Positions 1 to 64,000 of a stretch of DNA of 64,000 nt are shown piece by piece; position 1 is the stretch's first letter, and the number at the start of each line of letters is the position of its first letter. The translations under genes were made by a program, and so were the position numbers. The stretch comes from an uncultured Fidelibacterota bacterium (GTDB lineage Bacteria; Fidelibacterota; Marinisomatia; Marinisomatales; UBA1611). Below the pieces are notes generated by a model, which saw nothing but the letters and a program-made list of their open reading frames with translations, was not told the DNA's origin and ran no database searches. The stretch is from positions 1 through 64,000 of the forward strand of contig CAJWHW010000002.1 in NCBI GenBank assembly GCA_913040915.1, written 5' to 3'.

Positions 1-85
1 TCTGCTTCCGCTTTCTCTTTGGCTAATCTTTCTGCTTCCGCTTTCTCTTTGGCTAATCTTTCTGCTTCCGCTTTCTCTTTGGCTA
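1..85. repeat. 30-bp tandem repeat (TCTGCTTCCGCTTTCTCTTTGGCTAATCTT), about 2.8 copies visible
   Basis: Exact copies at 1-30 and 31-60, partial at 61-85; encodes AKEKAEAERL on the minus strand. Confidence 0.95.
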
Positions 86-194
86 TATTATCTACTTTAA
101 CATTTTGGTTTTCAATAGAATCTTTTTTTGTACTTTTGCCAGAACAATTAATAAATAAAATAAGAACTACTGCAAAAAGCCAATGCGTTTTCAT
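1..194 (-). CDS. Lipoprotein with TolA-like Ala/Glu/Lys repeats (runs off window edge)
   Basis: Manual translation from ATG at 194: MKTHWLFAVVLILFINCSGKSTKKDSIENQNVKVDNIAKEKAEAERLAKEKAEAERLAKEKAEA...; signal peptide ending in a lipobox-like Cys. Confidence 0.8.
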   Translation of the reverse strand, partial: MKTHWLFAVVLILFINCSGKSTKKDSIENQNVKVDNIAKEKAEAERLAKEKAEAERLAKEKAEA

Positions 195-317
195 TTATTC
201 CCCCAAGATTAAAAGTATATTAATTAATTAATTAATATATTTTAAAGTTATAAAAAGTAGACAAATTTAAATCAAAATAGAAATATAAAAGATATTTCCA
301 AGGTGAAATTGACAATT

Positions 318-1475
318 TTATATTTTATCAAAAGCCTTATCTAAATCTGCAATTAAATCTACCGCATCCTCAATCCCAATAGACATTCTTATCAATTCAT
401 CTTTAATCCCAGCGGACAAACGATCTTCATTGCTCATACTAGAATGTGATGTTTGGGCAGGGCGAGTAACCAGCGATTCAACACCACCTAAGCTGGCTGT
501 ATTAGTAAATAAATTTAAATTAGCTAAAAAATTATCCGCATCTTGTACACTCCCATCGATTTCAAAGCTCACCATTCCACCATATCCGTCTAAAGTATCT
601 TTTGCTCTGGAATGACTTGGATTTATCTTAAGCCCTGGATGATTAACTTGCTTTACTTTAGGGTGTTGACTCAAGAATGTTGCAACCTGCAATGAATTAT
701 AATTTTGTCTTTCCATTCTCAATCCAAGGGTTTTTATACCACGATGTAATAAGAAACAAGTATTGGGGTCTAATGCTCCTCCAAGGTGATTCAGCTTACC
801 TCTAATTTCTTTAACTAATTTTCTTGAACCGATAACTGCTCCAGCCACAATATCCGTATGCCCATTCAAATATTTTGTGGCACTGTGAAGAGAAAGGTCA
901 AAGCCATTTTCAATAGGTCGGTAATTCACGGAAGAAGCAAATGTATTATCAATTAATGAAACTAGATTATTTGAATTTGCAAAAGATACCACTGCGCTTA
1001 GGTCCAGTACGTCCAGAAGTGGGTTAGTAATAGTTTCAACATAAATAAGCTTTGTTTCCGGTTTAAGCTTATCCAGCCAATCTTTTGGATTTCTACCATC
1101 AATGAAATCATAATTGATACCAAGTGCCGTAAAATCTTTAGTTATAAGATTATAAGTTCCGCCATATAAAGATTTATGTGCCAGGAAATGATCACCAGAT
1201 TTTAAAAATGCCAATAAAGATGCTGAAATAGCCGCCATGCCGCTGGAAGTAACAAGAGCGTCTTCTGCATTTTCCAATGCAGCTAGTTTTTTATGAAGAG
1301 CAATATGATTTGGAGTATTATTGAGCCTGATGTATTTCAAATCATTATAATTAGTTTCACCATCAAATTCAAATGTGGATGATTGAAAAATAGGCATACT
1401 CACAGCACCTCCGTAACGCTCTTCAGGCTCACCGGCGTGGATCAGTTTCGTATTCAAATGATGTTTATTAGACAT
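318..1475 (-). CDS. PLP-dependent trans-sulfuration enzyme (cystathionine/methionine gamma-lyase family)
   Basis: SGMAAI, ETITNP, DNTF and HSATKYLNGH (PLP lysine), SLGGVESL motifs. Confidence 0.9.
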   Translation of the reverse strand: MSNKHHLNTKLIHAGEPEERYGGAVSMPIFQSSTFEFDGETNYNDLKYIRLNNTPNHIALHKKLAALENAEDALVTSSGMAAISASLLAFLKSGDHFLAHKSLYGGTYNLITKDFTALGINYDFIDGRNPKDWLDKLKPETKLIYVETITNPLLDVLDLSAVVSFANSNNLVSLIDNTFASSVNYRPIENGFDLSLHSATKYLNGHTDIVAGAVIGSRKLVKEIRGKLNHLGGALDPNTCFLLHRGIKTLGLRMERQNYNSLQVATFLSQHPKVKQVNHPGLKINPSHSRAKDTLDGYGGMVSFEIDGSVQDADNFLANLNLFTNTASLGGVESLVTRPAQTSHSSMSNEDRLSAGIKDELIRMSIGIEDAVDLIADLDKAFDKI

Positions 1476-1548
1476 AATATTCTCTATACTTTGTTTAAGT
1501 TATTTAAATTTAATTTGGTAATAGATCAACCATATTTCTGGTTTTTGA

Positions 1549-2040
1549 TTATATGATTTGGCAAATCATCAGGGAAACTGTTTTTTTACCATTTTCTGTT
1601 TTTTGGGTTCCTACAGATTTAAAACCATATTTTGCATGAAATATGAGTGAAGCATTATTTTTAGGTTTTATGTTTACTTCACAACTTATTATGTGTGTAA
1701 ATAATAGAGAGAATGCACTTAAATCATTATAGAATTCTTTTCCAAAACCCCTACCACGAAAGGCGGGGTCAATTACAACCCTGTCAATATACATAAAGTG
1801 TTTATAATGTTTTTCAAACCATTTATAATTTGAACTGCCATAATTTTTACCCGGTGTCATTGCGATTAGAAACCCCACTATTTTCTTTTCTTTTATTATT
1901 ATTCGAAAATAATCTGATATTTTTAGAAAATGTGTTAATTCTTCTTCTGTGACACTACTTACTGCAGGGAGAGCACTTTGGTTTAATTCATGGATTCTGG
2001 GTATATGTTTTGATTTCACCTTTATAATATTTTGGCACAT
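1549..2040 (-). CDS. GNAT-family acetyltransferase
   Basis: YIDRVVIDPAFRGRGFG acetyl-CoA motif A; N..S..FH.KYGF motif B. Confidence 0.85.
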   Translation of the reverse strand: MCQNIIKVKSKHIPRIHELNQSALPAVSSVTEEELTHFLKISDYFRIIIKEKKIVGFLIAMTPGKNYGSSNYKWFEKHYKHFMYIDRVVIDPAFRGRGFGKEFYNDLSAFSLLFTHIISCEVNIKPKNNASLIFHAKYGFKSVGTQKTENGKKTVSLMICQII

Positions 2041-2058
2041 AATAATAGCAATCCATTT

Positions 2059-2829
2059 CTATCGAATGATCGGCCTAGTTTTTCTAAAATATGTTAAGAT
2101 ACTTTTCAAATGCCACCAAAAATGTTTAGAAAAAATATTCCAGTTTTTTTGTTGTACCATATGGACTGCTTTGATAGATGGTATAAAAGTCAATGCTGTA
2201 CCACTGGCTTTTGCTCGAGCGCAAATATCAATATCTTCACAATACATAAAGAAATCTTCATCAAATCCATTCAATTTTTGAAAAAGTGATGCCTTAAATC
2301 CCAAAAAAGACGCTGATGCCCAATCAACAGTCATAGGTTTGTGAATGGTTGATTTGTCATAGTTGTAGCCGATATTTAGGAAAAAAGATTTAAAATAAGC
2401 CATTAAACTGGGGAAGTATCTTACACTTGTGTCGAATTTGCTGAAGTCTTTATCCAAAAATAAATTTATAGTAAATAAGGAAGGTTCATGATTCATTGTG
2501 AATTGAACTAAATTTTCAAATTCACTTTCATTCAGAATTACATCTGGATTTATAACAATAAAATAGTCTGTATCCAACATAGACTTATTATTTATACAAT
2601 GCTCAAAAATAGTATTATTATTTTCCCCAAATCCAACACGTGTTTGATTAAATAAATAATCAATCCCATTTTGAATACAATGATCTTTCAACAATGAGCT
2701 TTGGATATTGTCCATTACAATGATAGTAATACCTTCTTTCTTTGCTAAGCTAGAGAATGCTGAATTATTAATAATAAACTCATCATGCCCATGAGACACA
2801 ATTGATAGGTAAAAATGATATGGATTCAT
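2059..2829 (-). CDS. Glycosyltransferase family 2 (WbbL-like rhamnosyltransferase)
   Basis: SIVSH start, GFGENNN, INPD, GFDEDFFMYCEDIDIC motifs. Confidence 0.85.
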   Translation of the reverse strand: MNPYHFYLSIVSHGHDEFIINNSAFSSLAKKEGITIIVMDNIQSSLLKDHCIQNGIDYLFNQTRVGFGENNNTIFEHCINNKSMLDTDYFIVINPDVILNESEFENLVQFTMNHEPSLFTINLFLDKDFSKFDTSVRYFPSLMAYFKSFFLNIGYNYDKSTIHKPMTVDWASASFLGFKASLFQKLNGFDEDFFMYCEDIDICARAKASGTALTFIPSIKAVHMVQQKNWNIFSKHFWWHLKSILTYFRKTRPIIR

Positions 2830-2915
2830 TTTTTATGTATGAATTAAGTAAAAGATTTATGCACCATTTATATCTTATTCAAATATTTGTTCCATTGAAT
2901 AAAGGAAGTTAAAAT

Positions 2916-5900
2916 TTATTTCAGTAAAATTAATTTTTGAATATCCCGTTTTTTCCCAACTACCAATTCTATGAAATAAATACCGCTAGCATAATCCGCA
3001 GCATTCCATTGAATTACATGGCTCCCTGAGTTTATTGCATCATTTACTAACACGTCCACTACACGACCAGTTATGTCATAAATCCGTAGGGAGAGTTTAT
3101 TTTTTATCCCTACAAATGGTGCGTTAAACCGTATTGTGGTGATTGGATTAAATGGATTTGGATAGGGTGGATATAATGCAAAATTATTTGTTATAATTTC
3201 ATCATTTGCAGATAATTGATCTAACCCAAATGTAATATCAAATGTAAAACTATCAATGGGTGTAGCGTAATAATCCAAGGGATCTCGAACTGTAAATGTA
3301 TCCAAAATAACATCCAGTGAAGATTGTGGAATACCATAATAATTAATCTCAATAGCAATATCATGCCCCACATCATTTGAATCTTCAATTGTGTTGTTAT
3401 AAATATTGCTGCGATTTGTAGGTGAAAAAATGATATTGCCCTCACTAAAAATGCCACCGCCTAAATATTCTGCACTATTATTTATAATAGTACATCCCGT
3501 TAAATTTATATTCTGACCTGCAATGCCACCACCCCACATTCTGCTAACATTATTTTGAATAATAACATTGGTCAATTCTACATGGAAGGATGATGTATCA
3601 TACATAGCAGCACTAGTCGCAATCCCAGCACCTATATATGGGTAAGTATTCTCACTAATGACTCCATCAATGAAAGATGCATTAGGTGTACTTTCACAAA
3701 ATATACCACCACCTTTTTGAAAACCTCCAGAACCAGTATTTCCTGAAATAGTAAAATTTGTAAAAGAAGCCGAAGAATGATGCAATGACGCTCCGCCTCC
3801 ATATTCACCCGCAAAATTATCTATAATCTCAATATTGTTTATAATCGGATCAGAATTCACAATGAAAATACCACCACCTTTTCCTTTGTATCTGTGCCCT
3901 ATTCCGTTGTAACGGCTTCCTTTTGCCATATTCCTATGAATCTTTACATCAGTGATAGACATATTTGAATTGGTCTGCAAAGCAATTCCTCCACCGTCTC
4001 CGTAAGCATAATTATCTTTAATGGTACAGTCAATAAGTCTAGGGCTGGCATTGACGCAATAGATTCCAGCACCTGGTTTTTCTATCGTATTATCAAGGTT
4101 ACTCACACCATTTTGAATCGTAAAACCTTGTATTTTTGTAGTAGAATCAATCATATTAGAAGATGTATCTATTATAGTAATAACTCTTTCTGTTGAATCT
4201 CCATCGATGATGCAGGTTTCTTCACCGCTACCAATAAGTTTGATTCCCCCTGTAGCAGGCCATAGAATATTTTCAACATAGATGCCATCATCCACCAAGA
4301 CTGTATCGTTTTCGTTTGCGGATGTCAACCCATATTGTATAGTGGCAAATGGATTTTCTTCAGAACCATTACCTGTTAAATCTGATCCCGTAATTGCTAC
4401 ATGCCACAGAGGGCCGGAATAAGAGCCAATAAAAGGTGACTCAAAAATTCCCATATCAGGTGCATTACCTCCATAATATGCAGGTGATATATTGACAATT
4501 GTATCACCCATCCACATTTCACCGAGCAACATAAGCGTATCTAAATTGGTTACAATGATATTACTGCCTGCATCAATGCATGGAGAACCATTCTGGAGAT
4601 GAAAGTTGGTACTATCTATGAAAAGTGGATCGAGAGAAAAATTGCCTTCTCCACCCATACCACCATCTAAATTAGAATAATGCGGGAATACCTGCCCTTG
4701 AACATCATTGGGTGAATTATTCCAAAAAATAGAATTGGCTATAACTGAATAATGTCCCATCCCAGAATAAATTCCGCCACCGGTTCCATCTGTAGAATTA
4801 TTTGCGATGGTAACATGCTTGAATAATGTGGAGACATTATTATCATATGCTAAATAACCCCCACCATTTCCGGCTGAATAATTTCCGGAAAATACAACAT
4901 GCTCTACCGTGACATGCGCTTCTCCATTCCAAGATCCACCAATACCTTCGATTATCACACCGCCACCCATACTTGATTGATTATTCGTAATTGCAAGATC
5001 CGATAAAATCAGATCACCCGTCATTTTAATTTGTATCCCGCCGCCGCGGCCATTTGTGAATCCATTGGTAATTGTAAAACCACTAATCTCTAACGGTGGG
5101 AAGGCATCATCTCCAACTTTAATGACGCGTCCATCTTGATTACCGTCAATGATTGTTGAATCTGGGCCAGCTCCAATCAATCTTAAATCTCTAGTACTCG
5201 GCCAAACAATGTTTTCCAGATAGGTACCGGGACTGACGTGAATTCTCTTTCCAGCCTCGGCTGAATCCAATGCCTCCTGAATTGTGGAATAATCTTCCGG
5301 CACACTGATCACATCTGGATTTGTATCAATTAATGCCGGTACCCAATTATTAACAGCCCAATAAATTCGATCATATTGCCCAATGGAATATCCCATTTCA
5401 CATTCAGAGCCGTACACATAATTCATTACATTATTTACTGGGTCATTTCCTGGATCGTCCGGACAAGAATCTACAGTGTAATCACAAATATAATTGGCAT
5501 AGGCATGAGTAGGTGTATCATTTACCCAGTCTCCATGCGAATTTAAATCGCAGCCGTTATTAAATGTGTGAAGCAACCCCAATGCATGTCCAACTTCATG
5601 ATCAAATACATGATCCCGACCTTCCTCGGTAGAAAGATCCGTTAAGTAAACCCCCTTCATCGAAACACGATAAAAAATGGAATCCCCATCATCAATAGTC
5701 CAAGGAAAAAGTCCTACACCACCTAAACTCAGATTATAATTGAAGCCAATAATAGAGTAAATATTCAAAACTTCACCTGCGCCATAACCAAGTGTATATA
5801 TTGATTCCCAAGAATTCCACAAATCTCCGCCTATGGCCCAGGAATTATTTTGGGTATAATCAATTGAATCTATTTCAAAATGAAAAGGAGACCCATTTGA

Positions 5901-6521
5901 ATGACGATCATTTAATCGATCCACTGATCTCTGAATTTCATCTTCTGAGACTTTTCCAACAGGAGTTTCTCCATTTCCAGTATCAAAATTGATATAAACG
6001 CTACTATATGATGATTCAGATTGGAATTCTAAAAATTCTTCTTCATTCCATGAAACTAAAACATTGTTTTCTGAATCAGTTATATATCCTGAAACAGAAC
6101 CATTTTCATGAGGAGAATAAATTCTTAAATAGTGTGGCCCAGCTTTATCTGGAAAAGTTAATTCTAGGGTCTGATTTGCTTCTGTAAAGCTAACCCAATC
6201 ATCCATAAGCCAATGTTTCGTAAACATATCATACAATAATATTCCTGCTATTTGAGTTCCATTTTCATAATACTCATTAATGGTCAAATGCAGTGTAATA
6301 TCAGTAAGAGCATATTCCCCATAAATAATATGAAAAGCGAGACCAATATCATACTGCATTTCTCTGTTTCTATCTAAATGTATAAAGCTTTTTGCTTCAT
6401 CAGGTATAAATTGGGAGTTGTTTTCATTGCCGCAGAAAAAAGGAAGCTCTTTTTCGGGGAATTGGGATAGTGCTATTCCTAAAAATAGAGGGATAAAATT
6501 AAGGTGTTTAATATGCTTCAT
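2916..6521 (-). CDS. Secreted M43 (pappalysin/ulilysin-like) zinc metalloprotease with two beta-helix modules and a T9SS-type C-terminal sorting domain
   Basis: Signal peptide; HEVGHALGLLH zinc motif; NVMNY Met-turn; repeated GGGI beta-helix motifs; YPNPFNP...ASGIYF...KLILLK C-terminus. Confidence 0.85.
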   Translation of the reverse strand: MKHIKHLNFIPLFLGIALSQFPEKELPFFCGNENNSQFIPDEAKSFIHLDRNREMQYDIGLAFHIIYGEYALTDITLHLTINEYYENGTQIAGILLYDMFTKHWLMDDWVSFTEANQTLELTFPDKAGPHYLRIYSPHENGSVSGYITDSENNVLVSWNEEEFLEFQSESSYSSVYINFDTGNGETPVGKVSEDEIQRSVDRLNDRHSNGSPFHFEIDSIDYTQNNSWAIGGDLWNSWESIYTLGYGAGEVLNIYSIIGFNYNLSLGGVGLFPWTIDDGDSIFYRVSMKGVYLTDLSTEEGRDHVFDHEVGHALGLLHTFNNGCDLNSHGDWVNDTPTHAYANYICDYTVDSCPDDPGNDPVNNVMNYVYGSECEMGYSIGQYDRIYWAVNNWVPALIDTNPDVISVPEDYSTIQEALDSAEAGKRIHVSPGTYLENIVWPSTRDLRLIGAGPDSTIIDGNQDGRVIKVGDDAFPPLEISGFTITNGFTNGRGGGIQIKMTGDLILSDLAITNNQSSMGGGVIIEGIGGSWNGEAHVTVEHVVFSGNYSAGNGGGYLAYDNNVSTLFKHVTIANNSTDGTGGGIYSGMGHYSVIANSIFWNNSPNDVQGQVFPHYSNLDGGMGGEGNFSLDPLFIDSTNFHLQNGSPCIDAGSNIIVTNLDTLMLLGEMWMGDTIVNISPAYYGGNAPDMGIFESPFIGSYSGPLWHVAITGSDLTGNGSEENPFATIQYGLTSANENDTVLVDDGIYVENILWPATGGIKLIGSGEETCIIDGDSTERVITIIDTSSNMIDSTTKIQGFTIQNGVSNLDNTIEKPGAGIYCVNASPRLIDCTIKDNYAYGDGGGIALQTNSNMSITDVKIHRNMAKGSRYNGIGHRYKGKGGGIFIVNSDPIINNIEIIDNFAGEYGGGASLHHSSASFTNFTISGNTGSGGFQKGGGIFCESTPNASFIDGVISENTYPYIGAGIATSAAMYDTSSFHVELTNVIIQNNVSRMWGGGIAGQNINLTGCTIINNSAEYLGGGIFSEGNIIFSPTNRSNIYNNTIEDSNDVGHDIAIEINYYGIPQSSLDVILDTFTVRDPLDYYATPIDSFTFDITFGLDQLSANDEIITNNFALYPPYPNPFNPITTIRFNAPFVGIKNKLSLRIYDITGRVVDVLVNDAINSGSHVIQWNAADYASGIYFIELVVGKKRDIQKLILLK

Positions 6522-6671
6522 TAATCTGACTTAGTATTTTTCTTTCTCTTCCATGGAAAATTTTACAACCAGCAATAAATTTACGTCAAATAATAAGGAA
6601 TAAAAATGTATGTAGCTGTAAGAAGATTCTTGGTTATGAAGTCAGTCTTGCGGTCATTAATTTTTATATAT

Positions 6672-7076
6672 ATGGAAAGAAAAATCAGAATCATTATGGC
6701 AAAGCCCGGTTTAGATGGCCATGATCGTGGCATTAAAGTATTGGCCGCAGCATACAGAGACGCGGGTATGGAAGTAATTTATCTCGGGTTAAGACAAACT
6801 CCTGAAATGATTGTTTCAGCTGCCTTGCAGGAAGATGCAGATGTTATTGCTCTTTCCAGTTTAAATAATGCTCATAACACTATTTTTCGAAATGTGCTGG
6901 ACTTGATGAAAGTAAAAGGATTAAATGATGTGCTATTAGTTGGTGGTGGCATTATTCCCAAAAATGATGTGCAGGAATTAGAAAATAAAGGTGTTGGGAA
7001 ATTATTTGGCCCTGGCACTCCTGTCAATGATACAATAGATTATATTGCAGATTGGGTTCATTCGAATCGGAGATAA
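6672..7076 (+). CDS. Cobalamin-binding subunit (methylmalonyl-CoA mutase C-terminal domain family)
   Basis: AKPGLDGHDRG (DxHxxG), GGGIIP, FGPGT; start moved to MERKIRI at 6672. Confidence 0.92.
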   Translation: MERKIRIIMAKPGLDGHDRGIKVLAAAYRDAGMEVIYLGLRQTPEMIVSAALQEDADVIALSSLNNAHNTIFRNVLDLMKVKGLNDVLLVGGGIIPKNDVQELENKGVGKLFGPGTPVNDTIDYIADWVHSNRR

Positions 7077-7077
7077 A

Positions 7078-7809
7078 ATGAATCTACAAAACCAGATTGA
7101 ACTAGAACTCTATTTTGCAGATCATTTTGATACAATATTATTTCCTGTTCTGGCAAATATGTATTTAGAGCAGGATGATATAAAACGGGCAAGAAAAGTA
7201 TGTGATATAGGCTTAGGTTATCATGAAAATAATGCATCTGGGTTGTTTATTTTAGCTCAAATTGAAAAAGCAGAAGGAAATTTAAAAGCAGCAGAAAAAG
7301 CCCTTGAGAAAGTTTTGATGTATACTGAAGATCATTTAGCTGCGGCAAAAATGATTTGTGAAATACAAACTGTATTAGGCCGAGCATCCAGTAGATTAGT
7401 TAAATCATGGAAGCATGTTTTAGCACTAGATCCTTCTAATAAGACCGCACAAGATTTCATAAAAAAAGTTGAGGCCGGTATTGATAAAAGACCAACAAAA
7501 CAAATTTTAAAACCCCAAAGGAAATCCTTAGACCAAAAACTACAAGTATCAAAAAAATCAAAACCGAAAAAAAGGCAGCCTGAACCATCTAGGGTTCCTA
7601 GTGTACTAGATATACAGTCCGGTGAACCTTTGAAAGTAAGTTCAAGATTAGCAACTTTTACCTTAGTTGCAGTACTTAAAAATCAGGGTCTATTTGACCA
7701 GGCCTTGGAAGTATTAGATGCTTTAGAAGAAAAAGGGGAAAACCTTGAAGTTATATCCTTAGAAAGGGAAGTCATTCAAACATTAATTTCAAAATCTATA
7801 AAGGATTAA
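7078..7809 (+). CDS. TPR-repeat protein
   Basis: Helical TPR-like repeats, basic linker, C-terminal ATFTL...QG...A motif; start moved to ATG 7078. Confidence 0.7.
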   Translation: MNLQNQIELELYFADHFDTILFPVLANMYLEQDDIKRARKVCDIGLGYHENNASGLFILAQIEKAEGNLKAAEKALEKVLMYTEDHLAAAKMICEIQTVLGRASSRLVKSWKHVLALDPSNKTAQDFIKKVEAGIDKRPTKQILKPQRKSLDQKLQVSKKSKPKKRQPEPSRVPSVLDIQSGEPLKVSSRLATFTLVAVLKNQGLFDQALEVLDALEEKGENLEVISLEREVIQTLISKSIKD

Positions 7810-7818
7810 AGCTGTTTT

Positions 7819-8901
7819 ATGAGTAATACAATCTATACTAAGCGACAAGAAAATCTCCGAATTATCCTTGCTGATAAAAACCTAGATGGCATATTGATTA
7901 CAAACTTGACTAACATCCGCTATATATGTGGTTTCACGGGGTCTGCTGCTACGTGCCTTATAACACCGGAAGGCCAATATTTTATTACCGATGGCCGGTA
8001 TATTGAGCAATCCAAGGAGCAGGTAAAAGGATTTAGACGCTATATTGATATGAGCTCTCATTTTGCACAGATCAAAAACAATAAGTTGAACCCAAACGGG
8101 CTTAAACTGGCTTTCGAAGGAAACCATATGAGTTACAGCTTATATGAAACAATGGTTAATACTTTTCCAAACACAAGTTGGGAAAATACATCCATGATTT
8201 TGGAAGATTTAGCTGCTGTCAAAGATGACCATGAGCTGTCTTGCTTTAGGACTGCGGTGGAAGTTACTGATAAAGTTTACGAGGAAATTTTACCTATGCT
8301 TCGTCCCGGCTATACAGAAAAACAAGTAGCAAATTCACTTGTCTCAAAGTATCGTGAATATGCTGAAGGTGAAGCTTATTCGCCCATTGTCGCTACGGGG
8401 CCCAATGGTGCATTGCCCCATGCCATCCCTACGGATCGGGAATTTGAAAAAGGTGACTTTATTGTAATTGATGCTGCAGCGAAATATGGGGGTTACCATG
8501 CTGATATGACCAGAACTCCTGTTGTCGGTGCAGCCACAGAAAAACATCACGAAATATATAACATCGTAAAAGAAGCTCAACAAAGAGGTTGCGATACTGC
8601 TAAAGCCGGAATACCCTGTAAAGCGGTAGACGCTGCTACAAGAGATTATATCAAAGAAATGGGCTATGGTGATTATTACACTCATGGAACCGGTCATGGA
8701 TTAGGGTTGGAAATTCATACTTCACCCCGATTCAGTCCACAAAGTGAAGACGTTTTAAAATCCAATAATGTTATGACGATTGAGCCCGGAATATATTTAG
8801 CTGGTTGGGGAGGCGTTCGGATTGAAGATGATGTAATTATCCATGAAAAAGGTTGTGAGATATTGAATAAAACTACCAAAGAATTAGTCATTCTGAATTA
8901 A
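7819..8901 (+). CDS. Xaa-Pro aminopeptidase (M24B)
   Basis: Creatinase-like N domain; DMTRT, HGTGHGLGLEIH, TIEPGIY, GVRIEDD motifs. Confidence 0.93.
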   Translation: MSNTIYTKRQENLRIILADKNLDGILITNLTNIRYICGFTGSAATCLITPEGQYFITDGRYIEQSKEQVKGFRRYIDMSSHFAQIKNNKLNPNGLKLAFEGNHMSYSLYETMVNTFPNTSWENTSMILEDLAAVKDDHELSCFRTAVEVTDKVYEEILPMLRPGYTEKQVANSLVSKYREYAEGEAYSPIVATGPNGALPHAIPTDREFEKGDFIVIDAAAKYGGYHADMTRTPVVGAATEKHHEIYNIVKEAQQRGCDTAKAGIPCKAVDAATRDYIKEMGYGDYYTHGTGHGLGLEIHTSPRFSPQSEDVLKSNNVMTIEPGIYLAGWGGVRIEDDVIIHEKGCEILNKTTKELVILN

Positions 8902-9144
8902 TATAATTTATTTATATGAAGGTCACTAAGTTTTTTGGAATATTCAACCTTTCTTTGTTCCCAATATTTAGTAATTCTTGGGGATGTATGCGGGGGCTGT
9001 GTTCAATAAATAATCTATATATATGTGGGGTTTTTTGTTTGTGGGGTAAATAGACACCTATTCGTCCTACATCTAATCTAAAATAGAAGAAGCTACATGA
9101 GTCCTATAACCGGATGGGTAATATATTACTTTGATTTAAAATAT

Positions 9145-9180
9145 TATATATGTACCATTTGTGCTAATGGTACATATATA
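9145..9180. repeat. Perfect 15-bp inverted repeat with 6-nt loop
   Basis: TATATATGTACCATT-tgtgct-AATGGTACATATATA, ending 12 nt upstream of the 9193 start codon. Confidence 0.85.
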
Positions 9181-9192
9181 AATCATAAATAA

Positions 9193-9927
9193 ATGGCTGA
9201 TATTTATACAAATCCAGAACTATATGATGCTATCCACAAAAATTATAATTGGGACCATAGTTTAATTTCGTCTATAGCCAAAATTACAGGGGGTCCTGTG
9301 CTAGAGTTAGCAGCAGGAACAGGACGATTAGCAAAACTAATTTTAGATCATGGTTTTGATTATACAGGGATTGATACAAGTGTAGAGTTTCTTGATGTTG
9401 CCATTAAAAAATATGGACAGAAGGCCACATTCTTGCAACAGGACATGTGCCAGTTTGATCTTGGGAAACAGTTTAAATTTATTTTCATTGGGTTTAATTC
9501 TTTTCTCCATAATCTTACAGATAAGGATGCATTAAATTGTCTTAGGTCTGTCTGTCATCATTTATCTGATGATGGTGTTTTCTTGGTGTCTATTTTTAAA
9601 CCAGATCCATCATTTCTTTACAGAAAAAAAGGGGAATTATATCCGGCTACATCCACTTTTGAATATAGAGGTTCTCGTTGTCGGATCATGGAATCAAACA
9701 TCTTTGATGAAAAAAATCAGATCAACCATTTATTCTGGCAATTGGAAAGTGACGGCATACTTGATGAAGAAAAATATGAATATAAAATGCGCATGTTTTA
9801 TCCTCATAAAATGGATATCCTTCTGTACGAATCAGGGCTAAAGATTACAAAAAAAATGGGTGATTATGATGAAACAACCATGAACGAAGAAAGTGGAATG
9901 CAAATCTATGTCTGTGCAAAATCTTAA
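9193..9927 (+). CDS. Class I SAM-dependent methyltransferase
   Basis: VLELAAGTGR motif I, GIDTS, QDM motifs. Confidence 0.9.
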   Translation: MADIYTNPELYDAIHKNYNWDHSLISSIAKITGGPVLELAAGTGRLAKLILDHGFDYTGIDTSVEFLDVAIKKYGQKATFLQQDMCQFDLGKQFKFIFIGFNSFLHNLTDKDALNCLRSVCHHLSDDGVFLVSIFKPDPSFLYRKKGELYPATSTFEYRGSRCRIMESNIFDEKNQINHLFWQLESDGILDEEKYEYKMRMFYPHKMDILLYESGLKITKKMGDYDETTMNEESGMQIYVCAKS

Positions 9928-10546
9928 AGTACTTTGTGTTAAGGATGCAGTATCTGCTTTGAAAAACCAGGATAAAGCATTAGTCAAATTGCTGAATAAA
10001 TTTAGTCCAAGAGATATATTTACTGAAAAAAACTATTTTAAATCGCTTACTCGTTTTGTTATCTATCAGCAGCTTAGCGGCAAAGCAGCTAAAACAATTT
10101 TAGACCGTTTTGTCAGATTATATGAAGTTGAAGATTATCCTTTACCACAGGATGTGGTAAATACAGATCATAAAGTATTAAGATCAGTAGGTTTATCTAA
10201 TGCAAAAGCAAATTATATTAAAAATATTGCACAAGCGTTTTTATATAATGCGATTCAAGCAGATAACCTTCATAATCTGCCAGATGATGAAGTAATAAAT
10301 CAATTGGTATCGATTAAAGGAGTAGGGCCATGGACAGCACAAATGTTTCTAATGTTTACTTTGGCACGTCCGGATATTTTCCCAACTGGTGATTTGGGTA
10401 TACAAAAAGGTTTTCAGAAATATTTTAAATTAAAGGTACTTCCTAAACCCAATGAATTAGAAAAACGTTCCCAAATCTGGAAGCCTCATAGAACTGTAGT
10501 ATCCTTATTTTTATGGAAAATAGTTGATGGGCCTTTTGAATGGTAG
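9908..10546 (+). CDS. alkA: DNA-3-methyladenine glycosylase II (AlkA, HhH-GPD family)
   Basis: QQLSGKAA, IKGVGPWTA HhH motif, DIFPTGDLG, W.P.R; probable start MSVQ at 9908. Confidence 0.88.
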   Translation: MSVQNLKVLCVKDAVSALKNQDKALVKLLNKFSPRDIFTEKNYFKSLTRFVIYQQLSGKAAKTILDRFVRLYEVEDYPLPQDVVNTDHKVLRSVGLSNAKANYIKNIAQAFLYNAIQADNLHNLPDDEVINQLVSIKGVGPWTAQMFLMFTLARPDIFPTGDLGIQKGFQKYFKLKVLPKPNELEKRSQIWKPHRTVVSLFLWKIVDGPFEW

Positions 10547-10547
10547 T

Positions 10548-11156
10548 ATGATCAAAACGATATTTTTTGACATTGGTGGTGTTTTAATCAACATTCACCC
10601 TGAAAGAACAATTCAATATTTAAGTGATTGTACTGATGTTCAGCCAAAAATAATTCGTGACAGATTTCCAATTGATGCGCATAATGAATACGAAAAAGGA
10701 AATCTAAACGACAATGAATGGTTTTTAGCTGTAAAAGAAAAATTACCGCAGCCTTCTTGTTTAAAAGAGTCTGATTTTTACACTGGGTGGAGAAAATTAT
10801 TGGGTAAAGAAAAATCTACTGTCAAATTAATTGAACGATTAAATGGGAGCCATTCCATCTGGCTATTATCAAATACAAATACACAGCATATTCGGGATGA
10901 AATAGAAAATCGTTATTTATTTCCTCAACTTGTAGATGGAGCTATATATTCTTTTGATGCGGGATTTAGAAAGCCCGATAAAGAGATTTATCAATATGCG
11001 TTACGAATGGCAAAAACTCAACCCGATCAATCCCTGTTTATCGATGATTTGGAAGAAAATATTTTAAGCGCAAAGGCTATCGGGATGCATGGTATACATT
11101 TTGAATCAACTCAAAAATTGGAATATGATTTAATCCAAATAGGCCTATTAAAATAA
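10548..11156 (+). CDS. HAD-family phosphatase (YihX-like)
   Basis: FFDIGGV, LLSNT, RKPD, FIDD motifs; probable start MIKT at 10548. Confidence 0.9.
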   Translation: MIKTIFFDIGGVLINIHPERTIQYLSDCTDVQPKIIRDRFPIDAHNEYEKGNLNDNEWFLAVKEKLPQPSCLKESDFYTGWRKLLGKEKSTVKLIERLNGSHSIWLLSNTNTQHIRDEIENRYLFPQLVDGAIYSFDAGFRKPDKEIYQYALRMAKTQPDQSLFIDDLEENILSAKAIGMHGIHFESTQKLEYDLIQIGLLK

Positions 11157-11170
11157 AAATAGATTATTGC

Positions 11171-14134
11171 ATGATACATTTTCTTTACATACTGATATTT
11201 TCATCAAATATATTGATGGCTACTGGAGCGTGGATGTTTACCGGGCGTACCCATCCGGAGCTAAAATGGCATACCATTGAAACAGACCATTTTGATATTC
11301 ACTACCATGAAGAAATTCGAGATATTGCTGTGAAAGGAGCATCGATTGCTGAGCAGATTCGCCCAGTTTTACTTAAACAAATGGGGCTAGATAACATACG
11401 CAGATTAGATATTGTTTTCACATCTGAAGATGAGGTATTAAATGGATTTGCAATGCAGAGCAATCATACAGTCATTTGGGTAGACCAAAATGATGCAGCG
11501 CTTTGGTCTGGTAATGAAAAATGGTTAAGAACTGTATTAGCCCATGAACTTCAACATTTAGTTTATTTTAATACTGTAAAGACTTGGCTTCCAGAGCCAA
11601 TGAATTCTATTTATGCAGGTGTGCCGGGCTGGGTAGTAGAAGGGTTGGCAGAATATTATACAGAAAAATGGCGTCCTTTTCGATATGATATCTCGCATAA
11701 AGGACACGTTATTAATAATACTTTAAATAAAATACCTGATCCTCATAATGATGGCTTTTCAAAAAGCCTTTATTTAGCAGATAGATTTGGAGATTCCACT
11801 ATCATTAAGATTTTGAATCATCGTGATGAACTAGGTCTTTTAAACTTTAAAGATGCATTTAAAAAACATACTGGTATTAAGCTCAAACGTTTTAATGAAG
11901 ATTGGCGTCAACATATGAATACATTCTTTTATGGCCAAAGAGCACAAAAGGAGAGACTTGATGATATTGGTTTTATTAGCAACCTTCCTTTAAGAAAAGT
12001 TGCTGCTTTTGATTATTTTCCAGATACAATGCGAGTGGCCATGATAGGCCTTATGTCAAGAGGCCAAAGAGATCTGTCATTAGTGGTTGCTACACGGGAT
12101 ACAAATAACAATAAAAAGACTTGGAGAGAAAAAACCAATAATTTTTCTGAAAAATTAGGAATGAATTCGATCCGTAATTATAAGTGGAAATTTAAAGAAT
12201 ATGATCACGGTGTTTTTGGAGAATTGATTCAAAACTTGGATGTTTCTCCAGATGGGAAATTAATCGCTTATCCTAAATATCGTTTTGGGGCAAACCAATC
12301 TTTAATGTTTGGTGTCTGGCTTTTAGATCTGGAGTCAAAAAAGAAAAGGTTGCTAACATCTAACATTCGGGCAAACTATCCCCAGTTTTCACCAGATGGA
12401 TCAAAGATTGTTTTTACAGGCCATGAAAATTCGACAACCCAATTATACACTATGAATTTAGATGGTAGTGGTTTGAAGGTAATCACTGATAATTCAGGTG
12501 ATACTCAGATCATTACTCCTGTTTGGAGCCCAGATGGAAAAGCAATTGCCTATGCCCAATCAGATCCAGATGGGCAAATGGATATTCATATAATTGATTT
12601 AGAATCGGGCATAATTAAACAGATAACTGATACCCCAGATGGTGACTACTTACCTATATGGCACCCTGATGGACATTCTATCTCATTTACTGGCTTGTAT
12701 GATTATACTCCCAACTTATATACTCATGATCTAAAAATTGGTGGTACAATTCGAAATACAGATGTGGGCGATGCTGTCATGGGAAAACAATGGAACCATC
12801 AAATTAATACGATTACAGCAATGACTCTAAATACTGTTGGTTTTTCTCGGGTTGTCGATATTGATCCATCGCGTATTGCTAAAATGACTCCCATAAAAAT
12901 GAATTCTGCATATGCAAGTTGGCGTACAAAATCGCCAGATTATCCTTTAGAAAAAATAAATTATAATAATGATGTATCCATTCACAAGGAATCGCCTTAT
13001 AAGTTTTATAAGCACTTATCGCATGTTGGCTCGGTTCTTCTTCCAGATATCGAAGGCCTGTTTGCCAATTCAGCTTTTACTGATGGAATGGGACGCCATC
13101 TATTAGGCGGGGTTTTTGTTACTGATTATGATTCATTGTTTGCCACTATGATTCAATATAATAACTATACAGGATTCCCGTTTAAAGGGTCTTGGGGATT
13201 AAACTTTTATAAAGATTTGTTTTTTACTTTTCAATTTTATAATCGAGATCAGTACCCATTTGTTGAGGTATTTAACGGAATATCAATATGGTGGACATTC
13301 CCTTATAATTTTGGGAATTTCCGAACAGCAAATCATTCTCTTGGTTTTTCAGTGGATTTTATGGATCGTCAAGCCTTTGATATTGCTGATTCTTTATTAG
13401 ATGCTAATGGGTTACAAACACCTGAAAGCGGGGAGGAAGGGAAATTCTCCATACTATATACATTTAAGAACCAACGCAATCATAGGCGGAATCTTTTTGC
13501 ACCGAACCAAGGGTATGGATTACAACTAAAATATGATTTTATTTCTCCGAAAATCTATGGTGACCTTACTTATAACCGAGCTTCTTTGGATGCTTTCCAT
13601 AATCAAAAAATAGGTCCATTTTCATTATACAGCAGATTTCGTTACCAGCAGATATCAGGAGGATATTTAAATCAGGATCAATTAGGGATTTTCAATATAC
13701 CAAATTATTACATATCTGGTGCTTTTGTTCCTGGCAGAGAATATATGAGTCCTAGAGGATTATCAGATGTGCGATTTGGCGAGCAGGCATTTATGGGGAC
13801 ATTAGAATTCCGTGCGCCAGTTGCTCCATTTCAGATTCTTGAAATGTTAAAAATAATTCAAATAGGTAACCCAACATTTGCATTTATATCAGATATTGGC
13901 AATGCATGGTATAATAACAGTCCAGAAAAAGAACTCATTGTGACTACAGGAGCAGAATTCCGAATTGCTCTATCGCTAGCGAAATCGCCTCTATTCATTT
14001 TTAGTTACGGGTGGGCACAAACTACGGAAAAATGGGGTAAAGATTTTGATGAAGTTTTTAGCCTTGAAGAGGGAGAAGTATTAAAAATTGGTCCAAAGCC
14101 ATACTTCCAAATGACACTTATTAATCCCTTTTAG
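11171..14134 (+). CDS. Outer-membrane protein: HExxH peptidase-like N domain, TolB/PD40 propeller, Omp85-like barrel
   Basis: HELQH...VEGLAEY; multiple SPDG/WSPDG repeats; alternating aromatic beta-strands; terminal Phe. Confidence 0.75.
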   Translation: MIHFLYILIFSSNILMATGAWMFTGRTHPELKWHTIETDHFDIHYHEEIRDIAVKGASIAEQIRPVLLKQMGLDNIRRLDIVFTSEDEVLNGFAMQSNHTVIWVDQNDAALWSGNEKWLRTVLAHELQHLVYFNTVKTWLPEPMNSIYAGVPGWVVEGLAEYYTEKWRPFRYDISHKGHVINNTLNKIPDPHNDGFSKSLYLADRFGDSTIIKILNHRDELGLLNFKDAFKKHTGIKLKRFNEDWRQHMNTFFYGQRAQKERLDDIGFISNLPLRKVAAFDYFPDTMRVAMIGLMSRGQRDLSLVVATRDTNNNKKTWREKTNNFSEKLGMNSIRNYKWKFKEYDHGVFGELIQNLDVSPDGKLIAYPKYRFGANQSLMFGVWLLDLESKKKRLLTSNIRANYPQFSPDGSKIVFTGHENSTTQLYTMNLDGSGLKVITDNSGDTQIITPVWSPDGKAIAYAQSDPDGQMDIHIIDLESGIIKQITDTPDGDYLPIWHPDGHSISFTGLYDYTPNLYTHDLKIGGTIRNTDVGDAVMGKQWNHQINTITAMTLNTVGFSRVVDIDPSRIAKMTPIKMNSAYASWRTKSPDYPLEKINYNNDVSIHKESPYKFYKHLSHVGSVLLPDIEGLFANSAFTDGMGRHLLGGVFVTDYDSLFATMIQYNNYTGFPFKGSWGLNFYKDLFFTFQFYNRDQYPFVEVFNGISIWWTFPYNFGNFRTANHSLGFSVDFMDRQAFDIADSLLDANGLQTPESGEEGKFSILYTFKNQRNHRRNLFAPNQGYGLQLKYDFISPKIYGDLTYNRASLDAFHNQKIGPFSLYSRFRYQQISGGYLNQDQLGIFNIPNYYISGAFVPGREYMSPRGLSDVRFGEQAFMGTLEFRAPVAPFQILEMLKIIQIGNPTFAFISDIGNAWYNNSPEKELIVTTGAEFRIALSLAKSPLFIFSYGWAQTTEKWGKDFDEVFSLEEGEVLKIGPKPYFQMTLINPF

Positions 14135-14171
14135 TATTCTCATAGTTAAATATAGATTTATATCTATATTC

Positions 14172-15638
14172 CTAAAACCAGAAGCGCCGCAATGAAATAG
14201 ATAAAACCCAACCAGTTGCATCAATTGTTGGTACTATTTTATCATCATCCCATTCTGCATCAACTCGACGAGTTTCATTTTTTCCATCTTCATCTTTCTC
14301 TCCAGTTTTTTTAGAATAGGTCCAGTTTGGCTTAGTGTTATTAAAAATATTTCTAACTGAGAAAATCAGATCCTGATATTGTCCCATCTGTATTCTAAGA
14401 TCTAACCCACCGCCTGGCATAAATAGACCAGCGCTGACAAAATGATTTTTATCATCTCTTCTAGTAGCAAATAAAAATGGAAAATCAAGGGATGAAGAAA
14501 GAGTTGTCCCGAAACCAGATAATAGTTTTATGGATATTCCCAAACCAATTCCACCATAGAAATCCAAATCATTTCTTGAATCATTAATAAAACCCAAATA
14601 TCCATTTAAACTGCCACTAAATATGTTGAAAGGATTGATTAATAATTTTCCTGTTAAATTATAATGCGGCGTCCGACTATATAAGATACTGAAATCTGCC
14701 GCCATAGGCTGCTTTAGCATTTCATAGGCTCTATGTCCATCTTTGATTCTTCGCCATTTTCGAACTATCTTAGCTTTACTAGCATCGGGGCCCACTTCTA
14801 TAATTTGAGCTAAACCACGTGTTTTCCCAGGTAAAGTGACTGTTTTCTCTTTATATGTTTTCTGTTTATCTCTGGATGCAATCTCAAAATATCCACCCTT
14901 TACCAACCCTAAGTTTTCACCAGATAATATAGAAATAATTTTTCCATCAACATCGATAACCTCGCTAGTGATTACATATAATTCTTTTAATTTATTGTTG
15001 GCTTGAAAAGCTATGGTAGATAATGCTGCCTTTAAAGAAGCATCTCTATTCCCTCCCACATGTTTAGCATCCAGTTTAAAAGAATTTTTAGATACTCCTG
15101 TCTCTACATTTACTAATCTCACATTGGCATTTATAACTGTGAGGATATTGTTTTCCAGTTCAAGGCGTCTTTTTTCTTTTATACTTTCTGTATTCTCAAT
15201 TGCAGCTTTAACAGTATTTTTAACCACCCATGAAAATAGAGTTTCATTATCATCTTCATCATCACCATCATCTTTTTCTTTCTTTTCTTTAGGAACACCC
15301 TTCTGTCCAAAATGTATAATATCTACAATAAGAGCTTCCTGTGCAGTCGAAAATTCACCTAATTCTACCACCTGATCATCCGAAACCATACCAGACATTT
15401 GAAATGCCTGTTCCTCCACAATATCTTCTAGAATACTACGATCAATAACTTCAAATCTCCCAACTGTAGTTGCTGCTTCTGAAATTATAGAAATGACTTT
15501 TTCTGCAACTTCTTGAAAGTTATCTTGGGATGATGGCAACACCATAAGTGATTTCTTTTCCAGTGTTAAATTTTCATCCAGTTCTTGAGAAAAGCCCGAA
15601 GTAACTAAAATTCCGATTATAAGGAATTTATTTTTCAT
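14172..15638 (-). CDS. CsgG/TolB-N-like domain protein with probable C-terminal beta-barrel
   Basis: GRFEVIDRS.LEDIVEEQ.FQMSG and VRLVNVETG motifs; ends ISLRRFWF. Confidence 0.65.
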   Translation of the reverse strand: MKNKFLIIGILVTSGFSQELDENLTLEKKSLMVLPSSQDNFQEVAEKVISIISEAATTVGRFEVIDRSILEDIVEEQAFQMSGMVSDDQVVELGEFSTAQEALIVDIIHFGQKGVPKEKKEKDDGDDEDDNETLFSWVVKNTVKAAIENTESIKEKRRLELENNILTVINANVRLVNVETGVSKNSFKLDAKHVGGNRDASLKAALSTIAFQANNKLKELYVITSEVIDVDGKIISILSGENLGLVKGGYFEIASRDKQKTYKEKTVTLPGKTRGLAQIIEVGPDASKAKIVRKWRRIKDGHRAYEMLKQPMAADFSILYSRTPHYNLTGKLLINPFNIFSGSLNGYLGFINDSRNDLDFYGGIGLGISIKLLSGFGTTLSSSLDFPFLFATRRDDKNHFVSAGLFMPGGGLDLRIQMGQYQDLIFSVRNIFNNTKPNWTYSKKTGEKDEDGKNETRRVDAEWDDDKIVPTIDATGWVLSISLRRFWF

Positions 15639-16357
15639 TAAAATGACCAGGTTAAACTGCGATTTATTGCTAATGTTGCAAATATAGAAGCTTTATTAAG
15701 ATCAAAGGAGTTTTCCAAAGGAAAATCCTGAGTAAACCCACAGAGTAGAGATAAACCTTGTTTTAATTCGTACTGTAATTCACCGACTAATTGAAATCGA
15801 CTTAAGTCTGTCCCTATTTCTTCTTCACTTAATTGATGAAAATAATCTAACTCAAACTTTGTTTCCAAATATTTTAAGGCATGATCAGCAGTAAATCCTG
15901 TTCGGGCATAATATGTTTTCCGTGTATTATTAAGATAATCGGAATTATCAAAAGCAATTCCTAACTCCCACGTCAAATTTCCATTTTCTGTTTGTTGAAT
16001 TAACCAGCCCATTCCTTGATTCAGATGGTAACGTAAGTTCACATCAATAAAAGTATTTTTTTCATATAAAAGGGTATTGAAAGAATAAAATTTCTCAAAG
16101 GATAAAAAACGACGACTAGTTTTTTTTCGAAAACGAATTTCTTCATCCGTTTCGTAAAAGTGTCCGTAGAAGCGGATATCATTAAAGGTATAATCAGTTG
16201 TTCGTCTTAACCTGCCATAGGAAGCAAGTCCAAAATTTTTTACCCCAACATTAACAACACCTAATCGGTAATATTGTTTCCAGTTTGGGTGATTGAAATT
16301 TGGTTGATGGGCAAAAAGCTGAAGTAGAAATACGGCAGGAATGCAATAGCGTATCAT
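15638..16357 (-). CDS. Putative outer-membrane beta-barrel (DUF481-like)
   Basis: Signal peptide, amphipathic strands, terminal WSF. Confidence 0.55.
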   Translation of the reverse strand: MIRYCIPAVFLLQLFAHQPNFNHPNWKQYYRLGVVNVGVKNFGLASYGRLRRTTDYTFNDIRFYGHFYETDEEIRFRKKTSRRFLSFEKFYSFNTLLYEKNTFIDVNLRYHLNQGMGWLIQQTENGNLTWELGIAFDNSDYLNNTRKTYYARTGFTADHALKYLETKFELDYFHQLSEEEIGTDLSRFQLVGELQYELKQGLSLLCGFTQDFPLENSFDLNKASIFATLAINRSLTWSF

Positions 16358-17115
16358 TGTTTAATTTTTTTACCGCTTTGCATGAGAAAAATTGCTGCAA
16401 AGGTGAATATTGCTGTTAAGGTAATTGCCATAGTATAGCTGATTATTACAGGAGAATCACTTACGCCCAAAATCGTATATCGAATTCCATTAATCATATA
16501 ATAAATAGGATTAGCAAAACTTAGGCTTTGAGCCCAATCGGGTAGCATGTGAATAGAATAAAAAATTCCGCCTAAAAAGCTCAAAGGCGTTAGAAAGAAA
16601 TTCTGCATCATAGCCAGTTGATCCCAGCTCTCAGCTAATTGTCCTAACAGGAGTCCCATACTTGCAAAGGCCCAGGATACCAGAAAAATGAATCCTATTG
16701 TTCCTAAAGGATCAATCACCGGCATATCAATTAATAAAATTCCAAGAAGCAAAACTAATACACCATTCACCATCCCCCGAACAGCCCCTCCAATAATATA
16801 TGCTAATGAGATCTCTAAACCTGAAAGAGGTGCAACCAATAAATCGGGTAGTTGTTGTAGTAGCTTCATTTGCAGCATGGATGATGATGTGTTCGATGTA
16901 GCGTTGGTCAGTGTATTCATCATGATAAGCCCGGGTAGTATAAATAAAGTATAGGGTATTCCCTGAATTTCCGATATCCTTTGTTCCAAGGTAAAGCCGA
17001 AAATGGCAATATATAAAGCAGAACTAATTAGCCCTGGCAACACAGTTTGACGATAAACAGAAAAAAACCGCCCGACTTCCCGTTTGATCAAGGTGTTGAG
17101 ACCAACCCAGTTCAT
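16354..17115 (-). CDS. ABC-2 type permease (YadH-like)
   Basis: Six hydrophobic segments; FILPGLIMM, FLGGIFYS, NPIYYMI.G.R motifs. Confidence 0.9.
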   Translation of the reverse strand: MNWVGLNTLIKREVGRFFSVYRQTVLPGLISSALYIAIFGFTLEQRISEIQGIPYTLFILPGLIMMNTLTNATSNTSSSMLQMKLLQQLPDLLVAPLSGLEISLAYIIGGAVRGMVNGVLVLLLGILLIDMPVIDPLGTIGFIFLVSWAFASMGLLLGQLAESWDQLAMMQNFFLTPLSFLGGIFYSIHMLPDWAQSLSFANPIYYMINGIRYTILGVSDSPVIISYTMAITLTAIFTFAAIFLMQSGKKIKQ

Positions 17116-18038
17116 TCGTTGATACTCTTCCCGGTAAGATTTAAAAACACGTCTTCTAAAGAAGATACTTTTGATTCGACACTTTGTATATGAACATCTA
17201 ATTTAGACAATTTTTGTATGATTTTTGGCATGGCTGAATCCGGATCTTTTACAGAGAAGTGCAATCTATTTTCTTCGCGTGTAAATGTGAATTCTGAAAG
17301 CTGTGTTTCAAGACCATTTTCTATATTGCCCAAATGAATAGTAATCCCCGCTGTCCCTAACTCTCTGGTCAGCTCTTTTGGAGAACCTTCCTTTAGTATC
17401 TTTCCATTGTCTATAATTGCGACATTTTCACATAAAAGTTCTGCTTCTTCGATATAATGGGTTGTAAGAAGTATAGTCTTTCCTAGCTCATGTAGGTCTC
17501 TAAGATATTGCCAAAGATCACGCCTTAGTTCTACATCTACACCTGCAGTTGGTTCATCCAAAATAAGAATTTCAGGATCATGAACCAGCGCTTTTGCTAA
17601 TTGAAAGCGGCGTTTCATACCACCAGATAATTGTCTTAATCGAGAATCTTTTTTTTTGGTTAAACCTAACCTTTCCAATAAATCATCAATTCTTGGTTTA
17701 GCTATTTTAGCAGACAACCCATAATAACCTGCCTGGAAATAGAGCAATTTTTCAATAGGGAAAAACCAATCCACAGAAAGTTCTTGAGCTGCAATTCCAA
17801 TTTTAGACCTTGTAAATCTAAAATCTTGGACAGTGTCTTTCCCGAATACTTCAGTCTCTCCTTTATCACGAAAAACTAGACCTGTTATTATATTAATTGT
17901 CGTGGTTTTCCCAGCACCATTAGGACCAAGCAATCCAAAAAACTCACCTTTCTTAATTGTCATGTTCACACCTTTCAAAGCATGTACAGTTCCATAGGAT
18001 TTAGTTAACCCTGAAATATGGATTGCAGATATATCCAT
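17112..18038 (-). CDS. ABC transporter ATP-binding protein (YadG-like)
   Basis: GPNGAGKT Walker A, LSGGM signature, ILDEPT Walker B, TTHY. Confidence 0.95.
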   Translation of the reverse strand: MDISAIHISGLTKSYGTVHALKGVNMTIKKGEFFGLLGPNGAGKTTTINIITGLVFRDKGETEVFGKDTVQDFRFTRSKIGIAAQELSVDWFFPIEKLLYFQAGYYGLSAKIAKPRIDDLLERLGLTKKKDSRLRQLSGGMKRRFQLAKALVHDPEILILDEPTAGVDVELRRDLWQYLRDLHELGKTILLTTHYIEEAELLCENVAIIDNGKILKEGSPKELTRELGTAGITIHLGNIENGLETQLSEFTFTREENRLHFSVKDPDSAMPKIIQKLSKLDVHIQSVESKVSSLEDVFLNLTGKSINE

Positions 18039-18043
18039 TTAGT

Positions 18044-18355
18044 CTATTCGAAACCGACTTTTAAATCGAACGGGCTGGGATTATCAAATCCTTCTTCACC
18101 AGGGAAATGAGCGATGGAAACAATAAAAGCCCAAGGGATAAGAATAGATGCTTCTACACTTTTTGTTTTGGTTTTATCCTGGTTAGCTAAATTTGGTATT
18201 TGGAAATTAGGATGATGAATCCACATACCATTTTCATCATATCCATTTACATAAACAAAAATCTTATCTTGATCAATCCCAATTTTAGCTAAAGGTTCAT
18301 GATTATCCAGGACCACAAGAATTAAGTCACCCACTACTTCTTCTATTTTCATCAT
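18044..18355 (-). CDS. Hypothetical protein, possibly Sm-like fold
   Basis: Tightly packed in operon; GYDENGMW...ILIPWAFIVSI pattern. Confidence 0.6.
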   Translation of the reverse strand: MMKIEEVVGDLILVVLDNHEPLAKIGIDQDKIFVYVNGYDENGMWIHHPNFQIPNLANQDKTKTKSVEASILIPWAFIVSIAHFPGEEGFDNPSPFDLKVGFE

Positions 18356-18370
18356 AATATTTCTCAGTTA

Positions 18371-19609
18371 TTAATAAGGTACGAATTTATAGATAGCTCC
18401 TGAATAATCCACCACATAGAGTTCTCCTGAATTGTCTTCTCCAAACGATGATATAAATAATGGAATATTTTTACTTGTCTTTTTTAACTGCTTTCTGATA
18501 TTTCTAAATTTAGAACGTTTACCATTTATTAATTTGAAGGACCAAATTCTCCCAGTGCAATAGTCACCAAAAATATATGTGTCTTTTAACTCTGGAATGG
18601 TAGATCCGCGATAAACATAGCCACCTGTAACAGAGCAGCCTGTAGCTTCAGCTTCATCCATACCGATGAGTATTTTTAAATAAGCAGCATTGTTTGGATA
18701 TTCATGAACCGGTTTTATAAGTCCAGTGGTATCACAAAATTCTTCTGGGTTAAAGCAATGATTCGCTTCCATAATCCGCCAACCATAATTGGCGCCTTTA
18801 GATTCCTCCCATTTATTCCAATTAATTTCCTCCCATTTATTCTGCCCTACATCTCCCACTATTAGATCACCATTTTTCAGATCAAATGAAAATCTCCAGG
18901 GGTTTCGCAGACCATAACACCAAATTTCTTGTTTTTTATTTTTCTGGCCCACAAACGGATTATCTGGTGGAATCGTATAGGGGTCACCTCCATTAACATC
19001 TATCCGAAGGATTCCTCCGAGAAGATTATTTGTATTCTGGGCATTACTATAAGGGTCACCCCATTTGCCGCCATCACCGAAGCCGATATATAGCATCCCA
19101 TCTTTGGGCCCAAATGTAAGATGCCCACCGTTATGATTTCCGAAAGGTTGTTTTAATTCTAAAATAATCATTTCTGAATTTTCATCTCCCTTTTCCGGAT
19201 CAGAAGTAACACTAAATCGAGAGACGACCGAAGTCCCATTAATACTGATATAATTGACATAGAAAAATCCATTGCTAAAATAATCAGGATGAAATGCTAA
19301 CCCCAATAATCCTTCTTCGCTACCTGGTATAATAGAACTTTGTACGCGTTCAGAAATGTCTAAGAAAGGTTTTTTGAGTATTATCCTATCTTTAATGATA
19401 TGTATTTGTCCATTTTGATTAACTACAAATAACCTAGAGTCATCACCTTTAGCTTGTGTTATATATAGAGCTTTTTCAGGTACATCCGCTATTTTGAGAA
19501 TCGTAAAAGTTTGGGAAAAAGAAAGAGTGATGATACAAGTAACGGTTAATAATATTCTGTGTCCAGAATAGAAAATTGGCCAGCTGATTTTTTTTATATT
19601 TTTAAGCAT
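18371..19609 (-). CDS. PQQ-dependent soluble sugar dehydrogenase (GSDH family)
   Basis: GLLGLAFHP, NHNGG, GDGG, YGLRNPWRFSFD, DVGQ..WEE motifs. Confidence 0.9.
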   Translation of the reverse strand: MLKNIKKISWPIFYSGHRILLTVTCIITLSFSQTFTILKIADVPEKALYITQAKGDDSRLFVVNQNGQIHIIKDRIILKKPFLDISERVQSSIIPGSEEGLLGLAFHPDYFSNGFFYVNYISINGTSVVSRFSVTSDPEKGDENSEMIILELKQPFGNHNGGHLTFGPKDGMLYIGFGDGGKWGDPYSNAQNTNNLLGGILRIDVNGGDPYTIPPDNPFVGQKNKKQEIWCYGLRNPWRFSFDLKNGDLIVGDVGQNKWEEINWNKWEESKGANYGWRIMEANHCFNPEEFCDTTGLIKPVHEYPNNAAYLKILIGMDEAEATGCSVTGGYVYRGSTIPELKDTYIFGDYCTGRIWSFKLINGKRSKFRNIRKQLKKTSKNIPLFISSFGEDNSGELYVVDYSGAIYKFVPY

Positions 19610-19619
19610 TTTTAAATAA

Positions 19620-22047
<2,428 letters not shown>

Positions 22048-22054
<7 letters not shown>

Positions 22055-22566
22055 AATTCTCCATATTTGCTATGGTAATCCAAAGTAAGTCGCTTCACTG
22101 TTTTATTTTTAATATTATATATATCACAGGCATCAAATGGTTTTGTATATACATGTAAGCTTAAAGCCGGCTTTTTAAATATGTTCTCTACAGAATGAAT
22201 TTCTGCGGGGCCATCCAAATATCCTGGCTTTCCAACAACTTGGCCATCCATTTTTATTCTTAACGGTAATGAAGATTTAATAATGTAATTACAAAATTGT
22301 AATTTTCCTGTTTCAACCCGAGCCCAGCACTTTTCACCTTCGTGACCATGTATTGGTGCCATTTGATTAGCTCCCCAACATAAAATTAATATTTCAAAAT
22401 GCTCATCTTTGTATACCAAATTCCTTGTATAAAATGAATCATGAAAAAAAGTAAATTTTTCTCGATCTTTGTCATTTAATTTATAAGTTTTCAAATAGGA
22501 TGAAACTTCTGGAACAGGAAAATTCTTTTCAGCAAATTTGTGTAGGTTACGGATTAAATCCTGCAT
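22048..22566 (-). CDS. Cysteine dioxygenase-family cupin
   Basis: YTRNL, LCW...APIHGH..KCW, HSVEN, SLHVY motifs typical of CDO type I. Confidence 0.88.
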
Positions 22567-22740
22567 TTAATTATCCCTCGGTTTAGTGCATTCATACCAA
22601 TGATATAAAGATGCTTTTGCAAAAGCTAACATTCGGTTTTCATCTTTGATATTTTTGTCTTCTTTATCAAGTAATTTCTAAGTCTGTTGATTTAGTTTAG
22701 TACCCATATAATGGTGTAATTTATCAAATAATTGTTTCAA
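22567..22740 (-). pseudogene. Truncated gene remnant with in-frame TAG
   Basis: Reads LKQLFDKLHHYMGTKLNQQT*KLLDKEDKNIKDENRMLAFAKASLYHWYECTKPRDN*; TAG at 22678-22680; resembles from memory an uncharacterised family with N..TW.LLDK...M...A.AS.YHW. Confidence 0.6.
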
Positions 22741-23163
22741 TTATTCTGCTCCGATGATTAAACAATGTTTTCGCCACGCATCTTCTTTTATTTTTCCATC
22801 TAAAAAGAATTGCCCAGAACAGTCTAGTAAGGAACTAGCCACGATAGGTAATCCGTGACCACCAAAATGCATTACCAAGACAGATTGAGTAAATTGGGTT
22901 TTTGCCACATTAGCAATTTGGCTCATTACTTTGAAACTAAATAATAGAGCATTGTTTACATCCTCTGGCTTTGTATCAATCTCTATTTGAATTACCTGCT
23001 CGTACTTACTCAAATAAAATTGGTAACCCATTAAATCTGGCGCTTCTAGGGATGATTGAAAATATTCCTTAATCATTATGGCTAATTGCTCATCTCCAAA
23101 CTTGGGAGTGTCACTGAATACGAATGAAAAAAGTGAAGTTATCAATATCAGTTTTTTTTTCAT
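22741..23163 (-). CDS. Hypothetical exported protein
   Basis: MKKK signal peptide; 4-nt overlap with the upstream gene. Confidence 0.7.
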   Translation of the reverse strand: MKKKLILITSLFSFVFSDTPKFGDEQLAIMIKEYFQSSLEAPDLMGYQFYLSKYEQVIQIEIDTKPEDVNNALLFSFKVMSQIANVAKTQFTQSVLVMHFGGHGLPIVASSLLDCSGQFFLDGKIKEDAWRKHCLIIGAE

Positions 23164-24131
23164 GACCTGAAGTATTTCTTTATTATAATTACCATCAAAA
23201 GCAGAAATAAAACTCCAACTGAAATTAAGGTTTTTCTAAACCGATCTGTAGTATAGATAATTGATTTTGCATCCATCACATAAGTATCCCTAAGAAGAGA
23301 ATCTAATCCAAACTTCCATATTAAAGTATCTTCTTTAATTTCATCTGCATTCGTATTAATAGTGTGCCCAGGGAGAATAGCTTTTATTTCGAAAGAGTCA
23401 TCCTTTAAGTCTAAAGTTGATTCAAGTATGTTTTCATGGATTTCCATAGCCTCAACCAAATTACTGGCAAATTCATGATCCATTTTGAATGGTTTCAGCA
23501 AATCAGTGAAAAACGCTGTGCGATTTTTTTGAATATTCTCAAAATCATTTATAGACTTTATTCTTGAAAATGAATTTTGCAAATGATTTACAAGTCGTTG
23601 GTTCCAGATAACTTTTTGGGGAGTTAATGAATCACCGGCAATATCATTTAACCCTTTATGCATCAATACTGTTAGCGCTTCTGAAAGCCAATAAAGAGAA
23701 TCAGGTTTCTCTGATAAAATTGCTTCATAAAGTTTCGGATACTCTGTTTCAATATGACGACCATAAAAGATCAATGTAATGGAATATTCTATACTAAAGT
23801 ATGATTTTCTTGTATTCCGATAAAAAGAGTAACCTAGGGGAATTAATTTTTCTCCATAAAATAAAATTGCAGTATCTGAACTAAGTCCTTCAGAAGTTAA
23901 AATCCAATTTTTTTGATCTTCCTCTTTTATGACGCTTAATGATTTTTTCCATCCAAGAAAATTATGAGGATGGAGAAAGTCTTTATCGAAAATATCAGAA
24001 GAATCTCCCAAGCTTTCAAATTTAAAATAAGTTTGCCCATCGGGGTAGAGTTGAATAAAAATTTTATTTTCGACACATGAGAATAAAACCAAGATTATTG
24101 GTAAATAAAGAATATTAAACTGGTGTGCCAT
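23160..24131 (-). CDS. Hypothetical lipoprotein with C-terminal membrane anchor
   Basis: Probable start MAHQF at 24131; LFSC lipobox; C-terminal TM helix followed by KK. Confidence 0.7.
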   Translation of the reverse strand: MAHQFNILYLPIILVLFSCVENKIFIQLYPDGQTYFKFESLGDSSDIFDKDFLHPHNFLGWKKSLSVIKEEDQKNWILTSEGLSSDTAILFYGEKLIPLGYSFYRNTRKSYFSIEYSITLIFYGRHIETEYPKLYEAILSEKPDSLYWLSEALTVLMHKGLNDIAGDSLTPQKVIWNQRLVNHLQNSFSRIKSINDFENIQKNRTAFFTDLLKPFKMDHEFASNLVEAMEIHENILESTLDLKDDSFEIKAILPGHTINTNADEIKEDTLIWKFGLDSLLRDTYVMDAKSIIYTTDRFRKTLISVGVLFLLLMVIIIKKYFRS

Positions 24132-24223
24132 AGATGGAAAGTTAGTGAAGGAAATTGTTTTTTTGGAGAGTTGCACTAAGATATACAAAATTGTTACTTT
24201 CAATCATACCAAGATGAGGTTCT

Positions 24224-25069
24224 ATGGTCAAAATTCTAGCCACATACTTAATACTTATCAGCAGTCTCAGTGCTTTTGAGTCCCCAAGGTCTTCTGTAGT
24301 TCGGACTGATTATGGATTCATTGATTATGCAAATCGGGTTATCGTTTCCCGCGGCACGGCAAATATTATAAAACGAGAGACATCTGAAGGTGATTTAAAA
24401 ACCATTGAAAAAAATCTGAAATTTTCCAAAGGGGAAGCCCGGGCCAGGGCACGTGAAAATTTATTAGACTTAATCAAATTAGTAAACTTTGATAGTCGAA
24501 CAGTTGGTGAAATCATGTTAGGTGATCCTTTAGTTGGCAGCCGTGTAGGAACTTTGGTGGGAAGTGCTTTTCAACAAGGAGAGATTGAGTATCTTGAACG
24601 AAATGAAGTGGCCATAGCTTTAGCAATTAAAATGTCGGGGCTGGCGGAAATTTTAATAGATGCTGATGGGTACTTGAATGAAGATATTGCCCAATCAACA
24701 TATCTAATGATGCGAGCAGTTACTCCTAAAACCAATCGAGCAACTGGAATTGTAATAGATGCTAGAAATATTTATCATATTCCGGCTATGGTTCCAAAAG
24801 TATATAATGAAGATGAAAGATTAGTTTATGGGCCACGGCATTATACTCGTTCTCGCTCCGTTAATCGAGGCCCTATGGGATATGCCCATTCCATGGAAGA
24901 TGGGAACGTTAGCCGTCGTGTAGGGAATAATCCGCTACTAGTGGAAGCAGTTGCAAATGATGATGATATAAATTTGACTGTTTCTAATTTAGATGCGGAA
25001 AGGATTAGAGATGCTGAAAAAAAATTCGGACTTCTCACAAACTGTAAGGTTCTTGTCCTCCTTAAATAA
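24224..25069 (+). CDS. Exported hypothetical protein (LPP20-like)
   Basis: Signal peptide; A...A..NL and TGIVIDAR...PAM.PKVY pattern. Confidence 0.65.
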   Translation: MVKILATYLILISSLSAFESPRSSVVRTDYGFIDYANRVIVSRGTANIIKRETSEGDLKTIEKNLKFSKGEARARARENLLDLIKLVNFDSRTVGEIMLGDPLVGSRVGTLVGSAFQQGEIEYLERNEVAIALAIKMSGLAEILIDADGYLNEDIAQSTYLMMRAVTPKTNRATGIVIDARNIYHIPAMVPKVYNEDERLVYGPRHYTRSRSVNRGPMGYAHSMEDGNVSRRVGNNPLLVEAVANDDDINLTVSNLDAERIRDAEKKFGLLTNCKVLVLLK

Positions 25070-25127
25070 ATTTGTAATTTTGCCTGATCAGGGTTTGGAT
25101 TTCAAAATATCCTTATAAAATTCAGGC

Positions 25128-26228
25128 ATGGAAAAATATAAAACGGCTGTTCTTTTATTACAAGATGGCCGTTTTTTTTCAGGAAGAACATTTGGCGATG
25201 AGGGGGAGACTATTGGGGAGGTGTGTTTTAATACAGGCATGTCCGGCTATCAGGAAATTTTGACTGATCCATCTTATTGCCGTCAAATTGTTACGATGAC
25301 AACTCCCCATATTGGTAACTATGGAGTGAACCCTGAAGATATAGAATCAGATAAAATTCAAGTGGCGGGATTTGTTATCAAGGAAGAGACAGAAATTCCA
25401 TCAAACTGGCGATCTACACAATCCATCGGGGAATATTTAAAGATAAACCAAATTGTAGGAATTCAGGGAGTAGACACTCGGGCAATCACTCGGCATATCC
25501 GGGATAATGGTGCCATGAATGGCATTATTTCTACGACTGATTCTAATCTCAATAGTCTAAAAAAAAAATTAGGCAATTCTCCAGAAATGACTGGGCTGGA
25601 TTTAGCAAAAGAAGTAACCATATCAAAACCCATTAAGTGGTCATCAAAATCAAATACGAAGTACAAAGTTGCGGCCATAGATTTTGGAATAAAGACCAAT
25701 ATTCTACGATTATTAGAATCCTATGGTTGTGAATTAACTGTATTCCCTGCCAATATATCTGCGCAGGACATTTTGGATTTTGATCCGCATGGCGTGTTTC
25801 TATCCAATGGTCCGGGCGATCCTTCCGCTGTTAAGTATGGTATTGAAACAGTAAAATCTTTGTTAGGAATAAAGCCAATCTTTGGAATTTGTCTAGGACA
25901 TCAGATCTTGGCACTGGCTCTGGGTGCAAAAACATTCAAGTTGAAATTTGGCCACCGTGGTATCAACCATCCTGTTAAGAATCTTGAAACAGGAACAGTA
26001 GAGATCACTAGTCAAAATCATGGATTTGCAGTGGACCTGGATTCATTACCTGAACAGTTAATCTCCACCCATGTTAATTTAAATGATAATACATCAGAGG
26101 GGATTCGCTGTGATGCATTGAATGCATTTTCAGTGCAGTATCATCCTGAATCCAGTCCAGGGCCACATGACAGTCGCTATCTATTTCAACAATTCATTGA
26201 AATGATGAATCGTGCCAAAAAGAACTGA
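25128..26228 (+). CDS. carA: Carbamoyl-phosphate synthase small subunit
   Basis: [33 protein letters not shown]. Confidence 0.98.
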
Positions 26229-29200
26229 TATAGAATCCATATTGATTATTGGTGCCGGTCCCATTGTAATTGGTCAAGCTTGTGAGTTTGACTATTCCGG
26301 GACCCAGGCCACACGGGCGTTGAAGGAGGAAGGGTATCGTGTAATTCTGGTAAATTCTAACCCTGCTACGATCATGACTGATCCGAATCTTGCAGATGCG
26401 ACTTTCATCGAACCCATTACCCCGGAGTATGTGGAAGCTATCATTCAAAAAGAAAAACCGGATGCTATTCTTCCAACTGTAGGTGGGCAGACTGGTCTCA
26501 ATATTTCAATGGCGCTTCACAAAAAAGGAATCTTGGAAAAATACGGGGTAAAATTGATTGGAGCTCAGGTTGAAGCCATAGATAAAGCAGAAGATCGTGA
26601 ACAATTTAAAAAAGCCATGGATGAGGTCGGTATTGATACGGCTCAGGGCGGATTCATCCATACATGGGATGAGGCGGAAGCTCTGCTAGATGAAATGGAA
26701 TTCCCAATTATAATCCGACCTTCATTCACCATGGGTGGAACCGGTGGTTCTGTAGCCTATAATAATGAGGAATTTCAGGATTTGATTGAAAATGGACTAC
26801 ATGCTAGCCCCATAACAGAAGTATTAGTTGAGGAATCCTTACTTGGATGGAAAGAATTTGAGCTTGAAGTCATTCGGGATAGTTCAGACAATGCAATCAT
26901 CATTTGTTCCATAGAAAATATAGATCCCATGGGAGTCCATACCGGTGATTCGGTCACCGTTGCTCCGGCTATGACGTTGACTGATAAGGAATACCAGCAG
27001 ATGCGTAATTGGGCGATTTTATGTTTGCGAACTATTGGTGTTGAGACTGGTGGTTCTAATGTACAGTTTGCTGTTAATCCGGATAATGGACGTATGATAA
27101 TAATTGAAATGAACCCAAGGGTCAGCCGTTCATCTGCCCTAGCATCCAAAGCAACAGGATTCCCAATTGCTAAAGTGGCGGCAAAACTGGCTGTGGGGTT
27201 TACCTTGGATGAACTACCCAACGATATCACCGGTAAGACTCTTGCTGCTTTTGAGCCCACCATTGATTATATCATAATAAAAGTACCTCGATTTGATTTT
27301 GAAAAATTTCCATCAGCGTCAGGACATCTAGGTGTTCAGATGCAAAGTGTTGGAGAAGTAATGTCCATTGGGCGCACATTTAGAGAATCGATTCAAAAAG
27401 CCTATCGTTCATTGGAGGTTGGATTGGATGGGCTCGAACCCAAACCTGTAGCCAAAGGAGATCCAGATGTGAACCGAGCTCGCTCATTAGACATGTCTAC
27501 CTTACGGCATGGAACAGCTTTTCGATTGCTCAAAATCTGGCAAGCCTTTAAAGAAGGGCAATCAATAGAAGATGTTTTCAATGTAACAAAGATCGATCAC
27601 TGGTTCTTGAACCAAATTTCTATGTTGACCAATCAAATAAAAAATAAATCCCTAATTGAATTAAAAGAGAATGGATTTTCAGATATGCAAATCAGTCGAA
27701 TTTTGAATAAAACTGAAAAGGAGATTCGGGCACAGCGCAAAGCTGAAAATGTTTTGCCATCTTTTAAAGTTGTTGATACCTGTGCTGCTGAATTCGTAGC
27801 CCAAACCCCCTATTGTTATTCCACCTATGATGAAGAAAATGAGATCCAACCCTTAGATGGGAAAAAAGTCATAATTTTAGGAGGCGGACCTAATCGCATT
27901 GGACAGGGGATTGAGTTTGATTATTGCTGTGTACAGGCAGTTTTTGGATTAAAAGATCAGAGTTATAAAACCATTATGGTGAATTGTAATCCGGAAACAG
28001 TTAGTACTGATTTTGATTTAGTAGACCGACTTTATTTTGAACCGGTGACGTATGAAGATGTACTCAATATTGTTGAGTTTGAAAAGCCAGATGGTGTATT
28101 AGTCCAGTTTGGGGGCCAAACACCTCTAAAAATTGCAAATGCTCTAGCAGATGCCGGTGTACCCGTAATTGGTACATCTCCTGAAAATATTGACCTAGCG
28201 GAAGATCGAGAAAAATTTGGGTCAATATTAAAAAAGCTGAATATATTATGTCCTAAATATGGTACTGGCCGAACATTAGATGAAGTAGTAACAGTTGCAG
28301 AGACAATTGGATTTCCTATTTTAGCTCGCCCCAGTTATGTTTTGGGAGGCCGAGCTATGGAAATCGTTTACTCAAAGAAACAGTTAATTGATTATATATC
28401 TCGAAATGCTGATGTGACGGAAGGGCATCCTATATTGATTGACCAATTTTTAGAGGATGCTTTTGAATTTGATGTAGATGCGCTTTGTGATGGTGAGATA
28501 GTTCACATCGGTGCTGTAATGCAGCATATTGAAGAGGCAGGAATTCATTCTGGCGATTCTGCCTGCGTGTTGCCACCATATCGCATTACTACAGAAGCTA
28601 TGGATGAAATTATCCGGATTACTCAGGATCTGGCTCTAGAATTAAAAGTAATTGGTTTGATTAATCTTCAATTTGCGTATAAGGATGGACAAATCTTTGT
28701 TTTGGAAGTAAATCCAAGGGCTAGTCGAACAGTTCCCTTTGTTAGTAAAACAACCGATGTTCCTTTGGCGCGGATCGCTGCCCAATTGGCAGTAGGTGCA
28801 AAACTATCCGAATTTGAATTAAAACCTTGGGATGGCAATTCCCATATAGCGGTAAAGGAAGCAGTGCTACCATTCAATAAATTTCCGGAAGAATCCATTT
28901 TTTTGAGCCCCGAAATGAAATCCACAGGAGAAGTAATGGGTATTTCCAATACATTAGGGGATGCATTTAAGCGAGCATCTATAAGTGCCGGGAATATCAT
29001 ACCTAACACAGGAATTGTTTTTTTATCAGTGAATGATTCCGATAAACTAGATGTCATACCCATCGCACGGGACTTAAAGGAAATTGGTTTTGATCTAGTG
29101 GCAACTTTTGGAACAGCGAAAGAACTTCGTAGAAATGGTATCCATTCAGAAACAGTCTTTAAAGTGGGTGAGGGGCGACCCAATGTTGTGGATGGTATCA

Positions 29201-29400
29201 AGAATGGGGAAATCAATCTTGTGATCAATACACCCATGGGTGCCCAGGCCCGCTATGATGAAGAATCCATTGGTCGAGCTTGTATTCAAAAAGGGATTAT
29301 GGCCATTACTACATTGTCTGGAGCAGAAGCAGCTGTAAGAGCAATTAGATCACATAATTGGCAAATAGAAGTCAATCCCCTTCAGGATTACCATACTTAA
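26212..29400 (+). CDS. carB: Carbamoyl-phosphate synthase large subunit
   Basis: [17 protein letters not shown], two ATP-grasp halves, MGS domain. Confidence 0.99.
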
Positions 29401-29488
29401 ACTTCTAATTGCTTATTCTAAAATAATTCAATAGAATTTTTATCAAAATCTGTTTGTTTTATAATCAGGCAAGAAGTAGTAAAACTAA

Positions 29489-30886
29489 ATGATTAAAGAA
29501 AATTCAAAAGATCAAATCCAAGAACAAGATATTTCATCATCTGAATTGGACAATTTAATTGATGCAAATAAAGATCTCTATGATAAATTAAACCAACTTC
29601 CTGAGATTGAAGCCTTACAAGCTTTAGATGATGATGATGAAAAACAAACAGAAAAAAAAGAAGAGCGTCAACCTGTTCTGGCTTTCATCCCCAAATTGCA
29701 ATCTTTATATGCAGATAATGAACTTGTTCGATATGCTACCTGGGCCTTAATTCTTATTCTATTTTCTACATCTATGCTAACATATCTCGAATATGATATG
29801 TTCAAAGCAAGTGTGACAGACCATGTAGGTGACTCTTTTTTCTTTGGCGGTAAGGAAGCAAACTGGCTAGATACATTTTTCCATACTTTCTGGTGGGCAA
29901 TTGTCACATTTACAACGGTGGGATATGGTGATGTCAGTCCTGTAACCCATATTGGGAAATTTCTAACCATTATTATAATGTTATTAAACTTTGGAATCGT
30001 TACATTGTTAGGCGGGGCAGTTGCTTCTGTTTTAGTAGCCCAACGTTTAAAAGGAGATGATACTTTGGACGAAAATAAATATGACGGCCACCTAGTTATT
30101 GCAGGATGGAATTCAACCGTACCATCAGTTCTGAAACTTATTGATGCAAATAAAGATGCTGCAGATGTGGTAATCCTAGTGAATGAAACAGATGAGGATA
30201 TTATTCAAAGGACTATTACAAATTATGAACGTCTTGATATTACTCACATCCCTGAAAATTTTACTCAAGATGCAGTACTGCGCAAAGCATTTTTAGAAAA
30301 AGCTAGTACATTCATGATTTTGCCAGACAGTTCTGGATTGTTACCTCATGAAGAGCCAGATGAAGACAAGACAGTTCTTACATGTTTAACAGCTAAATCC
30401 ATCGCTGAATCTTGTAATGTTGTTGCACATGTTATAAATCCTGAAAATGTTTCACATCTCCAAAGAGCGAATGCCAATGAAATAGTTATCCCAGATGAGC
30501 ATGTACCTCATCTTTTGGCTAAGCATGTTACTGACCCAGGTGTTCCTCAGTTTTTCGATGATTTAATATTGAAGGAAGAAAAAGATAAAGGTCTACAGGA
30601 AGTAAGAATACCCAAGAGTTTAAATGGGCAAAGTCATAATAAAATTTCTGCTTTTTTTAAATTCAAATATAACTGGCTTTTAGTCGGTTATGCTATTCGA
30701 AAAGCTGGATTTAGTTTGGATGAACAAATGGGGGAAAGCGGGAGTCCACTTATACGAAATATGATCAAAGAACAATTAGAAGGTGCCGGTGTTAATCTCT
30801 CAAGTGATGAACATGTAATTGTTGAAATCAACCCTTCGGATGATTATACTATCGATGATAAACATAGTGCATTGGTTTTGAGGTAA
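29489..30886 (+). CDS. Potassium channel with pore domain and RCK/TrkA-N domain
   Basis: WWAIVTFTTVGYGD selectivity filter; GHLVIAGW Rossmann start; acidic N-terminal extension. Confidence 0.92.
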   Translation: MIKENSKDQIQEQDISSSELDNLIDANKDLYDKLNQLPEIEALQALDDDDEKQTEKKEERQPVLAFIPKLQSLYADNELVRYATWALILILFSTSMLTYLEYDMFKASVTDHVGDSFFFGGKEANWLDTFFHTFWWAIVTFTTVGYGDVSPVTHIGKFLTIIIMLLNFGIVTLLGGAVASVLVAQRLKGDDTLDENKYDGHLVIAGWNSTVPSVLKLIDANKDAADVVILVNETDEDIIQRTITNYERLDITHIPENFTQDAVLRKAFLEKASTFMILPDSSGLLPHEEPDEDKTVLTCLTAKSIAESCNVVAHVINPENVSHLQRANANEIVIPDEHVPHLLAKHVTDPGVPQFFDDLILKEEKDKGLQEVRIPKSLNGQSHNKISAFFKFKYNWLLVGYAIRKAGFSLDEQMGESGSPLIRNMIKEQLEGAGVNLSSDEHVIVEINPSDDYTIDDKHSALVLR

Positions 30887-30889
30887 ATT

Positions 30890-31453
30890 ATGAATCCAAC
30901 AGCAGAACAAATTCAAAAAATAAATCATTTCAGTAAAGTACCTGATGAAATGTGTAAAAAAATTGCTTCAGTAGTGGAATTGCATGAATGTAAACCAAAG
31001 GACTCTTTGCTCACAGAAGGTGAAACTGGAGATACAATGATTCTTGTTTTTCAGGGTCAAGTGGAAGTCTCGAAAGATATGATGGTTAAAACTGCAAGCG
31101 GAATCGCAACATCAAGAAAACCTATTATCCGCTTGGAGACAACTGATCCACCACCTGCATCTGATCCTATAACTGAACCAACAGTATTTGTTGTAGAAGC
31201 CCCCGCTTTTGGAATTGGTGAATTTTCATTGGTATTAGATGATGCAATACGTACCGCACATGTTCATGCTACGACACCTGTAAAATATGGGATATTGACC
31301 CTAAATGATTTTTCTAATATTGTGAAAGATAATCCTGAAATAGGTGGGTCTGTTTATTTTGAGGTTGCTAAATCAGCAGTACAAAACTTGGCTACGGCTA
31401 GTGCTGATATTTCAAACTTGACTCAGGCCTTCTTTTTTGCCTTGACCCGATAA
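30890..31453 (+). CDS. Stand-alone cyclic-nucleotide-binding domain protein
   Basis: EGETGD.M...QGQVEV, GEFSL...RTA phosphate-binding cassette; no HTH; starts 3 nt after the channel stop. Confidence 0.88.
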   Translation: MNPTAEQIQKINHFSKVPDEMCKKIASVVELHECKPKDSLLTEGETGDTMILVFQGQVEVSKDMMVKTASGIATSRKPIIRLETTDPPPASDPITEPTVFVVEAPAFGIGEFSLVLDDAIRTAHVHATTPVKYGILTLNDFSNIVKDNPEIGGSVYFEVAKSAVQNLATASADISNLTQAFFFALTR

Positions 31454-31459
31454 ATAATG

Positions 31460-33712
31460 TTATTTTTGAATTTTTAGTTTTTCACCAGACTTCGGTTTCT
31501 CTATTGAAACATCCAAAGACCATGCCTTGATAGCATGCTGAATCAGAGTAACCTCATTTTCATGAATGAAATCATCTGCGTTCGCTATACCAACATAGCA
31601 ATCGATTAATTTTAATAATTCTTCATTTTGAAATCTATCATCTGCATAAATGATTTCTAGCGAATCATCAAATTGCTTTTGTCTTGCCTCTTCAGTTTTT
31701 AGCGCAATGAATCTTTCTGTTGTTAGTCCAAAGTCTCTATTAAAACTTTCATTGTCTACACCATCAGAAAAGATTTTGTAACTGTCAAAGATTGCATCTT
31801 TCTCTGATTCATCTATTTCTTGATCAGCAAAGAATGAAATGCATAATAGTGAGTAAAGTATGTCATGGTCAATCTTCCAATCTATAGTAGTATCTTCATC
31901 TGTTGTCTCTCGTGCGGCAATCTTTCTTTGCAATTCTTCCATTCGTTCTTTATCGGCGTCATTCAGATAGCCATCTTGACGTTGTCTTTTCTGCATCAGC
32001 TTGTCAACTTCCAGTGACAAAAATTTCACATCTCGCTCAAGTGCTTCAAGTCTCTGGTCCATCAGGCTAAATAATAATTCTTTGAATGGATCAATTTGAT
32101 CTTTCTCAGGTGCAAAATAGATGTTAAGTGTTCCCCTATCAGTGTCTTCCCAGAATTGTGGACCAAAAATTGATAAAAGAAAACATTGTGTATTTACGTT
32201 TGCCTTAAATGTTTTTTCATCAAAATATGCAAGATCGTCCAAATAATCTTCTGCTATGGCTGTGGCAAACTCCGATTTCTTAACAGAAAGATAAAATAAG
32301 GCTAGGCCAATTTGAATTCTCCTTGTACCATTATTGCCACCAAGGATTCCCTTATCAACCTCATCCTTTGAATAGCCTGGGGGTTTATCAAGTTGCAAGA
32401 TCATTTTTAGTAGGTCCATCTGATCTTCATCGCTCCATCCCTTTTCATGTATTAATACTTGGCATTTTCTCAACTCGAAAGTAAGAGTATCTACAACAAA
32501 ATATAGCCCAGGATTTGCTTCTGCATTCTTATAGATGTCATTTGCATAAAATTTAAATTTATCATAGCAATATTTTGCCATGTCAACTCTATCTGCCTTG
32601 ATGTATTCTTGTATCATATTGGAATAATGAAATGAGAGATTGTATAGATTCCGGGGCTCGTTATTCTTATATGCATGTTTAATTGCGAACCTAAAAAGGG
32701 TGTTAAAACGTATGTTTACATGCCCAAGGATTATATCATCGTTGTTTTTTAGACAAGTCACTCCAATGTCCACCATTTCTGCAGGAATTAGTGATGCAAT
32801 ATCAAATCGATCATTGGTGATCATTTTAATGTATGAACTTCCCAGAAGTCTAAAAGTTTTTACCTCGTAAAAGGTTTTTGAATCAGACATTTCTTGGTAT
32901 TGAATGTCTGTATAGGTACGAAATGTTGCATTTGACCTAATGATGTCAGTTAGGTTAAAGAATTTTTCGTTAAAGTTAGATTTATGTTTTATATATAGTT
33001 GAATCACCTCACTGATCTCACGAATGATATCAGTCTGGGTTTCTTTAAATTCAGTAAAGGCCAGAAGATCATCCAATTGATCTAGAGAGCCCATAATTTC
33101 TTTTTGATATTCTTCTACTACTTCTATACTGTCATCCATTGCAGAATAAATCATTTGTTTTTCCATCTTTAGTACAAAGCCTTGAATAATCGATGAAATG
33201 GTTGATACCACATTACTTGTTTTGGAATACAATAGAATATAGAATATGTATGGTAATGTGAAAATAGACCCTATGAATAGATATATATATGTGTTCAATA
33301 CTGAACTTGAAACACGACCGAGGGGTTCAACATAAAACATGATCAAAACTGCATGAAGTGATGCAATAATTAAAAACCAAACATATATTAGGCTTAGCCA
33401 ATCTTTAACAAAAAGGTCCATCAATTTGGGTGATGATTCTGCTGCAATTGCAATTACAATGATAAGTGTTCCAAGCACCATTGCAAGTACCCCCCCCCAT
33501 ATTTCTGGGGCAAAGTCCAAGGCAATTGTTTCAGGATCAGACAGGTCAATGTTAAATGTGGTGTGAAAATATTCTGTTATTGATGGAAAATATATATGGA
33601 ATAAAACATCTGAAACTATCATCCCTAAGAGTACAATAATAAAAGAGATGATAGTCCGATATTTGAACTGGACACTGTTGAGCCTGATAAGTGTTGAATA
33701 TATTTTTTTCAT
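31460..33712 (-). CDS. Membrane protein (DUF2254-like N-terminus) with helical middle region and C-terminal TerB-like domain
   Basis: About 4 TM helices; C-terminal ADQEIDESEK...ANADDFIHENE TerB-like motifs; probable start MKKIY at 33712. Confidence 0.75.
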   Translation of the reverse strand: MKKIYSTLIRLNSVQFKYRTIISFIIVLLGMIVSDVLFHIYFPSITEYFHTTFNIDLSDPETIALDFAPEIWGGVLAMVLGTLIIVIAIAAESSPKLMDLFVKDWLSLIYVWFLIIASLHAVLIMFYVEPLGRVSSSVLNTYIYLFIGSIFTLPYIFYILLYSKTSNVVSTISSIIQGFVLKMEKQMIYSAMDDSIEVVEEYQKEIMGSLDQLDDLLAFTEFKETQTDIIREISEVIQLYIKHKSNFNEKFFNLTDIIRSNATFRTYTDIQYQEMSDSKTFYEVKTFRLLGSSYIKMITNDRFDIASLIPAEMVDIGVTCLKNNDDIILGHVNIRFNTLFRFAIKHAYKNNEPRNLYNLSFHYSNMIQEYIKADRVDMAKYCYDKFKFYANDIYKNAEANPGLYFVVDTLTFELRKCQVLIHEKGWSDEDQMDLLKMILQLDKPPGYSKDEVDKGILGGNNGTRRIQIGLALFYLSVKKSEFATAIAEDYLDDLAYFDEKTFKANVNTQCFLLSIFGPQFWEDTDRGTLNIYFAPEKDQIDPFKELLFSLMDQRLEALERDVKFLSLEVDKLMQKRQRQDGYLNDADKERMEELQRKIAARETTDEDTTIDWKIDHDILYSLLCISFFADQEIDESEKDAIFDSYKIFSDGVDNESFNRDFGLTTERFIALKTEEARQKQFDDSLEIIYADDRFQNEELLKLIDCYVGIANADDFIHENEVTLIQHAIKAWSLDVSIEKPKSGEKLKIQK

Positions 33713-34003
33713 TACTATATTATTTTTTCGCCTTACCCAAGTTGGATAACATATTTTTAGAATATCCATCATGGGACTCGATTCTAGGGTTAGAATAGAA
33801 AAGAAAAACTACAATGAAGATATAATTGAAACAATAATCCATCTAAAAAATAAAGACAATGTTATTTTTGAGAAATCTTGACCTTGCCGGCTACAAATTA
33901 TAATTTTTCATGATGTCTAATCCTTCATAAACATATGTTTGTGCTTAAAGGCTGGACACTGAATATTAACCATTACCCAAAACAAAGAATATAAGGGGAT
34001 TTT

Positions 34004-34435
34004 ATGGCAAACTGGAGTCAACATCACGATTTAGTCTATGCTTTCGTCTGTGTATCATTTTTAGCAGATGGTCAAGTCGATGAATCTGAAAAAGAAGCCA
34101 TGCGTGGCAATGTCAAAGTGATGTTGCCGGATGTATCTGATGATGCATATAACGCAATGGAAGCTGAGGTCATTGATAAGTTTATTGATTTAGGTGATGA
34201 AGCATCACGTACAAATCAATATGGTGAATCTTTAACGGCACTCAAAGGATTATTTTCATCCGATGAAGACCGTTTTAAGGTAGTTAAAAACCTGGCTTAT
34301 ATCGCTAGAGCCGATGATTTTATTCATGAAAATGAAATGGCAATGGTGGAACAGGCTGTAAGTGTTTTAGAGATGACTGATAAAGTTAACCTTGTTAAAA
34401 CAGAATCAACACTTTTTGTCGATTACACAGGTTAA
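34004..34435 (+). CDS. TerB-family protein
   Basis: ADGQVDESEK and ARADDFIHENE motifs; AAGGGG SD-like sequence upstream. Confidence 0.85.
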   Translation: MANWSQHHDLVYAFVCVSFLADGQVDESEKEAMRGNVKVMLPDVSDDAYNAMEAEVIDKFIDLGDEASRTNQYGESLTALKGLFSSDEDRFKVVKNLAYIARADDFIHENEMAMVEQAVSVLEMTDKVNLVKTESTLFVDYTG

Positions 34436-34457
34436 ATAATATCCAACATAACTTCAT

Positions 34458-34488
34458 GATAACCCCGACTTTAAATGTCGGGGTTGTC
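34458..34488 (+). terminator. Hairpin downstream of terB-like gene, probable terminator
   Basis: GATAACCCCGAC-tttaaat-GTCGGGGTTGTC; weak U-tract. Confidence 0.6.
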
Positions 34489-34512
34489 GTTTAGTTGAAG
34501 GAGTATTAAAAC

Positions 34513-34698
34513 ATGGATGAACAAAGAGAAAAAGGTGCATCAAGGCGCAATAGTGATCGTAGAGATAATCATAGGAGAAATGAGCACAGAAGAAAAAGAA
34601 ATTCAGATGTAGATGTTGAACGAAGAACAAAAGTCGATCAAAGAAAAGACTATCAGCGTCAATCTAACAGAAGATCTGGTCAGGAGCGGAGGCATTAA
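34513..34698 (+). CDS. Arg-rich microprotein with tandem (D/E)RR motifs
   Basis: AAGGAG SD upstream; MDEQREKGASRRNSDRRDNHRRNEHRRKRNSDVDVERRTKVDQRKDYQRQSNRRSGQERRH. Confidence 0.75.
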   Translation: MDEQREKGASRRNSDRRDNHRRNEHRRKRNSDVDVERRTKVDQRKDYQRQSNRRSGQERRH

Positions 34699-34716
34699 TA
34701 AAAAGACAATTATTTT

Positions 34717-35145
34717 TTATATATAATTGATTAATGTTTTTAACGCCTCTAAGTATCCAGGTTTCCCTAAACCTGAAATTTGATCTATGCACTTTTCCTT
34801 TATTACTGATATTCTTCTGAATTCCTCTCTTTGATTTATGTCACTGATGTGGACTTCAACTACTGGAGTCTTTATAGAAGAAATTGCATCTCGAAGTGCA
34901 TATGAATAATGTGTTAATGCACCTGGGTTAATAATTATTCCATCAAATTTGTGTACAGAATTGTGAATTTGATCAATAAGATCTCCCTCGTGGTTAGATT
35001 GGAACCAAATTATTTCATGCTCAGCTGATTCTATTTGAGAGTCAAGCCAAGATTCAATATCATTTAATGAATCGGTTCCATAAATATCAGGTTCTCTTAA
35101 CCCTAATAGATTGAGATTAGGACCATTTAAGACTAAAAACTTCAT
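34717..35145 (-). CDS. aroQ: Type II 3-dehydroquinate dehydratase
   Basis: LNGPNLNLLG.REP.IYG, NPGA.THYS, EVHIS. Confidence 0.97.
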   Translation of the reverse strand: MKFLVLNGPNLNLLGLREPDIYGTDSLNDIESWLDSQIESAEHEIIWFQSNHEGDLIDQIHNSVHKFDGIIINPGALTHYSYALRDAISSIKTPVVEVHISDINQREEFRRISVIKEKCIDQISGLGKPGYLEALKTLINYI

Positions 35146-36212
35146 TGAATTACTCGAAGAGATTCTTTGATTAATTGCTCAGAAACTTCTTGAGACGTAT
35201 TTCCTTTGCCAAGCTTATCTAAAACCACAAAATGAAGGATTCCATTTCTAACTTTTTTATCCTTTTTAACAAAAGATAAAATCGTATTTGGGTCTAATTT
35301 TTTAACATTAGGCAGTTTAAGTTTATTAATTGTATTAAATAAGTGAATTTCATCATCTGCGTTGAGCCGTCCGATTTTTTTGGATATCCACGCTGCACAT
35401 TTCATTCCTAGAGCTACAGCTTCACCATGTCGTATTCGTCCATATCCAGAATACGCTTCCAAAGCATGACCAATGGTGTGACCAAAATTTAATAGTTTTC
35501 TCAATCCATCTTCCCGTTCATCTTTAGAAACAATTTCAGCTTTAATCTCACAAGATCTGAATATCGCTTTTTCAAAAGGAAAATTATTTAAATCATCAAG
35601 CCAAAATGATATGTCGTTAAAGAAATTACGATCCCATATAGCACCATATTTTATAATTTCACCCAAACCAGCGATAGTCTCTTCTTTGGGCAAAGAGTTC
35701 AATATTTTAGGATCCACCAAAACTCCTTTTGGTTGATAAATAGATCCAATAAGGTTTTTCCCTTCAGCAATATTAATTCCTGTTTTCCCTCCAATTGCAG
35801 AATCCACCATAGCCAAAAGCGTTGTGGGAATTTGATAATAATCAATACCACGCATGAAAGATGATGAAACAAACCCACCTACATCACCGACCACACCACC
35901 ACCCAATGCCAATACAACTGAAGATCTGTCACATTTGTATTCAATCATCTGGTTAATTAATTTGCTGAATTCATTTAAGCTTTTAGCAGTCTCTCCTATG
36001 GGAAGTGTTAAATAATCTATATCAAAGTCAGCATTTTTCAGTTCATTCATTAGTTGAAATCCAAATAATTCCATGAGCTTATGTTGAGATATAATTATCC
36101 ACTTTTGACCGTGATTATGTTCAGACAAAAGTGCAGGGGCGCTCTGAAGTAGCCCCGATTTTACCTGAATTGGGTAAGAGCGAGTGCCTAGCTTAACTTG
36201 GATATTTTTCAT
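35142..36212 (-). CDS. aroB: 3-dehydroquinate synthase
   Basis: GGGVVGD, PTTLLAMVDSAIGGKTG, LNFGHT.GHA.E, HGEAV. Confidence 0.97.
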   Translation of the reverse strand: MKNIQVKLGTRSYPIQVKSGLLQSAPALLSEHNHGQKWIIISQHKLMELFGFQLMNELKNADFDIDYLTLPIGETAKSLNEFSKLINQMIEYKCDRSSVVLALGGGVVGDVGGFVSSSFMRGIDYYQIPTTLLAMVDSAIGGKTGINIAEGKNLIGSIYQPKGVLVDPKILNSLPKEETIAGLGEIIKYGAIWDRNFFNDISFWLDDLNNFPFEKAIFRSCEIKAEIVSKDEREDGLRKLLNFGHTIGHALEAYSGYGRIRHGEAVALGMKCAAWISKKIGRLNADDEIHLFNTINKLKLPNVKKLDPNTILSFVKKDKKVRNGILHFVVLDKLGKGNTSQEVSEQLIKESLRVIQ

Positions 36213-36706
36213 GATTTTAGATTAATTAAAATTTCATTTGTGATTATTTCAGGAGTTTTTCCATCAGTTTCTATAGTTATATCTGCCGTAGATGAATAAT
36301 GATCTTTTCGTTTTGACCACAATTCACTAAGTGAATCTTCTGGGGAATTTTGAGCCAATAGAGGCCTTTTATTTGAATACTTTAATCTATTTGTTAATTC
36401 TCTAATGGAAGCTGTTAATAAGATAGTAGTACCATTTCTTCTAATCAGGTTACGGTTTTCTTCTTTCAGTATAATTCCACCACCACAAGATATAACTGAA
36501 TCTGAAACTTTTTTAAGATGTTCTGTTTCTATTTTTCTGAAAATATTTTCTCCATCTATCCTAAATATATCAGAAATAGTCCTTTTTGTACTTTTTTCAA
36601 TCTCTTCATCTAGGTCAATAAATGGCTTTTTCACCTTATTTGCTAACAAGATACCTATGGTTGATTTACCTGTACCCATCATTCCAATTATGAAAATGTT
36701 CATCAA
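36209..36706 (-). CDS. aroK: Shikimate kinase
   Basis: GMMGTGKS P-loop, DLD, GE..FR, SCGGG, RPLL. Confidence 0.95.
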   Translation of the reverse strand: MMNIFIIGMMGTGKSTIGILLANKVKKPFIDLDEEIEKSTKRTISDIFRIDGENIFRKIETEHLKKVSDSVISCGGGIILKEENRNLIRRNGTTILLTASIRELTNRLKYSNKRPLLAQNSPEDSLSELWSKRKDHYSSTADITIETDGKTPEIITNEILINLKS

Positions 36707-37863
36707 TATTTTGCAGTAGCATTTAAATGAGCTTTGAGTTGCTCCATGGAATCGCCTCCAAACTTTTCCAATAATGCATCAACAAGTACAAAACATAACA
36801 TACTTTCTGCAATGATTGAAGCTGCAGGTACAGCACATGAATCTGTTCTCTCTTTATGTGCGTTTTTCTTTTCTTTAGTATTAATATCAATAGATCGTAA
36901 TGGTTTGATAAGAGTTGGGATTGGTTTCATTGCAATTTTTAGAACTATAGGCTGGGCATTACTCATCCCACCTTCAATTCCGCCCGCATTATTTGAGTAT
37001 CGGGTAAATTTTTTCCCATCATAACCAATTTCATCATGAACTTCACTACCAAATATTTTTGCGCCTACAAAACCACTGCCAATTTCTATTGCTTTAAATG
37101 CATTCACACTCATCATCATTGCTGATAAGCGCGTTTGTAGTTTTCTATCCCATTGAGTATGTGCACCAAGTCCATAGGGAACCCCTGTTGCAATCACTTC
37201 AAAAATCCCTCCTACTGAATCACCTCTTTCTTTGGCACTTTTGATTTTGTTTATCATTTTTATTTCAGCATCATTATCTAGACAGCGAACATCCGATTCA
37301 TCTGCTTTTTCACTCAATTGATTTGGTGTAAGATTCTTGGGCAAAGGATGATCATCCCTTATATCATGAATCTCGATCACTCGGCTTCCAACTTCTATAT
37401 CCACATCTTCCAATAATTTTCGACAAATGGACCCAAGTGCTACACGCATGGCGGTTTCTCGTGCACTGGAACGTTCCAAAACATTACGAATATCATCGAA
37501 TCCATATTTTTGAACGCCAGCCAGATCTGCATGCCCGGGTCGTGGGAGAGTTACTTTCCGAATATCACCTTCTACTGGATTTATGGACATTTTCTTAGTC
37601 CAGTTTTTCCAATCCTTATTTTTAATAATAAGTCCGACAGGTGCACCTATAGTTTTACCATGGCGAATACCAGACCAAATTTCAGCATAATCACTTTCAA
37701 TTTTCATTCTTCCTCCACGGCCATATCCCATTTGGCGTCGCTGAAGATGTCTACCTATATATTTTTCAGAAATTTCTAATCCTGCAGGTATGCCATCTAA
37801 GATACCTAGCAAACCTTTTCCATGAGATTCCCCAGCTGTTAAAAATTTAATTTGTCTTAACAT
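36703..37863 (-). CDS. aroC: Chorismate synthase
   Basis: TAGESHG, PRPGHAD, ERSSARET, GGIEGG, KPIPT. Confidence 0.98.
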   Translation of the reverse strand: MLRQIKFLTAGESHGKGLLGILDGIPAGLEISEKYIGRHLQRRQMGYGRGGRMKIESDYAEIWSGIRHGKTIGAPVGLIIKNKDWKNWTKKMSINPVEGDIRKVTLPRPGHADLAGVQKYGFDDIRNVLERSSARETAMRVALGSICRKLLEDVDIEVGSRVIEIHDIRDDHPLPKNLTPNQLSEKADESDVRCLDNDAEIKMINKIKSAKERGDSVGGIFEVIATGVPYGLGAHTQWDRKLQTRLSAMMMSVNAFKAIEIGSGFVGAKIFGSEVHDEIGYDGKKFTRYSNNAGGIEGGMSNAQPIVLKIAMKPIPTLIKPLRSIDINTKEKKNAHKERTDSCAVPAASIIAESMLCFVLVDALLEKFGGDSMEQLKAHLNATAKY

Positions 37864-38663
37864 AATTTTAATTTTAATACCTTTTTAATTTTTCCTAAGT
37901 CAACTTGTTTAGAAATATTTTGTTTAAACCATATATCACAAGATGCCAAACCCTGGGCAATGAACATATCTAAACCAATTACGGTTTTAACTTTAACCTC
38001 AATACCTTTTTTAAGCCATTTTGTTTGAAGAGGGTTGTAAATAGTTTCAACCAGTATATTTTTTTTGCAAAAATTAACACTCGGAATTGATTTAATATCT
38101 GGCCACATACCAATTGGAGTGCAGTTTATGATTATTTGGTAATGATGCGGCTTGTTTAATTGTTGAACTTGTGTTGTATGTATAGTAGATATTTTTTTTA
38201 TCCATTTGACAAGGTTCTTTGCTCTTTCAATAGTACGGTTAACAATTGTTATTGATTTTACTTTTTCCATAATCAGGGCATAAGCTACTGCCCGTGCTGC
38301 ACCCCCAGCACCAAGGAGCACACAATTTTGTTCATTTAAATCAATACCATTGATTTCCATGGCTCTGGAAAATCCAATCCAATCAGTATTATAGCCCGTA
38401 GAGTTATCTACGCAATTGACAGCACCAATGATTTGGGCGGCATCATCCAATCTATCCAAGAAAGGAATAATGGATTCCTTGTGTGGCAGGGTGACATTGA
38501 AACCATTTAATTGGTTTGAATTTATAAATAAGTCCATTGAATTATCTTCTACCTGAATTTTTTCATATTCAGCTTTAATATTTAATTGTTTATATATTTC
38601 GTGATGTAACGTTGTACTCAAACTATGAGCGATAGGGTCACCAATAACTGCAAATCGTTTCAT
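37857..38663 (-). CDS. aroE: Shikimate dehydrogenase
   Basis: HSLS, GFNVTLPHK, GAVN, NTD, GAGGAA, NRT. Confidence 0.95.
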   Translation of the reverse strand: MKRFAVIGDPIAHSLSTTLHHEIYKQLNIKAEYEKIQVEDNSMDLFINSNQLNGFNVTLPHKESIIPFLDRLDDAAQIIGAVNCVDNSTGYNTDWIGFSRAMEINGIDLNEQNCVLLGAGGAARAVAYALIMEKVKSITIVNRTIERAKNLVKWIKKISTIHTTQVQQLNKPHHYQIIINCTPIGMWPDIKSIPSVNFCKKNILVETIYNPLQTKWLKKGIEVKVKTVIGLDMFIAQGLASCDIWFKQNISKQVDLGKIKKVLKLKLC

Positions 38664-39907
38664 CGACGCAACCTTGCTAATCCATCATAGAACTCTGGAT
38701 AAGAAATAGAAGCACAGTCCGGATAGTCTAAAAGCAATTCACCATCACTAATAATTCCTGCAACAGTAAAGGCCATTGCTATCCTGTGATCCCGAAATGT
38801 TTCAATTTTTGCACCCTTTAATTGTGTTGGTCCATGAATAATAAACCCATCTTTAAATTCTTCGATTCTACCACCCATATTTTTCAAATTGCTACAGATG
38901 GCATGAATTCTATCACACTCTTTTACACGGAGTTCTTCTGCGCCTCTGACCACAGTTTTTCCAATTGCCTGGGTAGCCAAAATTGCAAGTATAGGTAATT
39001 CATCAATTATCCCAGGTACATCTTTTTTGGAAATTGATGTGCCCCTTAACTGTTGATAAACTACCCGTATATTACCTATTGGTTCTCCTGAATTGGTCCA
39101 TTGTTTGATGCAGGTTATCCTAGCACCCATTTTTTGGAGTATACTATAAAAACCAATTCGAGTGGGATTCCTTAAAATACTATTCAGAGTCAAATCCGAG
39201 TTTGGAACCATTGCTGCAGCTGCAGCAAAAAATGCAGCTGTGGATGGATCACCTGGGACCGTAAGTTGTATAGGAGCTAGGGGACGATTAGTTTTGGAAA
39301 TAATTGTCTTTAGTTTATTAGTTAAGATGTTAGCGCCCATACTCTTTAGCATTCGTTCAGTATGATCCCTAGAAAGAATCGGTTCAGTTATTGATGTTTC
39401 ATTTTTTGAGCCTAAGCCTGCCAGAAGTACAGCTGATTTTACTTGGGCACTTGCTATTGGTGAATTATAATGAATATTATTCAGATTACTCTTGTAAATG
39501 GTTATAGGCAATTTCCCATGATTACTTTTTGATTCCAATCCCATTTGTGATAATGGATCTAAAATACGATCCATAGGACGTGAAGAGAGAGAATCATCTC
39601 CAATTAAAGTTGCATTAATGCCCTTCATGTGTAAAAGTCCTAAAAGCAATCGTGCTGTAGTTCCCGAATTTCCACAGTCTAATGGTTTTGTTGGGTCTAA
39701 AAATTTTCCCCCAATCACGATCAAAACATCTCCATTATTTTCAAATTGAATACCACAGCTTTTTAGACAGGATATAGTAGTTTGTAAATCGGCACCAGTG
39801 GATAAATTAGAAATCCGAGACTCTCCATCAGAAATAGCTGCAAACATAAGAGCGCGATGAGAGATTGACTTATCTCCCGGCAATGAGATTTTACCCTGAA
39901 TGGCCAT
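38660..39907 (-). CDS. aroA: EPSP synthase
   Basis: PGDKSISHR, GNSGTT, SAQVKSA, RVKECDR, DHRIAM. Confidence 0.98.
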   Translation of the reverse strand: MAIQGKISLPGDKSISHRALMFAAISDGESRISNLSTGADLQTTISCLKSCGIQFENNGDVLIVIGGKFLDPTKPLDCGNSGTTARLLLGLLHMKGINATLIGDDSLSSRPMDRILDPLSQMGLESKSNHGKLPITIYKSNLNNIHYNSPIASAQVKSAVLLAGLGSKNETSITEPILSRDHTERMLKSMGANILTNKLKTIISKTNRPLAPIQLTVPGDPSTAAFFAAAAAMVPNSDLTLNSILRNPTRIGFYSILQKMGARITCIKQWTNSGEPIGNIRVVYQQLRGTSISKKDVPGIIDELPILAILATQAIGKTVVRGAEELRVKECDRIHAICSNLKNMGGRIEEFKDGFIIHGPTQLKGAKIETFRDHRIAMAFTVAGIISDGELLLDYPDCASISYPEFYDGLARLRR

Positions 39908-41240
39908 TAGACTTTAATTCATCTGCAATCAAAAAAGCTAATTCTATAGCCTGATTTGCATTAAGGCGTGGATCACAGTGAGTATGGTAACGGTTTGATA
40001 AATCAGATTCAGATATATCATCTAATCCGCCAGTACATTCTGTCACATTTTGTCCAGTCATTTCTAAATGAATACCTCCTAAATGTGAATCATTATTTTT
40101 GTGTATTTTAATATTTTGTTTTACTTCTTCTAAAATATGATCAAATGGTCGTGTTTTAATTCCACCAGAACTCTTAATTGTATTACCATGCATTGGGTCG
40201 CAGGACCAAATAACAGTTCTGCCTTCAGACTGTACTTTTTCGACTAGCTTGGGTAAGTAGAATTCAACTTTTTTATGACCAAACCTTGTAATTAATGTAA
40301 TCCTACCAGCCTGATCATTGGGATTAAGAATATCGAGAAGCTTAATTAATTCGTCAGCATCTAAAGAAGGACCACACTTAATGCCAATTGGATTATTGAT
40401 TCCTCGGCAAAATTCTATATGAGCACTTTCTTCAAATCGCGTCCGATCTCCGATCCAGACAAAATGGGCTGATGTGTTATAAATATCACCAGATGTTGAA
40501 TCGATTCGAGTCATTGCCTCTTCATATGGAAGTAATAATGCTTCGTGACTTGTATAATAATGCACTTGCCGGAGTTGAGGTGTATTGCTAGAATTAATTC
40601 CTAGTGCATCCATAAAGTTCAAGCTTTCTTGAATCTGATGAGCTAAATGTCGGTACCTTTCACCCTGCGGACCGCTTTTCACAAAACCCATATTCCAGGA
40701 GTTAACATGGCGAAGATCAGCGTAGCCTCCATCGGCAAAAGCTCGTAGTAAGTTTAAAGTAGATGCGGCTTGAGAATAGGCCTTTAGCATTCGGTCTGGG
40801 TCTGGTTGTCGTTTATTTGCTTCAAAATGGATATCATTAATTATATCACCAGTGTAGCTTGGGAGTTCTATCCCATTTTTAGTTTCAGTAGGACTTGAAC
40901 GAGGTTTGGCAAATTGTCCTGCCATTCTGCCAACTTTAACGACAGGGAGATTGGCTCCAGATGTTAGGATTACTGCCATCTGTAAAATGACCCTAAATGT
41001 ATCCCGAATATTGTCAGCATTAAATTCTGTAAAACTTTCTGCGCAATCTCCACCTTGTAAGAGAAAGCCATTGCCTTCTGCCACTTCTGCCAGTGATCGC
41101 TTTAAAGAACGAACTTCACCCGCAAAAACTAAAGGCGGAAATCCTTTCAATATATTTTCAACTTCACTTAAATGATCTTGATTTGAATAATTTGGAATAT
41201 GTTTTGCTGTAAAATTCCGCCAACTATCAGGTTGCCACAT
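39891..41240 (-). CDS. Class II DAHP synthase
   Basis: LQGGDCAESF, RMAGQFAKPRS, WIGDRTR, CDPMHGN, CDPRLN. Confidence 0.97.
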   Translation of the reverse strand: MWQPDSWRNFTAKHIPNYSNQDHLSEVENILKGFPPLVFAGEVRSLKRSLAEVAEGNGFLLQGGDCAESFTEFNADNIRDTFRVILQMAVILTSGANLPVVKVGRMAGQFAKPRSSPTETKNGIELPSYTGDIINDIHFEANKRQPDPDRMLKAYSQAASTLNLLRAFADGGYADLRHVNSWNMGFVKSGPQGERYRHLAHQIQESLNFMDALGINSSNTPQLRQVHYYTSHEALLLPYEEAMTRIDSTSGDIYNTSAHFVWIGDRTRFEESAHIEFCRGINNPIGIKCGPSLDADELIKLLDILNPNDQAGRITLITRFGHKKVEFYLPKLVEKVQSEGRTVIWSCDPMHGNTIKSSGGIKTRPFDHILEEVKQNIKIHKNNDSHLGGIHLEMTGQNVTECTGGLDDISESDLSNRYHTHCDPRLNANQAIELAFLIADELKSNGHSG

Positions 41241-41964
41241 TTTTTAATTTCTCCATACGATTATCTAAAGATTCCATTGCCAGTTTGACATTTTTTATCA
41301 TGTCTTTTGTATAGGGGTTATAAAGTTGCAGATCTGTATATAATTCCCACGTATCGTTACAGGTTTGATCTACTAAGTCCAGTAGGTCGCGAAACCCTTG
41401 AGTGTCAATAACAGTTTTACTGATACCATATTCCTTTAGCATTCTACCAAGAAAATGTGTTACTCCCTGAGTTTTAGCGGCCAGTTTATCATGTTGATCT
41501 GGAGACATTTCCATAACTTGGATTCCTTGATCAGTGAAAAATTGTTTCCAGAAAGAAAATTGGTTATGGTGATCTCGAGTATTGTCCATCATCATTTTTA
41601 GGCGATTATTCGAAAAATATGAATCGGGTCCAAACATGGGGTGGGTAGCAATGATACTTACCTGTTCCGGAAGTATCTTTTTCATGACTTCAGTAGGATA
41701 TTTTTTCACTGAACATACATCAATTACTAAGGCTTGTTCAGAAAGCTTTGAAGCAATATTCTGGATCACGGATTCAAAGTGCCTTATCGGAACTGCAATG
41801 AAAATTACCTCTTCCTTTAAAACAGTGGTTAAGTCAGCAATTTCCACTCCGGTGAATGTATGAGGAGGGGTCAGGTCGTATGTTTTAATAGCGAACCCTT
41901 TTTGTAAAATATTGGCTAGAACTTTTCCAAATCTGCCAAAACCTATTAATCCTACACTTTTCAT
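41227..41964 (-). CDS. tyrA: Prephenate/arogenate dehydrogenase
   Basis: GFGRFG, DVCSVK, THPMFGP, HD..AA..QG.TH. Confidence 0.92.
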   Translation of the reverse strand: MKSVGLIGFGRFGKVLANILQKGFAIKTYDLTPPHTFTGVEIADLTTVLKEEVIFIAVPIRHFESVIQNIASKLSEQALVIDVCSVKKYPTEVMKKILPEQVSIIATHPMFGPDSYFSNNRLKMMMDNTRDHHNQFSFWKQFFTDQGIQVMEMSPDQHDKLAAKTQGVTHFLGRMLKEYGISKTVIDTQGFRDLLDLVDQTCNDTWELYTDLQLYNPYTKDMIKNVKLAMESLDNRMEKLKNVAT

Positions 41965-42534
41965 TTATTCTCCAAGGTGTTTAACCCCAAGAAATAAGGT
42001 CAAATTATGCTTTAGGTCATGAATACTTTCTTGGAGGATCTCAAGTCCATAAAGGTCTGCGCAAGCTTTATTGGCAATAACACCTGCAGTTGGTGGTAGT
42101 TTTCCTTCTGATAACCTTCTTGCTGCTTCTGCTGTATCATCTTCCTCGATAAGTGGACGTGTCCAAAAATGTTCACTCAGGTAATCTTTACACTGCCGCA
42201 GAGCTTGTTGGTGAGAATGGATTTCAGTCACATCTCCAATATTAGTACCGGTTAATCCTAAAAGATTTTGATTAACAGTGATGTGAAACATTTCTACAAT
42301 TTCACAGCGATATTTTGCTAAAGCTTCTACACTTTCGATCACGACTCCGCCTTGGGCATTTTCCATAGCAAAAACACCATACTCTGTAACACCATTTTCA
42401 ACACCATGCAGCACAGATTTTGATGAAATTTGATAAATAACTTTTGCATCTAAAATTCCGTGGTTTTTTGCAAATTCAGATGCAGCTTCTTCTGAAAAAC
42501 TTCCTTTTCCGCCTTGTATACCAATAGTACTCAT
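41965..42534 (-). CDS. pheA: Prephenate dehydratase, catalytic domain only
   Basis: QGGKGSFSE.A, EN...G.V, SHQQAL.QC, DTAEAA, N.T.F; ends before any ACT domain. Confidence 0.88.
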   Translation of the reverse strand: MSTIGIQGGKGSFSEEAASEFAKNHGILDAKVIYQISSKSVLHGVENGVTEYGVFAMENAQGGVVIESVEALAKYRCEIVEMFHITVNQNLLGLTGTNIGDVTEIHSHQQALRQCKDYLSEHFWTRPLIEEDDTAEAARRLSEGKLPPTAGVIANKACADLYGLEILQESIHDLKHNLTLFLGVKHLGE

Positions 42535-43301
42535 AAAATTCCTTTCAGTTCTTTAATAAATTGGTTTGTTTTTGTAATAGGATCATCACAGTTATCCATA
42601 TTATTAATAATTGCTGATCCTACAACTGCACCATCCGAATAATTATTAAACCAAACAACATCATCTTTATTACTAATACCAAACCCTACTATAAATGGAG
42701 TCGTACTATTTTCACGAACTCTTGTTAAATAATTTTTTAAAGCATCCCTTGATATAAGATTATCTCCAGTAATACCTAATATGCTTACTGCATAAATGAG
42801 ATCTCCTGCTAATATTGAAATGTTTTTAATTCGTTCATTAGTTGTATTTGGTGCTACCAACAAGATAGGGGAGATGCCTTTTTCTTTGGCTAACTCACAA
42901 AATGACTCGGCCTCATCTAATGGTAAATCAGGAAGAATCAAACCATCCACACCTGAAGCAACACAACGATCTAGAAAAATCTCGTGCCCCATTTTTAAGA
43001 TCGGATTATAATATCCCATCAGGGCTAAAGGGATGGAAACTTTATTACGTATCTGCGTTGCTTGCTCAAAAATCAAATTTAATGTTATACCATTATCTAA
43101 GGCCTGCTGGCTAGATGCTTGAATTATAGGTCCATCTGCTTGTGGGTCAGAAAATGGAATTCCAATCTCAATCATATCTGCCCCTGCATCAGTGGCAGCA
43201 CAGACTAACTCTACAGTACTGTCTAAATTTGGATATCCTGCTGTTATGAAAGGAATGAGTTTTTTTCGAGGTTCTTTAAATAAAGCTTGAATACCGTTCA
43301 T
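42531..43301 (-). CDS. trpA: Tryptophan synthase alpha subunit
   Basis: [33 protein letters not shown]. Confidence 0.98.
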
Positions 43302-44503
43302 AGTTTTTCTCCTAAGGTTTCAGCAACGGTATTAACGTCTTTATCACCACGACCAGAAAGGCAGACCAAGACATCTTCATTTGGTTTAATTCCATTATTT
43401 GATTGACGTAAATAAGCTATAGCATGAGCAGTCTCAAGTGCTGGTAGTATACCTTCTTTTTTTGATAACCATTGAAATGCGTCTAATGCTTCCTGGTCTG
43501 TGGCAGAGCGGTATTCTATTCTACCTACTTCGTTTAAATAACTATGTTCTGGGCCGATGCCAGGATAATCTAGGCCAGCGGAAATGGAATGGGGTAGAAT
43601 AACCTGCCCATCATTATTTTGAAGTAAAGTAGAAGCAGCGCCATGCAATACTCCAAATTCTCCTTTATTCATAGTGGCAGCATGTTCTCCAGATTCAAGC
43701 CCTTTACCAGCTGCTTCAACTCCAATAATCTTTACATCATCTTTCAGAAATGAATAAAATAATCCCATTGCATTTGATCCGCCTCCCACACAGGCAACTA
43801 AACGATCTGGTAAAATTTTATCAGATTGTTGAGAAAATTGTTTTTTTGTCTCCTTCCCAATTATTGATTGAAAGTCTCTTACAAGCATTGGATAAGGATG
43901 GGGGCCAACGGTTGAGCCAATTAAATAATAGGTGGATTCAACATTAGTTACCCAATCACGGATAGCTTCATTGGTGGCATCCTTTAAAGTCATGCTACCT
44001 GAAGACACTGGTCTGACTTCAGCATTAAGTAATTTCATCCGAAATACATTTAATTTTTGTCTTCGTATGTCTTCTTCGCCCATATAAATAATACATTCTA
44101 ACCCAAATCGTGCAGCAACCGTAGCGGTGGCAACGCCATGCTGCCCAGCACCAGTTTCAGCAATAATTCGTTTTTTCCCCATTTGCTTAGCCAATAAGAT
44201 CTGCCCCAAAGCATTGTTGATTTTATGAGCTCCGGTATGATTTAGATCTTCTCTCTTTAGCCATATATTAAATTCCAATTCTTTTGAAATACGTTCTGCG
44301 AAGTAGAGAGCTGTCTCACGTCCTGAATAATGATTAAGTAAATTATTTAACTCATCTTGAAAAAAGCGATCATTTGTTGCCCTAAGATATTGTTTCTCTA
44401 ATTCTTCTAGAGCTGGAATAAGTGTCTCGGGTACATACTTTCCACCAAACTTATCAAAATGTCCTCGTTCATCTGGAAGGTTATAATTATCAAATTTTCT
44501 CAT
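43298..44503 (-). CDS. trpB: Tryptophan synthase beta subunit
   Basis: [37 protein letters not shown]; start moved to MRKF at 44503. Confidence 0.98.
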
Positions 44504-44510
44504 TTTTTTA

Positions 44511-45158
44511 TCATGATTTAAGTAAACCAGAGAATACATTAAAATTTGTGACAGTATCTCTGATATTTTTAAAAAATAATTTAATTTTTAGGTGATCTTT
44601 TATGCCTGGTGATTTTTCTAAACCACTATTTAAGTCAATGGCATCAGGTTTCATTAATTTAATTGCCTTCAAAACATTTTCTGAATTAAGTCCGCCAGAA
44701 AGGATAATCGGTTTATCTGTTGGATTTATAAAAAGTGACCAGTCAAAAGTTTCTCCTGTGCCTCCATATTTATCCTTTGAAAAAGTATCAAATAAAAATG
44801 CATCTACATTATAATCATTCATAATTGAAAAGCTACCTGAATTTCTAATATGAAGTGCTTTTATTACAGGTAATTGAAACTGTTCACAGAATTCCGGTGA
44901 TTCATCTCCGTGTAATTGAATTATGTTCAAGGGCACATTTTGGACTGCTTCTAAAATGAATGGCATAGACTGATCAACAAAAACCCCCAGTTTTATTGTT
45001 TTATCAGGTAAATGATCTGAAATAAATTTTGCTTTTTTGATAGTGATAGCACGGGGACTCTTATCATAAAAAATAAATCCAATTGCTGCTGCACCAAATT
45101 CTAATGCGCATTGAGCATCTGCAATATTTGTAATCCCACATACCTTTGTTGCCATCAT
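44511..45158 (-). CDS. trpF: Phosphoribosylanthranilate isomerase
   Basis: KVCGIT, SPR, QLHGDE, GGTG..FDW, LSGGL. Confidence 0.96.
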
Positions 45159-45916
45159 ACTAATTCTCCCACTAAATCGTCTAAAGCTTTGCCAGGATTT
45201 CCAGTTTTCATGAGTGAAGTTCCAACTAAAACCGCATCATACCCTAAATCATAAACATATTTAAGATCATCGGGAGACTTTATTCCGCTTTCTGCTACTT
45301 TTAGAGAAGATCTTGGTAAATAATTTACTATCTTTGAAAAATAGGATATATCAGTATTCATTGTTTTTAAATCTCGACAGTTAACACCCACAATTTCTGG
45401 TTTAATCTCTCCAATAATTTTTGCATTTTCATCACTGTGGAATTCTACCAATACATCTAGATTCATTTTATTCCCAATAGCTATTAATTCAGCAATTTTC
45501 CTATCATCTAAAGCTTCTGCAATAAGTAAAAAAGCATCCGCTTTGGCGAAACCTGATTGAATTATTTGACATGGATCAATAATAAAATCCTTACGAAGAA
45601 TAGGAATAGATACTTCATTCTTTATTGATTCTAAAACGTCAATATGTCCGCCGAAAAACTGTTGATCTGTTAATACTGAAATTGCTGAAGCACCTGCTGA
45701 CTCATAATCCTTAGCAATCTGAATTGGGTCAGCATTTGGCAGGATTAAGCCTTCACTGGGAGATTTCATTTTAATTTCAGCTATAATCGATAACCTTTGA
45801 TTTGTAAGAGCATCTTTCAGGCTTAATGTATGAAATGGTTCAACCCCATTAGCAAAAGGCGGCATGTGCTCTATCTCTTTCTGCTTGATATCTAAAATTT
45901 GTTCAAGGATATTCAT
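45155..45916 (-). CDS. trpC: Indole-3-glycerol phosphate synthase
   Basis: IAEIK.KSPS, ISVLTD, LRKDFI, AESGI. Confidence 0.96.
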   Translation of the reverse strand: MNILEQILDIKQKEIEHMPPFANGVEPFHTLSLKDALTNQRLSIIAEIKMKSPSEGLILPNADPIQIAKDYESAGASAISVLTDQQFFGGHIDVLESIKNEVSIPILRKDFIIDPCQIIQSGFAKADAFLLIAEALDDRKIAELIAIGNKMNLDVLVEFHSDENAKIIGEIKPEIVGVNCRDLKTMNTDISYFSKIVNYLPRSSLKVAESGIKSPDDLKYVYDLGYDAVLVGTSLMKTGNPGKALDDLVGELV

Positions 45917-46908
45917 TTTGTCATTTGTGATAACACATTTAGTGCCGCACCTGAATCAATAGACTCAGATGCTTTTAATAATCCTTCTTTTAGGGTTTTT
46001 GCCTTATTACCTACAACGATCCCAGCAGCTGCATTAATTAAAACAATATCACGTTTGGGCCCCATTTCACCATTTAAAATGTTTTTAATAATCTTCGCAT
46101 TTTCTTTTGGGTTGTAACCCATCAGATCATCTAAAGAAGCTTGATTTAAACCTAGCTTTCTAGAATCAAATTCGATTGTTGAAACATGCCCACCATTTTG
46201 CATTTGGCTGATTTTTGTGGTAGTTGTTGTAGAGATTTCATCTAAACCATCACGGCCGTGAAAAACCATTACATCTGTAGAACCTAATGCTTTTAATACG
46301 TTTGTTTGAACCTCAGTCAAATCAGGATGAAAGATGCCCATAGCTTGAGCTTTAACATTTGCAGGATTACACAGGGGACCAAGAATGTTGAAAACTGTTC
46401 GTGTGGCTAAAGCAGTTCTTGCTCCAATAGCATGTTTCATAGCTGGGTGGTATGCCGGTGCGAACATAAAACCCAATCTATAATTTTCTATATCCTCTAA
46501 AAATTTATCTACAGATTTGTCAATAATAATTCCTAATTCTTGAAGAACATCGGCCGATCCTGATTTAGATGTCATGGAACGGTTCCCATGTTTTGCAACA
46601 CGCACACCTGTCCCAGCTACAACAAATGTTGCTGCAGTGGAGATATTGAATGTACCCGATGCATCACCGCCAGTACCACACATATCAATGGCTGGTGTAC
46701 TTAGTGGAACTGTAACCATTTTTTCTCTCATGGCCTTTGCAAAGCCTGTGATTTCATCCACTGTTTCACCTTTAGCCCGAAGCGCTACTAAAAATCCAGA
46801 AATTTGTGCATCATTATATTCCCCTGACATAATGGATAGCATTACTCTAAAAGCTTCATCTTTAGAAAGATTTTGTTTATCTAATAATTGTTCTAATATT
46901 TGTTTCAT
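45913..46908 (-). CDS. trpD: Anthranilate phosphoribosyltransferase
   Basis: CGTGGD, NIST, KHGNRS..S.SGSAD, GLDE. Confidence 0.97.
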   Translation of the reverse strand: MKQILEQLLDKQNLSKDEAFRVMLSIMSGEYNDAQISGFLVALRAKGETVDEITGFAKAMREKMVTVPLSTPAIDMCGTGGDASGTFNISTAATFVVAGTGVRVAKHGNRSMTSKSGSADVLQELGIIIDKSVDKFLEDIENYRLGFMFAPAYHPAMKHAIGARTALATRTVFNILGPLCNPANVKAQAMGIFHPDLTEVQTNVLKALGSTDVMVFHGRDGLDEISTTTTTKISQMQNGGHVSTIEFDSRKLGLNQASLDDLMGYNPKENAKIIKNILNGEMGPKRDIVLINAAAGIVVGNKAKTLKEGLLKASESIDSGAALNVLSQMTK

Positions 46909-46962
46909 TGTAAGCTCAAAGACTCTAGTTATAACTGTAGTTATATTTTTGTTTTAACAAGA

Positions 46963-47532
46963 TCAACATTTTATTGTTAAGAAGTTTTTTATTATTTGTA
47001 AACCATTCTCAGTTGCTATGGATTCAGGATGAAATTGTAATCCATAGACTGGATCATTTTTGTGTTCTATGGCCATAATTAGGCCATTGTTTAATTCTGC
47101 TGTTATTATTAATTCTTTAGGGAGTAATTTTTTGTCAGCTACTAATGAATGATAGCGAGTGGCCATAAAAGATCCTGAAAATCCTTTGAATAGAGCAGAT
47201 CCATTATGTTGAATCTTTGCAGTCTTACCATGAACAATCTCCGATGAATGAACTACTGTGCCACCATAAGCAATTGTAATTGCTTGATGGCCAAGACAGA
47301 CTCCAAGTATAGGAATTTCTTTCCCATATTTTTTAATAATATTTACAGAATGACCCGCATTTTCAGGCCTCCCGGGTCCAGGAGAGATGACAATATGAGT
47401 TGGATCCCAATGAACAATATCATCCAATTCGAATTGATTATTTCGTATCACTTTCACATCTGGATTAAGAACACCGATGTATTGTACCAGATTAAATGTG
47501 AAAGAGTCGTAATTATCAATAACTAAGATCAT
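46963..47532 (-). CDS. trpG: Anthranilate synthase glutamine amidotransferase
   Basis: IDNYDSFT, SPGPG, GVCLGHQ, RYHSL, QFHPES. Confidence 0.96.
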   Translation of the reverse strand: MILVIDNYDSFTFNLVQYIGVLNPDVKVIRNNQFELDDIVHWDPTHIVISPGPGRPENAGHSVNIIKKYGKEIPILGVCLGHQAITIAYGGTVVHSSEIVHGKTAKIQHNGSALFKGFSGSFMATRYHSLVADKKLLPKELIITAELNNGLIMAIEHKNDPVYGLQFHPESIATENGLQIIKNFLTIKC

Positions 47533-49013
47533 GCTGCTAATCCATCCTCTGCGAAGTCAATTGCTGACATGATAGCCTTGGCCTTACTTACCGTTTCCTC
47601 AAATTCTTTGGTGGGGTCTGAATCATAGACAATGCCTGCACCGGACTGAAAATGGACGGATCCATTTTTCATAATCATAGTCCTTATAGCTATACAAGTA
47701 TTTACATTGCCGGTAAAATCAAAAAACCCGACAGCACCTGAATAAATATTTCGTCGTTCAGGTTCTAGATCTTTGATTATTTCCATAGCTCGAATTTTGG
47801 GAGCACCTGTAACCGTACCAGCAGGGAAACCACTCATAAGCGCATCAAATGGATCTTTATGTTCGGCAAGCTTTCCTTTTACATCAGAAACAATATGCAT
47901 AACGTGGGAATAATTTTCGATTACCATATTCTCGGGAATGGTAATTGACCCAAATTCTGAGACACGGCCCACGTCATTTCTGCCCAGATCTAAAAGCATA
48001 AGGTGTTCTGCTCTTTCCTTTTCATCATTTAATAGTTCGTGCGCTAATTTTTTATCTTCATCAACTGAGTCCCCACGTTTACGCGTGCCTGCAATAGGGC
48101 GGATTTCCACATTGCCATCTTCTACTTTTACTAAGAGTTCAGGTGATGCACCAATAATATCAAAATCATTAATCTTTAAATGGAACATATATGGTGATGG
48201 ATTAATGTTTCTCAAAGCTCGGTAAAGGGTTGTAGCCTCTACATCGGTGGCCCTTTCGAACCGCTGACTGAGAACCAGTTGAAAAATATCACCGTTGACA
48301 ATATACTCTTTAGCTTTAGCCACTGCTTTCTCAAATTTATTTTGATCAAAATTTGAAATTACTTTACTTTTTTTTACTTGTATTGGCGTCTGATAATCCA
48401 CATTAGTATGTAGTGATTCGCCAATTATATCTATCTTTGAATGTGCTTTATTAAATTGGAATTCCAAATCTGCTGAATCATCAATATTAACATTTGAGAT
48501 TACTAATGCAGACCCTTTTAAGTGATCGAAAGCAATTATGTTTTCAAATAACATAAAGACTGAATCAGGTATATTTAATGCTGAATCTGTGTGAATTGGA
48601 ATATCTTCGAACCAGGTGATAGTCTCATAGCCAAGGTAACCAACTAGTCCACCGGTAAAAGATGGAATCCCGGGAAACTTCATCATTTTATATTGAGATT
48701 GAATATCGCGAAGTAAATCTAAAAATGGTGTTTCCACTTTATTTTTGTTACCATTTTTATAGATAATTGTTTGTCCATTTTTGTGTGTCAATATTTGTTT
48801 TGGATTAATTCCTACATAAGAATATCTGGTATATTGATTCCCTTTTTCTACAGATTCTAGTATGAAAGCATATTTAGCCTTTTGAGATAAATGTATCCAT
48901 GCTGCCACGGGCGTAAGAAGATCTGCCAGGATACGTTTATATACAGGTATAGTTCGGTTCCCTTGGGAAACCAAATCTTGAAATTCTTTGTAGGTCAGTT
49001 GAGTTTTATCCAT
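47529..49013 (-). CDS. trpE: Anthranilate synthase component I
   Basis: LESVE, NPSPYM, SPE, PIAGT, EHLMLLDLGRND, PAGTVTGAPK; ATG at 49013 preferred because the track's TTG lies in the terminator U-tract. Confidence 0.96.
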   Translation of the reverse strand: MDKTQLTYKEFQDLVSQGNRTIPVYKRILADLLTPVAAWIHLSQKAKYAFILESVEKGNQYTRYSYVGINPKQILTHKNGQTIIYKNGNKNKVETPFLDLLRDIQSQYKMMKFPGIPSFTGGLVGYLGYETITWFEDIPIHTDSALNIPDSVFMLFENIIAFDHLKGSALVISNVNIDDSADLEFQFNKAHSKIDIIGESLHTNVDYQTPIQVKKSKVISNFDQNKFEKAVAKAKEYIVNGDIFQLVLSQRFERATDVEATTLYRALRNINPSPYMFHLKINDFDIIGASPELLVKVEDGNVEIRPIAGTRKRGDSVDEDKKLAHELLNDEKERAEHLMLLDLGRNDVGRVSEFGSITIPENMVIENYSHVMHIVSDVKGKLAEHKDPFDALMSGFPAGTVTGAPKIRAMEIIKDLEPERRNIYSGAVGFFDFTGNVNTCIAIRTMIMKNGSVHFQSGAGIVYDSDPTKEFEETVSKAKAIMSAIDFAEDGLAA

Positions 49014-49020
49014 TTTGCGC

Positions 49021-49050
49021 AAAAAAAAACCCCGATCATTGCCGGGGTTA
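49021..49050 (-). terminator. Attenuator intrinsic terminator upstream of trpE
   Basis: Minus strand AACCCCGG-caatga-TCGGGG followed by 9 T. Confidence 0.92.
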
Positions 49051-49083
49051 AAGTGCAGTCAATATATACAGGTATCCCTGGGA

Positions 49084-49152
49084 CTACGTAACCCCTTTAA
49101 GGCTAAAAAACCAATACCAGTTGTAATAATTTTCTATGTTTTTGTAATTCAT
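49084..49152 (-). CDS. Aromatic amino-acid leader peptide (22 aa)
   Basis: MNYKNIENYYNWYWFFSLKGVT*; YYNWYWFF cluster; its 3' end (GGGGTTA) is complementary to the terminator 5' arm (TAACCCC). Confidence 0.88.
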   Translation of the reverse strand: MNYKNIENYYNWYWFFSLKGVT

Positions 49153-49192
49153 AGCATCAAATATTAAGGAAAAGTGAGAACTGTATCCAACA

Positions 49193-49465
49193 TTATTTAT
49201 TTTTTTGAAATTTTTTTGAAATTTTATAAACAGGATCAAAAATTGAAGCAATATCTTCTTTATTTAGCTTTCCATCCAATTTATTGGCAAGATGCTCTAT
49301 AATTTCTTTTTCTCGATTTGGATCATGGATTTTAATATTATTGGATGCTTTGATTTCACCAATCTGTTTTGAAATAGAAAAACGCTTTAAAAGAAAATCT
49401 AATATTTGATTATCTAAATAATCAATTTTGTCTCGCAGTGAATCAATTTTCTCTTTTGGGTTCAT
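49193..49465 (-). CDS. Monofunctional chorismate mutase (AroQ/CM_2 type)
   Basis: LRDKID.LD..I...L.KRF......G..K and D..RE motifs. Confidence 0.9.
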   Translation of the reverse strand: MNPKEKIDSLRDKIDYLDNQILDFLLKRFSISKQIGEIKASNNIKIHDPNREKEIIEHLANKLDGKLNKEDIASIFDPVYKISKKFQKNK

Positions 49466-49522
49466 GAATTAAACTACACAAATCATAAATTGGTTAGAAA
49501 GTGAAATAATCAAAATATTTAA

Positions 49523-50665
49523 TTAAGTTTGTTCCAATGCCTGTTTGAGGTCAGCAATAATATCTTTGTGGTTTTCTATCCCCACGGAAATTCGCACTAA
49601 ACCATCTGTGAGGCCTCGGGCATCTCGTTCTTTTTTCGGGACATCCGCATGGGTCATGGTAGCAGGGTGAGTGATCATGGTTTCCACAGAACCCAAACTT
49701 TCTGCTAACTTTGCCAATTGAACAGAATTCATCACAATTTTTGCTGCGGGGATGCCGCCAATTAATTCAAAAGAAATCATACCACTATATCCGGACATTT
49801 GTTTTTTGGCAATAGCGTGGCAAGGATGAGAAGGGAGTCCAGGATATGCTACCCGGAATACTTTAGGATGAGCCTCTAAATATTCCGCTACTGCTTGGGC
49901 ATTTGAAAAATGCTTTTTCATTCGTATATCCAATGTTTTAACACCGAGAATGGTGAGCCAGCAATCAAAGGGCCCGGGAACGGCGCCAATGGTTTTTTGG
50001 ATGAATTTCAGTTTTTCAAACAAGTCTTCCCTATTGGTAATTACTACGCCCCCAATCAATTGGTTATGGCCGCTTAAATATTTGGTAGTACTGTGCATCA
50101 CCAAATCTGCACCGAATTCCATTGGTCGGAGGAAAACAGGTGTAGCAAAGGTAGAATCCACTCCAAATAAGATATTATGTTTTTTAGCAATTTCACCAAC
50201 AGCTTCAAGATCTGTGATCTTTAATAATGGGTTTGTGGGTGTTTCTATCCAAATTAATTTTGTTTTGGGTTGAATTGCATTTTCAACATTTGTAGGAATG
50301 GAAGAATCTACATACGTGAAATGTAAATCATAATTCACTAAGATCTGGTTAAAATACCGGGACACGCCACCGTAAACATCATCGGAACAAATGATATGGT
50401 CGCCTGCTTTCAACAATTTTAAAACACCATCCACAGCGGACATACCACTAGCAAAGGCAATTCCAAATTGTCCTCCATCAAGCTCGGCTAAAATTTCTTC
50501 CATAACCTGTCTTGTGGGGTTGGATGAACGGGTATAGTCAAATCCTTTATCTTGGCCAACTTCTTCCAAAACGTAAGTGGCTGTTTGGTAGACAGGCGGT
50601 AGGATAGACCCAGTAGTAGGATCAGGTTCTGTACCTGCCTGGACAACTTTTGTATCAAATTTCAT
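49523..50665 (-). CDS. Cystathionine gamma-synthase/lyase family
   Basis: DYTRSSNPTR, SGMSA, ETPTNP, HSTTKYLSGH, AESLG.VE. Confidence 0.9.
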   Translation of the reverse strand: MKFDTKVVQAGTEPDPTTGSILPPVYQTATYVLEEVGQDKGFDYTRSSNPTRQVMEEILAELDGGQFGIAFASGMSAVDGVLKLLKAGDHIICSDDVYGGVSRYFNQILVNYDLHFTYVDSSIPTNVENAIQPKTKLIWIETPTNPLLKITDLEAVGEIAKKHNILFGVDSTFATPVFLRPMEFGADLVMHSTTKYLSGHNQLIGGVVITNREDLFEKLKFIQKTIGAVPGPFDCWLTILGVKTLDIRMKKHFSNAQAVAEYLEAHPKVFRVAYPGLPSHPCHAIAKKQMSGYSGMISFELIGGIPAAKIVMNSVQLAKLAESLGSVETMITHPATMTHADVPKKERDARGLTDGLVRISVGIENHKDIIADLKQALEQT

Positions 50666-50688
50666 AAAAGATCCTGTGTTCTAATTCA

Positions 50689-51981
50689 TTATTTTGCCAG
50701 TAAATATTCCTTTAGGTCAGAAAATTTTTTGGACATTTTTATGGATTTTTTTTCTTTTTTTATAGTAATCTGCAATGAATCTGGCAGGGATGTTTTAAAT
50801 CCAGTAATGGGTTCAATCACATCTGCAAATTTCCCCGGGTGGGCTGTGGATAAAACAACTCCCGTTGATATTGAATTTGTTTTCTCTCTATATTTTTTTA
50901 ATCCCAAGACACCAACTGAAGTGTGTGGATCAATCAAATAGCCAAATTCATCTTGAATACTTTTAATAGATTCTTTTGTCTCTTCATCAGGGAAGCTCCA
51001 ACTGGCAATATCCATTTTTACTTGCCTTATATTATCGTGAAATAAGTCTATTATTCGATCCAAATTACTGGGCACACCAACATCCATTGCATTAGATATT
51101 GTTTGTACAGCATCTTGATGTTGAATTATTCCACTGCTTAAAAAGTGTGGGAAAGTATCATTTGCATTTGTGGAAGCTATAAATTTCTCAACTGGAACTC
51201 CCATACGGTTTGCGAAAAGCCCCCCGGTTAAATTCCCAAAGTTTCCACTAGGAATGCTAAATATTATTGGCTTGTATTTACTGCAGTGTTTCCAAGCCCA
51301 GGCATAATAAACCGATTGAGGCAATAGTCTAGCTATATTAATTGAATTAGCAGAACTTAATGATAAACTACTACGCAAATCGATATCTTGAAAAGAAGCT
51401 TTAACTAATCGTTGGCAATCATCAAAGGAGCCATCTATTTCTAAAGCAGTAATATTGCCACCCAAAGTTGTAATTTGTTTTTCCTGAATGGCACTTACTC
51501 GATTGGAAGGATAAAGAATAATAACATCAATGCCATCTACATTAAAAAAACCGTTTGCAACGGCACTTCCAGTATCACCAGATGTAGCTACTAATATCTT
51601 TAACCTATCACCATTATTTTCAAGAAAATAAGACATCGTTTGAGCCATAAACCGTGCAGCAAAATCCTTGAAGGCGAGTGTCGGCCCGTGAAATAACTCC
51701 AATATAGAATCGGTTTTATTTAATTCTTTAATTTGCATGGGAAAATTAAATGCCAATTCACAAATATCAGTTAATTGAGCATGTGTTAAATCACCTTCTG
51801 TGAATGGATAAATCATACCAACAGCTAATTCGGGGTAACTAAAATCAGATTTAAAAAAGTCTATCCCTAATTGAGGAATAGTTGCAGGCATATAAAGTCC
51901 ACCATCCGGCGCTAATCCATGGAACAATGCTTCCTTGAATCCGACTGAAATAGCCTTATTATTTGTACTGTAAAAGCGCAA
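50689..51981 (-). CDS. thrC: Threonine synthase
   Basis: GLAPDGGL, ELFHGPTLAFKD, ATSGDTG, SANSIN, PSGNFGN, TAHP.KF. Confidence 0.97.
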   Translation of the reverse strand: MRFYSTNNKAISVGFKEALFHGLAPDGGLYMPATIPQLGIDFFKSDFSYPELAVGMIYPFTEGDLTHAQLTDICELAFNFPMQIKELNKTDSILELFHGPTLAFKDFAARFMAQTMSYFLENNGDRLKILVATSGDTGSAVANGFFNVDGIDVIILYPSNRVSAIQEKQITTLGGNITALEIDGSFDDCQRLVKASFQDIDLRSSLSLSSANSINIARLLPQSVYYAWAWKHCSKYKPIIFSIPSGNFGNLTGGLFANRMGVPVEKFIASTNANDTFPHFLSSGIIQHQDAVQTISNAMDVGVPSNLDRIIDLFHDNIRQVKMDIASWSFPDEETKESIKSIQDEFGYLIDPHTSVGVLGLKKYREKTNSISTGVVLSTAHPGKFADVIEPITGFKTSLPDSLQITIKKEKKSIKMSKKFSDLKEYLLAK

Positions 51982-51984
51982 GTA

Positions 51985-52920
51985 TCAGTCCAAAATTTCC
52001 GGTGGTTTTGTATGAATTGGTGTACTATAAGCAGTACTTTCAAGTCCAGCGTTTTTAAATGTATTCACCATTATTAGTCCTATTTTCTCCGCAGTCTCTA
52101 TTGAATCTGATAAAGCGAAAATAGCAGGCCCAGAGCCAGAAATACCGCAGCCGATTGCCCCGGCATCTATTGCGGATTGTCGAACAGATTTGTAACCGGG
52201 TATAAGTTCTGCTCGAACAGGTTCAGCAAAAAGATCCACCATTGAACGGCTCAAAAGATCAAAATCAGATTTATGAAGGCCTAAAGTAAAACCTGCCAAG
52301 TTTCCGGCCTGCTCAACTGCAGATTTTAAAGAAACTCGTTTAGGTAGCATACGCCGTGCGTCAAGAGTATTCACGCTAAAATCAGGTAATACTGCTGTAC
52401 TGAATAAATTTTTTGGAACTGGTAAATTCAGAACATCTAAAGGTTCATAACTGCGAATCAGGATGATTCCGCCGAAAAGAGCAGGTGCAATATTATCTGC
52501 ATGTAATCCACCCGATGCAACTGCTTCTCCTGCCATACCATGAGCTAACAATTCACTATTTTTGAATGGATTATTCAATAATTCATTTAAACCCACAACA
52601 GCTGCAGCTGCACTGGCAGAACTAGAACCCAACCCGCTTCCTGGTGGAATACCTTTTTCAATATGAACCTTAAATCCTTGATTACTACCCAAAGTATCAA
52701 GAAAAGATAATATAGCTTTACCTGCAGTATTATTTTCAGGATTAACAGGGATTGATTCATATTTTATACCCGAAATTGAAATTTCTATTACCGATTTTTC
52801 ATGTTTTTTAATTGTAACAATATCTCCCGGTTTTGTAATGGCGTAACCAATACAATCAAAACCGCAAGATACGTTAGCGACTGAAGCCGTTGCTTGGACT
52901 CGAATTGAATTATTGAACAT
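51985..52920 (-). CDS. thrB: Homoserine kinase
   Basis: A.S.ANV.CGFD, KGIP.GSGLGSS, HADN, ISGSGP; start moved to MFNN at 52920. Confidence 0.96.
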   Translation of the reverse strand: MFNNSIRVQATASVANVSCGFDCIGYAITKPGDIVTIKKHEKSVIEISISGIKYESIPVNPENNTAGKAILSFLDTLGSNQGFKVHIEKGIPPGSGLGSSSASAAAAVVGLNELLNNPFKNSELLAHGMAGEAVASGGLHADNIAPALFGGIILIRSYEPLDVLNLPVPKNLFSTAVLPDFSVNTLDARRMLPKRVSLKSAVEQAGNLAGFTLGLHKSDFDLLSRSMVDLFAEPVRAELIPGYKSVRQSAIDAGAIGCGISGSGPAIFALSDSIETAEKIGLIMVNTFKNAGLESTAYSTPIHTKPPEILD

Positions 52921-54016
52921 GGATATATCCTTTTTGAACAAGTAGTTCTGCCATAAGAATGGCACCACCAGCGGCACCTCGAACTGTATTGTGCGACAAT
53001 CCAATAAATCGAATATTAAAAAACATATCCTCTGTTATTCGCCCAACTGTTACAGTCATGCCATTTCCCAAATCTCGATCTAATTTAGGTTGGGGACGAT
53101 CTATTTCATCCAAAACAATAATAGGAATTTTTGGGGCTGATGGGAAATGCATAGCTTGTGGTTCTCCTATAAATGAAGATAAAATTAATTTGAACTCATC
53201 TATAGTAGGGGCAATATCAACAAATCCAATATGTACTACAGCAGTATGTCCATCTATTACTGGTACACGTGTACATACTGCATTTATAGCTAATCCCTTG
53301 AATTGCTCAATACCGCTTTCCGTTACTTCACCAAATATTTTTAATGGTTCTTTTTCTGTCTTTTCTTCTTCTCCACCAATATAGGGTACAACATTATCTT
53401 TTAAATCTGGATTGGTTAATGCTTTATAGCCAGCACCTGACAATGCTTGAAGGGTGGTCACTTGTACGCGATCCACCGGAAACCCTGCTTGTTTTAATGC
53501 TTCTAAAACAATAATATATGATTGAATTGAACAATTAGGTTTAACTGCTACAAAACCAGAGTTTGGTAAATTTCGAATCATCTGTTGGATAGGAATCACC
53601 TCTGCATGATGAGGATTTATTTCAGGAATGATCATAGGTACATCACGGGTTTGACGATTAGCAGAACTAGTGGAAATAACAGCGTATCCTTTTTTTGCAT
53701 ACCCAAATTCAAAATCACGTGTATCCTGTTTTTTTTGTAAGTCTAACGCAGAAAATACACAGACTACATCCTCAGGTATTGATTCAAAATCATTCACATC
53801 CCGAACAATCAAGTTAGCAATTGAATCAGGAATCTGTGTATCTATAGCCCATTTCTCACTAGTTGCTTCCCTGTAAGTTTTTCCGGAAGAATGCTTGGAT
53901 GCAGCAACGTCTATAACGTCAAACCATGGGTGGTTTTCCAATAATTTTAAGAAGTTTTGACCGACCATTCCAGTAGCACCTAAAACACTTACTTTAATAT
54001 TTTTTTTTAGTAACAT
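52910..54016 (-). CDS. asd: Aspartate-semialdehyde dehydrogenase
   Basis: LGATGMVGQ, PEIN, PNCS, QALSGAG, RVPV.DGH, HNTVRGAAG. Confidence 0.96.
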   Translation of the reverse strand: MLLKKNIKVSVLGATGMVGQNFLKLLENHPWFDVIDVAASKHSSGKTYREATSEKWAIDTQIPDSIANLIVRDVNDFESIPEDVVCVFSALDLQKKQDTRDFEFGYAKKGYAVISTSSANRQTRDVPMIIPEINPHHAEVIPIQQMIRNLPNSGFVAVKPNCSIQSYIIVLEALKQAGFPVDRVQVTTLQALSGAGYKALTNPDLKDNVVPYIGGEEEKTEKEPLKIFGEVTESGIEQFKGLAINAVCTRVPVIDGHTAVVHIGFVDIAPTIDEFKLILSSFIGEPQAMHFPSAPKIPIIVLDEIDRPQPKLDRDLGNGMTVTVGRITEDMFFNIRFIGLSHNTVRGAAGGAILMAELLVQKGYIHVQ

Positions 54017-56391
54017 TTTAAAATATCTCCTAATACACCAGCAGCAGTGACTTCAGCTCCGGCACCATGTCCTTTTATAACCATGGGGGTATCTTTATAT
54101 CTTTTAGTCGTAAACATAATAAAGTTTTCACGTCCATTTTGATGATAAAAAGGGTTTTTAATTCCCACTGCTTTCAATTTCACTGTTACATTTTGCCCAT
54201 CCCAGGTGGCAATATATCGTAACGCCTTATCCTCTCTAGAAGCTGAAATATACATGTTTAAAAATTGGTCATCATATTTGGATAATTGCTCTAAAAACTC
54301 ATCAATGGAAAATGCCGGATCCATATTTTCTGGAATTAAGCTTTGAATAGATACATCATCAAACTCTAATTGTGCACCAGTCTCTCGGGCCAAAATGAGA
54401 ATTTTTCTTCCCACATCCACACCATTCAAGTCATCTCTTGGGTCTGGTTCTGTGTACCCGTTTTCCTGTGCATATTTTACCAACTTACTAAATGCAATTG
54501 AACCATCAAATCGACTGAATAAATAGCTTAGCGTCCCAGACATAATTCCTTCAATTTTTTCAACTGTATCACCTGTTGCCAATAAAGTTTGTAATGTTTC
54601 AACAATAGGGAGACCTGCGCCAACATTTGTTTCATATTTAAATTGAGAACCGGCAGCATTTGAATTTTCACGAATTAAATCATAATAATTCTGATTCATG
54701 GAATTGGCCAGTTTGCTAGCAGATACAACAGAAATTCCTTTTTTTAAAATGTTTGCTATTTTTTTTGCGATTATAGGTGATGATGTTACATCCACAAATA
54801 CGGGGTTAAGAGACTGAGCTGCATAAGAAATAAATGATTCTAAATCGACTGTATCACCACTTGCTAATTCTTCTACATAATTTTGGGAATCTAATCCATT
54901 TGGATTAATAATCATTTTTTGACTATTTATTATACCGCATATATTTATGGAATTATTATCCTGAATTAACTTTATTAAATCTGAGCCAACCAACCCAACC
55001 CCAGCAATAAATACATTTATAATAGCATTGTTTGAAAAAATATATTGATGCAAAGATCGAATGGCTGATTTGACTTCATCATTTTTAATAATAAAGGATA
55101 TATTTCTTTCCGAAGATCCTTGAGCAATAGCAACCACATTCACATTTTTTTCTCCAAGAACGGAAAATAGTTTCCCGGAAATTCCAGGTGTATGGCGCAT
55201 CCCCTCGCCTACAACAGCAATGAGAGAAAGATCATTTTCAATATTAATAGTATCTATAAAATGGTTTTTCAGTTCAAACAAAAATTCTTTCTTCAAAAGT
55301 GATTCAGCTAGATCAACTTCTTTAGGTTGGATAGCAAAACAAATGGAATGCTCGCTAAACACTTGAGATACAAGAATAATATTTATTTTCTTTTTGGCTA
55401 GTGCATCAAATACACGTCCAATAACTCCAAAACGTCCCACCATACCGGCTCCTTGGAATCGGATTAAGGAAACATTATACAAAGATGAGATACCCACGGC
55501 AAAATGGTCATCCCTTGCACGGTCCTGTGTAATAGCCGTTCCTGGATTATCCGGTTCAAATGTATTTTTAATACGGATCGGAATAGATTTATATAAAGCA
55601 GGAATCATAGTGGGTGGGAAAATAACTTTTGCCCCGGCATGAGCCAATTCCATGGCTTCTTCATAAGTAATATGAGAAATGGTTTTTGCATCAAAAACCA
55701 CATTGGGATCGGCAGACAAAATACCGTTTACATCAGTCCAGATTTCTATTTCATTTACATCTAAAGCAGCGCCAAAAATGGATGCGGTATAGTCTGAACC
55801 GCTCCTTCCAAAAGTTGTTGTTTCTCCTAATTCAGTGGCACCAATGAATCCAGTAATTATCCTTGTTTTTGATTCATCTTTCCATTCATTACGAATATTA
55901 TTGTAAGATTTTTGATAATGAACAAATGCATTTCCGAAATGATCATCTGTTAAAATAACCTTTCGCGCATCCAAATATGTTGCATTTATTCCTTTTTCGA
56001 TACATACTTCCGTAATAATTATTGCAGATAATTGCTCACCAATACTTAGTGCTGCATCTTTTAATTGCAGTGTACATTTTTTCTTTTTGGCAATTGTACT
56101 TAATATAAGACATAATTCATTTTCTATTTCTTGGATAGTATTAAACAATAGTTCTTTTTCAAGATGAAGATCATGAATAGTTTTCCGATGCCTATCAAAA
56201 AACAATTGTAAATCATTATTATAATCAGCGTCCCGTTCTGCACATGAGATTAATTGAATGAGTTGATCCGTAATGCCACCAAACGCAGATACAACTACAC
56301 CACATGGATGTTCAGATGAAATAAGCTGCACCACTTGCTCAATTCGTTGGGACGTTTTTACGGATGATCCGCCAAATTTGAGAATTTTCAT
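54007..56391 (-). CDS. thrA: Bifunctional aspartokinase/homoserine dehydrogenase
   Basis: KFGGSS, GRSGSD, two ACT domains, G.GLVG, ETNVGAGLP, EPDPRDDL. Confidence 0.96.
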   Translation of the reverse strand: MKILKFGGSSVKTSQRIEQVVQLISSEHPCGVVVSAFGGITDQLIQLISCAERDADYNNDLQLFFDRHRKTIHDLHLEKELLFNTIQEIENELCLILSTIAKKKKCTLQLKDAALSIGEQLSAIIITEVCIEKGINATYLDARKVILTDDHFGNAFVHYQKSYNNIRNEWKDESKTRIITGFIGATELGETTTFGRSGSDYTASIFGAALDVNEIEIWTDVNGILSADPNVVFDAKTISHITYEEAMELAHAGAKVIFPPTMIPALYKSIPIRIKNTFEPDNPGTAITQDRARDDHFAVGISSLYNVSLIRFQGAGMVGRFGVIGRVFDALAKKKINIILVSQVFSEHSICFAIQPKEVDLAESLLKKEFLFELKNHFIDTINIENDLSLIAVVGEGMRHTPGISGKLFSVLGEKNVNVVAIAQGSSERNISFIIKNDEVKSAIRSLHQYIFSNNAIINVFIAGVGLVGSDLIKLIQDNNSINICGIINSQKMIINPNGLDSQNYVEELASGDTVDLESFISYAAQSLNPVFVDVTSSPIIAKKIANILKKGISVVSASKLANSMNQNYYDLIRENSNAAGSQFKYETNVGAGLPIVETLQTLLATGDTVEKIEGIMSGTLSYLFSRFDGSIAFSKLVKYAQENGYTEPDPRDDLNGVDVGRKILILARETGAQLEFDDVSIQSLIPENMDPAFSIDEFLEQLSKYDDQFLNMYISASREDKALRYIATWDGQNVTVKLKAVGIKNPFYHQNGRENFIMFTTKRYKDTPMVIKGHGAGAEVTAAGVLGDILKCY

Positions 56392-56465
56392 TTTAATACT
56401 AATTAAATAGGTTTATCGTTAGTCGAAATATTACGGTTAATAAAAGTTTTACATGCTAAAAAGTG

Positions 56466-56645
56466 CTAATTGGAAATCAAAATATTACCAAATTCCTTTA
56501 ATGAGAATAGGTTCACAGCATGATCCGCATTGTTGAATATATATGATGTTGAAGAAAAAATTCGGACTGCTCTAGCGTTTGTGCCTGCCATCGGTTCCTG
56601 CCTGGTATGGAACTGTAATTTATCAAAATGATTATTATTGCACAT
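56466..56645 (-). pseudogene. metY: N-terminal remnant of O-acetylhomoserine sulfhydrylase (metY)
   Basis: 59-codon ORF MCNNNHFDKLQFHTRQEPMAGTNARAVRIFSSTSYIFNNADHAVNLFSLKEFGNILISN* with AAGGA SD; matches the MetY N-terminal pattern F.TLQLHAGQ...T.ARAVPIY.TTSY.F....HAA.LF.L.E.GNIY. Confidence 0.85.
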
Positions 56646-56786
56646 AGATATTTTTCCTTATTTTGTGTTATTTATTGGTTTGTTACTAATATTTATGAAT
56701 TAGTTATTCATAATAAATACAAAACGTAATTGATAGCTTGTTGGGATAATATGTTAGAGGGCAAGAGACATTACAGCAGTATCTGT

Positions 56787-56898
56787 CTTATCAGTCTTCT
56801 AAAAAACTCGAAGCAGGAATTAGCACCTTGAACCGCATTGTACGGAGATGGTTGCTAAGGTATCTTAGGGCCTGATCCCTCCACCTTTCTGGATAAAA
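56787..56898 (-). ncRNA. SAM-I (S-box) riboswitch
   Basis: Minus strand TTATCCAGAAAGGTGGAGGGATCAGGCCCTAAGATACCTTAGCAACC...GGTGCTAATTCC...GATAAG: P1, kink-turn P2, GCAACC and GGTGCTAA conserved; sits upstream of met/thr genes. Confidence 0.95.
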
Positions 56899-57052
56899 TC
56901 CGGTACTGATCTGTCAAAAAGCATAAAAAACTTCTTTTAAATGTTAAATATGAAAATAAAATAATGCAAGATAACATTAATATATTTAACTATACTCCAT
57001 CATTTTCTATAATTTTTTTATAAATAAAAGGAATATGATTTATATTTGAATG

Positions 57053-57081
57053 TTGCCCTTTATAAGAATTTGTTATAAACT
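57053..57081 (+). promoter_or_regulatory. Putative sigma70 promoter of the asn leader
   Basis: TTGCCC-17 nt-TAAACT, ending 11 nt before the leader ATG. Confidence 0.5.
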
Positions 57082-57092
57082 TTTAGCCAATT

Positions 57093-57176
57093 ATGAACAT
57101 ACGACGACGCCATAACCATCATCTTAACACTTTGATTAATAACAATAATAATATGAGTGGGGGCGAAGCTTTGTAA
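57093..57176 (+). CDS. Asparagine-rich leader peptide (27 aa)
   Basis: MNIRRRHNHHLNTLINNNNNMSGGEAL*; 8 Asn, 5 consecutive; directly upstream of a terminator and asnB. Confidence 0.85.
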   Translation: MNIRRRHNHHLNTLINNNNNMSGGEAL

Positions 57177-57196
57177 CCATAAGGTTAAGCTTTAAT

Positions 57197-57236
57197 AAAA
57201 ACCTCCAGGGATTTTAATTCATGGGGGTTTTTTTTT
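57197..57236 (+). terminator. Attenuator intrinsic terminator upstream of asnB
   Basis: AAAAACCTCCA...TGGGGG followed by 9 T, 23 nt before the asnB start. Confidence 0.88.
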
Positions 57237-57259
57237 ATATCAAATAAAAGGAAAAAATT

Positions 57260-58849
57260 ATGTGTGGCATATTTTTATATAAAGGTAGAAAACAAGATTG
57301 GAATTCATTGGAACCTGATATTAAACGGATTGGTTATCGCGGCCCAGATAATACACACCATGAAATGATTGGCAATGATATATTATTAGCTTTCCATCGA
57401 TTAGCTATCATGGGCACAAGTGAAATGGGCGATCAACCGATGAAACATCCCAATGATGCTTCGCTCACTCTGATCTGTAATGGTGAAATTTATAATTATA
57501 AAAATTTAGCTAAAAAATATAGCTTTAATTTGAAGACAGGCTCTGATTGTGAAATTATTTTATTCATGTTTAAACAATTTGGTATTCAAAGAACTGTAAA
57601 GGAATTAGATGGCGTTTTCATGTTCGTATTATATGAAGCAAATACTGGTCTACTTTTTGCTGGCCGGGATCCCATGGGTGTTCGTCCGGGGTTTATCGGT
57701 CGAAATGGAGATGAGATTATGATTGCATCAGAAGCAAAATCCATGGTGAATCATTCTTCAAGTATTATTCCATTTCCCCCAGGGCATTGGTGGTGTTCGA
57801 ACCTTTCAGATATATTCAATCCTTATTTTCTTTATAATAAAATCAAAATTCAAGAAAACACCGAAGAAGATATTTGTAATAAAATCCAGTTATTATTAAC
57901 AGCTGCAGTTAAGAAACGGCTTATGACAGAACGTGATATTGGGTGTTTATTATCTGGTGGTTTGGATTCGAGTTTAATTTGTGCTCTTGTGAATAAGTAT
58001 TATGAAGGACCAAAACTAAATACATTTTCTATTGGACTTGTAGGGAGCATTGACCTTGAATATGCACAAGATGTGTCCTCTCATTTGAAATCAAAACACC
58101 ACCAGATAGAAGTATCTCAAAATGAGTTTTTAGATGCAATTGAAACTGTGATTTATAATATTGAATCTTATGATACTACTACAGTCAGAGCCAGTGTAGG
58201 CAATTACCTCGTTTCAAAATATATTTCAGATAATTCTGATTGCAAGGTGATTTTTAACGGTGATGGCAGTGATGAGGTATGTTGTGGATATGTATATTTA
58301 AGGAATGCACCATCACCAGTTGATTTGCAAAAAGAAAATGAAAGGCTGGTTGAAGAGATTCATTATTTTGATGTGCTGCGCTCAGACCGCAGTATTAGTT
58401 CTAATGGTTTGGAAGCACGGACGCCTTTTTTGGATAAAACATTTGTGAAGTATTATTTATCAATTCCTGCGGAATTAAAGTTATTTGATGGGGCACAAAG
58501 ATTAGAAAAATATTTATTAAGAAAAGCTTTTGATGATCAGGGACTTTTACCAGATAAAGTTTTATGGCGTCGGAAATGTGCTTTTTCAGATGGTGTAAGT
58601 TCGCAGAATAATTCCTGGCATCATATTATCCAATCATTTGTAGACCAAAAAATTAGTGATGAAGAATTTCAGCGAGAAAGCACTAAGATCACACATTGCA
58701 CTCCTCAATTAAAAGAGAGTTATTACTATCGTAAAGTATTCAATAGCTTCTTTGAGAATCATGAGAATTTAATTCCTCATTTCTGGATGCCTAAGTGGTC
58801 CAATACGATAGACCCTTCAGCTAGAGAATTAAGTGGGTACAAAGAATAA
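57260..58849 (+). CDS. asnB: Glutamine-hydrolysing asparagine synthetase
   Basis: MCGI Ntn start, RGPD, NGEIYN, LSGGLDSS, PFLD, RRK.AFSDG, DPSAR. Confidence 0.96.
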   Translation: MCGIFLYKGRKQDWNSLEPDIKRIGYRGPDNTHHEMIGNDILLAFHRLAIMGTSEMGDQPMKHPNDASLTLICNGEIYNYKNLAKKYSFNLKTGSDCEIILFMFKQFGIQRTVKELDGVFMFVLYEANTGLLFAGRDPMGVRPGFIGRNGDEIMIASEAKSMVNHSSSIIPFPPGHWWCSNLSDIFNPYFLYNKIKIQENTEEDICNKIQLLLTAAVKKRLMTERDIGCLLSGGLDSSLICALVNKYYEGPKLNTFSIGLVGSIDLEYAQDVSSHLKSKHHQIEVSQNEFLDAIETVIYNIESYDTTTVRASVGNYLVSKYISDNSDCKVIFNGDGSDEVCCGYVYLRNAPSPVDLQKENERLVEEIHYFDVLRSDRSISSNGLEARTPFLDKTFVKYYLSIPAELKLFDGAQRLEKYLLRKAFDDQGLLPDKVLWRRKCAFSDGVSSQNNSWHHIIQSFVDQKISDEEFQRESTKITHCTPQLKESYYYRKVFNSFFENHENLIPHFWMPKWSNTIDPSARELSGYKE

Positions 58850-58944
58850 ATTATTTAATTATATTAATAATAAAATAAAATATATTTATTATTTGTTAAA
58901 TTAAATTAAATGAATAATATTATAGACAGGAAATAATTAAAATA

Positions 58945-59112
58945 ATGTACGATACTGCAATAAATAAAATTAGCATTACGGGGATGAAGCCAATTGGGCT
59001 TTGTGACCGCGAAATTCTATGCCAAATGGTTACTATATTGCAATCCATTATTCGGTACCTAAGTATATCAATTTTGGTACTTATTATTACCTTCGCCGTT
59101 TTGATCGCCTAG
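58945..59112 (+). CDS. Putative branched-chain amino-acid leader peptide (55 aa; alternative start 59026, 28 aa)
   Basis: Ends MVTILQSIIRYLSISILVLIITFAVLIA*; 16 of the last 28 residues are I/L/V; 3' end forms the arm of a 19-bp hairpin; upstream of ilv/leu operon. Confidence 0.62.
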   Translation: MYDTAINKISITGMKPIGLCDREILCQMVTILQSIIRYLSISILVLIITFAVLIA

Positions 59113-59148
59113 TTAAAACAAATACATTCAGGTGATTCAAACGGTGAA
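59092..59148 (+). promoter_or_regulatory. Long hairpin overlapping the end of the ilv leader ORF
   Basis: TTCGCCGTTTTGATCGCCT pairs with AGGTGATTCAAACGGTGAA (19 positions, 1 mismatch, 3 G-U pairs that favour the + strand). Confidence 0.7.
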
Positions 59149-59255
59149 AAAACTCTCCCCGATTAATTAGTCCATCCCTGAAGTATCTAATCTGGCAATT
59201 CGAACTGGTAAAATAGTTTGCGTAGTATTTATTGTTGCGTTGAAAAAGGGACTTG

Positions 59256-59338
59256 ATGAGTTTAGATCAAATAAAGTAGGATTTGAACATGCGTCCCACA
59301 GAAGCCCTTTGCGGGCTGCGAGCACAGTATTAAAGTAG
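59256..59338 (+). pseudogene. Probable internally deleted ilvD remnant
   Basis: After AAAGGGA SD: MSLDQIK, frameshift, VGFEHASHRSPLRA, then ASTVLK*; resembles IlvD start MRSD.IK.GFERAPHRSLLRA joined to an IlvD-like end (SAS.GAVLK). Confidence 0.6.
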
Positions 59339-59345
59339 TGGAGAC

Positions 59346-61073
59346 ATGAAAATGGAAAAACGAACTCTAACAGGAGCAGAAATTATTTGGGAATGTGTGA
59401 CTAAAGAAGATGTGGGTGTGGTTTTTGGATATCCAGGAGGTGCAATCCTACCGGCATATGATGCTTTGAATAATTATCGGGATAAAATTCACCATGTGTT
59501 AGTGCGCCATGAACAGGGCGCGACACATATGGCTGATGGGTATGCACGTGCTAGTGGAAATGTGGGGGTAGCTATAGCGACATCAGGACCAGGAGCAACC
59601 AATATGGTCACAGGTTTGGCTACTGCAAAATTAGATTCTGTCCCCATTGTATGTATTACAGGTCAAGTTCCCCGGACTGCCATTGGATCAGATGCGTTTC
59701 AAGAAGTAGATATTTATGGTACAGTTTTTCCGGTGACAAAACATAGTTATTTAGTTATGGATATAAAAGACTTGGCCCCAACTATTAAGGAAGCATTTGC
59801 AGTGGCACGTTCCGGTAGGCCTGGTCCGGTTCTGATTGATATCCCTAAAGATATCCAAACTGAAACAATAGAATTTATTTATCCCAGTGAGCCTGTGAGA
59901 TTGCCGGGAAATAATAAACTACAAATCTCCACTGAAAAACAAATTAACGATGCAATCAACTTAATAAATAATGCAAAAAAACCAGTTATTCTTGCAGGAC
60001 ATGGTATTCTTCTATCTGGCGCTTCTCGAGAAGTGATAAAATTGGCAGAAACTGCATCAATTCCCATTGGCTGGACTTTATTGGGTTCAGGAAGTGTCCC
60101 TGCCAGCCACCCACTGAATATGGGTATGATGGGCATGCATGGCGAATTTGCAGTGAATAATGCGATCCAAGATGCGGATCTATTAATTGCCTGTGGAATG
60201 CGTTTTGATGATCGTGTTACAGGTAATGTAAAAACCTATTCACCCAATTCAAAAAAAATTCACATTGAAATTGATCCATCAGAAATCAATAAGAATGTCC
60301 CTGCCGATGTAGGTATTGCCGGAGATCTACGAACTATTTTACTTCAACTTCTTCCGTTGGTAAAACAACGGAAAAATGAAGACTGGCTTAAAATAATTTC
60401 TTCTTGGCAATCTGAATCTATGGAAAGAGATATCATCAATGTCCAAACAGATACCCTCTACGGGGCCCAAGTGATTCGTGATATCTGGAAAGAGACCAGG
60501 GGTGATGCGCTTATTGTAACAGATGTAGGCCAGCACCAAATGCTTGAAGCACAGTATTATGCTCATGAAGAGCCCAACACATTATTAACCTCTGGTGGTT
60601 TGGGGACGATGGGTTTCAGTTTACCGGCGGCAATAGGTGCTAGTTTCACAAATAGAAATAAAGATATTTGGGTTATTGTCGGAGATGGTAGTATCCAGAT
60701 GACAATTACTGAATTGGCTACTGCAGTACAAGAGAATGCTAATATAAAAATTGCCATAATTAATAATGGTTACTTGGGCATGGTTCGTCAGTGGCAGCAG
60801 CTATTTTATGATGCCCGTTATGCTGAAACACCCATTAGTAGCCCCGATTATTTAAAGATTTCAGAGGCGTATGGTCTGCCAGGCCATAGGGTACAAACCC
60901 GTGCTGAGATTCCTAATGTAATTAATATGGCAAAAAAAAATGAAGGCCCCGTCCTTATAGAGTTTGTAGTGGAGCAACATGATATGGTTTATCCTATGGT
61001 GCCAGCTGGCGCTGATTTGAATGCTATGATCAACAGGCCGAAAAATAAGCAATTTCAAGAAATAGAAGAATAA
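59346..61073 (+). CDS. ilvB: Acetolactate synthase large subunit
   Basis: FGYPGGA, RHEQGA.HMADGY, TSGPGATN, RFDDR, GDGS..M...E, GMVRQWQ. Confidence 0.97.
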   Translation: MKMEKRTLTGAEIIWECVTKEDVGVVFGYPGGAILPAYDALNNYRDKIHHVLVRHEQGATHMADGYARASGNVGVAIATSGPGATNMVTGLATAKLDSVPIVCITGQVPRTAIGSDAFQEVDIYGTVFPVTKHSYLVMDIKDLAPTIKEAFAVARSGRPGPVLIDIPKDIQTETIEFIYPSEPVRLPGNNKLQISTEKQINDAINLINNAKKPVILAGHGILLSGASREVIKLAETASIPIGWTLLGSGSVPASHPLNMGMMGMHGEFAVNNAIQDADLLIACGMRFDDRVTGNVKTYSPNSKKIHIEIDPSEINKNVPADVGIAGDLRTILLQLLPLVKQRKNEDWLKIISSWQSESMERDIINVQTDTLYGAQVIRDIWKETRGDALIVTDVGQHQMLEAQYYAHEEPNTLLTSGGLGTMGFSLPAAIGASFTNRNKDIWVIVGDGSIQMTITELATAVQENANIKIAIINNGYLGMVRQWQQLFYDARYAETPISSPDYLKISEAYGLPGHRVQTRAEIPNVINMAKKNEGPVLIEFVVEQHDMVYPMVPAGADLNAMINRPKNKQFQEIEE

Positions 61074-61088
61074 AGGAATTAATAAGTA

Positions 61089-61640
61089 ATGAAGCAAACC
61101 TTAATCGTATTTGTTCAGGATGAGCCTGGCGTATTAAATAGGATCTCCAGTCATATCCGACGGCGAAACTTTAATATTGAAAGTCTGGTGGCAGGCCGGA
61201 CCGAAAAGAAAGGTATTACCAGAATGACCGTTGTGTTAAATGAACCTGACCAAACCAAACAACGGATTGTAGTCAATAGTTTAAAACAACTTATTGATGT
61301 ATATGATGTAATTGATGCGACCAAAATTGAAAGCCATATACGAGAATATGCATTGGTTAAAGTTGCCATAAAGAAAAATGATTTGGCAGATGTGGAAAAA
61401 GTAGTTAAAAGTATTCATGGTAATATTATTGAAAGTAGTGATGATGCTACCATCTTTGAATTGACGGGTTATGAAGAAGAAGTAGAATTAGCAATTTCGC
61501 AACTTGAGCGATATAACGTATTAGAAATTGTTCGTTCAGGGAAAGTAGCCATGGCTTCCGGTAATTACGCGGAAAATCAGCCTGAGTTAAACAAGACAGA
61601 ACCAAATTGGTCAACCCGTAGAATTCTGGAATCCTTTTAA
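61089..61640 (+). CDS. ilvN: Acetolactate synthase small regulatory subunit
   Basis: PGVL.RI....RR.FNIESL ACT domain; E..L.KV; E.VRSG. Confidence 0.95.
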   Translation: MKQTLIVFVQDEPGVLNRISSHIRRRNFNIESLVAGRTEKKGITRMTVVLNEPDQTKQRIVVNSLKQLIDVYDVIDATKIESHIREYALVKVAIKKNDLADVEKVVKSIHGNIIESSDDATIFELTGYEEEVELAISQLERYNVLEIVRSGKVAMASGNYAENQPELNKTEPNWSTRRILESF

Positions 61641-61672
61641 CAAAAGCTTTGAATTAAATCTTTGGAGACAAA

Positions 61673-62716
61673 ATGAAAGAATTAAATATTAATGGATATT
61701 CTGAAACCATTATTGAACGGTCAGATTTTCCACAAGAAAAATGTAAAGCTATATTAAAAGATGAAGTTACAGCCATCCTTGGATATGGCCCACAAGGTTA
61801 TGGTCAAGGAATGAATATGCGTGATCAGGGGTATAATGTCATCTTGGGGCTACGCCGCGGACTTAGTTGGGATAAGGCTTTAAGTGATGGATGGCTGGAA
61901 GGTGAAAATCTTTTTGAAATTTCTGATGCCGCAAAGCGAGGGACTATAATTCAATTTCTACTTTCTGATGCTGGACAAATTCAAGCATGGCCTACAGTTA
62001 AAGAGCACTTGAACGAAGGTGATGCTCTTTATTTTTCACACGGTTTCGGTGTTGTCTTTAATGATCACACTAATATTGTTACACCAGATAATATAGATGT
62101 AATGCTCGTAGCTCCCAAAGGTAGCGGTTTAACAGTGCGAACGCATTTTAAATCGGGACGCGGAATTAATGCTTCATTTGCAATCCATCAGGATTTTACA
62201 GGTAAGGCTAGAGACCGTTGTATTGCAACAGCATTTGCAATAGGCTCAGGGCATTTATTCGAAACGACTTTTGAAAAGGAAGTCCATAGTGATTTGACTG
62301 GTGAAAGATGTGTATTAATGGGACTTCTTCAAGGAGCCTTTTTAGCACAATATGAAGTCTTACGTGAAAATGGACATTCTCCATCTGAGGCTTATAATGA
62401 AACGATCGAAGAAGCATTACAAAGTCTTTATCCGCTGGTAGCAGAAAATGGTATGGATTGGATGTATGCAAATTGCTCTACAACAGCTCAGCGTGGAGCT
62501 TTGGATTGGGCACCCAAATTCAGAGATACCTTAAAACCAGTTATTGAAGAATGTTATCAAAAAGTATTGAGCGGCGAAGAAGCCAAACGTGCAATTGAAT
62601 CCAACTCAAAATTAGATTACAGGGAGACACTGGAAAAAGAATTAGCTGCAATTAATGATCAGGAAATGTGGGTTGCTGGAAAGGAATTACGGCAATTGCG
62701 CCCAGAGAATCTCTAA
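61673..62716 (+). CDS. ilvC: Ketol-acid reductoisomerase (Bacteroides/fungal Ilv5-like type)
   Basis: GYGPQG, LLSDAGQ, FSHGF, APKGSG, SDLTGER, CSTTAQRGALDW. Confidence 0.96.
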   Translation: MKELNINGYSETIIERSDFPQEKCKAILKDEVTAILGYGPQGYGQGMNMRDQGYNVILGLRRGLSWDKALSDGWLEGENLFEISDAAKRGTIIQFLLSDAGQIQAWPTVKEHLNEGDALYFSHGFGVVFNDHTNIVTPDNIDVMLVAPKGSGLTVRTHFKSGRGINASFAIHQDFTGKARDRCIATAFAIGSGHLFETTFEKEVHSDLTGERCVLMGLLQGAFLAQYEVLRENGHSPSEAYNETIEEALQSLYPLVAENGMDWMYANCSTTAQRGALDWAPKFRDTLKPVIEECYQKVLSGEEAKRAIESNSKLDYRETLEKELAAINDQEMWVAGKELRQLRPENL

Positions 62717-62723
62717 TCATATT

Positions 62724-63842
62724 ATGAAATCATTAAAATTAACAATTCTTCCAGGTGATGGTATAGGCCCAGAAGTAATGGATGCCGCCCTGGGTATCTT
62801 GGATGTTATAGGTGCTCACTATAACCTGAATTTTGAATTTCAGTCAGAATTAATGGGCGGGGCATCAATTGATCGATGTGGCGAGCCTATTACTGTAGAT
62901 GTTTTGGAAAAATGCAAGGCATCTGATGCTGTACTTTTAGGTGCTGTGGGAGGACTTAAGTGGGATGACTTACCTCCAGAAAAAAAACCTGAAAAAGGGT
63001 TGTTACGCCTTAGGGAAGAGTTAGGATTGTTTTGCAATCTTCGCCCTGCGAAGATTTATACCCCATTGGCAGATGCATCAACACTTAAAAGGGATGTAAT
63101 TGTAGGCTCGGATATAATGGTGGTCCGTGAATTAACAAGTGGAATTTATTTTGGTGAGCCTAGGGGCCTTAATCGAGATGAAGGTTATAATACACTTTAT
63201 TATAAAAGAAATGAGGTAGAGAGGATTGCCAAATCAGCCTTTAAGCTAGCGCAAAAACGTAATGGCCATGTTACATCAGTAGATAAGTCCAATGTATTAG
63301 ATAGTTCGCAGTTTTGGCGGAATATTGTTCATGAAGTTCATAAGGATTTTAAAGATGTTCCTTTAACAGACATGCTTGTTGATAATGCTGCTATGCAATT
63401 AGTACGTGATCCTAAGCAGTTTGATGTCGTAGTCACTCAAAATTTATTCGGGGATATATTAAGTGATATTACCGCTATACTTACCGGCAGTTTAGGTATG
63501 CTTCCATCGGCCAGTATTGGTGATACCCATGCCTTATATGAGCCTGTCCATGGGACAGCACCAGATATTGCCGGACAAAATAAAGCTAATCCGATTGCCA
63601 TGATTAGTTCCGTAGCCATGATGTTGGAAATCACTCTAAATCTGCCTCAGGCAGCATTGGAGTTAAATCAAGCGATTGAATCCGTATTAAATGAAGGATA
63701 TAGGACTTTGGATATTGCATCTGAAGGTTCGATCATTATTTCAACAACTGATATGAGGGATCAAATAATCCAAACCTTTGAAAAAAATGTAGTTCAAGTT
63801 ACTAATATGTCTTCTCAAGAATTTGTAAAGGAAAAAAGATGA
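62724..63842 (+). CDS. leuB: 3-isopropylmalate dehydrogenase
   Basis: [46 protein letters not shown]; start moved to MKSL at 62724. Confidence 0.97.
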
Positions 63843-64000
63843 GTGAAAAAATTATAGTATTTGATACAACATTGCGGGATGGTGAACAAGCGCCAGGTGC
63901 ATCCCTCAACGTATATGAAAAGTTGGAAATTGCAAAACAAATGGAGCGACTTAATGTGGATGTTATTGAAGCAGGATTCCCAGTCTCATCGCAAGCACAG
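63839..64000 (+). CDS. leuA: 2-isopropylmalate synthase, 5' part (runs off window)
   Basis: ATGA overlap with leuB stop; [23 protein letters not shown]...VDVIEAGFP. Confidence 0.93.

Follow-up and report, generated by a model that had tools for sequence, protein, structure and literature searches.

Leader-peptide attenuators of a minimal design predicted in a neighbourhood of amino-acid biosynthesis operons of a Fidelibacterota bacterium

Four adjacent biosynthetic units, recognized as such in a preliminary description of this DNA, occupy positions 34717-64000 of the window (the whole stretch analysed, 64,000 nucleotides): a 16-gene aromatic operon, thrA-asd-thrB-thrC-metB, asnB and ilvBNC-leuB (Table 1). 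The NCBIfam scan covered the 26 main ORFs of this region that reach 100 aa or more, and each matched an amino-acid biosynthesis enzyme family; another 4 ORFs of that size lie antisense inside biosynthesis genes. None of the 26 scanned ORFs is a regulator gene by NCBIfam, and the three intergenic gaps leave no room for a regulator-like ORF; the earlier statement that the block holds no transcription-factor gene was thus borne out by the ORF scan. The aromatic supraoperon comprises trpE, G, D, C, F, B and A, genes for prephenate dehydratase, prephenate dehydrogenase and class II DAHP synthase, and aroA, aroE, aroC, aroK, aroB and aroQ, their ends abutting or overlapping, and the ATG of trpE at 49013 is kept in relatives. 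Between metB and the aromatic leader we found a chorismate mutase gene, overlooked in the preliminary description and shared with loci L001, L002, L006, L008 and L012; because it lies upstream of the aromatic leader, it is not under that leader's control. For comparison we used 34 asnB-anchored loci, 30 of them from Marinimicrobia/Neomarinimicrobiota/Fidelibacterota or marine MAGs; the asnB start was present in 28 loci, and upstream sequence was usable in 27 related Fidelibacterota loci.

Table 1. Positions of genes and RNA elements in the window
Feature	Position	Strand	Description
Aromatic supraoperon	34717..49013	-	16 ORFs; NCBIfam matches for 16/16
Aromatic intrinsic terminator	49021..49049	-	8-bp stem (hairpin 49049..49028), 9 U; terminator scan
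Aromatic antiterminator	49042..49097	-	GGGGUU of last leader codons pairs with AACCCC, left arm of terminator
Aromatic (Trp/Tyr/Phe) leader ORF	49152..49084	-	22 codons; core YYNWYWFF; peptide MNYKNIENYYNWYWFFSLKGVT
Chorismate mutase (type II)	49465..49193	-	Pfam CM_2, E 1.5e-21
thrA (aspartokinase/homoserine dehydrogenase), asd, thrB, thrC, cystathionine gamma-synthase family gene (metB)	49523..56391	-	NCBIfam
metY (O-acetylhomoserine sulfhydrylase) stub	56636..56481	-	residues 5-56 of 437
SAM-I aptamer	56899..56785	-	Rfam RF00162, 73.8 bits (gathering score 44.4)
Asn leader ORF	57093..57176	+	27 codons; run of five Asn codons; peptide MNIRRRHNHHLNTLINNNNNMSGGEAL
Asn antiterminator	57158..57207	+	leader UGGGGG pairs with CCUCCA, left arm of terminator
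Asn intrinsic terminator and 9-U tract	57202..57236	+	hairpin 57202..57227
asnB, glutamine-hydrolysing asparagine synthase	57260..58849	+	NCBIfam TIGR01536, 354.8 vs 267.1 bits
ILV leader ORF	59026..59112	+	longest reading from 58945; C-terminal end ...ILVLIITFAVLIA
Long hairpin	59093..59147	+	5' arm formed by last ILV leader codons and stop codon
C-rich, G-poor tract	59148..59197	+	14 C and 6 G over 50 nt; candidate Rho loading site
ilvD stub	59256..59338	+	start codon, frameshift near codon 7, residues ~7-25 joined to last few codons
ilvB, ilvN, ilvC, leuB	59346..63842	+	NCBIfam

A cis element had been proposed before each unit, and this holds for the aromatic leader, the Asn leader and the SAM-I riboswitch; the ILV leader is also conserved but lacks an intrinsic terminator. 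An N-rich leader precedes asnB in 21 of the 27 related loci as well as in the window, with control codons, G-run and terminator conserved, and it accompanies asnB into unrelated gene contexts; the design was found again in L013. The Asn antiterminator folded at -15.7 kcal/mol in the window and at -15.5 to -23.7 kcal/mol across 21 folded cases (terminators, -9.1 to -20.8 kcal/mol), and 5-11 pairs link the leader end with the left arm of the terminator in 21/21 (window and 20 folded loci). Its inner hairpin straddles the leader stop codon and shows compensatory changes among relatives. The G-run is kept despite differing leader C-termini (SGGEAL, GVGAPV, GVGESV, GMGDLF and EVGLIM) and lies 12-15 nt from the stop codon, and the U-tract ends 16-29 nt before the ATG (23 nt in the window). 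Before the aromatic operon the same design was present in 5/5 sequences (L001, L002, L006, L012 and the window), all close relatives with few changes between them, which have the leader core WYWFF in common. Here too the inner hairpin straddles the stop codon; antiterminators folded at -16.1 to -20.4 kcal/mol and terminators at -9.0 to -10.7 kcal/mol in every sequence, with 9 nt from G-run to stop codon and 7 nt from the end of the U-tract to the trpE ATG.

The two leaders therefore have a common anatomy, namely control codons, a G-run 9-15 nt 5' of the stop codon, a stop-spanning hairpin and a terminator. The C-run arm of the terminator has two possible partners, the G-run upstream in the leader and the one downstream. 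When partners of the terminator left arm were sought within 70 nt upstream at -8 kcal/mol or better, the best one lay 43-50 nt upstream, in the last codons of the leader, in all cases (Asn 21/21; aromatic 5/5, at 48-49 nt), and a comparable partner was found for only 29 of 148 other terminator-like hairpins. When the last 18 nt of the leader were shuffled by mononucleotides, 9-94 of 200 trials gave as many pairs as observed, hence the pairing comes from G-richness itself and not from a specific base order; moreover, the outer G:C stem of the antiterminators is nearly invariant and so yields little covariation. The minimal design that the preliminary description had seen in both leaders is thus conserved in relatives, and its view of a lineage-specific family of such attenuators is upheld (Asn, 21/21 and L013; aromatic, 5/5). 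We also asked if the leaders fail to be conserved in relatives, and the Asn, aromatic and ILV leaders all proved conserved. The lack of a separate 1:2 protector stem, also described earlier, is true of the window's lineage but not of deeper relatives, in which an extra hairpin abuts the G-run.

From the anatomy, alternative pairings and conservation of the Asn and aromatic leaders we infer the part played by the ribosome. As one element of a joint interpretation that we consider probable, asnB and the aromatic operon would each be under a transcription attenuator that depends on the ribosome and is reduced to two hairpins. A ribosome translating the short leader ORF would meet five Asn codons before asnB, or YYNWYWFF before the 16-gene aromatic operon, and if it stalled on these control codons when they are hungry, the leader G-run would stay free and pair with the C-run to form the long antiterminator with its inner hairpin over the stop codon, so that RNA polymerase would continue. 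A ribosome that reaches the stop codon would instead cover the G-run and open the inner hairpin, and the C-run would then pair with the downstream G-run and transcription would be terminated. The ribosome footprint extends ~12-15 nt downstream; judged by this footprint, a ribosome whose A site holds the last control codon probably still covers part of the G-run, thus relief would have to come from stalls at earlier codons.

The SAM-I riboswitch described earlier upstream of the thr/met unit was confirmed by an aptamer above the Rfam gathering score (Table 1), with homologues in L009 and L010 (87.3 and 75.7 bits), and the terminator scan found no U-tract terminator 3' of the aptamer in the window. 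In L009 the order is riboswitch, intact metY, metA and then thrA; in the window 394 nt separate the riboswitch from thrA, and they include a metY stub, which had been missed and which shares 71% identity over 52 residues with the MetY of L009 (tblastn, E 3e-18). The order thrA-asd-thrB-thrC-metB recurs in L001, L002, L006, L008, L009 and L010, and the riboswitch would be the ancestral leader of a metY-metA-thrA... unit. The closest relatives L001, L006 and L008 have no riboswitch match before the thr unit, and in L001 only about 128 nt separate thrA from the Asn leader; hence, other control of the thr unit is likely there. This leaves room for another reading, in which the operons would mainly be controlled by protein regulators with genes outside the window (Lrp/AsnC-, TyrR- or TrpR-like, for instance) acting on intergenic operators, and the short ORFs would be accessory or irrelevant; no positive sign of such control was found. 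We regard this as possible but rather unlikely as viewed through 64 kb of genome, in which positions 34717-64000 hold no regulator gene; furthermore, leader ORFs, G-runs and terminators keep their register among loci with AsnB identities from 65 to 83%, which operators alone would not explain.

The ILV leader would work differently from the Asn and aromatic leaders. ILV-rich ORFs with a matching C-terminal pattern are present in all 8 relatives having the region (9/9 with the window), so the leader described earlier is conserved, but in the window, as in 8/8 relatives, no U-tract terminator separates it from the gene that follows. Instead, the end of the ORF enters a long hairpin of -22.7 kcal/mol in the window (shuffle mean -8.3; 0/200 shuffles as good) and of -21 to -26 kcal/mol in 9/9 sequences (0-2/200 shuffles as good), with compensatory change at 8 of 20 pairs among the nine. 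Next to it lies the C-rich tract, and tracts with at least 14 C and at most 6 G were found in 7/9 ILV sequences compared with 2.9% of the background (50-nt windows, 583 kb). An alternative helix between the 3' arm of the hairpin and this tract was at chance level (43-237 of 300 shuffles equally good), and occlusion of the ilvD start was significant in only one of nine sequences (L003, 2/300 shuffles; L008, 26/300). The mechanism is most likely Rho-dependent attenuation, a reading with modest support. That the ORF would encode a small hydrophobic membrane peptide, or that the hairpin would be an mRNA stability or processing element, and neither an amino-acid sensor, agrees with the resemblance of the peptide to a transmembrane helix, the missing terminator and the alternative pairings that were no better than shuffles. 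Such a role is nonetheless improbable, as conservation is confined to the ILV-rich C-terminus and does not extend to the N-terminal part, the ORF directly precedes the branched-chain operon in 8/8 relatives, and, as in attenuators, a conserved and covarying hairpin includes its stop codon.

The hairpin before trpE is on the strand of the chorismate mutase gene, 144 nt 3' of its stop codon, and because of this it probably ends the upstream chorismate mutase transcript too. It is very improbable, however, that it would be merely the 3' terminator of a thr-metB-chorismate mutase transcript next to a fortuitous aromatic-rich ORF: the WYWFF ORF, G-run and stop-spanning hairpin are retained in 5/5 sequences, including L012, where the trp genes behind the leader are deleted; the antiterminator, at -16 to -20 kcal/mol, exceeds the terminator (-9 to -11 kcal/mol) in stability; and asnB has the same leader design without any co-oriented gene upstream.

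The ILV leader precedes an intact ilvD (556-560 aa) in 8/8 relatives, and in the window we found at this place a stub, also missed earlier, with an internal deletion of ~1.6 kb. Its tblastn match (residues 7-25, E 0.02-0.09) is weak and the identification rests on position; its ATG context is alignable with the ilvD starts of relatives. Deletions would thus have taken out metY-metA and ilvD in the window genome, leaving the riboswitch fused to thrA and the ILV leader to ilvB. In principle, these losses could be assembly errors, or the genes could be present elsewhere in the genome. Among the other loci, L012 lost trpE..trpA and thrA..thrC, both L004 and L007 lost asd-thrA, and L008 has no adjacent aromatic operon. 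Because relatives lose modules singly, the suggestion of a block gained or lost as a unit was not supported, nor was that of a block conferring prototrophy, given that ilvD, metY and metA are missing at the locus. In the same joint interpretation, with the same good but not full confidence, the Fidelibacterota (Marinimicrobia, SAR406) chromosome carries in these 29 kb a set of neighbouring amino-acid biosynthesis operons typical of the lineage. The cluster would be a syntenic neighbourhood in decay, neither mobile nor an all-or-none prototrophy block. That it would be a horizontally mobile 'prototrophy island' is very improbable and disfavoured: four units do stand side by side, and 6 loci share the thr-asnB-ilv order, but GC is flat (0.32-0.39 over 34-64 kb, as in the rest of the window), no tRNA gene was found in the window and no integrase or transposase family among 29 flanking ORFs scanned with Pfam (10 without match at E <= 1e-5), losses are piecemeal, and asnB stands in other contexts in 17 of the 28 loci holding its start, mostly with its leader.

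Attenuators of the E. coli type are known from trpL, hisL, thrL, pheL and ilvL/ivbL, with the Rfam families Trp_leader (RF00513) and His_leader (RF00514). Like the Asn and aromatic leaders of the window, they combine a short ORF with clustered end-product codons and an intrinsic terminator in front of the first gene. In both, the antiterminator includes the terminator's left arm; a ribosome at the leader stop disables it in the E. coli type and would do so in the window. The multivalent codon sets of the window (W/Y/F and I/L/V) parallel thrL and ilvL. The window leaders belong to none of the Rfam sequence families, with hits below threshold only (20.7 vs 41 bits and 24.4 vs 49 bits), and the terminator of the window leaders lies nearly at the start codon, unlike in the E. 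coli type. Moreover, because the window's lineage lacks the 1:2 (anti-antiterminator) hairpin of the E. coli type, an untranslated leader should default to read-through. Neither Rfam nor the literature searched yielded an Asn-specific leader of asnB; related elements may already be listed in the comparative surveys of Vitreschak et al. 2004 and Lopatovskaya et al. 2010. For the FCB group, a transcriptome study of Flavobacterium psychrophilum, which belongs to a different phylum, predicts leader-peptide attenuation (PMC9723704), so such control would be expected in the superphylum. The uORF-dependent Rho attenuators tnaC, mgtL/mgtA, corL/corA and speFL are covered in a review (PMC12360218); in their layout a Rut site is masked or exposed by the position of the ribosome or by refolding of the leader. 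The ILV element is similar in that the stop region of its leader ORF precedes a C-rich, G-poor tract that is not translated, and in lacking an intrinsic terminator; it differs in its putative signal, charged Ile/Leu/Val tRNA in place of a small molecule or Mg2+, and in that the masking helix sought was at chance level. The SAM-I (S-box) aptamer of L009 stands before the methionine genes metY and metA, while in the window these first genes are deleted and no U-tract terminator follows the aptamer. In the aromatic supraoperon of Bacillus subtilis, Trp genes are joined with aro genes, tyrA and others under control of the TRAP protein. The supraoperon of the window likewise unites trp, aro and tyrA-type genes in a single long unit, but it adds pheA and the whole shikimate pathway, and it is headed by a W/Y/F leader peptide where that of B. 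subtilis is under TRAP.

Upstream of asnB lies a short ORF whose putative control codons form an uninterrupted Asn run, five codons long in the window and as many as nine in relatives. The relatives are 34 loci (L001–L034) found through AsnB and fetched with 10 kb flanks, nearly all from MAGs labelled Marinimicrobia, Neomarinimicrobiota or Fidelibacterota, which are one FCB-group phylum, Fidelibacterota. Six of the 34 were dropped because the asnB start is missing (L024, L028, L029, L030, L033 and L034), and L020 has just 39 nt upstream of asnB, which show the terminator right arm and U-tract. Among the remaining 27 loci, an Asn-rich leader is present in 21 and absent upstream of asnB in six (L009, L021, L023, L026, L027 and L031). 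By eye, the region upstream of asnB in L009 (L009:9800-10000) retains pieces of an Asn run and of a stop-spanning hairpin, with G-run and U-tract gone, and looks like a decayed Asn leader. The folded set comprised the window and 20 loci, L013 being omitted for ~250 nt inserted behind its terminator; this insert, between the terminator and asnB (L013:2480-2660), contains a long, nearly perfect palindrome and may be a small repeat element. Structures were taken from folds of individual sequences, which replaced an alignment-based fold (RNAalifold on a MAFFT alignment of the 21 Asn leaders) that returned only 10 pairs, the G-run being shifted by 2–3 columns between subgroups. In all 21 folded sequences, a G-run is found within the last leader codons, an inner hairpin spans the stop codon, the leader end forms 5–11 pairs with the C-run in the left arm of the terminator, and 6–9 U follow the terminator stem. 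Predicted energies are -15.5 to -23.7 kcal/mol for the antiterminators and -9.1 to -20.8 kcal/mol for the terminators; the G-run begins 12–15 nt ahead of the stop codon, and the U-tract ends 16–29 nt before the asnB ATG. The inner hairpin keeps its pairing while its sequence changes. Moreover, the peptide ends diverge (SGGEAL, GVGAPV, GVGESV, GMGDLF, EVGLIM) and the G-run is kept in all of them, which argues that the leader end is under selection at the RNA level.

Leaders, genes and remnants in the window
Feature	Position	Strand	Description
trpE, G, D, C, F, B, A, prephenate dehydratase, prephenate dehydrogenase, class II DAHP synthase, aroA, aroE, aroC, aroK, aroB, aroQ	49013 down to 34717	minus	NCBIfam
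Aromatic leader ORF	49152..49084	minus	encodes MNYKNIENYYNWYWFFSLKGVT
Chorismate mutase	49465..49193	minus	small gene between metB and aromatic leader; Pfam CM_2, E 1.5e-21
thrA (aspartokinase/homoserine dehydrogenase), asd, thrB, thrC, cystathionine gamma-synthase family gene	56391 down to 49523	minus	NCBIfam
Asn leader ORF	57093-57176	plus	encodes MNIRRRHNHHLNTLINNNNNMSGGEAL
asnB	57260-58849	plus	NCBIfam
ILV leader ORF	ends 59112	plus	ILV-rich, ...ILVLIITFAVLIA
ilvD remnant	59256-59338	plus	start codon, frameshift near codon 7, residues ~7-25, last few codons
ilvB, ilvN, ilvC, leuB	after asnB, to window's end	plus	NCBIfam

A single predicted leader with Trp, Tyr and Phe codons is placed in front of a 16-gene operon making all three amino acids, in which neighbouring gene ends abut or overlap. 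Its control codons read YYNWYWFF, and the WYWFF core and the structural layout are common to the window, L001, L002, L006 and L012; aromatic and ILV leaders were sampled only within 10 kb of asnB, on which the genome scan was anchored. The last codons contain GGGGUU, 9 nt ahead of the stop codon, and an inner hairpin across the stop codon is followed by an AACCCC left arm, an 8-bp terminator and 9 U, the U-tract stopping 7 nt short of the trpE ATG. In all five sequences, the antiterminator (-16.1 to -20.4 kcal/mol) is predicted to be more stable than the terminator (-9.0 to -10.7 kcal/mol).

A short upstream ORF with clustered end-product codons is found in the Asn, aromatic and ILV leaders, and an intrinsic terminator between leader ORF and first gene in 21/21 Asn, 5/5 aromatic and 0/9 ILV sequences. 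Because the terminator is missing, the ILV leader was not classed as a classical attenuator. All 26 Asn and aromatic sequences have an alternative pairing that excludes the terminator. As a position control, we took 174 terminator-like hairpins in 583 kb and sought the best upstream partner of each left arm within 200 nt. A partner at or below -8 kcal/mol within 70 nt was present for 21/21 Asn and 5/5 aromatic leaders and for 29 of the 148 other hairpins, and in the Asn and aromatic leaders the best partner invariably fell within the final leader codons, 43–50 nt ahead of the left arm. Shuffling the last 18 nt of the leaders proved a poor control for pairing: shuffles matched the observed pair count in 9–94 of 200 trials per leader (the L010 row, with its terminator misplaced, is to be disregarded), and therefore G-run pairing follows from G-richness and not from base order. 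The stem between G-run and C-run is nearly invariant, and what speaks for attenuation is position and conservation rather than covariation within this G:C stem. In the proposed mechanism, a ribosome stalled at the early control codons would leave the G-run free, the antiterminator would form first and RNA polymerase would read through; a ribosome at the stop codon would cover the G-run 9–15 nt upstream, as we infer, and open the inner hairpin, allowing the terminator to form. For the Asn leader, such sensing would make sense only where AsnRS loads free Asn onto tRNA-Asn, as opposed to the GatCAB pathway.

The preliminary description had seen no separate 1:2 hairpin, the classical protector stem. 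This applies to the subgroup of Asn leaders to which the window belongs, since the 30 nt before the G-run fold at -2.8 kcal/mol or weaker in the window and six other leaders of this subgroup. Among the more distant Asn leaders, by contrast, a covarying hairpin (-6.2 to -9.6 kcal/mol) abuts the G-run in 8 of the 11 folded sequences. Therefore the lineage has three-hairpin and two-hairpin versions; in some distant leaders the extra hairpin has bases in common with the antiterminator. A first genome scan for two-hairpin leaders (at least five MFE pairs in the 24-nt leader end) missed all five aromatic leaders and gave ~30 noise matches within coding regions; the duplex and position test took its place. 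Among 56 terminator-before-gene sites in the 583 kb, which hold few other biosynthetic operons, the asnB and trpE cases were the only codon-biased leaders. The leader scan flagged no such leader ahead of carA-carB (carbamoyl-phosphate synthase; window 25128-29400, plus strand), upstream of the cluster.

The ILV leader has a C-terminal pattern shared with ORFs in eight relatives. The end of this ORF, stop codon included, makes up the 5′ arm of a hairpin (-21 to -26 kcal/mol) that at most 2 of 200 shuffles equalled in stability; compensatory change is seen at 8 of its 20 pairs. No U-tract terminator follows this hairpin in any of the nine sequences, and the 50 nt behind it are rich in C and poor in G in seven of the nine, compared with 2.9% of background windows. 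Upstream-ORF-dependent Rho attenuators have a similar layout, as reviewed in PMC12360218, and we rank Rho-dependent attenuation first for the ILV leader, with modest confidence. Occlusion of the ilvD start was significant in L003 alone (2 of 300 shuffles; 26/300 in L008 and 60–201/300 in the rest). A masking helix between the hairpin 3′ arm and the C-rich tract was rejected, as 43–237 of 300 shuffles were as good. Some 6-mers of the ILV region co-vary by eye (TTCAGG/CCTGAA, GGTAGG/CCTRCC, GGAAGG/CCTTTC) and were not counted as evidence. Also by eye, the leader and hairpin of the window (region 58945-59112) are nearer to those of L009 and L010 than to those of L001–L003, unlike the window AsnB, which is closest to that of L001 (83%); this mosaic of affinities may come from recombination.

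In 8/8 relatives an ilvD of 556–560 aa lies between the ILV leader and ilvB, and in the window a remnant occupies this place. The tblastn match to the remnant is weak (E 0.02–0.09), so the call of an ilvD stub rests on its position. The SAM-I aptamer (RF00162) scored 73.8 bits against a gathering threshold of 44.4, over the full model (1–108), and behind it in the window is a metY stub of 52 residues (tblastn, E 3e-18). In L009 the order is riboswitch, metY (437 aa), metA (267 aa), thrA, which together with the stub argues that the riboswitch ancestrally headed a unit beginning with metY and that, in the window, a deletion has apparently fused it to thrA. L010 has the riboswitch and lacks metY and metA, and no riboswitch match was obtained in L001, L006 or L008. 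No U-tract terminator follows the aptamer in the window, and folds of the window and L009 gave no clear expression platform. If such re-wiring is true, SAM would control the threonine genes, and ilvB would answer to a leader evolved for ilvD; moreover, the ilvD and metY-metA stubs bear on predictions of amino-acid auxotrophy for Fidelibacterota. A second PLP enzyme of Cys/Met metabolism (window 318-1475, minus strand; Pfam PF01053, E 3e-130), 48 kb from the cluster, shares 32% identity with the L009 MetY and could partly take over in sulfur amino-acid metabolism.

The NCBIfam scan covered the 26 main ORFs of 34717-64000 and named every one, with no regulator gene among them; another four ORFs of 100 aa or longer lie antisense within the named genes. 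The initial reading of four biosynthetic units without a transcription-factor gene thus stands, and so does its gene listing, to which the small chorismate mutase gene has to be added. The prephenate dehydratase (window 41965-42534, minus strand) is only 189 aa long, matches profile positions 3–183 of 284 and seems to have no regulatory (ACT) part at its C-terminus, so that Phe might not feedback-inhibit it. Elsewhere in the window, a 1201-aa protein (2916-6521, minus strand) combines an M43 peptidase domain with a Por/T9SS C-terminal sorting domain, as would suit a member of the FCB group.

The further suggestion in the preliminary description, that the block is gained or lost as a unit, is not supported: across relatives single modules drop out. 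An island would be expected to stand out in composition, to be bordered by tRNA genes or repeats, to carry mobility genes and to be present or absent as a whole; here GC content is flat, there is no tRNA gene anywhere in the window, and the flanks hold ordinary genes, with no mobility genes among the 29 flanking ORFs scanned. The order thr-asnB-ilv is found in six loci, and asnB lies in other contexts in 17 of the 28 loci with its start, mostly keeping its leader. In L012, trpE is reduced to 38 matching residues, trpG..trpA and thrA..thrC are gone, and the aromatic leader is intact ahead of pheA, which follows the trpE end by ~90 nt (L012:8070-8430). The metB homologue of the same locus appears as two overlapping matches (L012:8777-9678), which suggests a frameshift. 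In L004 and L007 asd-thrA is not beside asnB, and in L008 the aromatic operon is not beside chorismate mutase.

We put forward, as a tentative proposal that may well prove wrong, that Fidelibacterota (SAR406) possess a repertoire of minimal ribosome-sensing attenuators that extends across the phylum, including possibly the first described asparagine-sensing leader peptide (asnB), one Trp/Tyr/Phe leader for 16 aromatic genes and a terminator-less Ile/Leu/Val leader acting via Rho, and that in genome streamlining these leaders and the SAM riboswitch outlive the loss of their first genes and come to be wired to whichever gene follows. Bacteria of the SAR406/Fidelibacterota group abound in the ocean, and the literature searched contained no description of their gene regulation and nothing on attenuators in Marinimicrobia; if true, the phylum would gain a first set of cis-regulatory signals, and regulatory leaders would be kept and re-targeted when genome streamlining removes the genes that follow.

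No Rfam leader family matches the aromatic or Asn leader; correctly placed matches below threshold were obtained with Trp_leader (RF00513) at the aromatic leader (20.7 bits against a gathering threshold of 41, E 2.1) and His_leader (RF00514) at the Asn leader (24.4 bits against 49, E 1.6). Full-text searches of the literature brought up no Asn leader peptide, and older surveys (Lopatovskaya 2010; Vitreschak 2004) may overlap. The available portion of Naville and Gautheret 2010 (PMC2965389) mentions neither asparagine nor Bacteroidetes, and leader-peptide attenuation is suggested for a flavobacterium in PMC9723704. If the present reading is true, asparagine would join the amino acids sensed by leader peptides, and the two-hairpin leaders would be a natural minimal attenuator, testing the need for the classical 1:2 hairpin.

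Follow-up and report, generated by a model that had tools for sequence, protein, structure and literature searches.

The 64,000-nucleotide stretch of DNA analysed here (the window) carries an aromatic amino acid operon whose first gene, trpE, is preceded by a short reading frame packed with Tyr, Trp and Phe codons. We propose, with a probability of about 0.7, that this frame belongs to a transcription attenuator of the ribosome-mediated type, in which a single control block reads all of Trp, Tyr and Phe. That a real and conserved leader-peptide attenuator stands ahead of trpE is, in our view, almost certain; that it senses all three aromatic amino acids is the most likely state of affairs. By sequence comparison we show an upstream ORF, a codon block, a terminator and a predicted antiterminator, and the conservation of each of them.

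Leader, promoter and terminator

The leader ORF (49084..49152, minus strand, as are all features below unless stated otherwise) encodes 22 amino acids, as read from the translation of the window and the comparison of leaders. Codons 9–16 (Y9–F16, 49105..49128) form the block YYNWYWFF, that is, three Tyr, two Trp, two Phe and one Asn; the translation agrees in this with the initial annotation of the DNA, which had reported seven aromatic residues in an 8-codon block of a minus-strand ORF at 49152–49084. This AT-rich genome has 1293 short upstream ORFs that qualify as candidates; 3 of them contain 7 aromatic residues within 9 codons, and 30 contain at least 5. Among the 151 short ORFs with a U6 tract downstream, only the trpE leader has at least 5, and in this short frame codons for the end products of the pathway stand close together.

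The candidate promoter comprises a TTG-led −35 hexamer, TTGGAT (49185..49190), at a position conserved among leaders, and a −10 hexamer, TAATAT (49161..49166), located 8 nt 5′ of the leader ATG. A promoter of the form TTGGAT-18-TAATAT, ending 8 nt before the ATG, had been suggested; the motif is present and its spacing is conserved, 46 of 76 leaders having TTG, 17–18 nt and a −10 hexamer that ends 6–10 nt 5′ of their start codon, versus 0–4 of 76 for the same pattern at six other offsets. The hexamers themselves, however, are weak (a 7/12 match to the consensus) and were not listed by the promoter scan. A Shine-Dalgarno match of 5/6 or better was seen in 1 of 76 leaders. The leader transcript is likely leaderless or near-leaderless, as predicted from the placement of the −10 hexamer. 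Four leaders (L069, L070, L072 and L081) start with GTG rather than ATG, though they are apparently leaderless.

As had also been noted, the leader ORF is followed by an intrinsic terminator, a GC-rich hairpin plus a 9-U tract (49021..49050), and a hairpin with a U-tract could be assigned in 76 of 76 leaders. Between the end of the terminator and the trpE ATG there are 8 nt. This gap (49013–49029 with the U-tract) contains no Shine-Dalgarno-like sequence, and close relatives are alike. The 5′ arm of the terminator doubles as the 3′ strand of a predicted antiterminator, so that the two structures are mutually exclusive: GGGGTTA in leader codons 20–22 (49089..49095) is exactly complementary to TAACCCC (49050–49044), a match that the initial annotation had pointed out. 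The predicted fold also contains the inner helices of the long alternative hairpin described there (GTAGTC/GACTGC and CAGG/CCTG; 49055..49087), which the antiterminator encloses; they overlap the leader stop codon and vary in sequence among relatives.

The GGG/CCC core of the antiterminator was invariant in 41 of 41 leaders and, being invariant, is uninformative on covariation. At six positions beyond the core, 177 of 246 cells pair, through several pair types; 2000 partner shuffles averaged 140 and reached 157 at most. The leaders behind this statistic are related and not independent. Because the MAFFT alignment put the GGG run one column off between subgroups, the G and C runs served as anchors for the pair count, a choice that by construction favours core pairs.

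Folding models and the proposed switch

The folding model took the nascent RNA as transcribed to the terminator loop and assumed a ribosome footprint reaching +13 from the P site. In this model the antiterminator had P>0.5 in 61 of 76 leaders when the ribosome was stalled at the first aromatic codon, in 56 of 76 when it was stalled at the last, and in 0 of 76 when it was at the stop codon; with shuffled spacers, the count was 2 of 76. In silico, then, a stall frees the 5′ strand of the antiterminator and a ribosome at the stop codon covers it. The last aromatic codon lies mostly 7–14 nt 5′ of that strand. A codon-by-codon stall series was run on 39 of the 44 leaders of operons with branch enzymes, namely those with a matching terminator pattern. 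The modelled antiterminator was retained in 36 of 39 at the last aromatic codon, in 27 of 39 at +1 and in 7 of 39 at +2. Its loss by +2 suggests that the aromatic block directly abuts the limit of the usable stall window, and the Phe pair of the studied leader falls inside that modelled window.

The antiterminator formed in the model also without a ribosome (in 34 of 39 leaders and, in a separate fold, in the studied one), and for this reason no protector hairpin is evident; a 1:2 protector or pause hairpin of the E. coli trp/his type was not found in the folding models. A local hairpin over codons 17–22, considered as a strong protector, was rejected: it is present in the full-length minimum free energy (MFE) structure, but the antiterminator wins in nascent RNA. 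In the equilibrium ensemble of the full-length RNA the terminator prevails (P about 0.92) wherever the ribosome stands, which implies that the switch must be kinetic. The MFE of the whole leader (z −1.5 against shuffles, 17 of 200 being as good) is no evidence by itself. Of four RNA runs, one contained 15% of the words; the contigs covered 49468–49780 and two short pieces, none of them on the leader.

We propose that transcription begins at the leader ATG from a sigma-70-type promoter and gives an almost leaderless RNA. With an ample supply of charged aromatic tRNAs, the ribosome would pass F16 and cover GGGGUUA, allowing the terminator to form and transcription to stop at 49029–49021. When any aromatic aminoacyl-tRNA is short, the ribosome would stall at or before F16, GGGGUUA would pair with the 5′ arm of the terminator before the 3′ arm is made, and the polymerase would read on through trpE to aroQ. 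In the absence of a predicted protector hairpin, the default state of the switch would be open, and a ribosome that does not lag behind would close it; specificity would in that case depend on how many aromatic codons there are and not on where they stand. We infer that a shortage of each of Trp, Tyr and Phe alone would trigger read-through.

The operon and its neighbours

Sixteen co-oriented genes, trpE through aroQ, lie downstream of the leader: trpE, trpG, trpD, trpC, trpF, trpB and trpA (42531..49013, with the trpE ATG at 49013), the genes of a 189-aa prephenate dehydratase that consists of a PDT domain alone (pheA) and of prephenate dehydrogenase (tyrA) (41227..42534), and the genes of a class II DAHP synthase, aroA, aroE, aroC, aroK, aroB and aroQ (34717..41240). 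The initial annotation had put the whole aromatic pathway under the control of the leader. The trp, phe, tyr and aro genes are indeed there, but the claim is overstated: no aminotransferase gene is among the 16, and the chorismate mutase gene (Pfam CM_2; 49193..49465) lies 5′ of the promoter and outside the attenuator, which is why the attenuated operon does not equal the whole pathway.

The chorismate mutase gene, found in the same position in many relatives, is the last gene of a thrA-asd-thrB-thrC-metB-like cluster headed by a SAM-I riboswitch (56785–56899, 73.8 bits, about 390 nt 5′ of the cluster genes). Apart from the leader's own hairpin, the terminator scan gave no terminator between chorismate mutase and trpE, so SAM-controlled read-through may also reach the attenuator. 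The prephenate dehydratase (41965–42534) apparently has no C-terminal regulatory domain, which we take to be the Phe-binding ACT domain, and this would shift more weight to transcriptional control. Among the 120 matches listed for this protein, the named ones were four from Marinimicrobia/Neomarinimicrobiota and one from Chloroflexi, which makes Marinimicrobia the probable lineage of this DNA.

Neither TrpR nor a TRAP gene (PF02081) was found in the 85%-complete genome, and no T-box RNA was matched by Rfam in the window, where the SAM riboswitch was the only family above threshold; attenuation dependent on a T-box or TRAP was thus not indicated in the window or in the 85%-complete genome. Near the leader no Rfam family reached its threshold. 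The Trp_leader family (RF00513) scored 20.7 bits (E 0.14) against a gathering threshold of 41 bits, which places the leader outside that family.

Leaders among relatives

Within the phylum, TrpE matches at E≤1e-90 were found in 86 of 301 genomes, and 80 regions were taken. A Trp-containing leader, picked by hand, was present at 75 of these 80 trpE loci; in the remaining five, one leader is cut by the contig end, one locus has no upstream DNA and three lack a leader (L053, L057 and L106). L053 and L057 have full aromatic or trp operons with neither leader nor terminator, and about 50 nt separate trpE from the end of another gene, an arrangement that suggests deletion of the attenuator. A set of 80 random trpE loci from other phyla, mostly without an aromatic leader, served mainly to locate two outside lineages, centred on Ignavibacterium and on an Aminicenantes record. 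TrpE matches were found in 29 of 121 and 76 of 81 genomes of their classes; 60 regions were taken, followed by 20 as an out-of-sample batch. A leader could be assigned in 47 of the 60 and in 16 of the 20, and the others were left out.

Conservation of the leader, the promoter spacing and the antiterminator does not depend on which gene lies upstream, and it extends to GC-rich relatives. Tyr and Phe codons are kept in leader loci of 30–62% GC and vary synonymously (TAT 81/TAC 24; TTT 62/TTC 11). Within the studied phylum, the W-only state is essentially confined to one clade. The W-only leaders L088, L091, L097, L098 and L100–L103 are longer, carry a conserved His-Phe pair about 6 codons past WWW and have a weak modelled antiterminator, which amounts to a different architecture. 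In the Ignavibacteria class sample (L191–L217), many trp operons have a class I DAHP synthase gene between trpF and trpB, and the leaders range from W-only to mixed W/Y/F.

Leader codons follow the enzymes of the operon

We placed 140 leaders on a tree, drawn from samples of three lineages: Marinimicrobia, Ignavibacteria and the class around an Aminicenantes genome. Leaving out 15 with too little downstream DNA and the truncated L036, we classified 124 by operon content. Codons were counted from 6 before the Trp cluster to 3 after it, a span set after seeing the data, and two other spans gave the same pattern. All of Trp, Tyr and Phe were present in the leaders of 33 of 33 operons with pheA and tyrA, and of 6 of 48 trp-only operons, as the initial annotation had predicted for a comparison of trpE upstream regions. 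The corresponding fractions were 7/12 for operons with tyrA only, 4/4 with pheA only and 11/27 with common-pathway genes only. Mean numbers of Trp/Tyr/Phe codons were 2.3/0.2/0.5 in trp-only operons (n=48), 2.7/0.9/1.2 with common-pathway genes only (n=27), 2.3/3.3/0.7 with tyrA only (n=12), 1.5/1.0/1.0 with pheA only (n=4) and 1.9/2.2/1.9 with pheA and tyrA (n=33).

In tree-corrected regression (Brownian, on a FastTree TrpE tree, a program that joins long branches more readily), tyrA was associated with 1.5 additional Tyr codons (p about 1e-9). The effect was +1.2 (p 0.001) without the strongest subclade and had p 0.02 within the phylum alone; before the extra batch was added, leaving out two loci abolished the signal (p 0.3). 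The association of Phe codons with pheA was marginal (+0.8, p about 0.08, range 0.05–0.1), that of Tyr plus Phe codons with extra genes had p 0.1 in the phylum alone, and operon content had no effect on the Trp count. In the out-of-sample batch, at least two Tyr codons were present in 3 of 3 tyrA-bearing versus 1 of 13 trp-only leaders. L059, which has tyrA without pheA, has a leader without Phe. Independent evolutionary pairs, 6–10 in number, went in the predicted direction or tied and were rarely opposite, and sign tests on them were not significant (median p 0.06–0.25; 0.125–0.5 after adding loci). At least two Tyr or Phe codons persist in 9 of 48 trp-only leaders (for example L078, L110, L202 and L280), and several of these lie within groups of operons that have branch genes, the pattern that recent loss would give. 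As judged from these comparisons, the codon content of the leader follows the enzyme content of the operon across lineages, more weakly for Phe and pheA than for Tyr and tyrA.

Discussion

The mechanism proposed here is textbook, as in trpL, pheL and thrL; the three-way codon mix is unusual. Multivalent leaders are known from thrL (Thr/Ile) and ilvGMEDA (Ile/Leu/Val), where, as in the ilvB uORF and in the leader studied here, one leader combines codons for more than one end product of a branched pathway; the pathway differs. The ilvB uORF of Corynebacterium is described as a multivalent example (PMC11109978). With E. coli trpL and pheL, as outlined in PMC1183508 and PMC3082878 and in RF00513, the leader shares a short upstream ORF with cognate codons, an antiterminator competing with an intrinsic terminator, a stop codon adjoining the antiterminator strand and a placement before trpE. 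It differs from them in having three amino acids in one block, a 16-gene operon, a predicted leaderless start and no predicted 1:2 protector hairpin. Mixed aromatic leaders have a precedent, the nearest being aroR, a Phe-Tyr-Phe leader before aroF of Corynebacterium glutamicum that, in the account of a review, responds to Phe and not to Tyr (PMC11802643). Both stand, with mixed aromatic codons, before shikimate-pathway genes; aroR, as described (PMC11802643, PMC4046766), has no Trp and is separate from trpL, whereas the studied leader has seven aromatic codons including Trp and precedes trp, phe, tyr and aro genes together. In Acholeplasma, uORFC-13-1 before aroF is likewise a predicted upstream ORF with a terminator ahead of a DAHP synthase gene, but is reported with Phe codons only and an RBS, and is itself a prediction (PMC8632094). 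Full-text searches of a collection with few subscription papers identified no paper on a Trp+Tyr+Phe leader or on a Marinimicrobia attenuator. Older comparative surveys of attenuators may list mixed aromatic leaders, and the primary paper on C. glutamicum aroR is Neshat 2014.

The main remaining rival is that the attenuator is real but dominated by Trp, or senses two of the three amino acids, the Tyr and Phe codons being weak contributors or inherited leftovers. The aroR leader, mixed and described as ignoring Tyr (PMC11802643), is a precedent for this, and the marginal association of Phe with pheA and the Tyr/Phe codons that outlast the loss of branch genes in L078, L110, L042, L280 and L287 point the same way. 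We nevertheless consider such partial sensing unlikely, given that these codons are kept with synonymous variation and across 30–62% GC, are mostly missing from trp-only operons in the three lineage samples and fall inside the modelled stall window. A different input is conceivable, since Trp, Tyr and Phe codons are all U-initial: the block could sense the modification state of tRNAs for UNN codons (MiaA/MiaB) and with it isoprenoid or iron–sulfur supply. The genome has a miaA-family gene, some leaders contain Cys, and loss of MiaA in P. aeruginosa is described as relieving trp attenuation (PMC13434334). Yet 260 of the 502 core codons of 44 leaders are Trp, Tyr or Phe, compared with 32 for Cys (7), Leu UUR (12) and Ser UCN (13) together, Ser is mostly AGY (28 versus 13 UCN), and Tyr content tracks tyrA specifically. 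As other UNN codons are not enriched, amino-acid identity and not a first-position U seems to be selected, and we regard this reading as quite improbable; tRNA modification may act as a secondary input.

Least probable of all is that the hairpin merely terminates the SAM-riboswitch transcript that runs from thrA to chorismate mutase, with the aromatic ORF an accident of AT bias. It would account for the lack of any other terminator found between chorismate mutase and trpE, and in an AT-rich genome the 30 short ORFs with at least 5 aromatic residues in 9 codons give it some footing. The conservation of leader, promoter spacing and antiterminator regardless of the upstream gene, in GC-rich relatives too, argues that this explanation is largely refuted; in addition, the 8-nt gap between terminator and trpE leaves no room for a promoter downstream of the terminator. 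An AT-bias origin of the ORF is ruled out by leaders in loci of up to 62% GC.

We thus favour an attenuator that reads Trp, Tyr and Phe together. A broader proposal, which we hold at slightly better than even odds, is that it represents a leaderless, protector-less three-input sensor, opened by a shortage of any one of Trp, Tyr and Phe, whose codons are re-tuned whenever the operon gains or loses branch enzymes, Tyr codons going with tyrA and Phe codons with pheA. Such re-tuning would have taken place repeatedly, in Marinimicrobia, in Ignavibacteria and in the Aminicenantes-centred class. Such a sensor would include a working Tyr-sensing leader peptide, of which our literature search found no demonstrated case. 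In E. coli, aromatic control is spread over TrpR, TyrR, trpL and pheL; here one 170-nt element would do work that E. coli divides among several regulators, and would do so in a marine lineage that is abundant, uncultured and small in genome size. Leaders with W only, W+Y and W+Y+F, matched to the content of their operons, form a natural test set for the weighing of inputs and for Tyr sensing, and leader codons might be used to predict operon products or the element as a compact biosensor part.

A second leader in the window is a candidate asparagine attenuator, on which a literature search found no paper. A leader peptide with an Asn run (57093–57176, plus strand) and a terminator extending to about 57236 precede asnB (57260–58849), and 17 of the 19 asnB loci with upstream DNA, that of the studied genome among them, have a short ORF rich in Asn.

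Follow-up and report, generated by a model that had tools for sequence, protein, structure and literature searches.

The closest described systems are the classical transcription attenuators of Escherichia coli and Salmonella, namely trpL (Rfam RF00513), hisL (RF00514), thrL (RF00506), pheL (RF01859), leuL and ilv, in which a leader open reading frame (ORF) rich in codons for the product is combined with an antiterminator and a terminator that are alternatives to each other and have one strand in common. Some of these leaders are multivalent: thrL (Thr/Ile) and the ilv leaders (Ile/Leu/Val) contain extra control codons that match the end products of their pathways. Asparagine supply is read in other ways, by the Asn T-boxes of Firmicutes, which bind uncharged tRNA directly, and by AsnC, a DNA-binding protein that controls asnA in E. 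coli. The his attenuator, as described in PMC1183508, has an extra hairpin between the control region and the terminator. A further parallel is found in the polycysteine attenuators of mycobacteria, which are leaderless short ORFs; according to 10.1101/834739, they sense one amino acid by ribosome stalling, control access to the downstream ribosome-binding site and were shown not to use transcription termination, and asparagine is not mentioned there.

The element described here, upstream of asnB in an uncultured Fidelibacterota bacterium, is like the classical attenuators in its leader ORF rich in codons for the product and in its pair of alternative structures with one strand in common, and unlike them in its Asn control codons, its asnB gene, the lack of a Shine-Dalgarno site before the leader and a start that is predicted to be leaderless or nearly so. 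The testable defining features of the classical attenuators are present in the family, with a protector hairpin that is clear in one set of sequences (subgroup B) only. Like the his attenuator, the element has a hairpin between control codons and terminator (PMC1183508). It has a short ORF with a run of cognate codons, suggested to be leaderless, in common with the mycobacterial polycysteine attenuators (10.1101/834739), and differs from them in having an intrinsic terminator. Like the multivalent thrL and ilv leaders, this copy carries more than one kind of control codon; unlike theirs, its His and Arg codons were brought in by a deletion, and nothing evident connects them with AsnB. The same signal or pathway, asparagine supply, is read by the Asn T-boxes and AsnC, from which the element differs in that the sensing part is predicted to be a translated ORF. 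Finally, it is unlike the family's own histidine-operon leader in that only the promoter and codons 1-10 are derived from hisL.

The region 56300-59400 contains no T-box match at E values up to 5, and no Rfam leader family reaches its gathering score here, the best being His_leader (RF00514) at 24.4 bits against 49; the his leaders of relatives also fall below that score (26.6-31.7 bits). Neither an Asn attenuator nor a natural hybrid attenuator was found in the literature searched, which included few subscription papers and no supplements, and the main texts of PMC2965389 and PMC4833913, whose supplements could list such leaders, make no mention of asparagine. The proposed mechanism is textbook attenuation, and the Asn specificity was found neither in Rfam nor in the literature searched, in agreement with an earlier reading made from the DNA letters alone (the sequence-only reading), which knew of no characterised Asn attenuator. 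We consider it probable that the element upstream of asnB is a ribosome-mediated transcription attenuator and that this copy is a natural hybrid. If so, asparagine joins the amino acids that are read by leader-peptide attenuation.

The leader region of asnB

The features of the locus are collected in Table 1, with positions numbered in the window (the whole stretch of 64,000 nt that was analysed). The sequence-only reading had proposed an asparagine-sensing attenuator at this place, and its leader ORF, Asn run, TGGGGG and CCTCCA segments, inner helices, terminator and asnB gene were all recovered where that reading had put them. Its naming of the downstream gene also holds: the product scores 496.8 bits against NCBIfam PRK09431 (PRK09431.1, asparagine synthase B; cut-off 499) and 354.8 bits against TIGR01536 (cut-off 267.1), and the closest AsnB proteins in named records are from Marinimicrobia, Neomarinimicrobiota or Fidelibacterota.

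Table 1. Features of the asnB leader region and its left flank
Feature	Position	Strand	Remarks
SAM-I riboswitch	56785-56899	-	Divergent from leader; Rfam RF00162, 73.8 bits, gathering score 44.4
metY 5' stub	56481-56645	-	55 codons, decaying; deletion scar beside leader
Predicted sigma70-type promoter	57053-57081	+	-35 TTGCCC 57053-57058; 17-nt spacer; -10 TAAACT 57076-57081
Leader ORF	57093-57176	+	27 codons, 8 Asn; stop TAA 57174-57176
Leader 5' part, codons 1-10, hisL-derived	57093-57123	+	Arg-Arg-Arg-His-Asn-His-His
Leader 3' part, asnB-leader-derived	57124-57176	+	Six Asn codons
Five Asn control codons	57138-57152	+	AAT AAC AAT AAT AAT
G-box TGGGGG, antiterminator 5' strand	57158-57163	+	Predicted to be masked by ribosome on last codons
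Inner hairpin over leader stop codon	57165-57193	+	-9.5 kcal/mol; candidate pause or spacer hairpin
C-box CCTCCA, shared switching strand	57202-57207	+	Within terminator 5' arm
Intrinsic terminator	57197-57236	+	Stem -14.9 kcal/mol; U9 57228-57236
asnB, glutamine-hydrolysing asparagine synthetase	57260-58849	+	ATG 57260; AGGA ribosome-binding site 57249-57252

The leader is not a chance feature: five consecutive Asn codons occur in one of the 21,098 short ATG ORFs of this genome, and the leader ORF ranks first among the 28 short ORFs with a terminator-like hairpin downstream (24,642 scanned across the genome). The leader peptide belongs to no NCBIfam family and its exact sequence is absent from the protein collection. 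The antiterminator of this copy is calculated at -15.7 kcal/mol (z -1.99), with the terminator at the value given in Table 1, and the inner hairpin is nested within the antiterminator and is also compatible with the terminator. The 208-nt region as a whole folds only moderately better than its shuffles (z -1.87). A simple terminator scan of the region found none and left the terminator of Table 1, which ends 23 nt before the start of asnB, uncalled, probably because its stem contains a G.U pair and a G.A mismatch.

A Shine-Dalgarno-like word is present upstream of two of the 39 leaders that were compared across relatives (see below) versus 32 of the 39 corresponding asnB starts. In 31 of the 39, the distance from the end of the best sigma70-like site to the leader ATG is 5, 10 or 11 nt; 11% of shuffled sequences have their best site at 4-12 nt. 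The predicted promoter of this copy comes from our custom scan, with 8 of 12 consensus matches, and is unlisted by a generic promoter scan. Such a promoter would imply a 5' untranslated region of only about 4-5 nt. The rarity of Shine-Dalgarno-like words and the placing of the sigma70-like sites in the 39 leaders suggest that initiation may be leaderless or nearly so. Translation of these leaders would then seem to need no Shine-Dalgarno site, on transcripts that begin at the ATG or close to it, and yet would control an intrinsic terminator.

Distribution and conserved RNA structure

asnB orthologs were drawn from relatives, from the phylum and from the genome collection, and gave 58 distinct loci once 26 duplicates had been merged and one distant paralog, six loci that lacked the 5' end and one whose upstream sequence was too short had been left out. 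An Asn-rich leader ORF, a G-box, an inner hairpin and a terminator lie upstream of 40 of the 58 orthologs, and the other 18 are without the element. The ORF has 22-36 codons and ends 73-93 nt before asnB in 39 of the leaders; in the fortieth (L043), the same leader lies behind an inserted inverted repeat. The ORF that was flagged first at the L043 locus was rejected, as it is inside the repeat and the true leader is further upstream, and loci L091-L095, which a first automatic rule had called leaders, were rejected as ends of upstream genes. Two relatives (L004 and L006) retain a remnant leader in which the Asn run, the G-box and the terminator have all decayed. When the terminator (a hairpin of -9 kcal/mol or better before at least five U) and the Asn ORF were scored by independent criteria, both were present at 37 loci and neither at 18, with two loci having the terminator only and one the Asn ORF only, kinship among the 58 loci being uncorrected in these counts. 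In a quick version of the AsnB tree the leaders are scattered, with several losses or gains.

Searches that begin with the leader lead to the same gene. In metagenomes, the leader pattern gave at least 116 matches; among the matches listed, 19 have both a short ORF and a terminator, and AsnB is encoded downstream of all 19. When 150 genomes of the phylum were searched with the leader model, each of the best eight matches (49-107 bits) was an asnB leader; six of these eight had been in the training set.

Asn accounts for 311 of the 1080 codons in the 39 leaders (28.8%, with 5-12 Asn codons per leader) versus 5.8% in the long ORFs of this genome, and the next commonest leader residue is Leu at 8.4%. 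The sequence-only reading had asked for an Asn run that stays in frame among relatives with synonymous variation, and this is what the alignment reveals: 226 of the Asn codons are AAT and 85 are AAC, both codons being used in 35 of the 39 leaders. Run lengths vary by whole codons and the peptides are free to differ outside the Asn codons. The G-box, a G run of 3-5 nt, is present in all 39 leaders and is read as Ser-Gly-Gly in subgroup A and as Val-Gly-x in subgroup B; as the frame differs between the subgroups, what is conserved here is the RNA and not the peptide. At the level of the family, we regard an Asn attenuator as highly likely.

All 39 leaders have the same antiterminator fold, in which the stop-codon hairpin is enclosed by a helix between the G-box, located in the last codons, and the C-rich 5' arm of the terminator, and the G-box:C-box pairing is part of the minimum-energy fold of every one of them. 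The alternative long hairpin drawn in the sequence-only reading is borne out as a conserved fold, and its outer helix shows no covariation above shuffles. Its expectation of covarying stems proved right for part of the element. In subgroup B, with 23 of its 26 members aligned, 14 of 22 pairs have two-sided changes, a number reached in none of 500 shuffles, and the covarying helices are the protector hairpin, the inner hairpin and the terminator. Two-sided changes affect four of the seven pairs of the protector, a 7-bp hairpin that overlaps the G-box, and four of the six pairs of the inner hairpin. Neither subgroup shows covariation above shuffles for the outer G-box:C-box helix, which is nearly invariant. 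No helix has significant covariation in subgroup A, the one with this copy, whose sequences are 84% alike, nor is a protector hairpin consistent there. Exchanging halves between species gives a similar picture: the halves of the inner hairpin fold better with their own partner than with those of other species in 38 of 39 leaders, and for the outer helix own partners are better than foreign ones in 29 of 39 only.

The hairpin over the G-box in subgroup B fits the 1:2 protector of classical attenuators, which causes super-attenuation when the leader is untranslated; a description of the element as lacking a protector was discarded for this subgroup, given the covariation of the 7-bp hairpin. With no ribosome on the RNA, the folding model still yields the antiterminator in 24 of the 39 leaders, and in this copy at 0.19. 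The mutual exclusion of antiterminator and terminator is backed by conservation and energy and not by covariation. The 40 homologs, with their compensatory changes and with decayed and interrupted copies, provide natural variation for the design of tests.

Proposed switch and its signal

In the proposed mechanism, RNA polymerase would begin a few bases upstream of the leader ATG, and ribosome loading on the leader would do without a Shine-Dalgarno site. With plentiful charged tRNA-Asn, the ribosome would reach the last codons and cover the G-box, which would leave the C-box free for the terminator, and transcription would end at about 57234-57236. With uncharged tRNA-Asn, the ribosome would stall in the Asn run and the C-box, as it emerges, would be captured by the G-box; the terminator could not then close in time and asnB would be transcribed. 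By prediction, the switch would also be opened by a stall at any of the inherited His codons (7, 9 and 10) or Arg codons (4-6), and the weaker terminator of this genome should raise its basal read-through.

These steps were examined in a stall model in which the ribosome masks the RNA to 12 nt past the first base of the A-site codon. The antiterminator exceeds 0.5 at 291 of the 311 Asn stall positions in the 39 leaders and at none of the 39 stop positions, so that the claim of the sequence-only reading, that stalling at Asn frees the antiterminator and translation to the stop blocks it, holds in the model. In this copy, switching persists with footprints of 9, 12 and 15 nt except at the last one or two Asn codons, and thrL, trpL and hisL of E. 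coli behave alike in the same model. The per-codon model of this copy gives an antiterminator pairing of 0.84-1.00 for stalls at the Arg and His codons named above, and in it any slowing of the ribosome upstream of the G-box leads to the antiterminator.

Once the RNA is full-length, the equilibrium favours the terminator even when a ribosome is stalled (mean 0.97). The E. coli controls do the same, and antitermination must therefore be kinetic. With the ribosome at the first codon of the longest run, the refolding barrier from antiterminator to terminator has a median of 3.9 kcal/mol, versus 5.8-11.9 kcal/mol in the three E. coli controls; at the best codon it is 5.5 kcal/mol in subgroup A and 7.85 kcal/mol in subgroup B, and 6.9 kcal/mol in this copy. 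Because these barriers are modest, the dynamic range of the switch may be small.

The signal may be considered from gene content. This genome encodes AsnRS and tRNA-Asn(GTT), and neither GatB nor AsnA was found in it (85% complete); among the relatives that bear asnB, 50 of 55 have AsnRS and two of 55 have GatB. With AsnRS present and GatB not found, the charging of tRNA-Asn should, judged by gene content only, report free asparagine. In many marine Marinimicrobia, asnB would most likely be switched on by asparagine shortage.

Hybrid origin of this copy and rival explanations

The sequence-only reading took the whole ORF for an Asn leader. This is right for the codons from 57124 onwards, which derive from an asn leader, and not for the promoter and codons 1-10, which come from hisL. 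The 3' part is identical to the asnB leader of one relative (L032) over 53 of 53 nt and to that of another (G032) over 52 of 53. The 5' part, with three Arg, three His and two of the eight Asn codons, has no match among asn leaders; a DNA search found it upstream of hisG in six relatives, and 29 of the 30 nt of codons 1-10 are identical to the his leader of G032. Seven of the eight hisG loci of the family have a His-rich leader with a terminator of its own. The alignment extends well beyond the leader: positions 56480-57122 of the window align without a break to the metY, SAM riboswitch, promoter and hisL region of G032 (663 nt, 82% identity), and 57124-58831 finds its counterpart in the asn leader and asnB of close relatives. 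The predicted promoter aligns with a promoter-like site before hisL in G032 and G006, and a SAM-I riboswitch is divergent from hisL in L255 and L260 too.

The arrangement from which such a junction could arise is that of relatives; in G024, a single contig carries, on one strand, hisL, hisG, hisD to hisF, argG, argH, proB, proA, proC, the asn leader and asnB. In that contig 12,878 nt lie between the two breakpoints; 10 of the 12 ORFs of at least 140 codons in this stretch have no match in this genome, and the other two have distant paralogs only (41% and 28%). The 3' part of hisL, the hisL terminator and hisG are gone from this genome. The two leaders are joined after codon 10 with the frame kept, and the two sides overlap by 1-2 nt at that point. 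These alignments give good support to a deletion of about 12.9 kb that fused the his promoter and codons 1-10 of hisL to the asn leader from its last 17 codons onwards, with its hairpins and terminator. As codons 1-10 derive from hisL, the prediction is that this copy senses His, and possibly Arg, besides Asn. One deletion within a cluster of amino acid biosynthesis genes can, in this manner, exchange both promoter and control codons and leave a plausible switch, so that exchange of parts by deletion would be a simple route to a new or multivalent attenuator specificity.

The flanks have been rearranged as well. A neighbouring deletion on the left has removed most of metY, together with metA, and another on the right has removed ilvD. 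The metY stub has 81.8% amino acid identity to the first 55 residues of the intact MetY of G032 (the intact gene of the relative is typed as an O-acetylhomoserine sulfhydrylase), with 10 non-synonymous and 8 synonymous codon changes versus 93 and 151 in asnB. Decay of this kind would date the rearranged region as older than the assembly. A genome of the same genus (G001) has no match to 55800-60400.

Whether the hybrid is in use is judged from the pattern of change since the deletion. Compared with the asn leader of G032, the ORF part, inner hairpin and linker differ at one of 77 nt and the terminator at four of 36 nt; at -14.9 kcal/mol versus -22.1 in the closest relatives, this terminator is the third weakest of the 39. 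It is possible, and we propose it tentatively, that this copy is a working hybrid under selection, in which the in-frame deletion, between two leaders built alike, made asnB respond to a lack of any one of His, Arg and Asn, with later retuning of the terminator and maintenance of the ORF; if the hybrid works, it would be a natural snapshot of attenuators gaining new or multiple specificities by swapping parts. The same data could be read as a real Asn attenuator in the family and a decaying relic in this genome, with asnB largely constitutive from the old his promoter. Four of the five differences from G032 over 113 nt fall in the 36-nt terminator (P about 0.04) and three of these are destabilising; the -35 box is one base further from consensus than in the his promoters of G032 and G006; the cluster is shrinking, with metY, metA, his, argGH, proBAC and ilvD gone; and the leaders of L004 and L006 have decayed fully. 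However, the ORF, G-box, inner hairpin and linker together have changed at 2 of 107 nt, where about 8 changes are expected at the rate of the metY stub (P about 0.01) if the deletions are similar in age, and the terminator still folds with its U9, two intact relatives having weaker ones. On this balance we think a relic unlikely. The junction could also be an assembly artefact, the organism itself having its his operon apart from an asn leader of the ordinary kind, given that it occurs in one of the 233 genomes of the order and that the genome is metagenome-assembled and 85% complete. An overlap of 1-2 nt at the join is, however, too little to confuse a k-mer assembler. The loss of hisG is common (it is present in 8 of 54 genomes of the family), the genes deleted here are missing from the rest of the genome, and the metY stub has pseudogene-like changes, which intact DNA joined by mistake would not be expected to carry. 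Both the decay of the stub and the absence of these genes speak against mis-assembly, which we hold to be very improbable.

Two further explanations concern the family as a whole and not the junction. The terminator might simply mark the transcript end of a gene or small RNA that lies upstream; the Asn run would then be an AAT microsatellite, or else a small Asn-rich protein that has a function of its own. In favour of this, the genome is rich in AT and in AAT, 226 of the 311 leader Asn codons are AAT, and in some relatives proC or another gene of the same strand lies just upstream (the latter ending, we presume, in a pyruvate phosphate dikinase-like sequence). A microsatellite does not account for the AAC codons interspersed in 35 of 39 leaders or for run lengths that differ by whole codons, and a small protein does not fit peptides that differ freely outside the Asn codons around a G-box kept in different frames. 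Nor does an ordinary end signal fit an element that travels with asnB across many different upstream neighbours and that precedes asnB in 19 of 19 leader-first matches among those listed. We give this explanation still less credence than mis-assembly. UTP levels and general uncoupling of ribosome and polymerase are sensed by pyrBI-type and stress-sensing leaders, and a switch of this type would suit the A/U-rich leader and the response of the modelled RNA to any slowing upstream of the G-box. It would not suit an enrichment that is specific to Asn and a regulated gene that makes asparagine, and in the sister leaders, those of hisG, His codons take the place of Asn; of all the explanations weighed here it is the one that we find hardest to credit. 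Attenuation by stalling at Asn codons, with this copy a his/asn hybrid, is the reading that we prefer.

The hybrid appears to be the one Asn leader of its genome: no second was found, asnS having a gene directly upstream and none being evident before tRNA-Asn. Three other matches to the leader model in this genome were set aside as ordinary terminators after gene ends. At one of these gene ends, a frame with a run of Met codons overlaps an Asp-rich carboxy terminus.

The amino-acid cluster and its deletions

G001, the single other genome in this genus, has no match to the amino-acid cluster that includes asnB. To genomes of genus g12, however, the cluster shows 78-94% identity, a distribution that may reflect either loss in G001 or transfer. 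Within the cluster, metY and metA have been lost by deletion, and the join contains an imperfect sequence of about 7 nt that is common to both sides. In the present arrangement, the SAM-I riboswitch is followed by a decaying metY stub of 55 codons and then by thrA-asd-thrB-thrC. A short remnant of the deleted ilvD lies 3' of the Ile/Leu/Val-rich short ORF upstream of ilvB; this ORF, which is also kept in the relative G006, is without an obvious U-tract terminator.

Features and their coordinates
Feature	Location	Coordinates	Strand
Amino-acid cluster	window	53000-60400	
SAM-I riboswitch, metY stub and deletion join	window	56369-56899	
Ile/Leu/Val-rich short ORF and ilvD remnant	window	58945-59345	
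Leader with Met/Cys-rich core, 40 codons	L116 (G073, same phylum)	1558-1680	minus
Gene end and spacer, two copies	contig C12, source genome	~26750-27100; ~27750-28100	
Inverted-repeat element, ~160 nt	L043	20-180 nt upstream of asnB	
Decayed asn leader	L004, L006	final 130 nt upstream of asnB	

Altered asn leader regions in relatives

At two asnB ortholog loci (L004 and L006) the asn leader is decayed. At both, asnB is divergent from the SAM riboswitch-metY, and this gene order suggests a further deletion within the cluster. At a third ortholog locus, L043, an inverted-repeat element with a short duplicated flank has inserted upstream of the asnB ribosome-binding site and separates it from the terminator, which is intact.

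Other leaders and a duplicated gene end

His-rich leaders of 24 codons, with terminators, precede hisG in seven of the eight family genomes (L271-L277). They score under the Rfam His_leader threshold, an obvious SD is absent before these leaders too, and each starts about 10-11 nt downstream of a -10-like box. The leader of G073, whose Met/Cys-rich core holds five Met and three Cys among 15 codons, is a candidate Met/Cys-sensing attenuator; the leader and its terminator precede a threonine-synthase-like gene and a gene for a small protein that resembles a sulfur carrier. Contig C12 carries two copies of one gene end with its spacer, separated by about 1 kb and with a different terminator after each copy.
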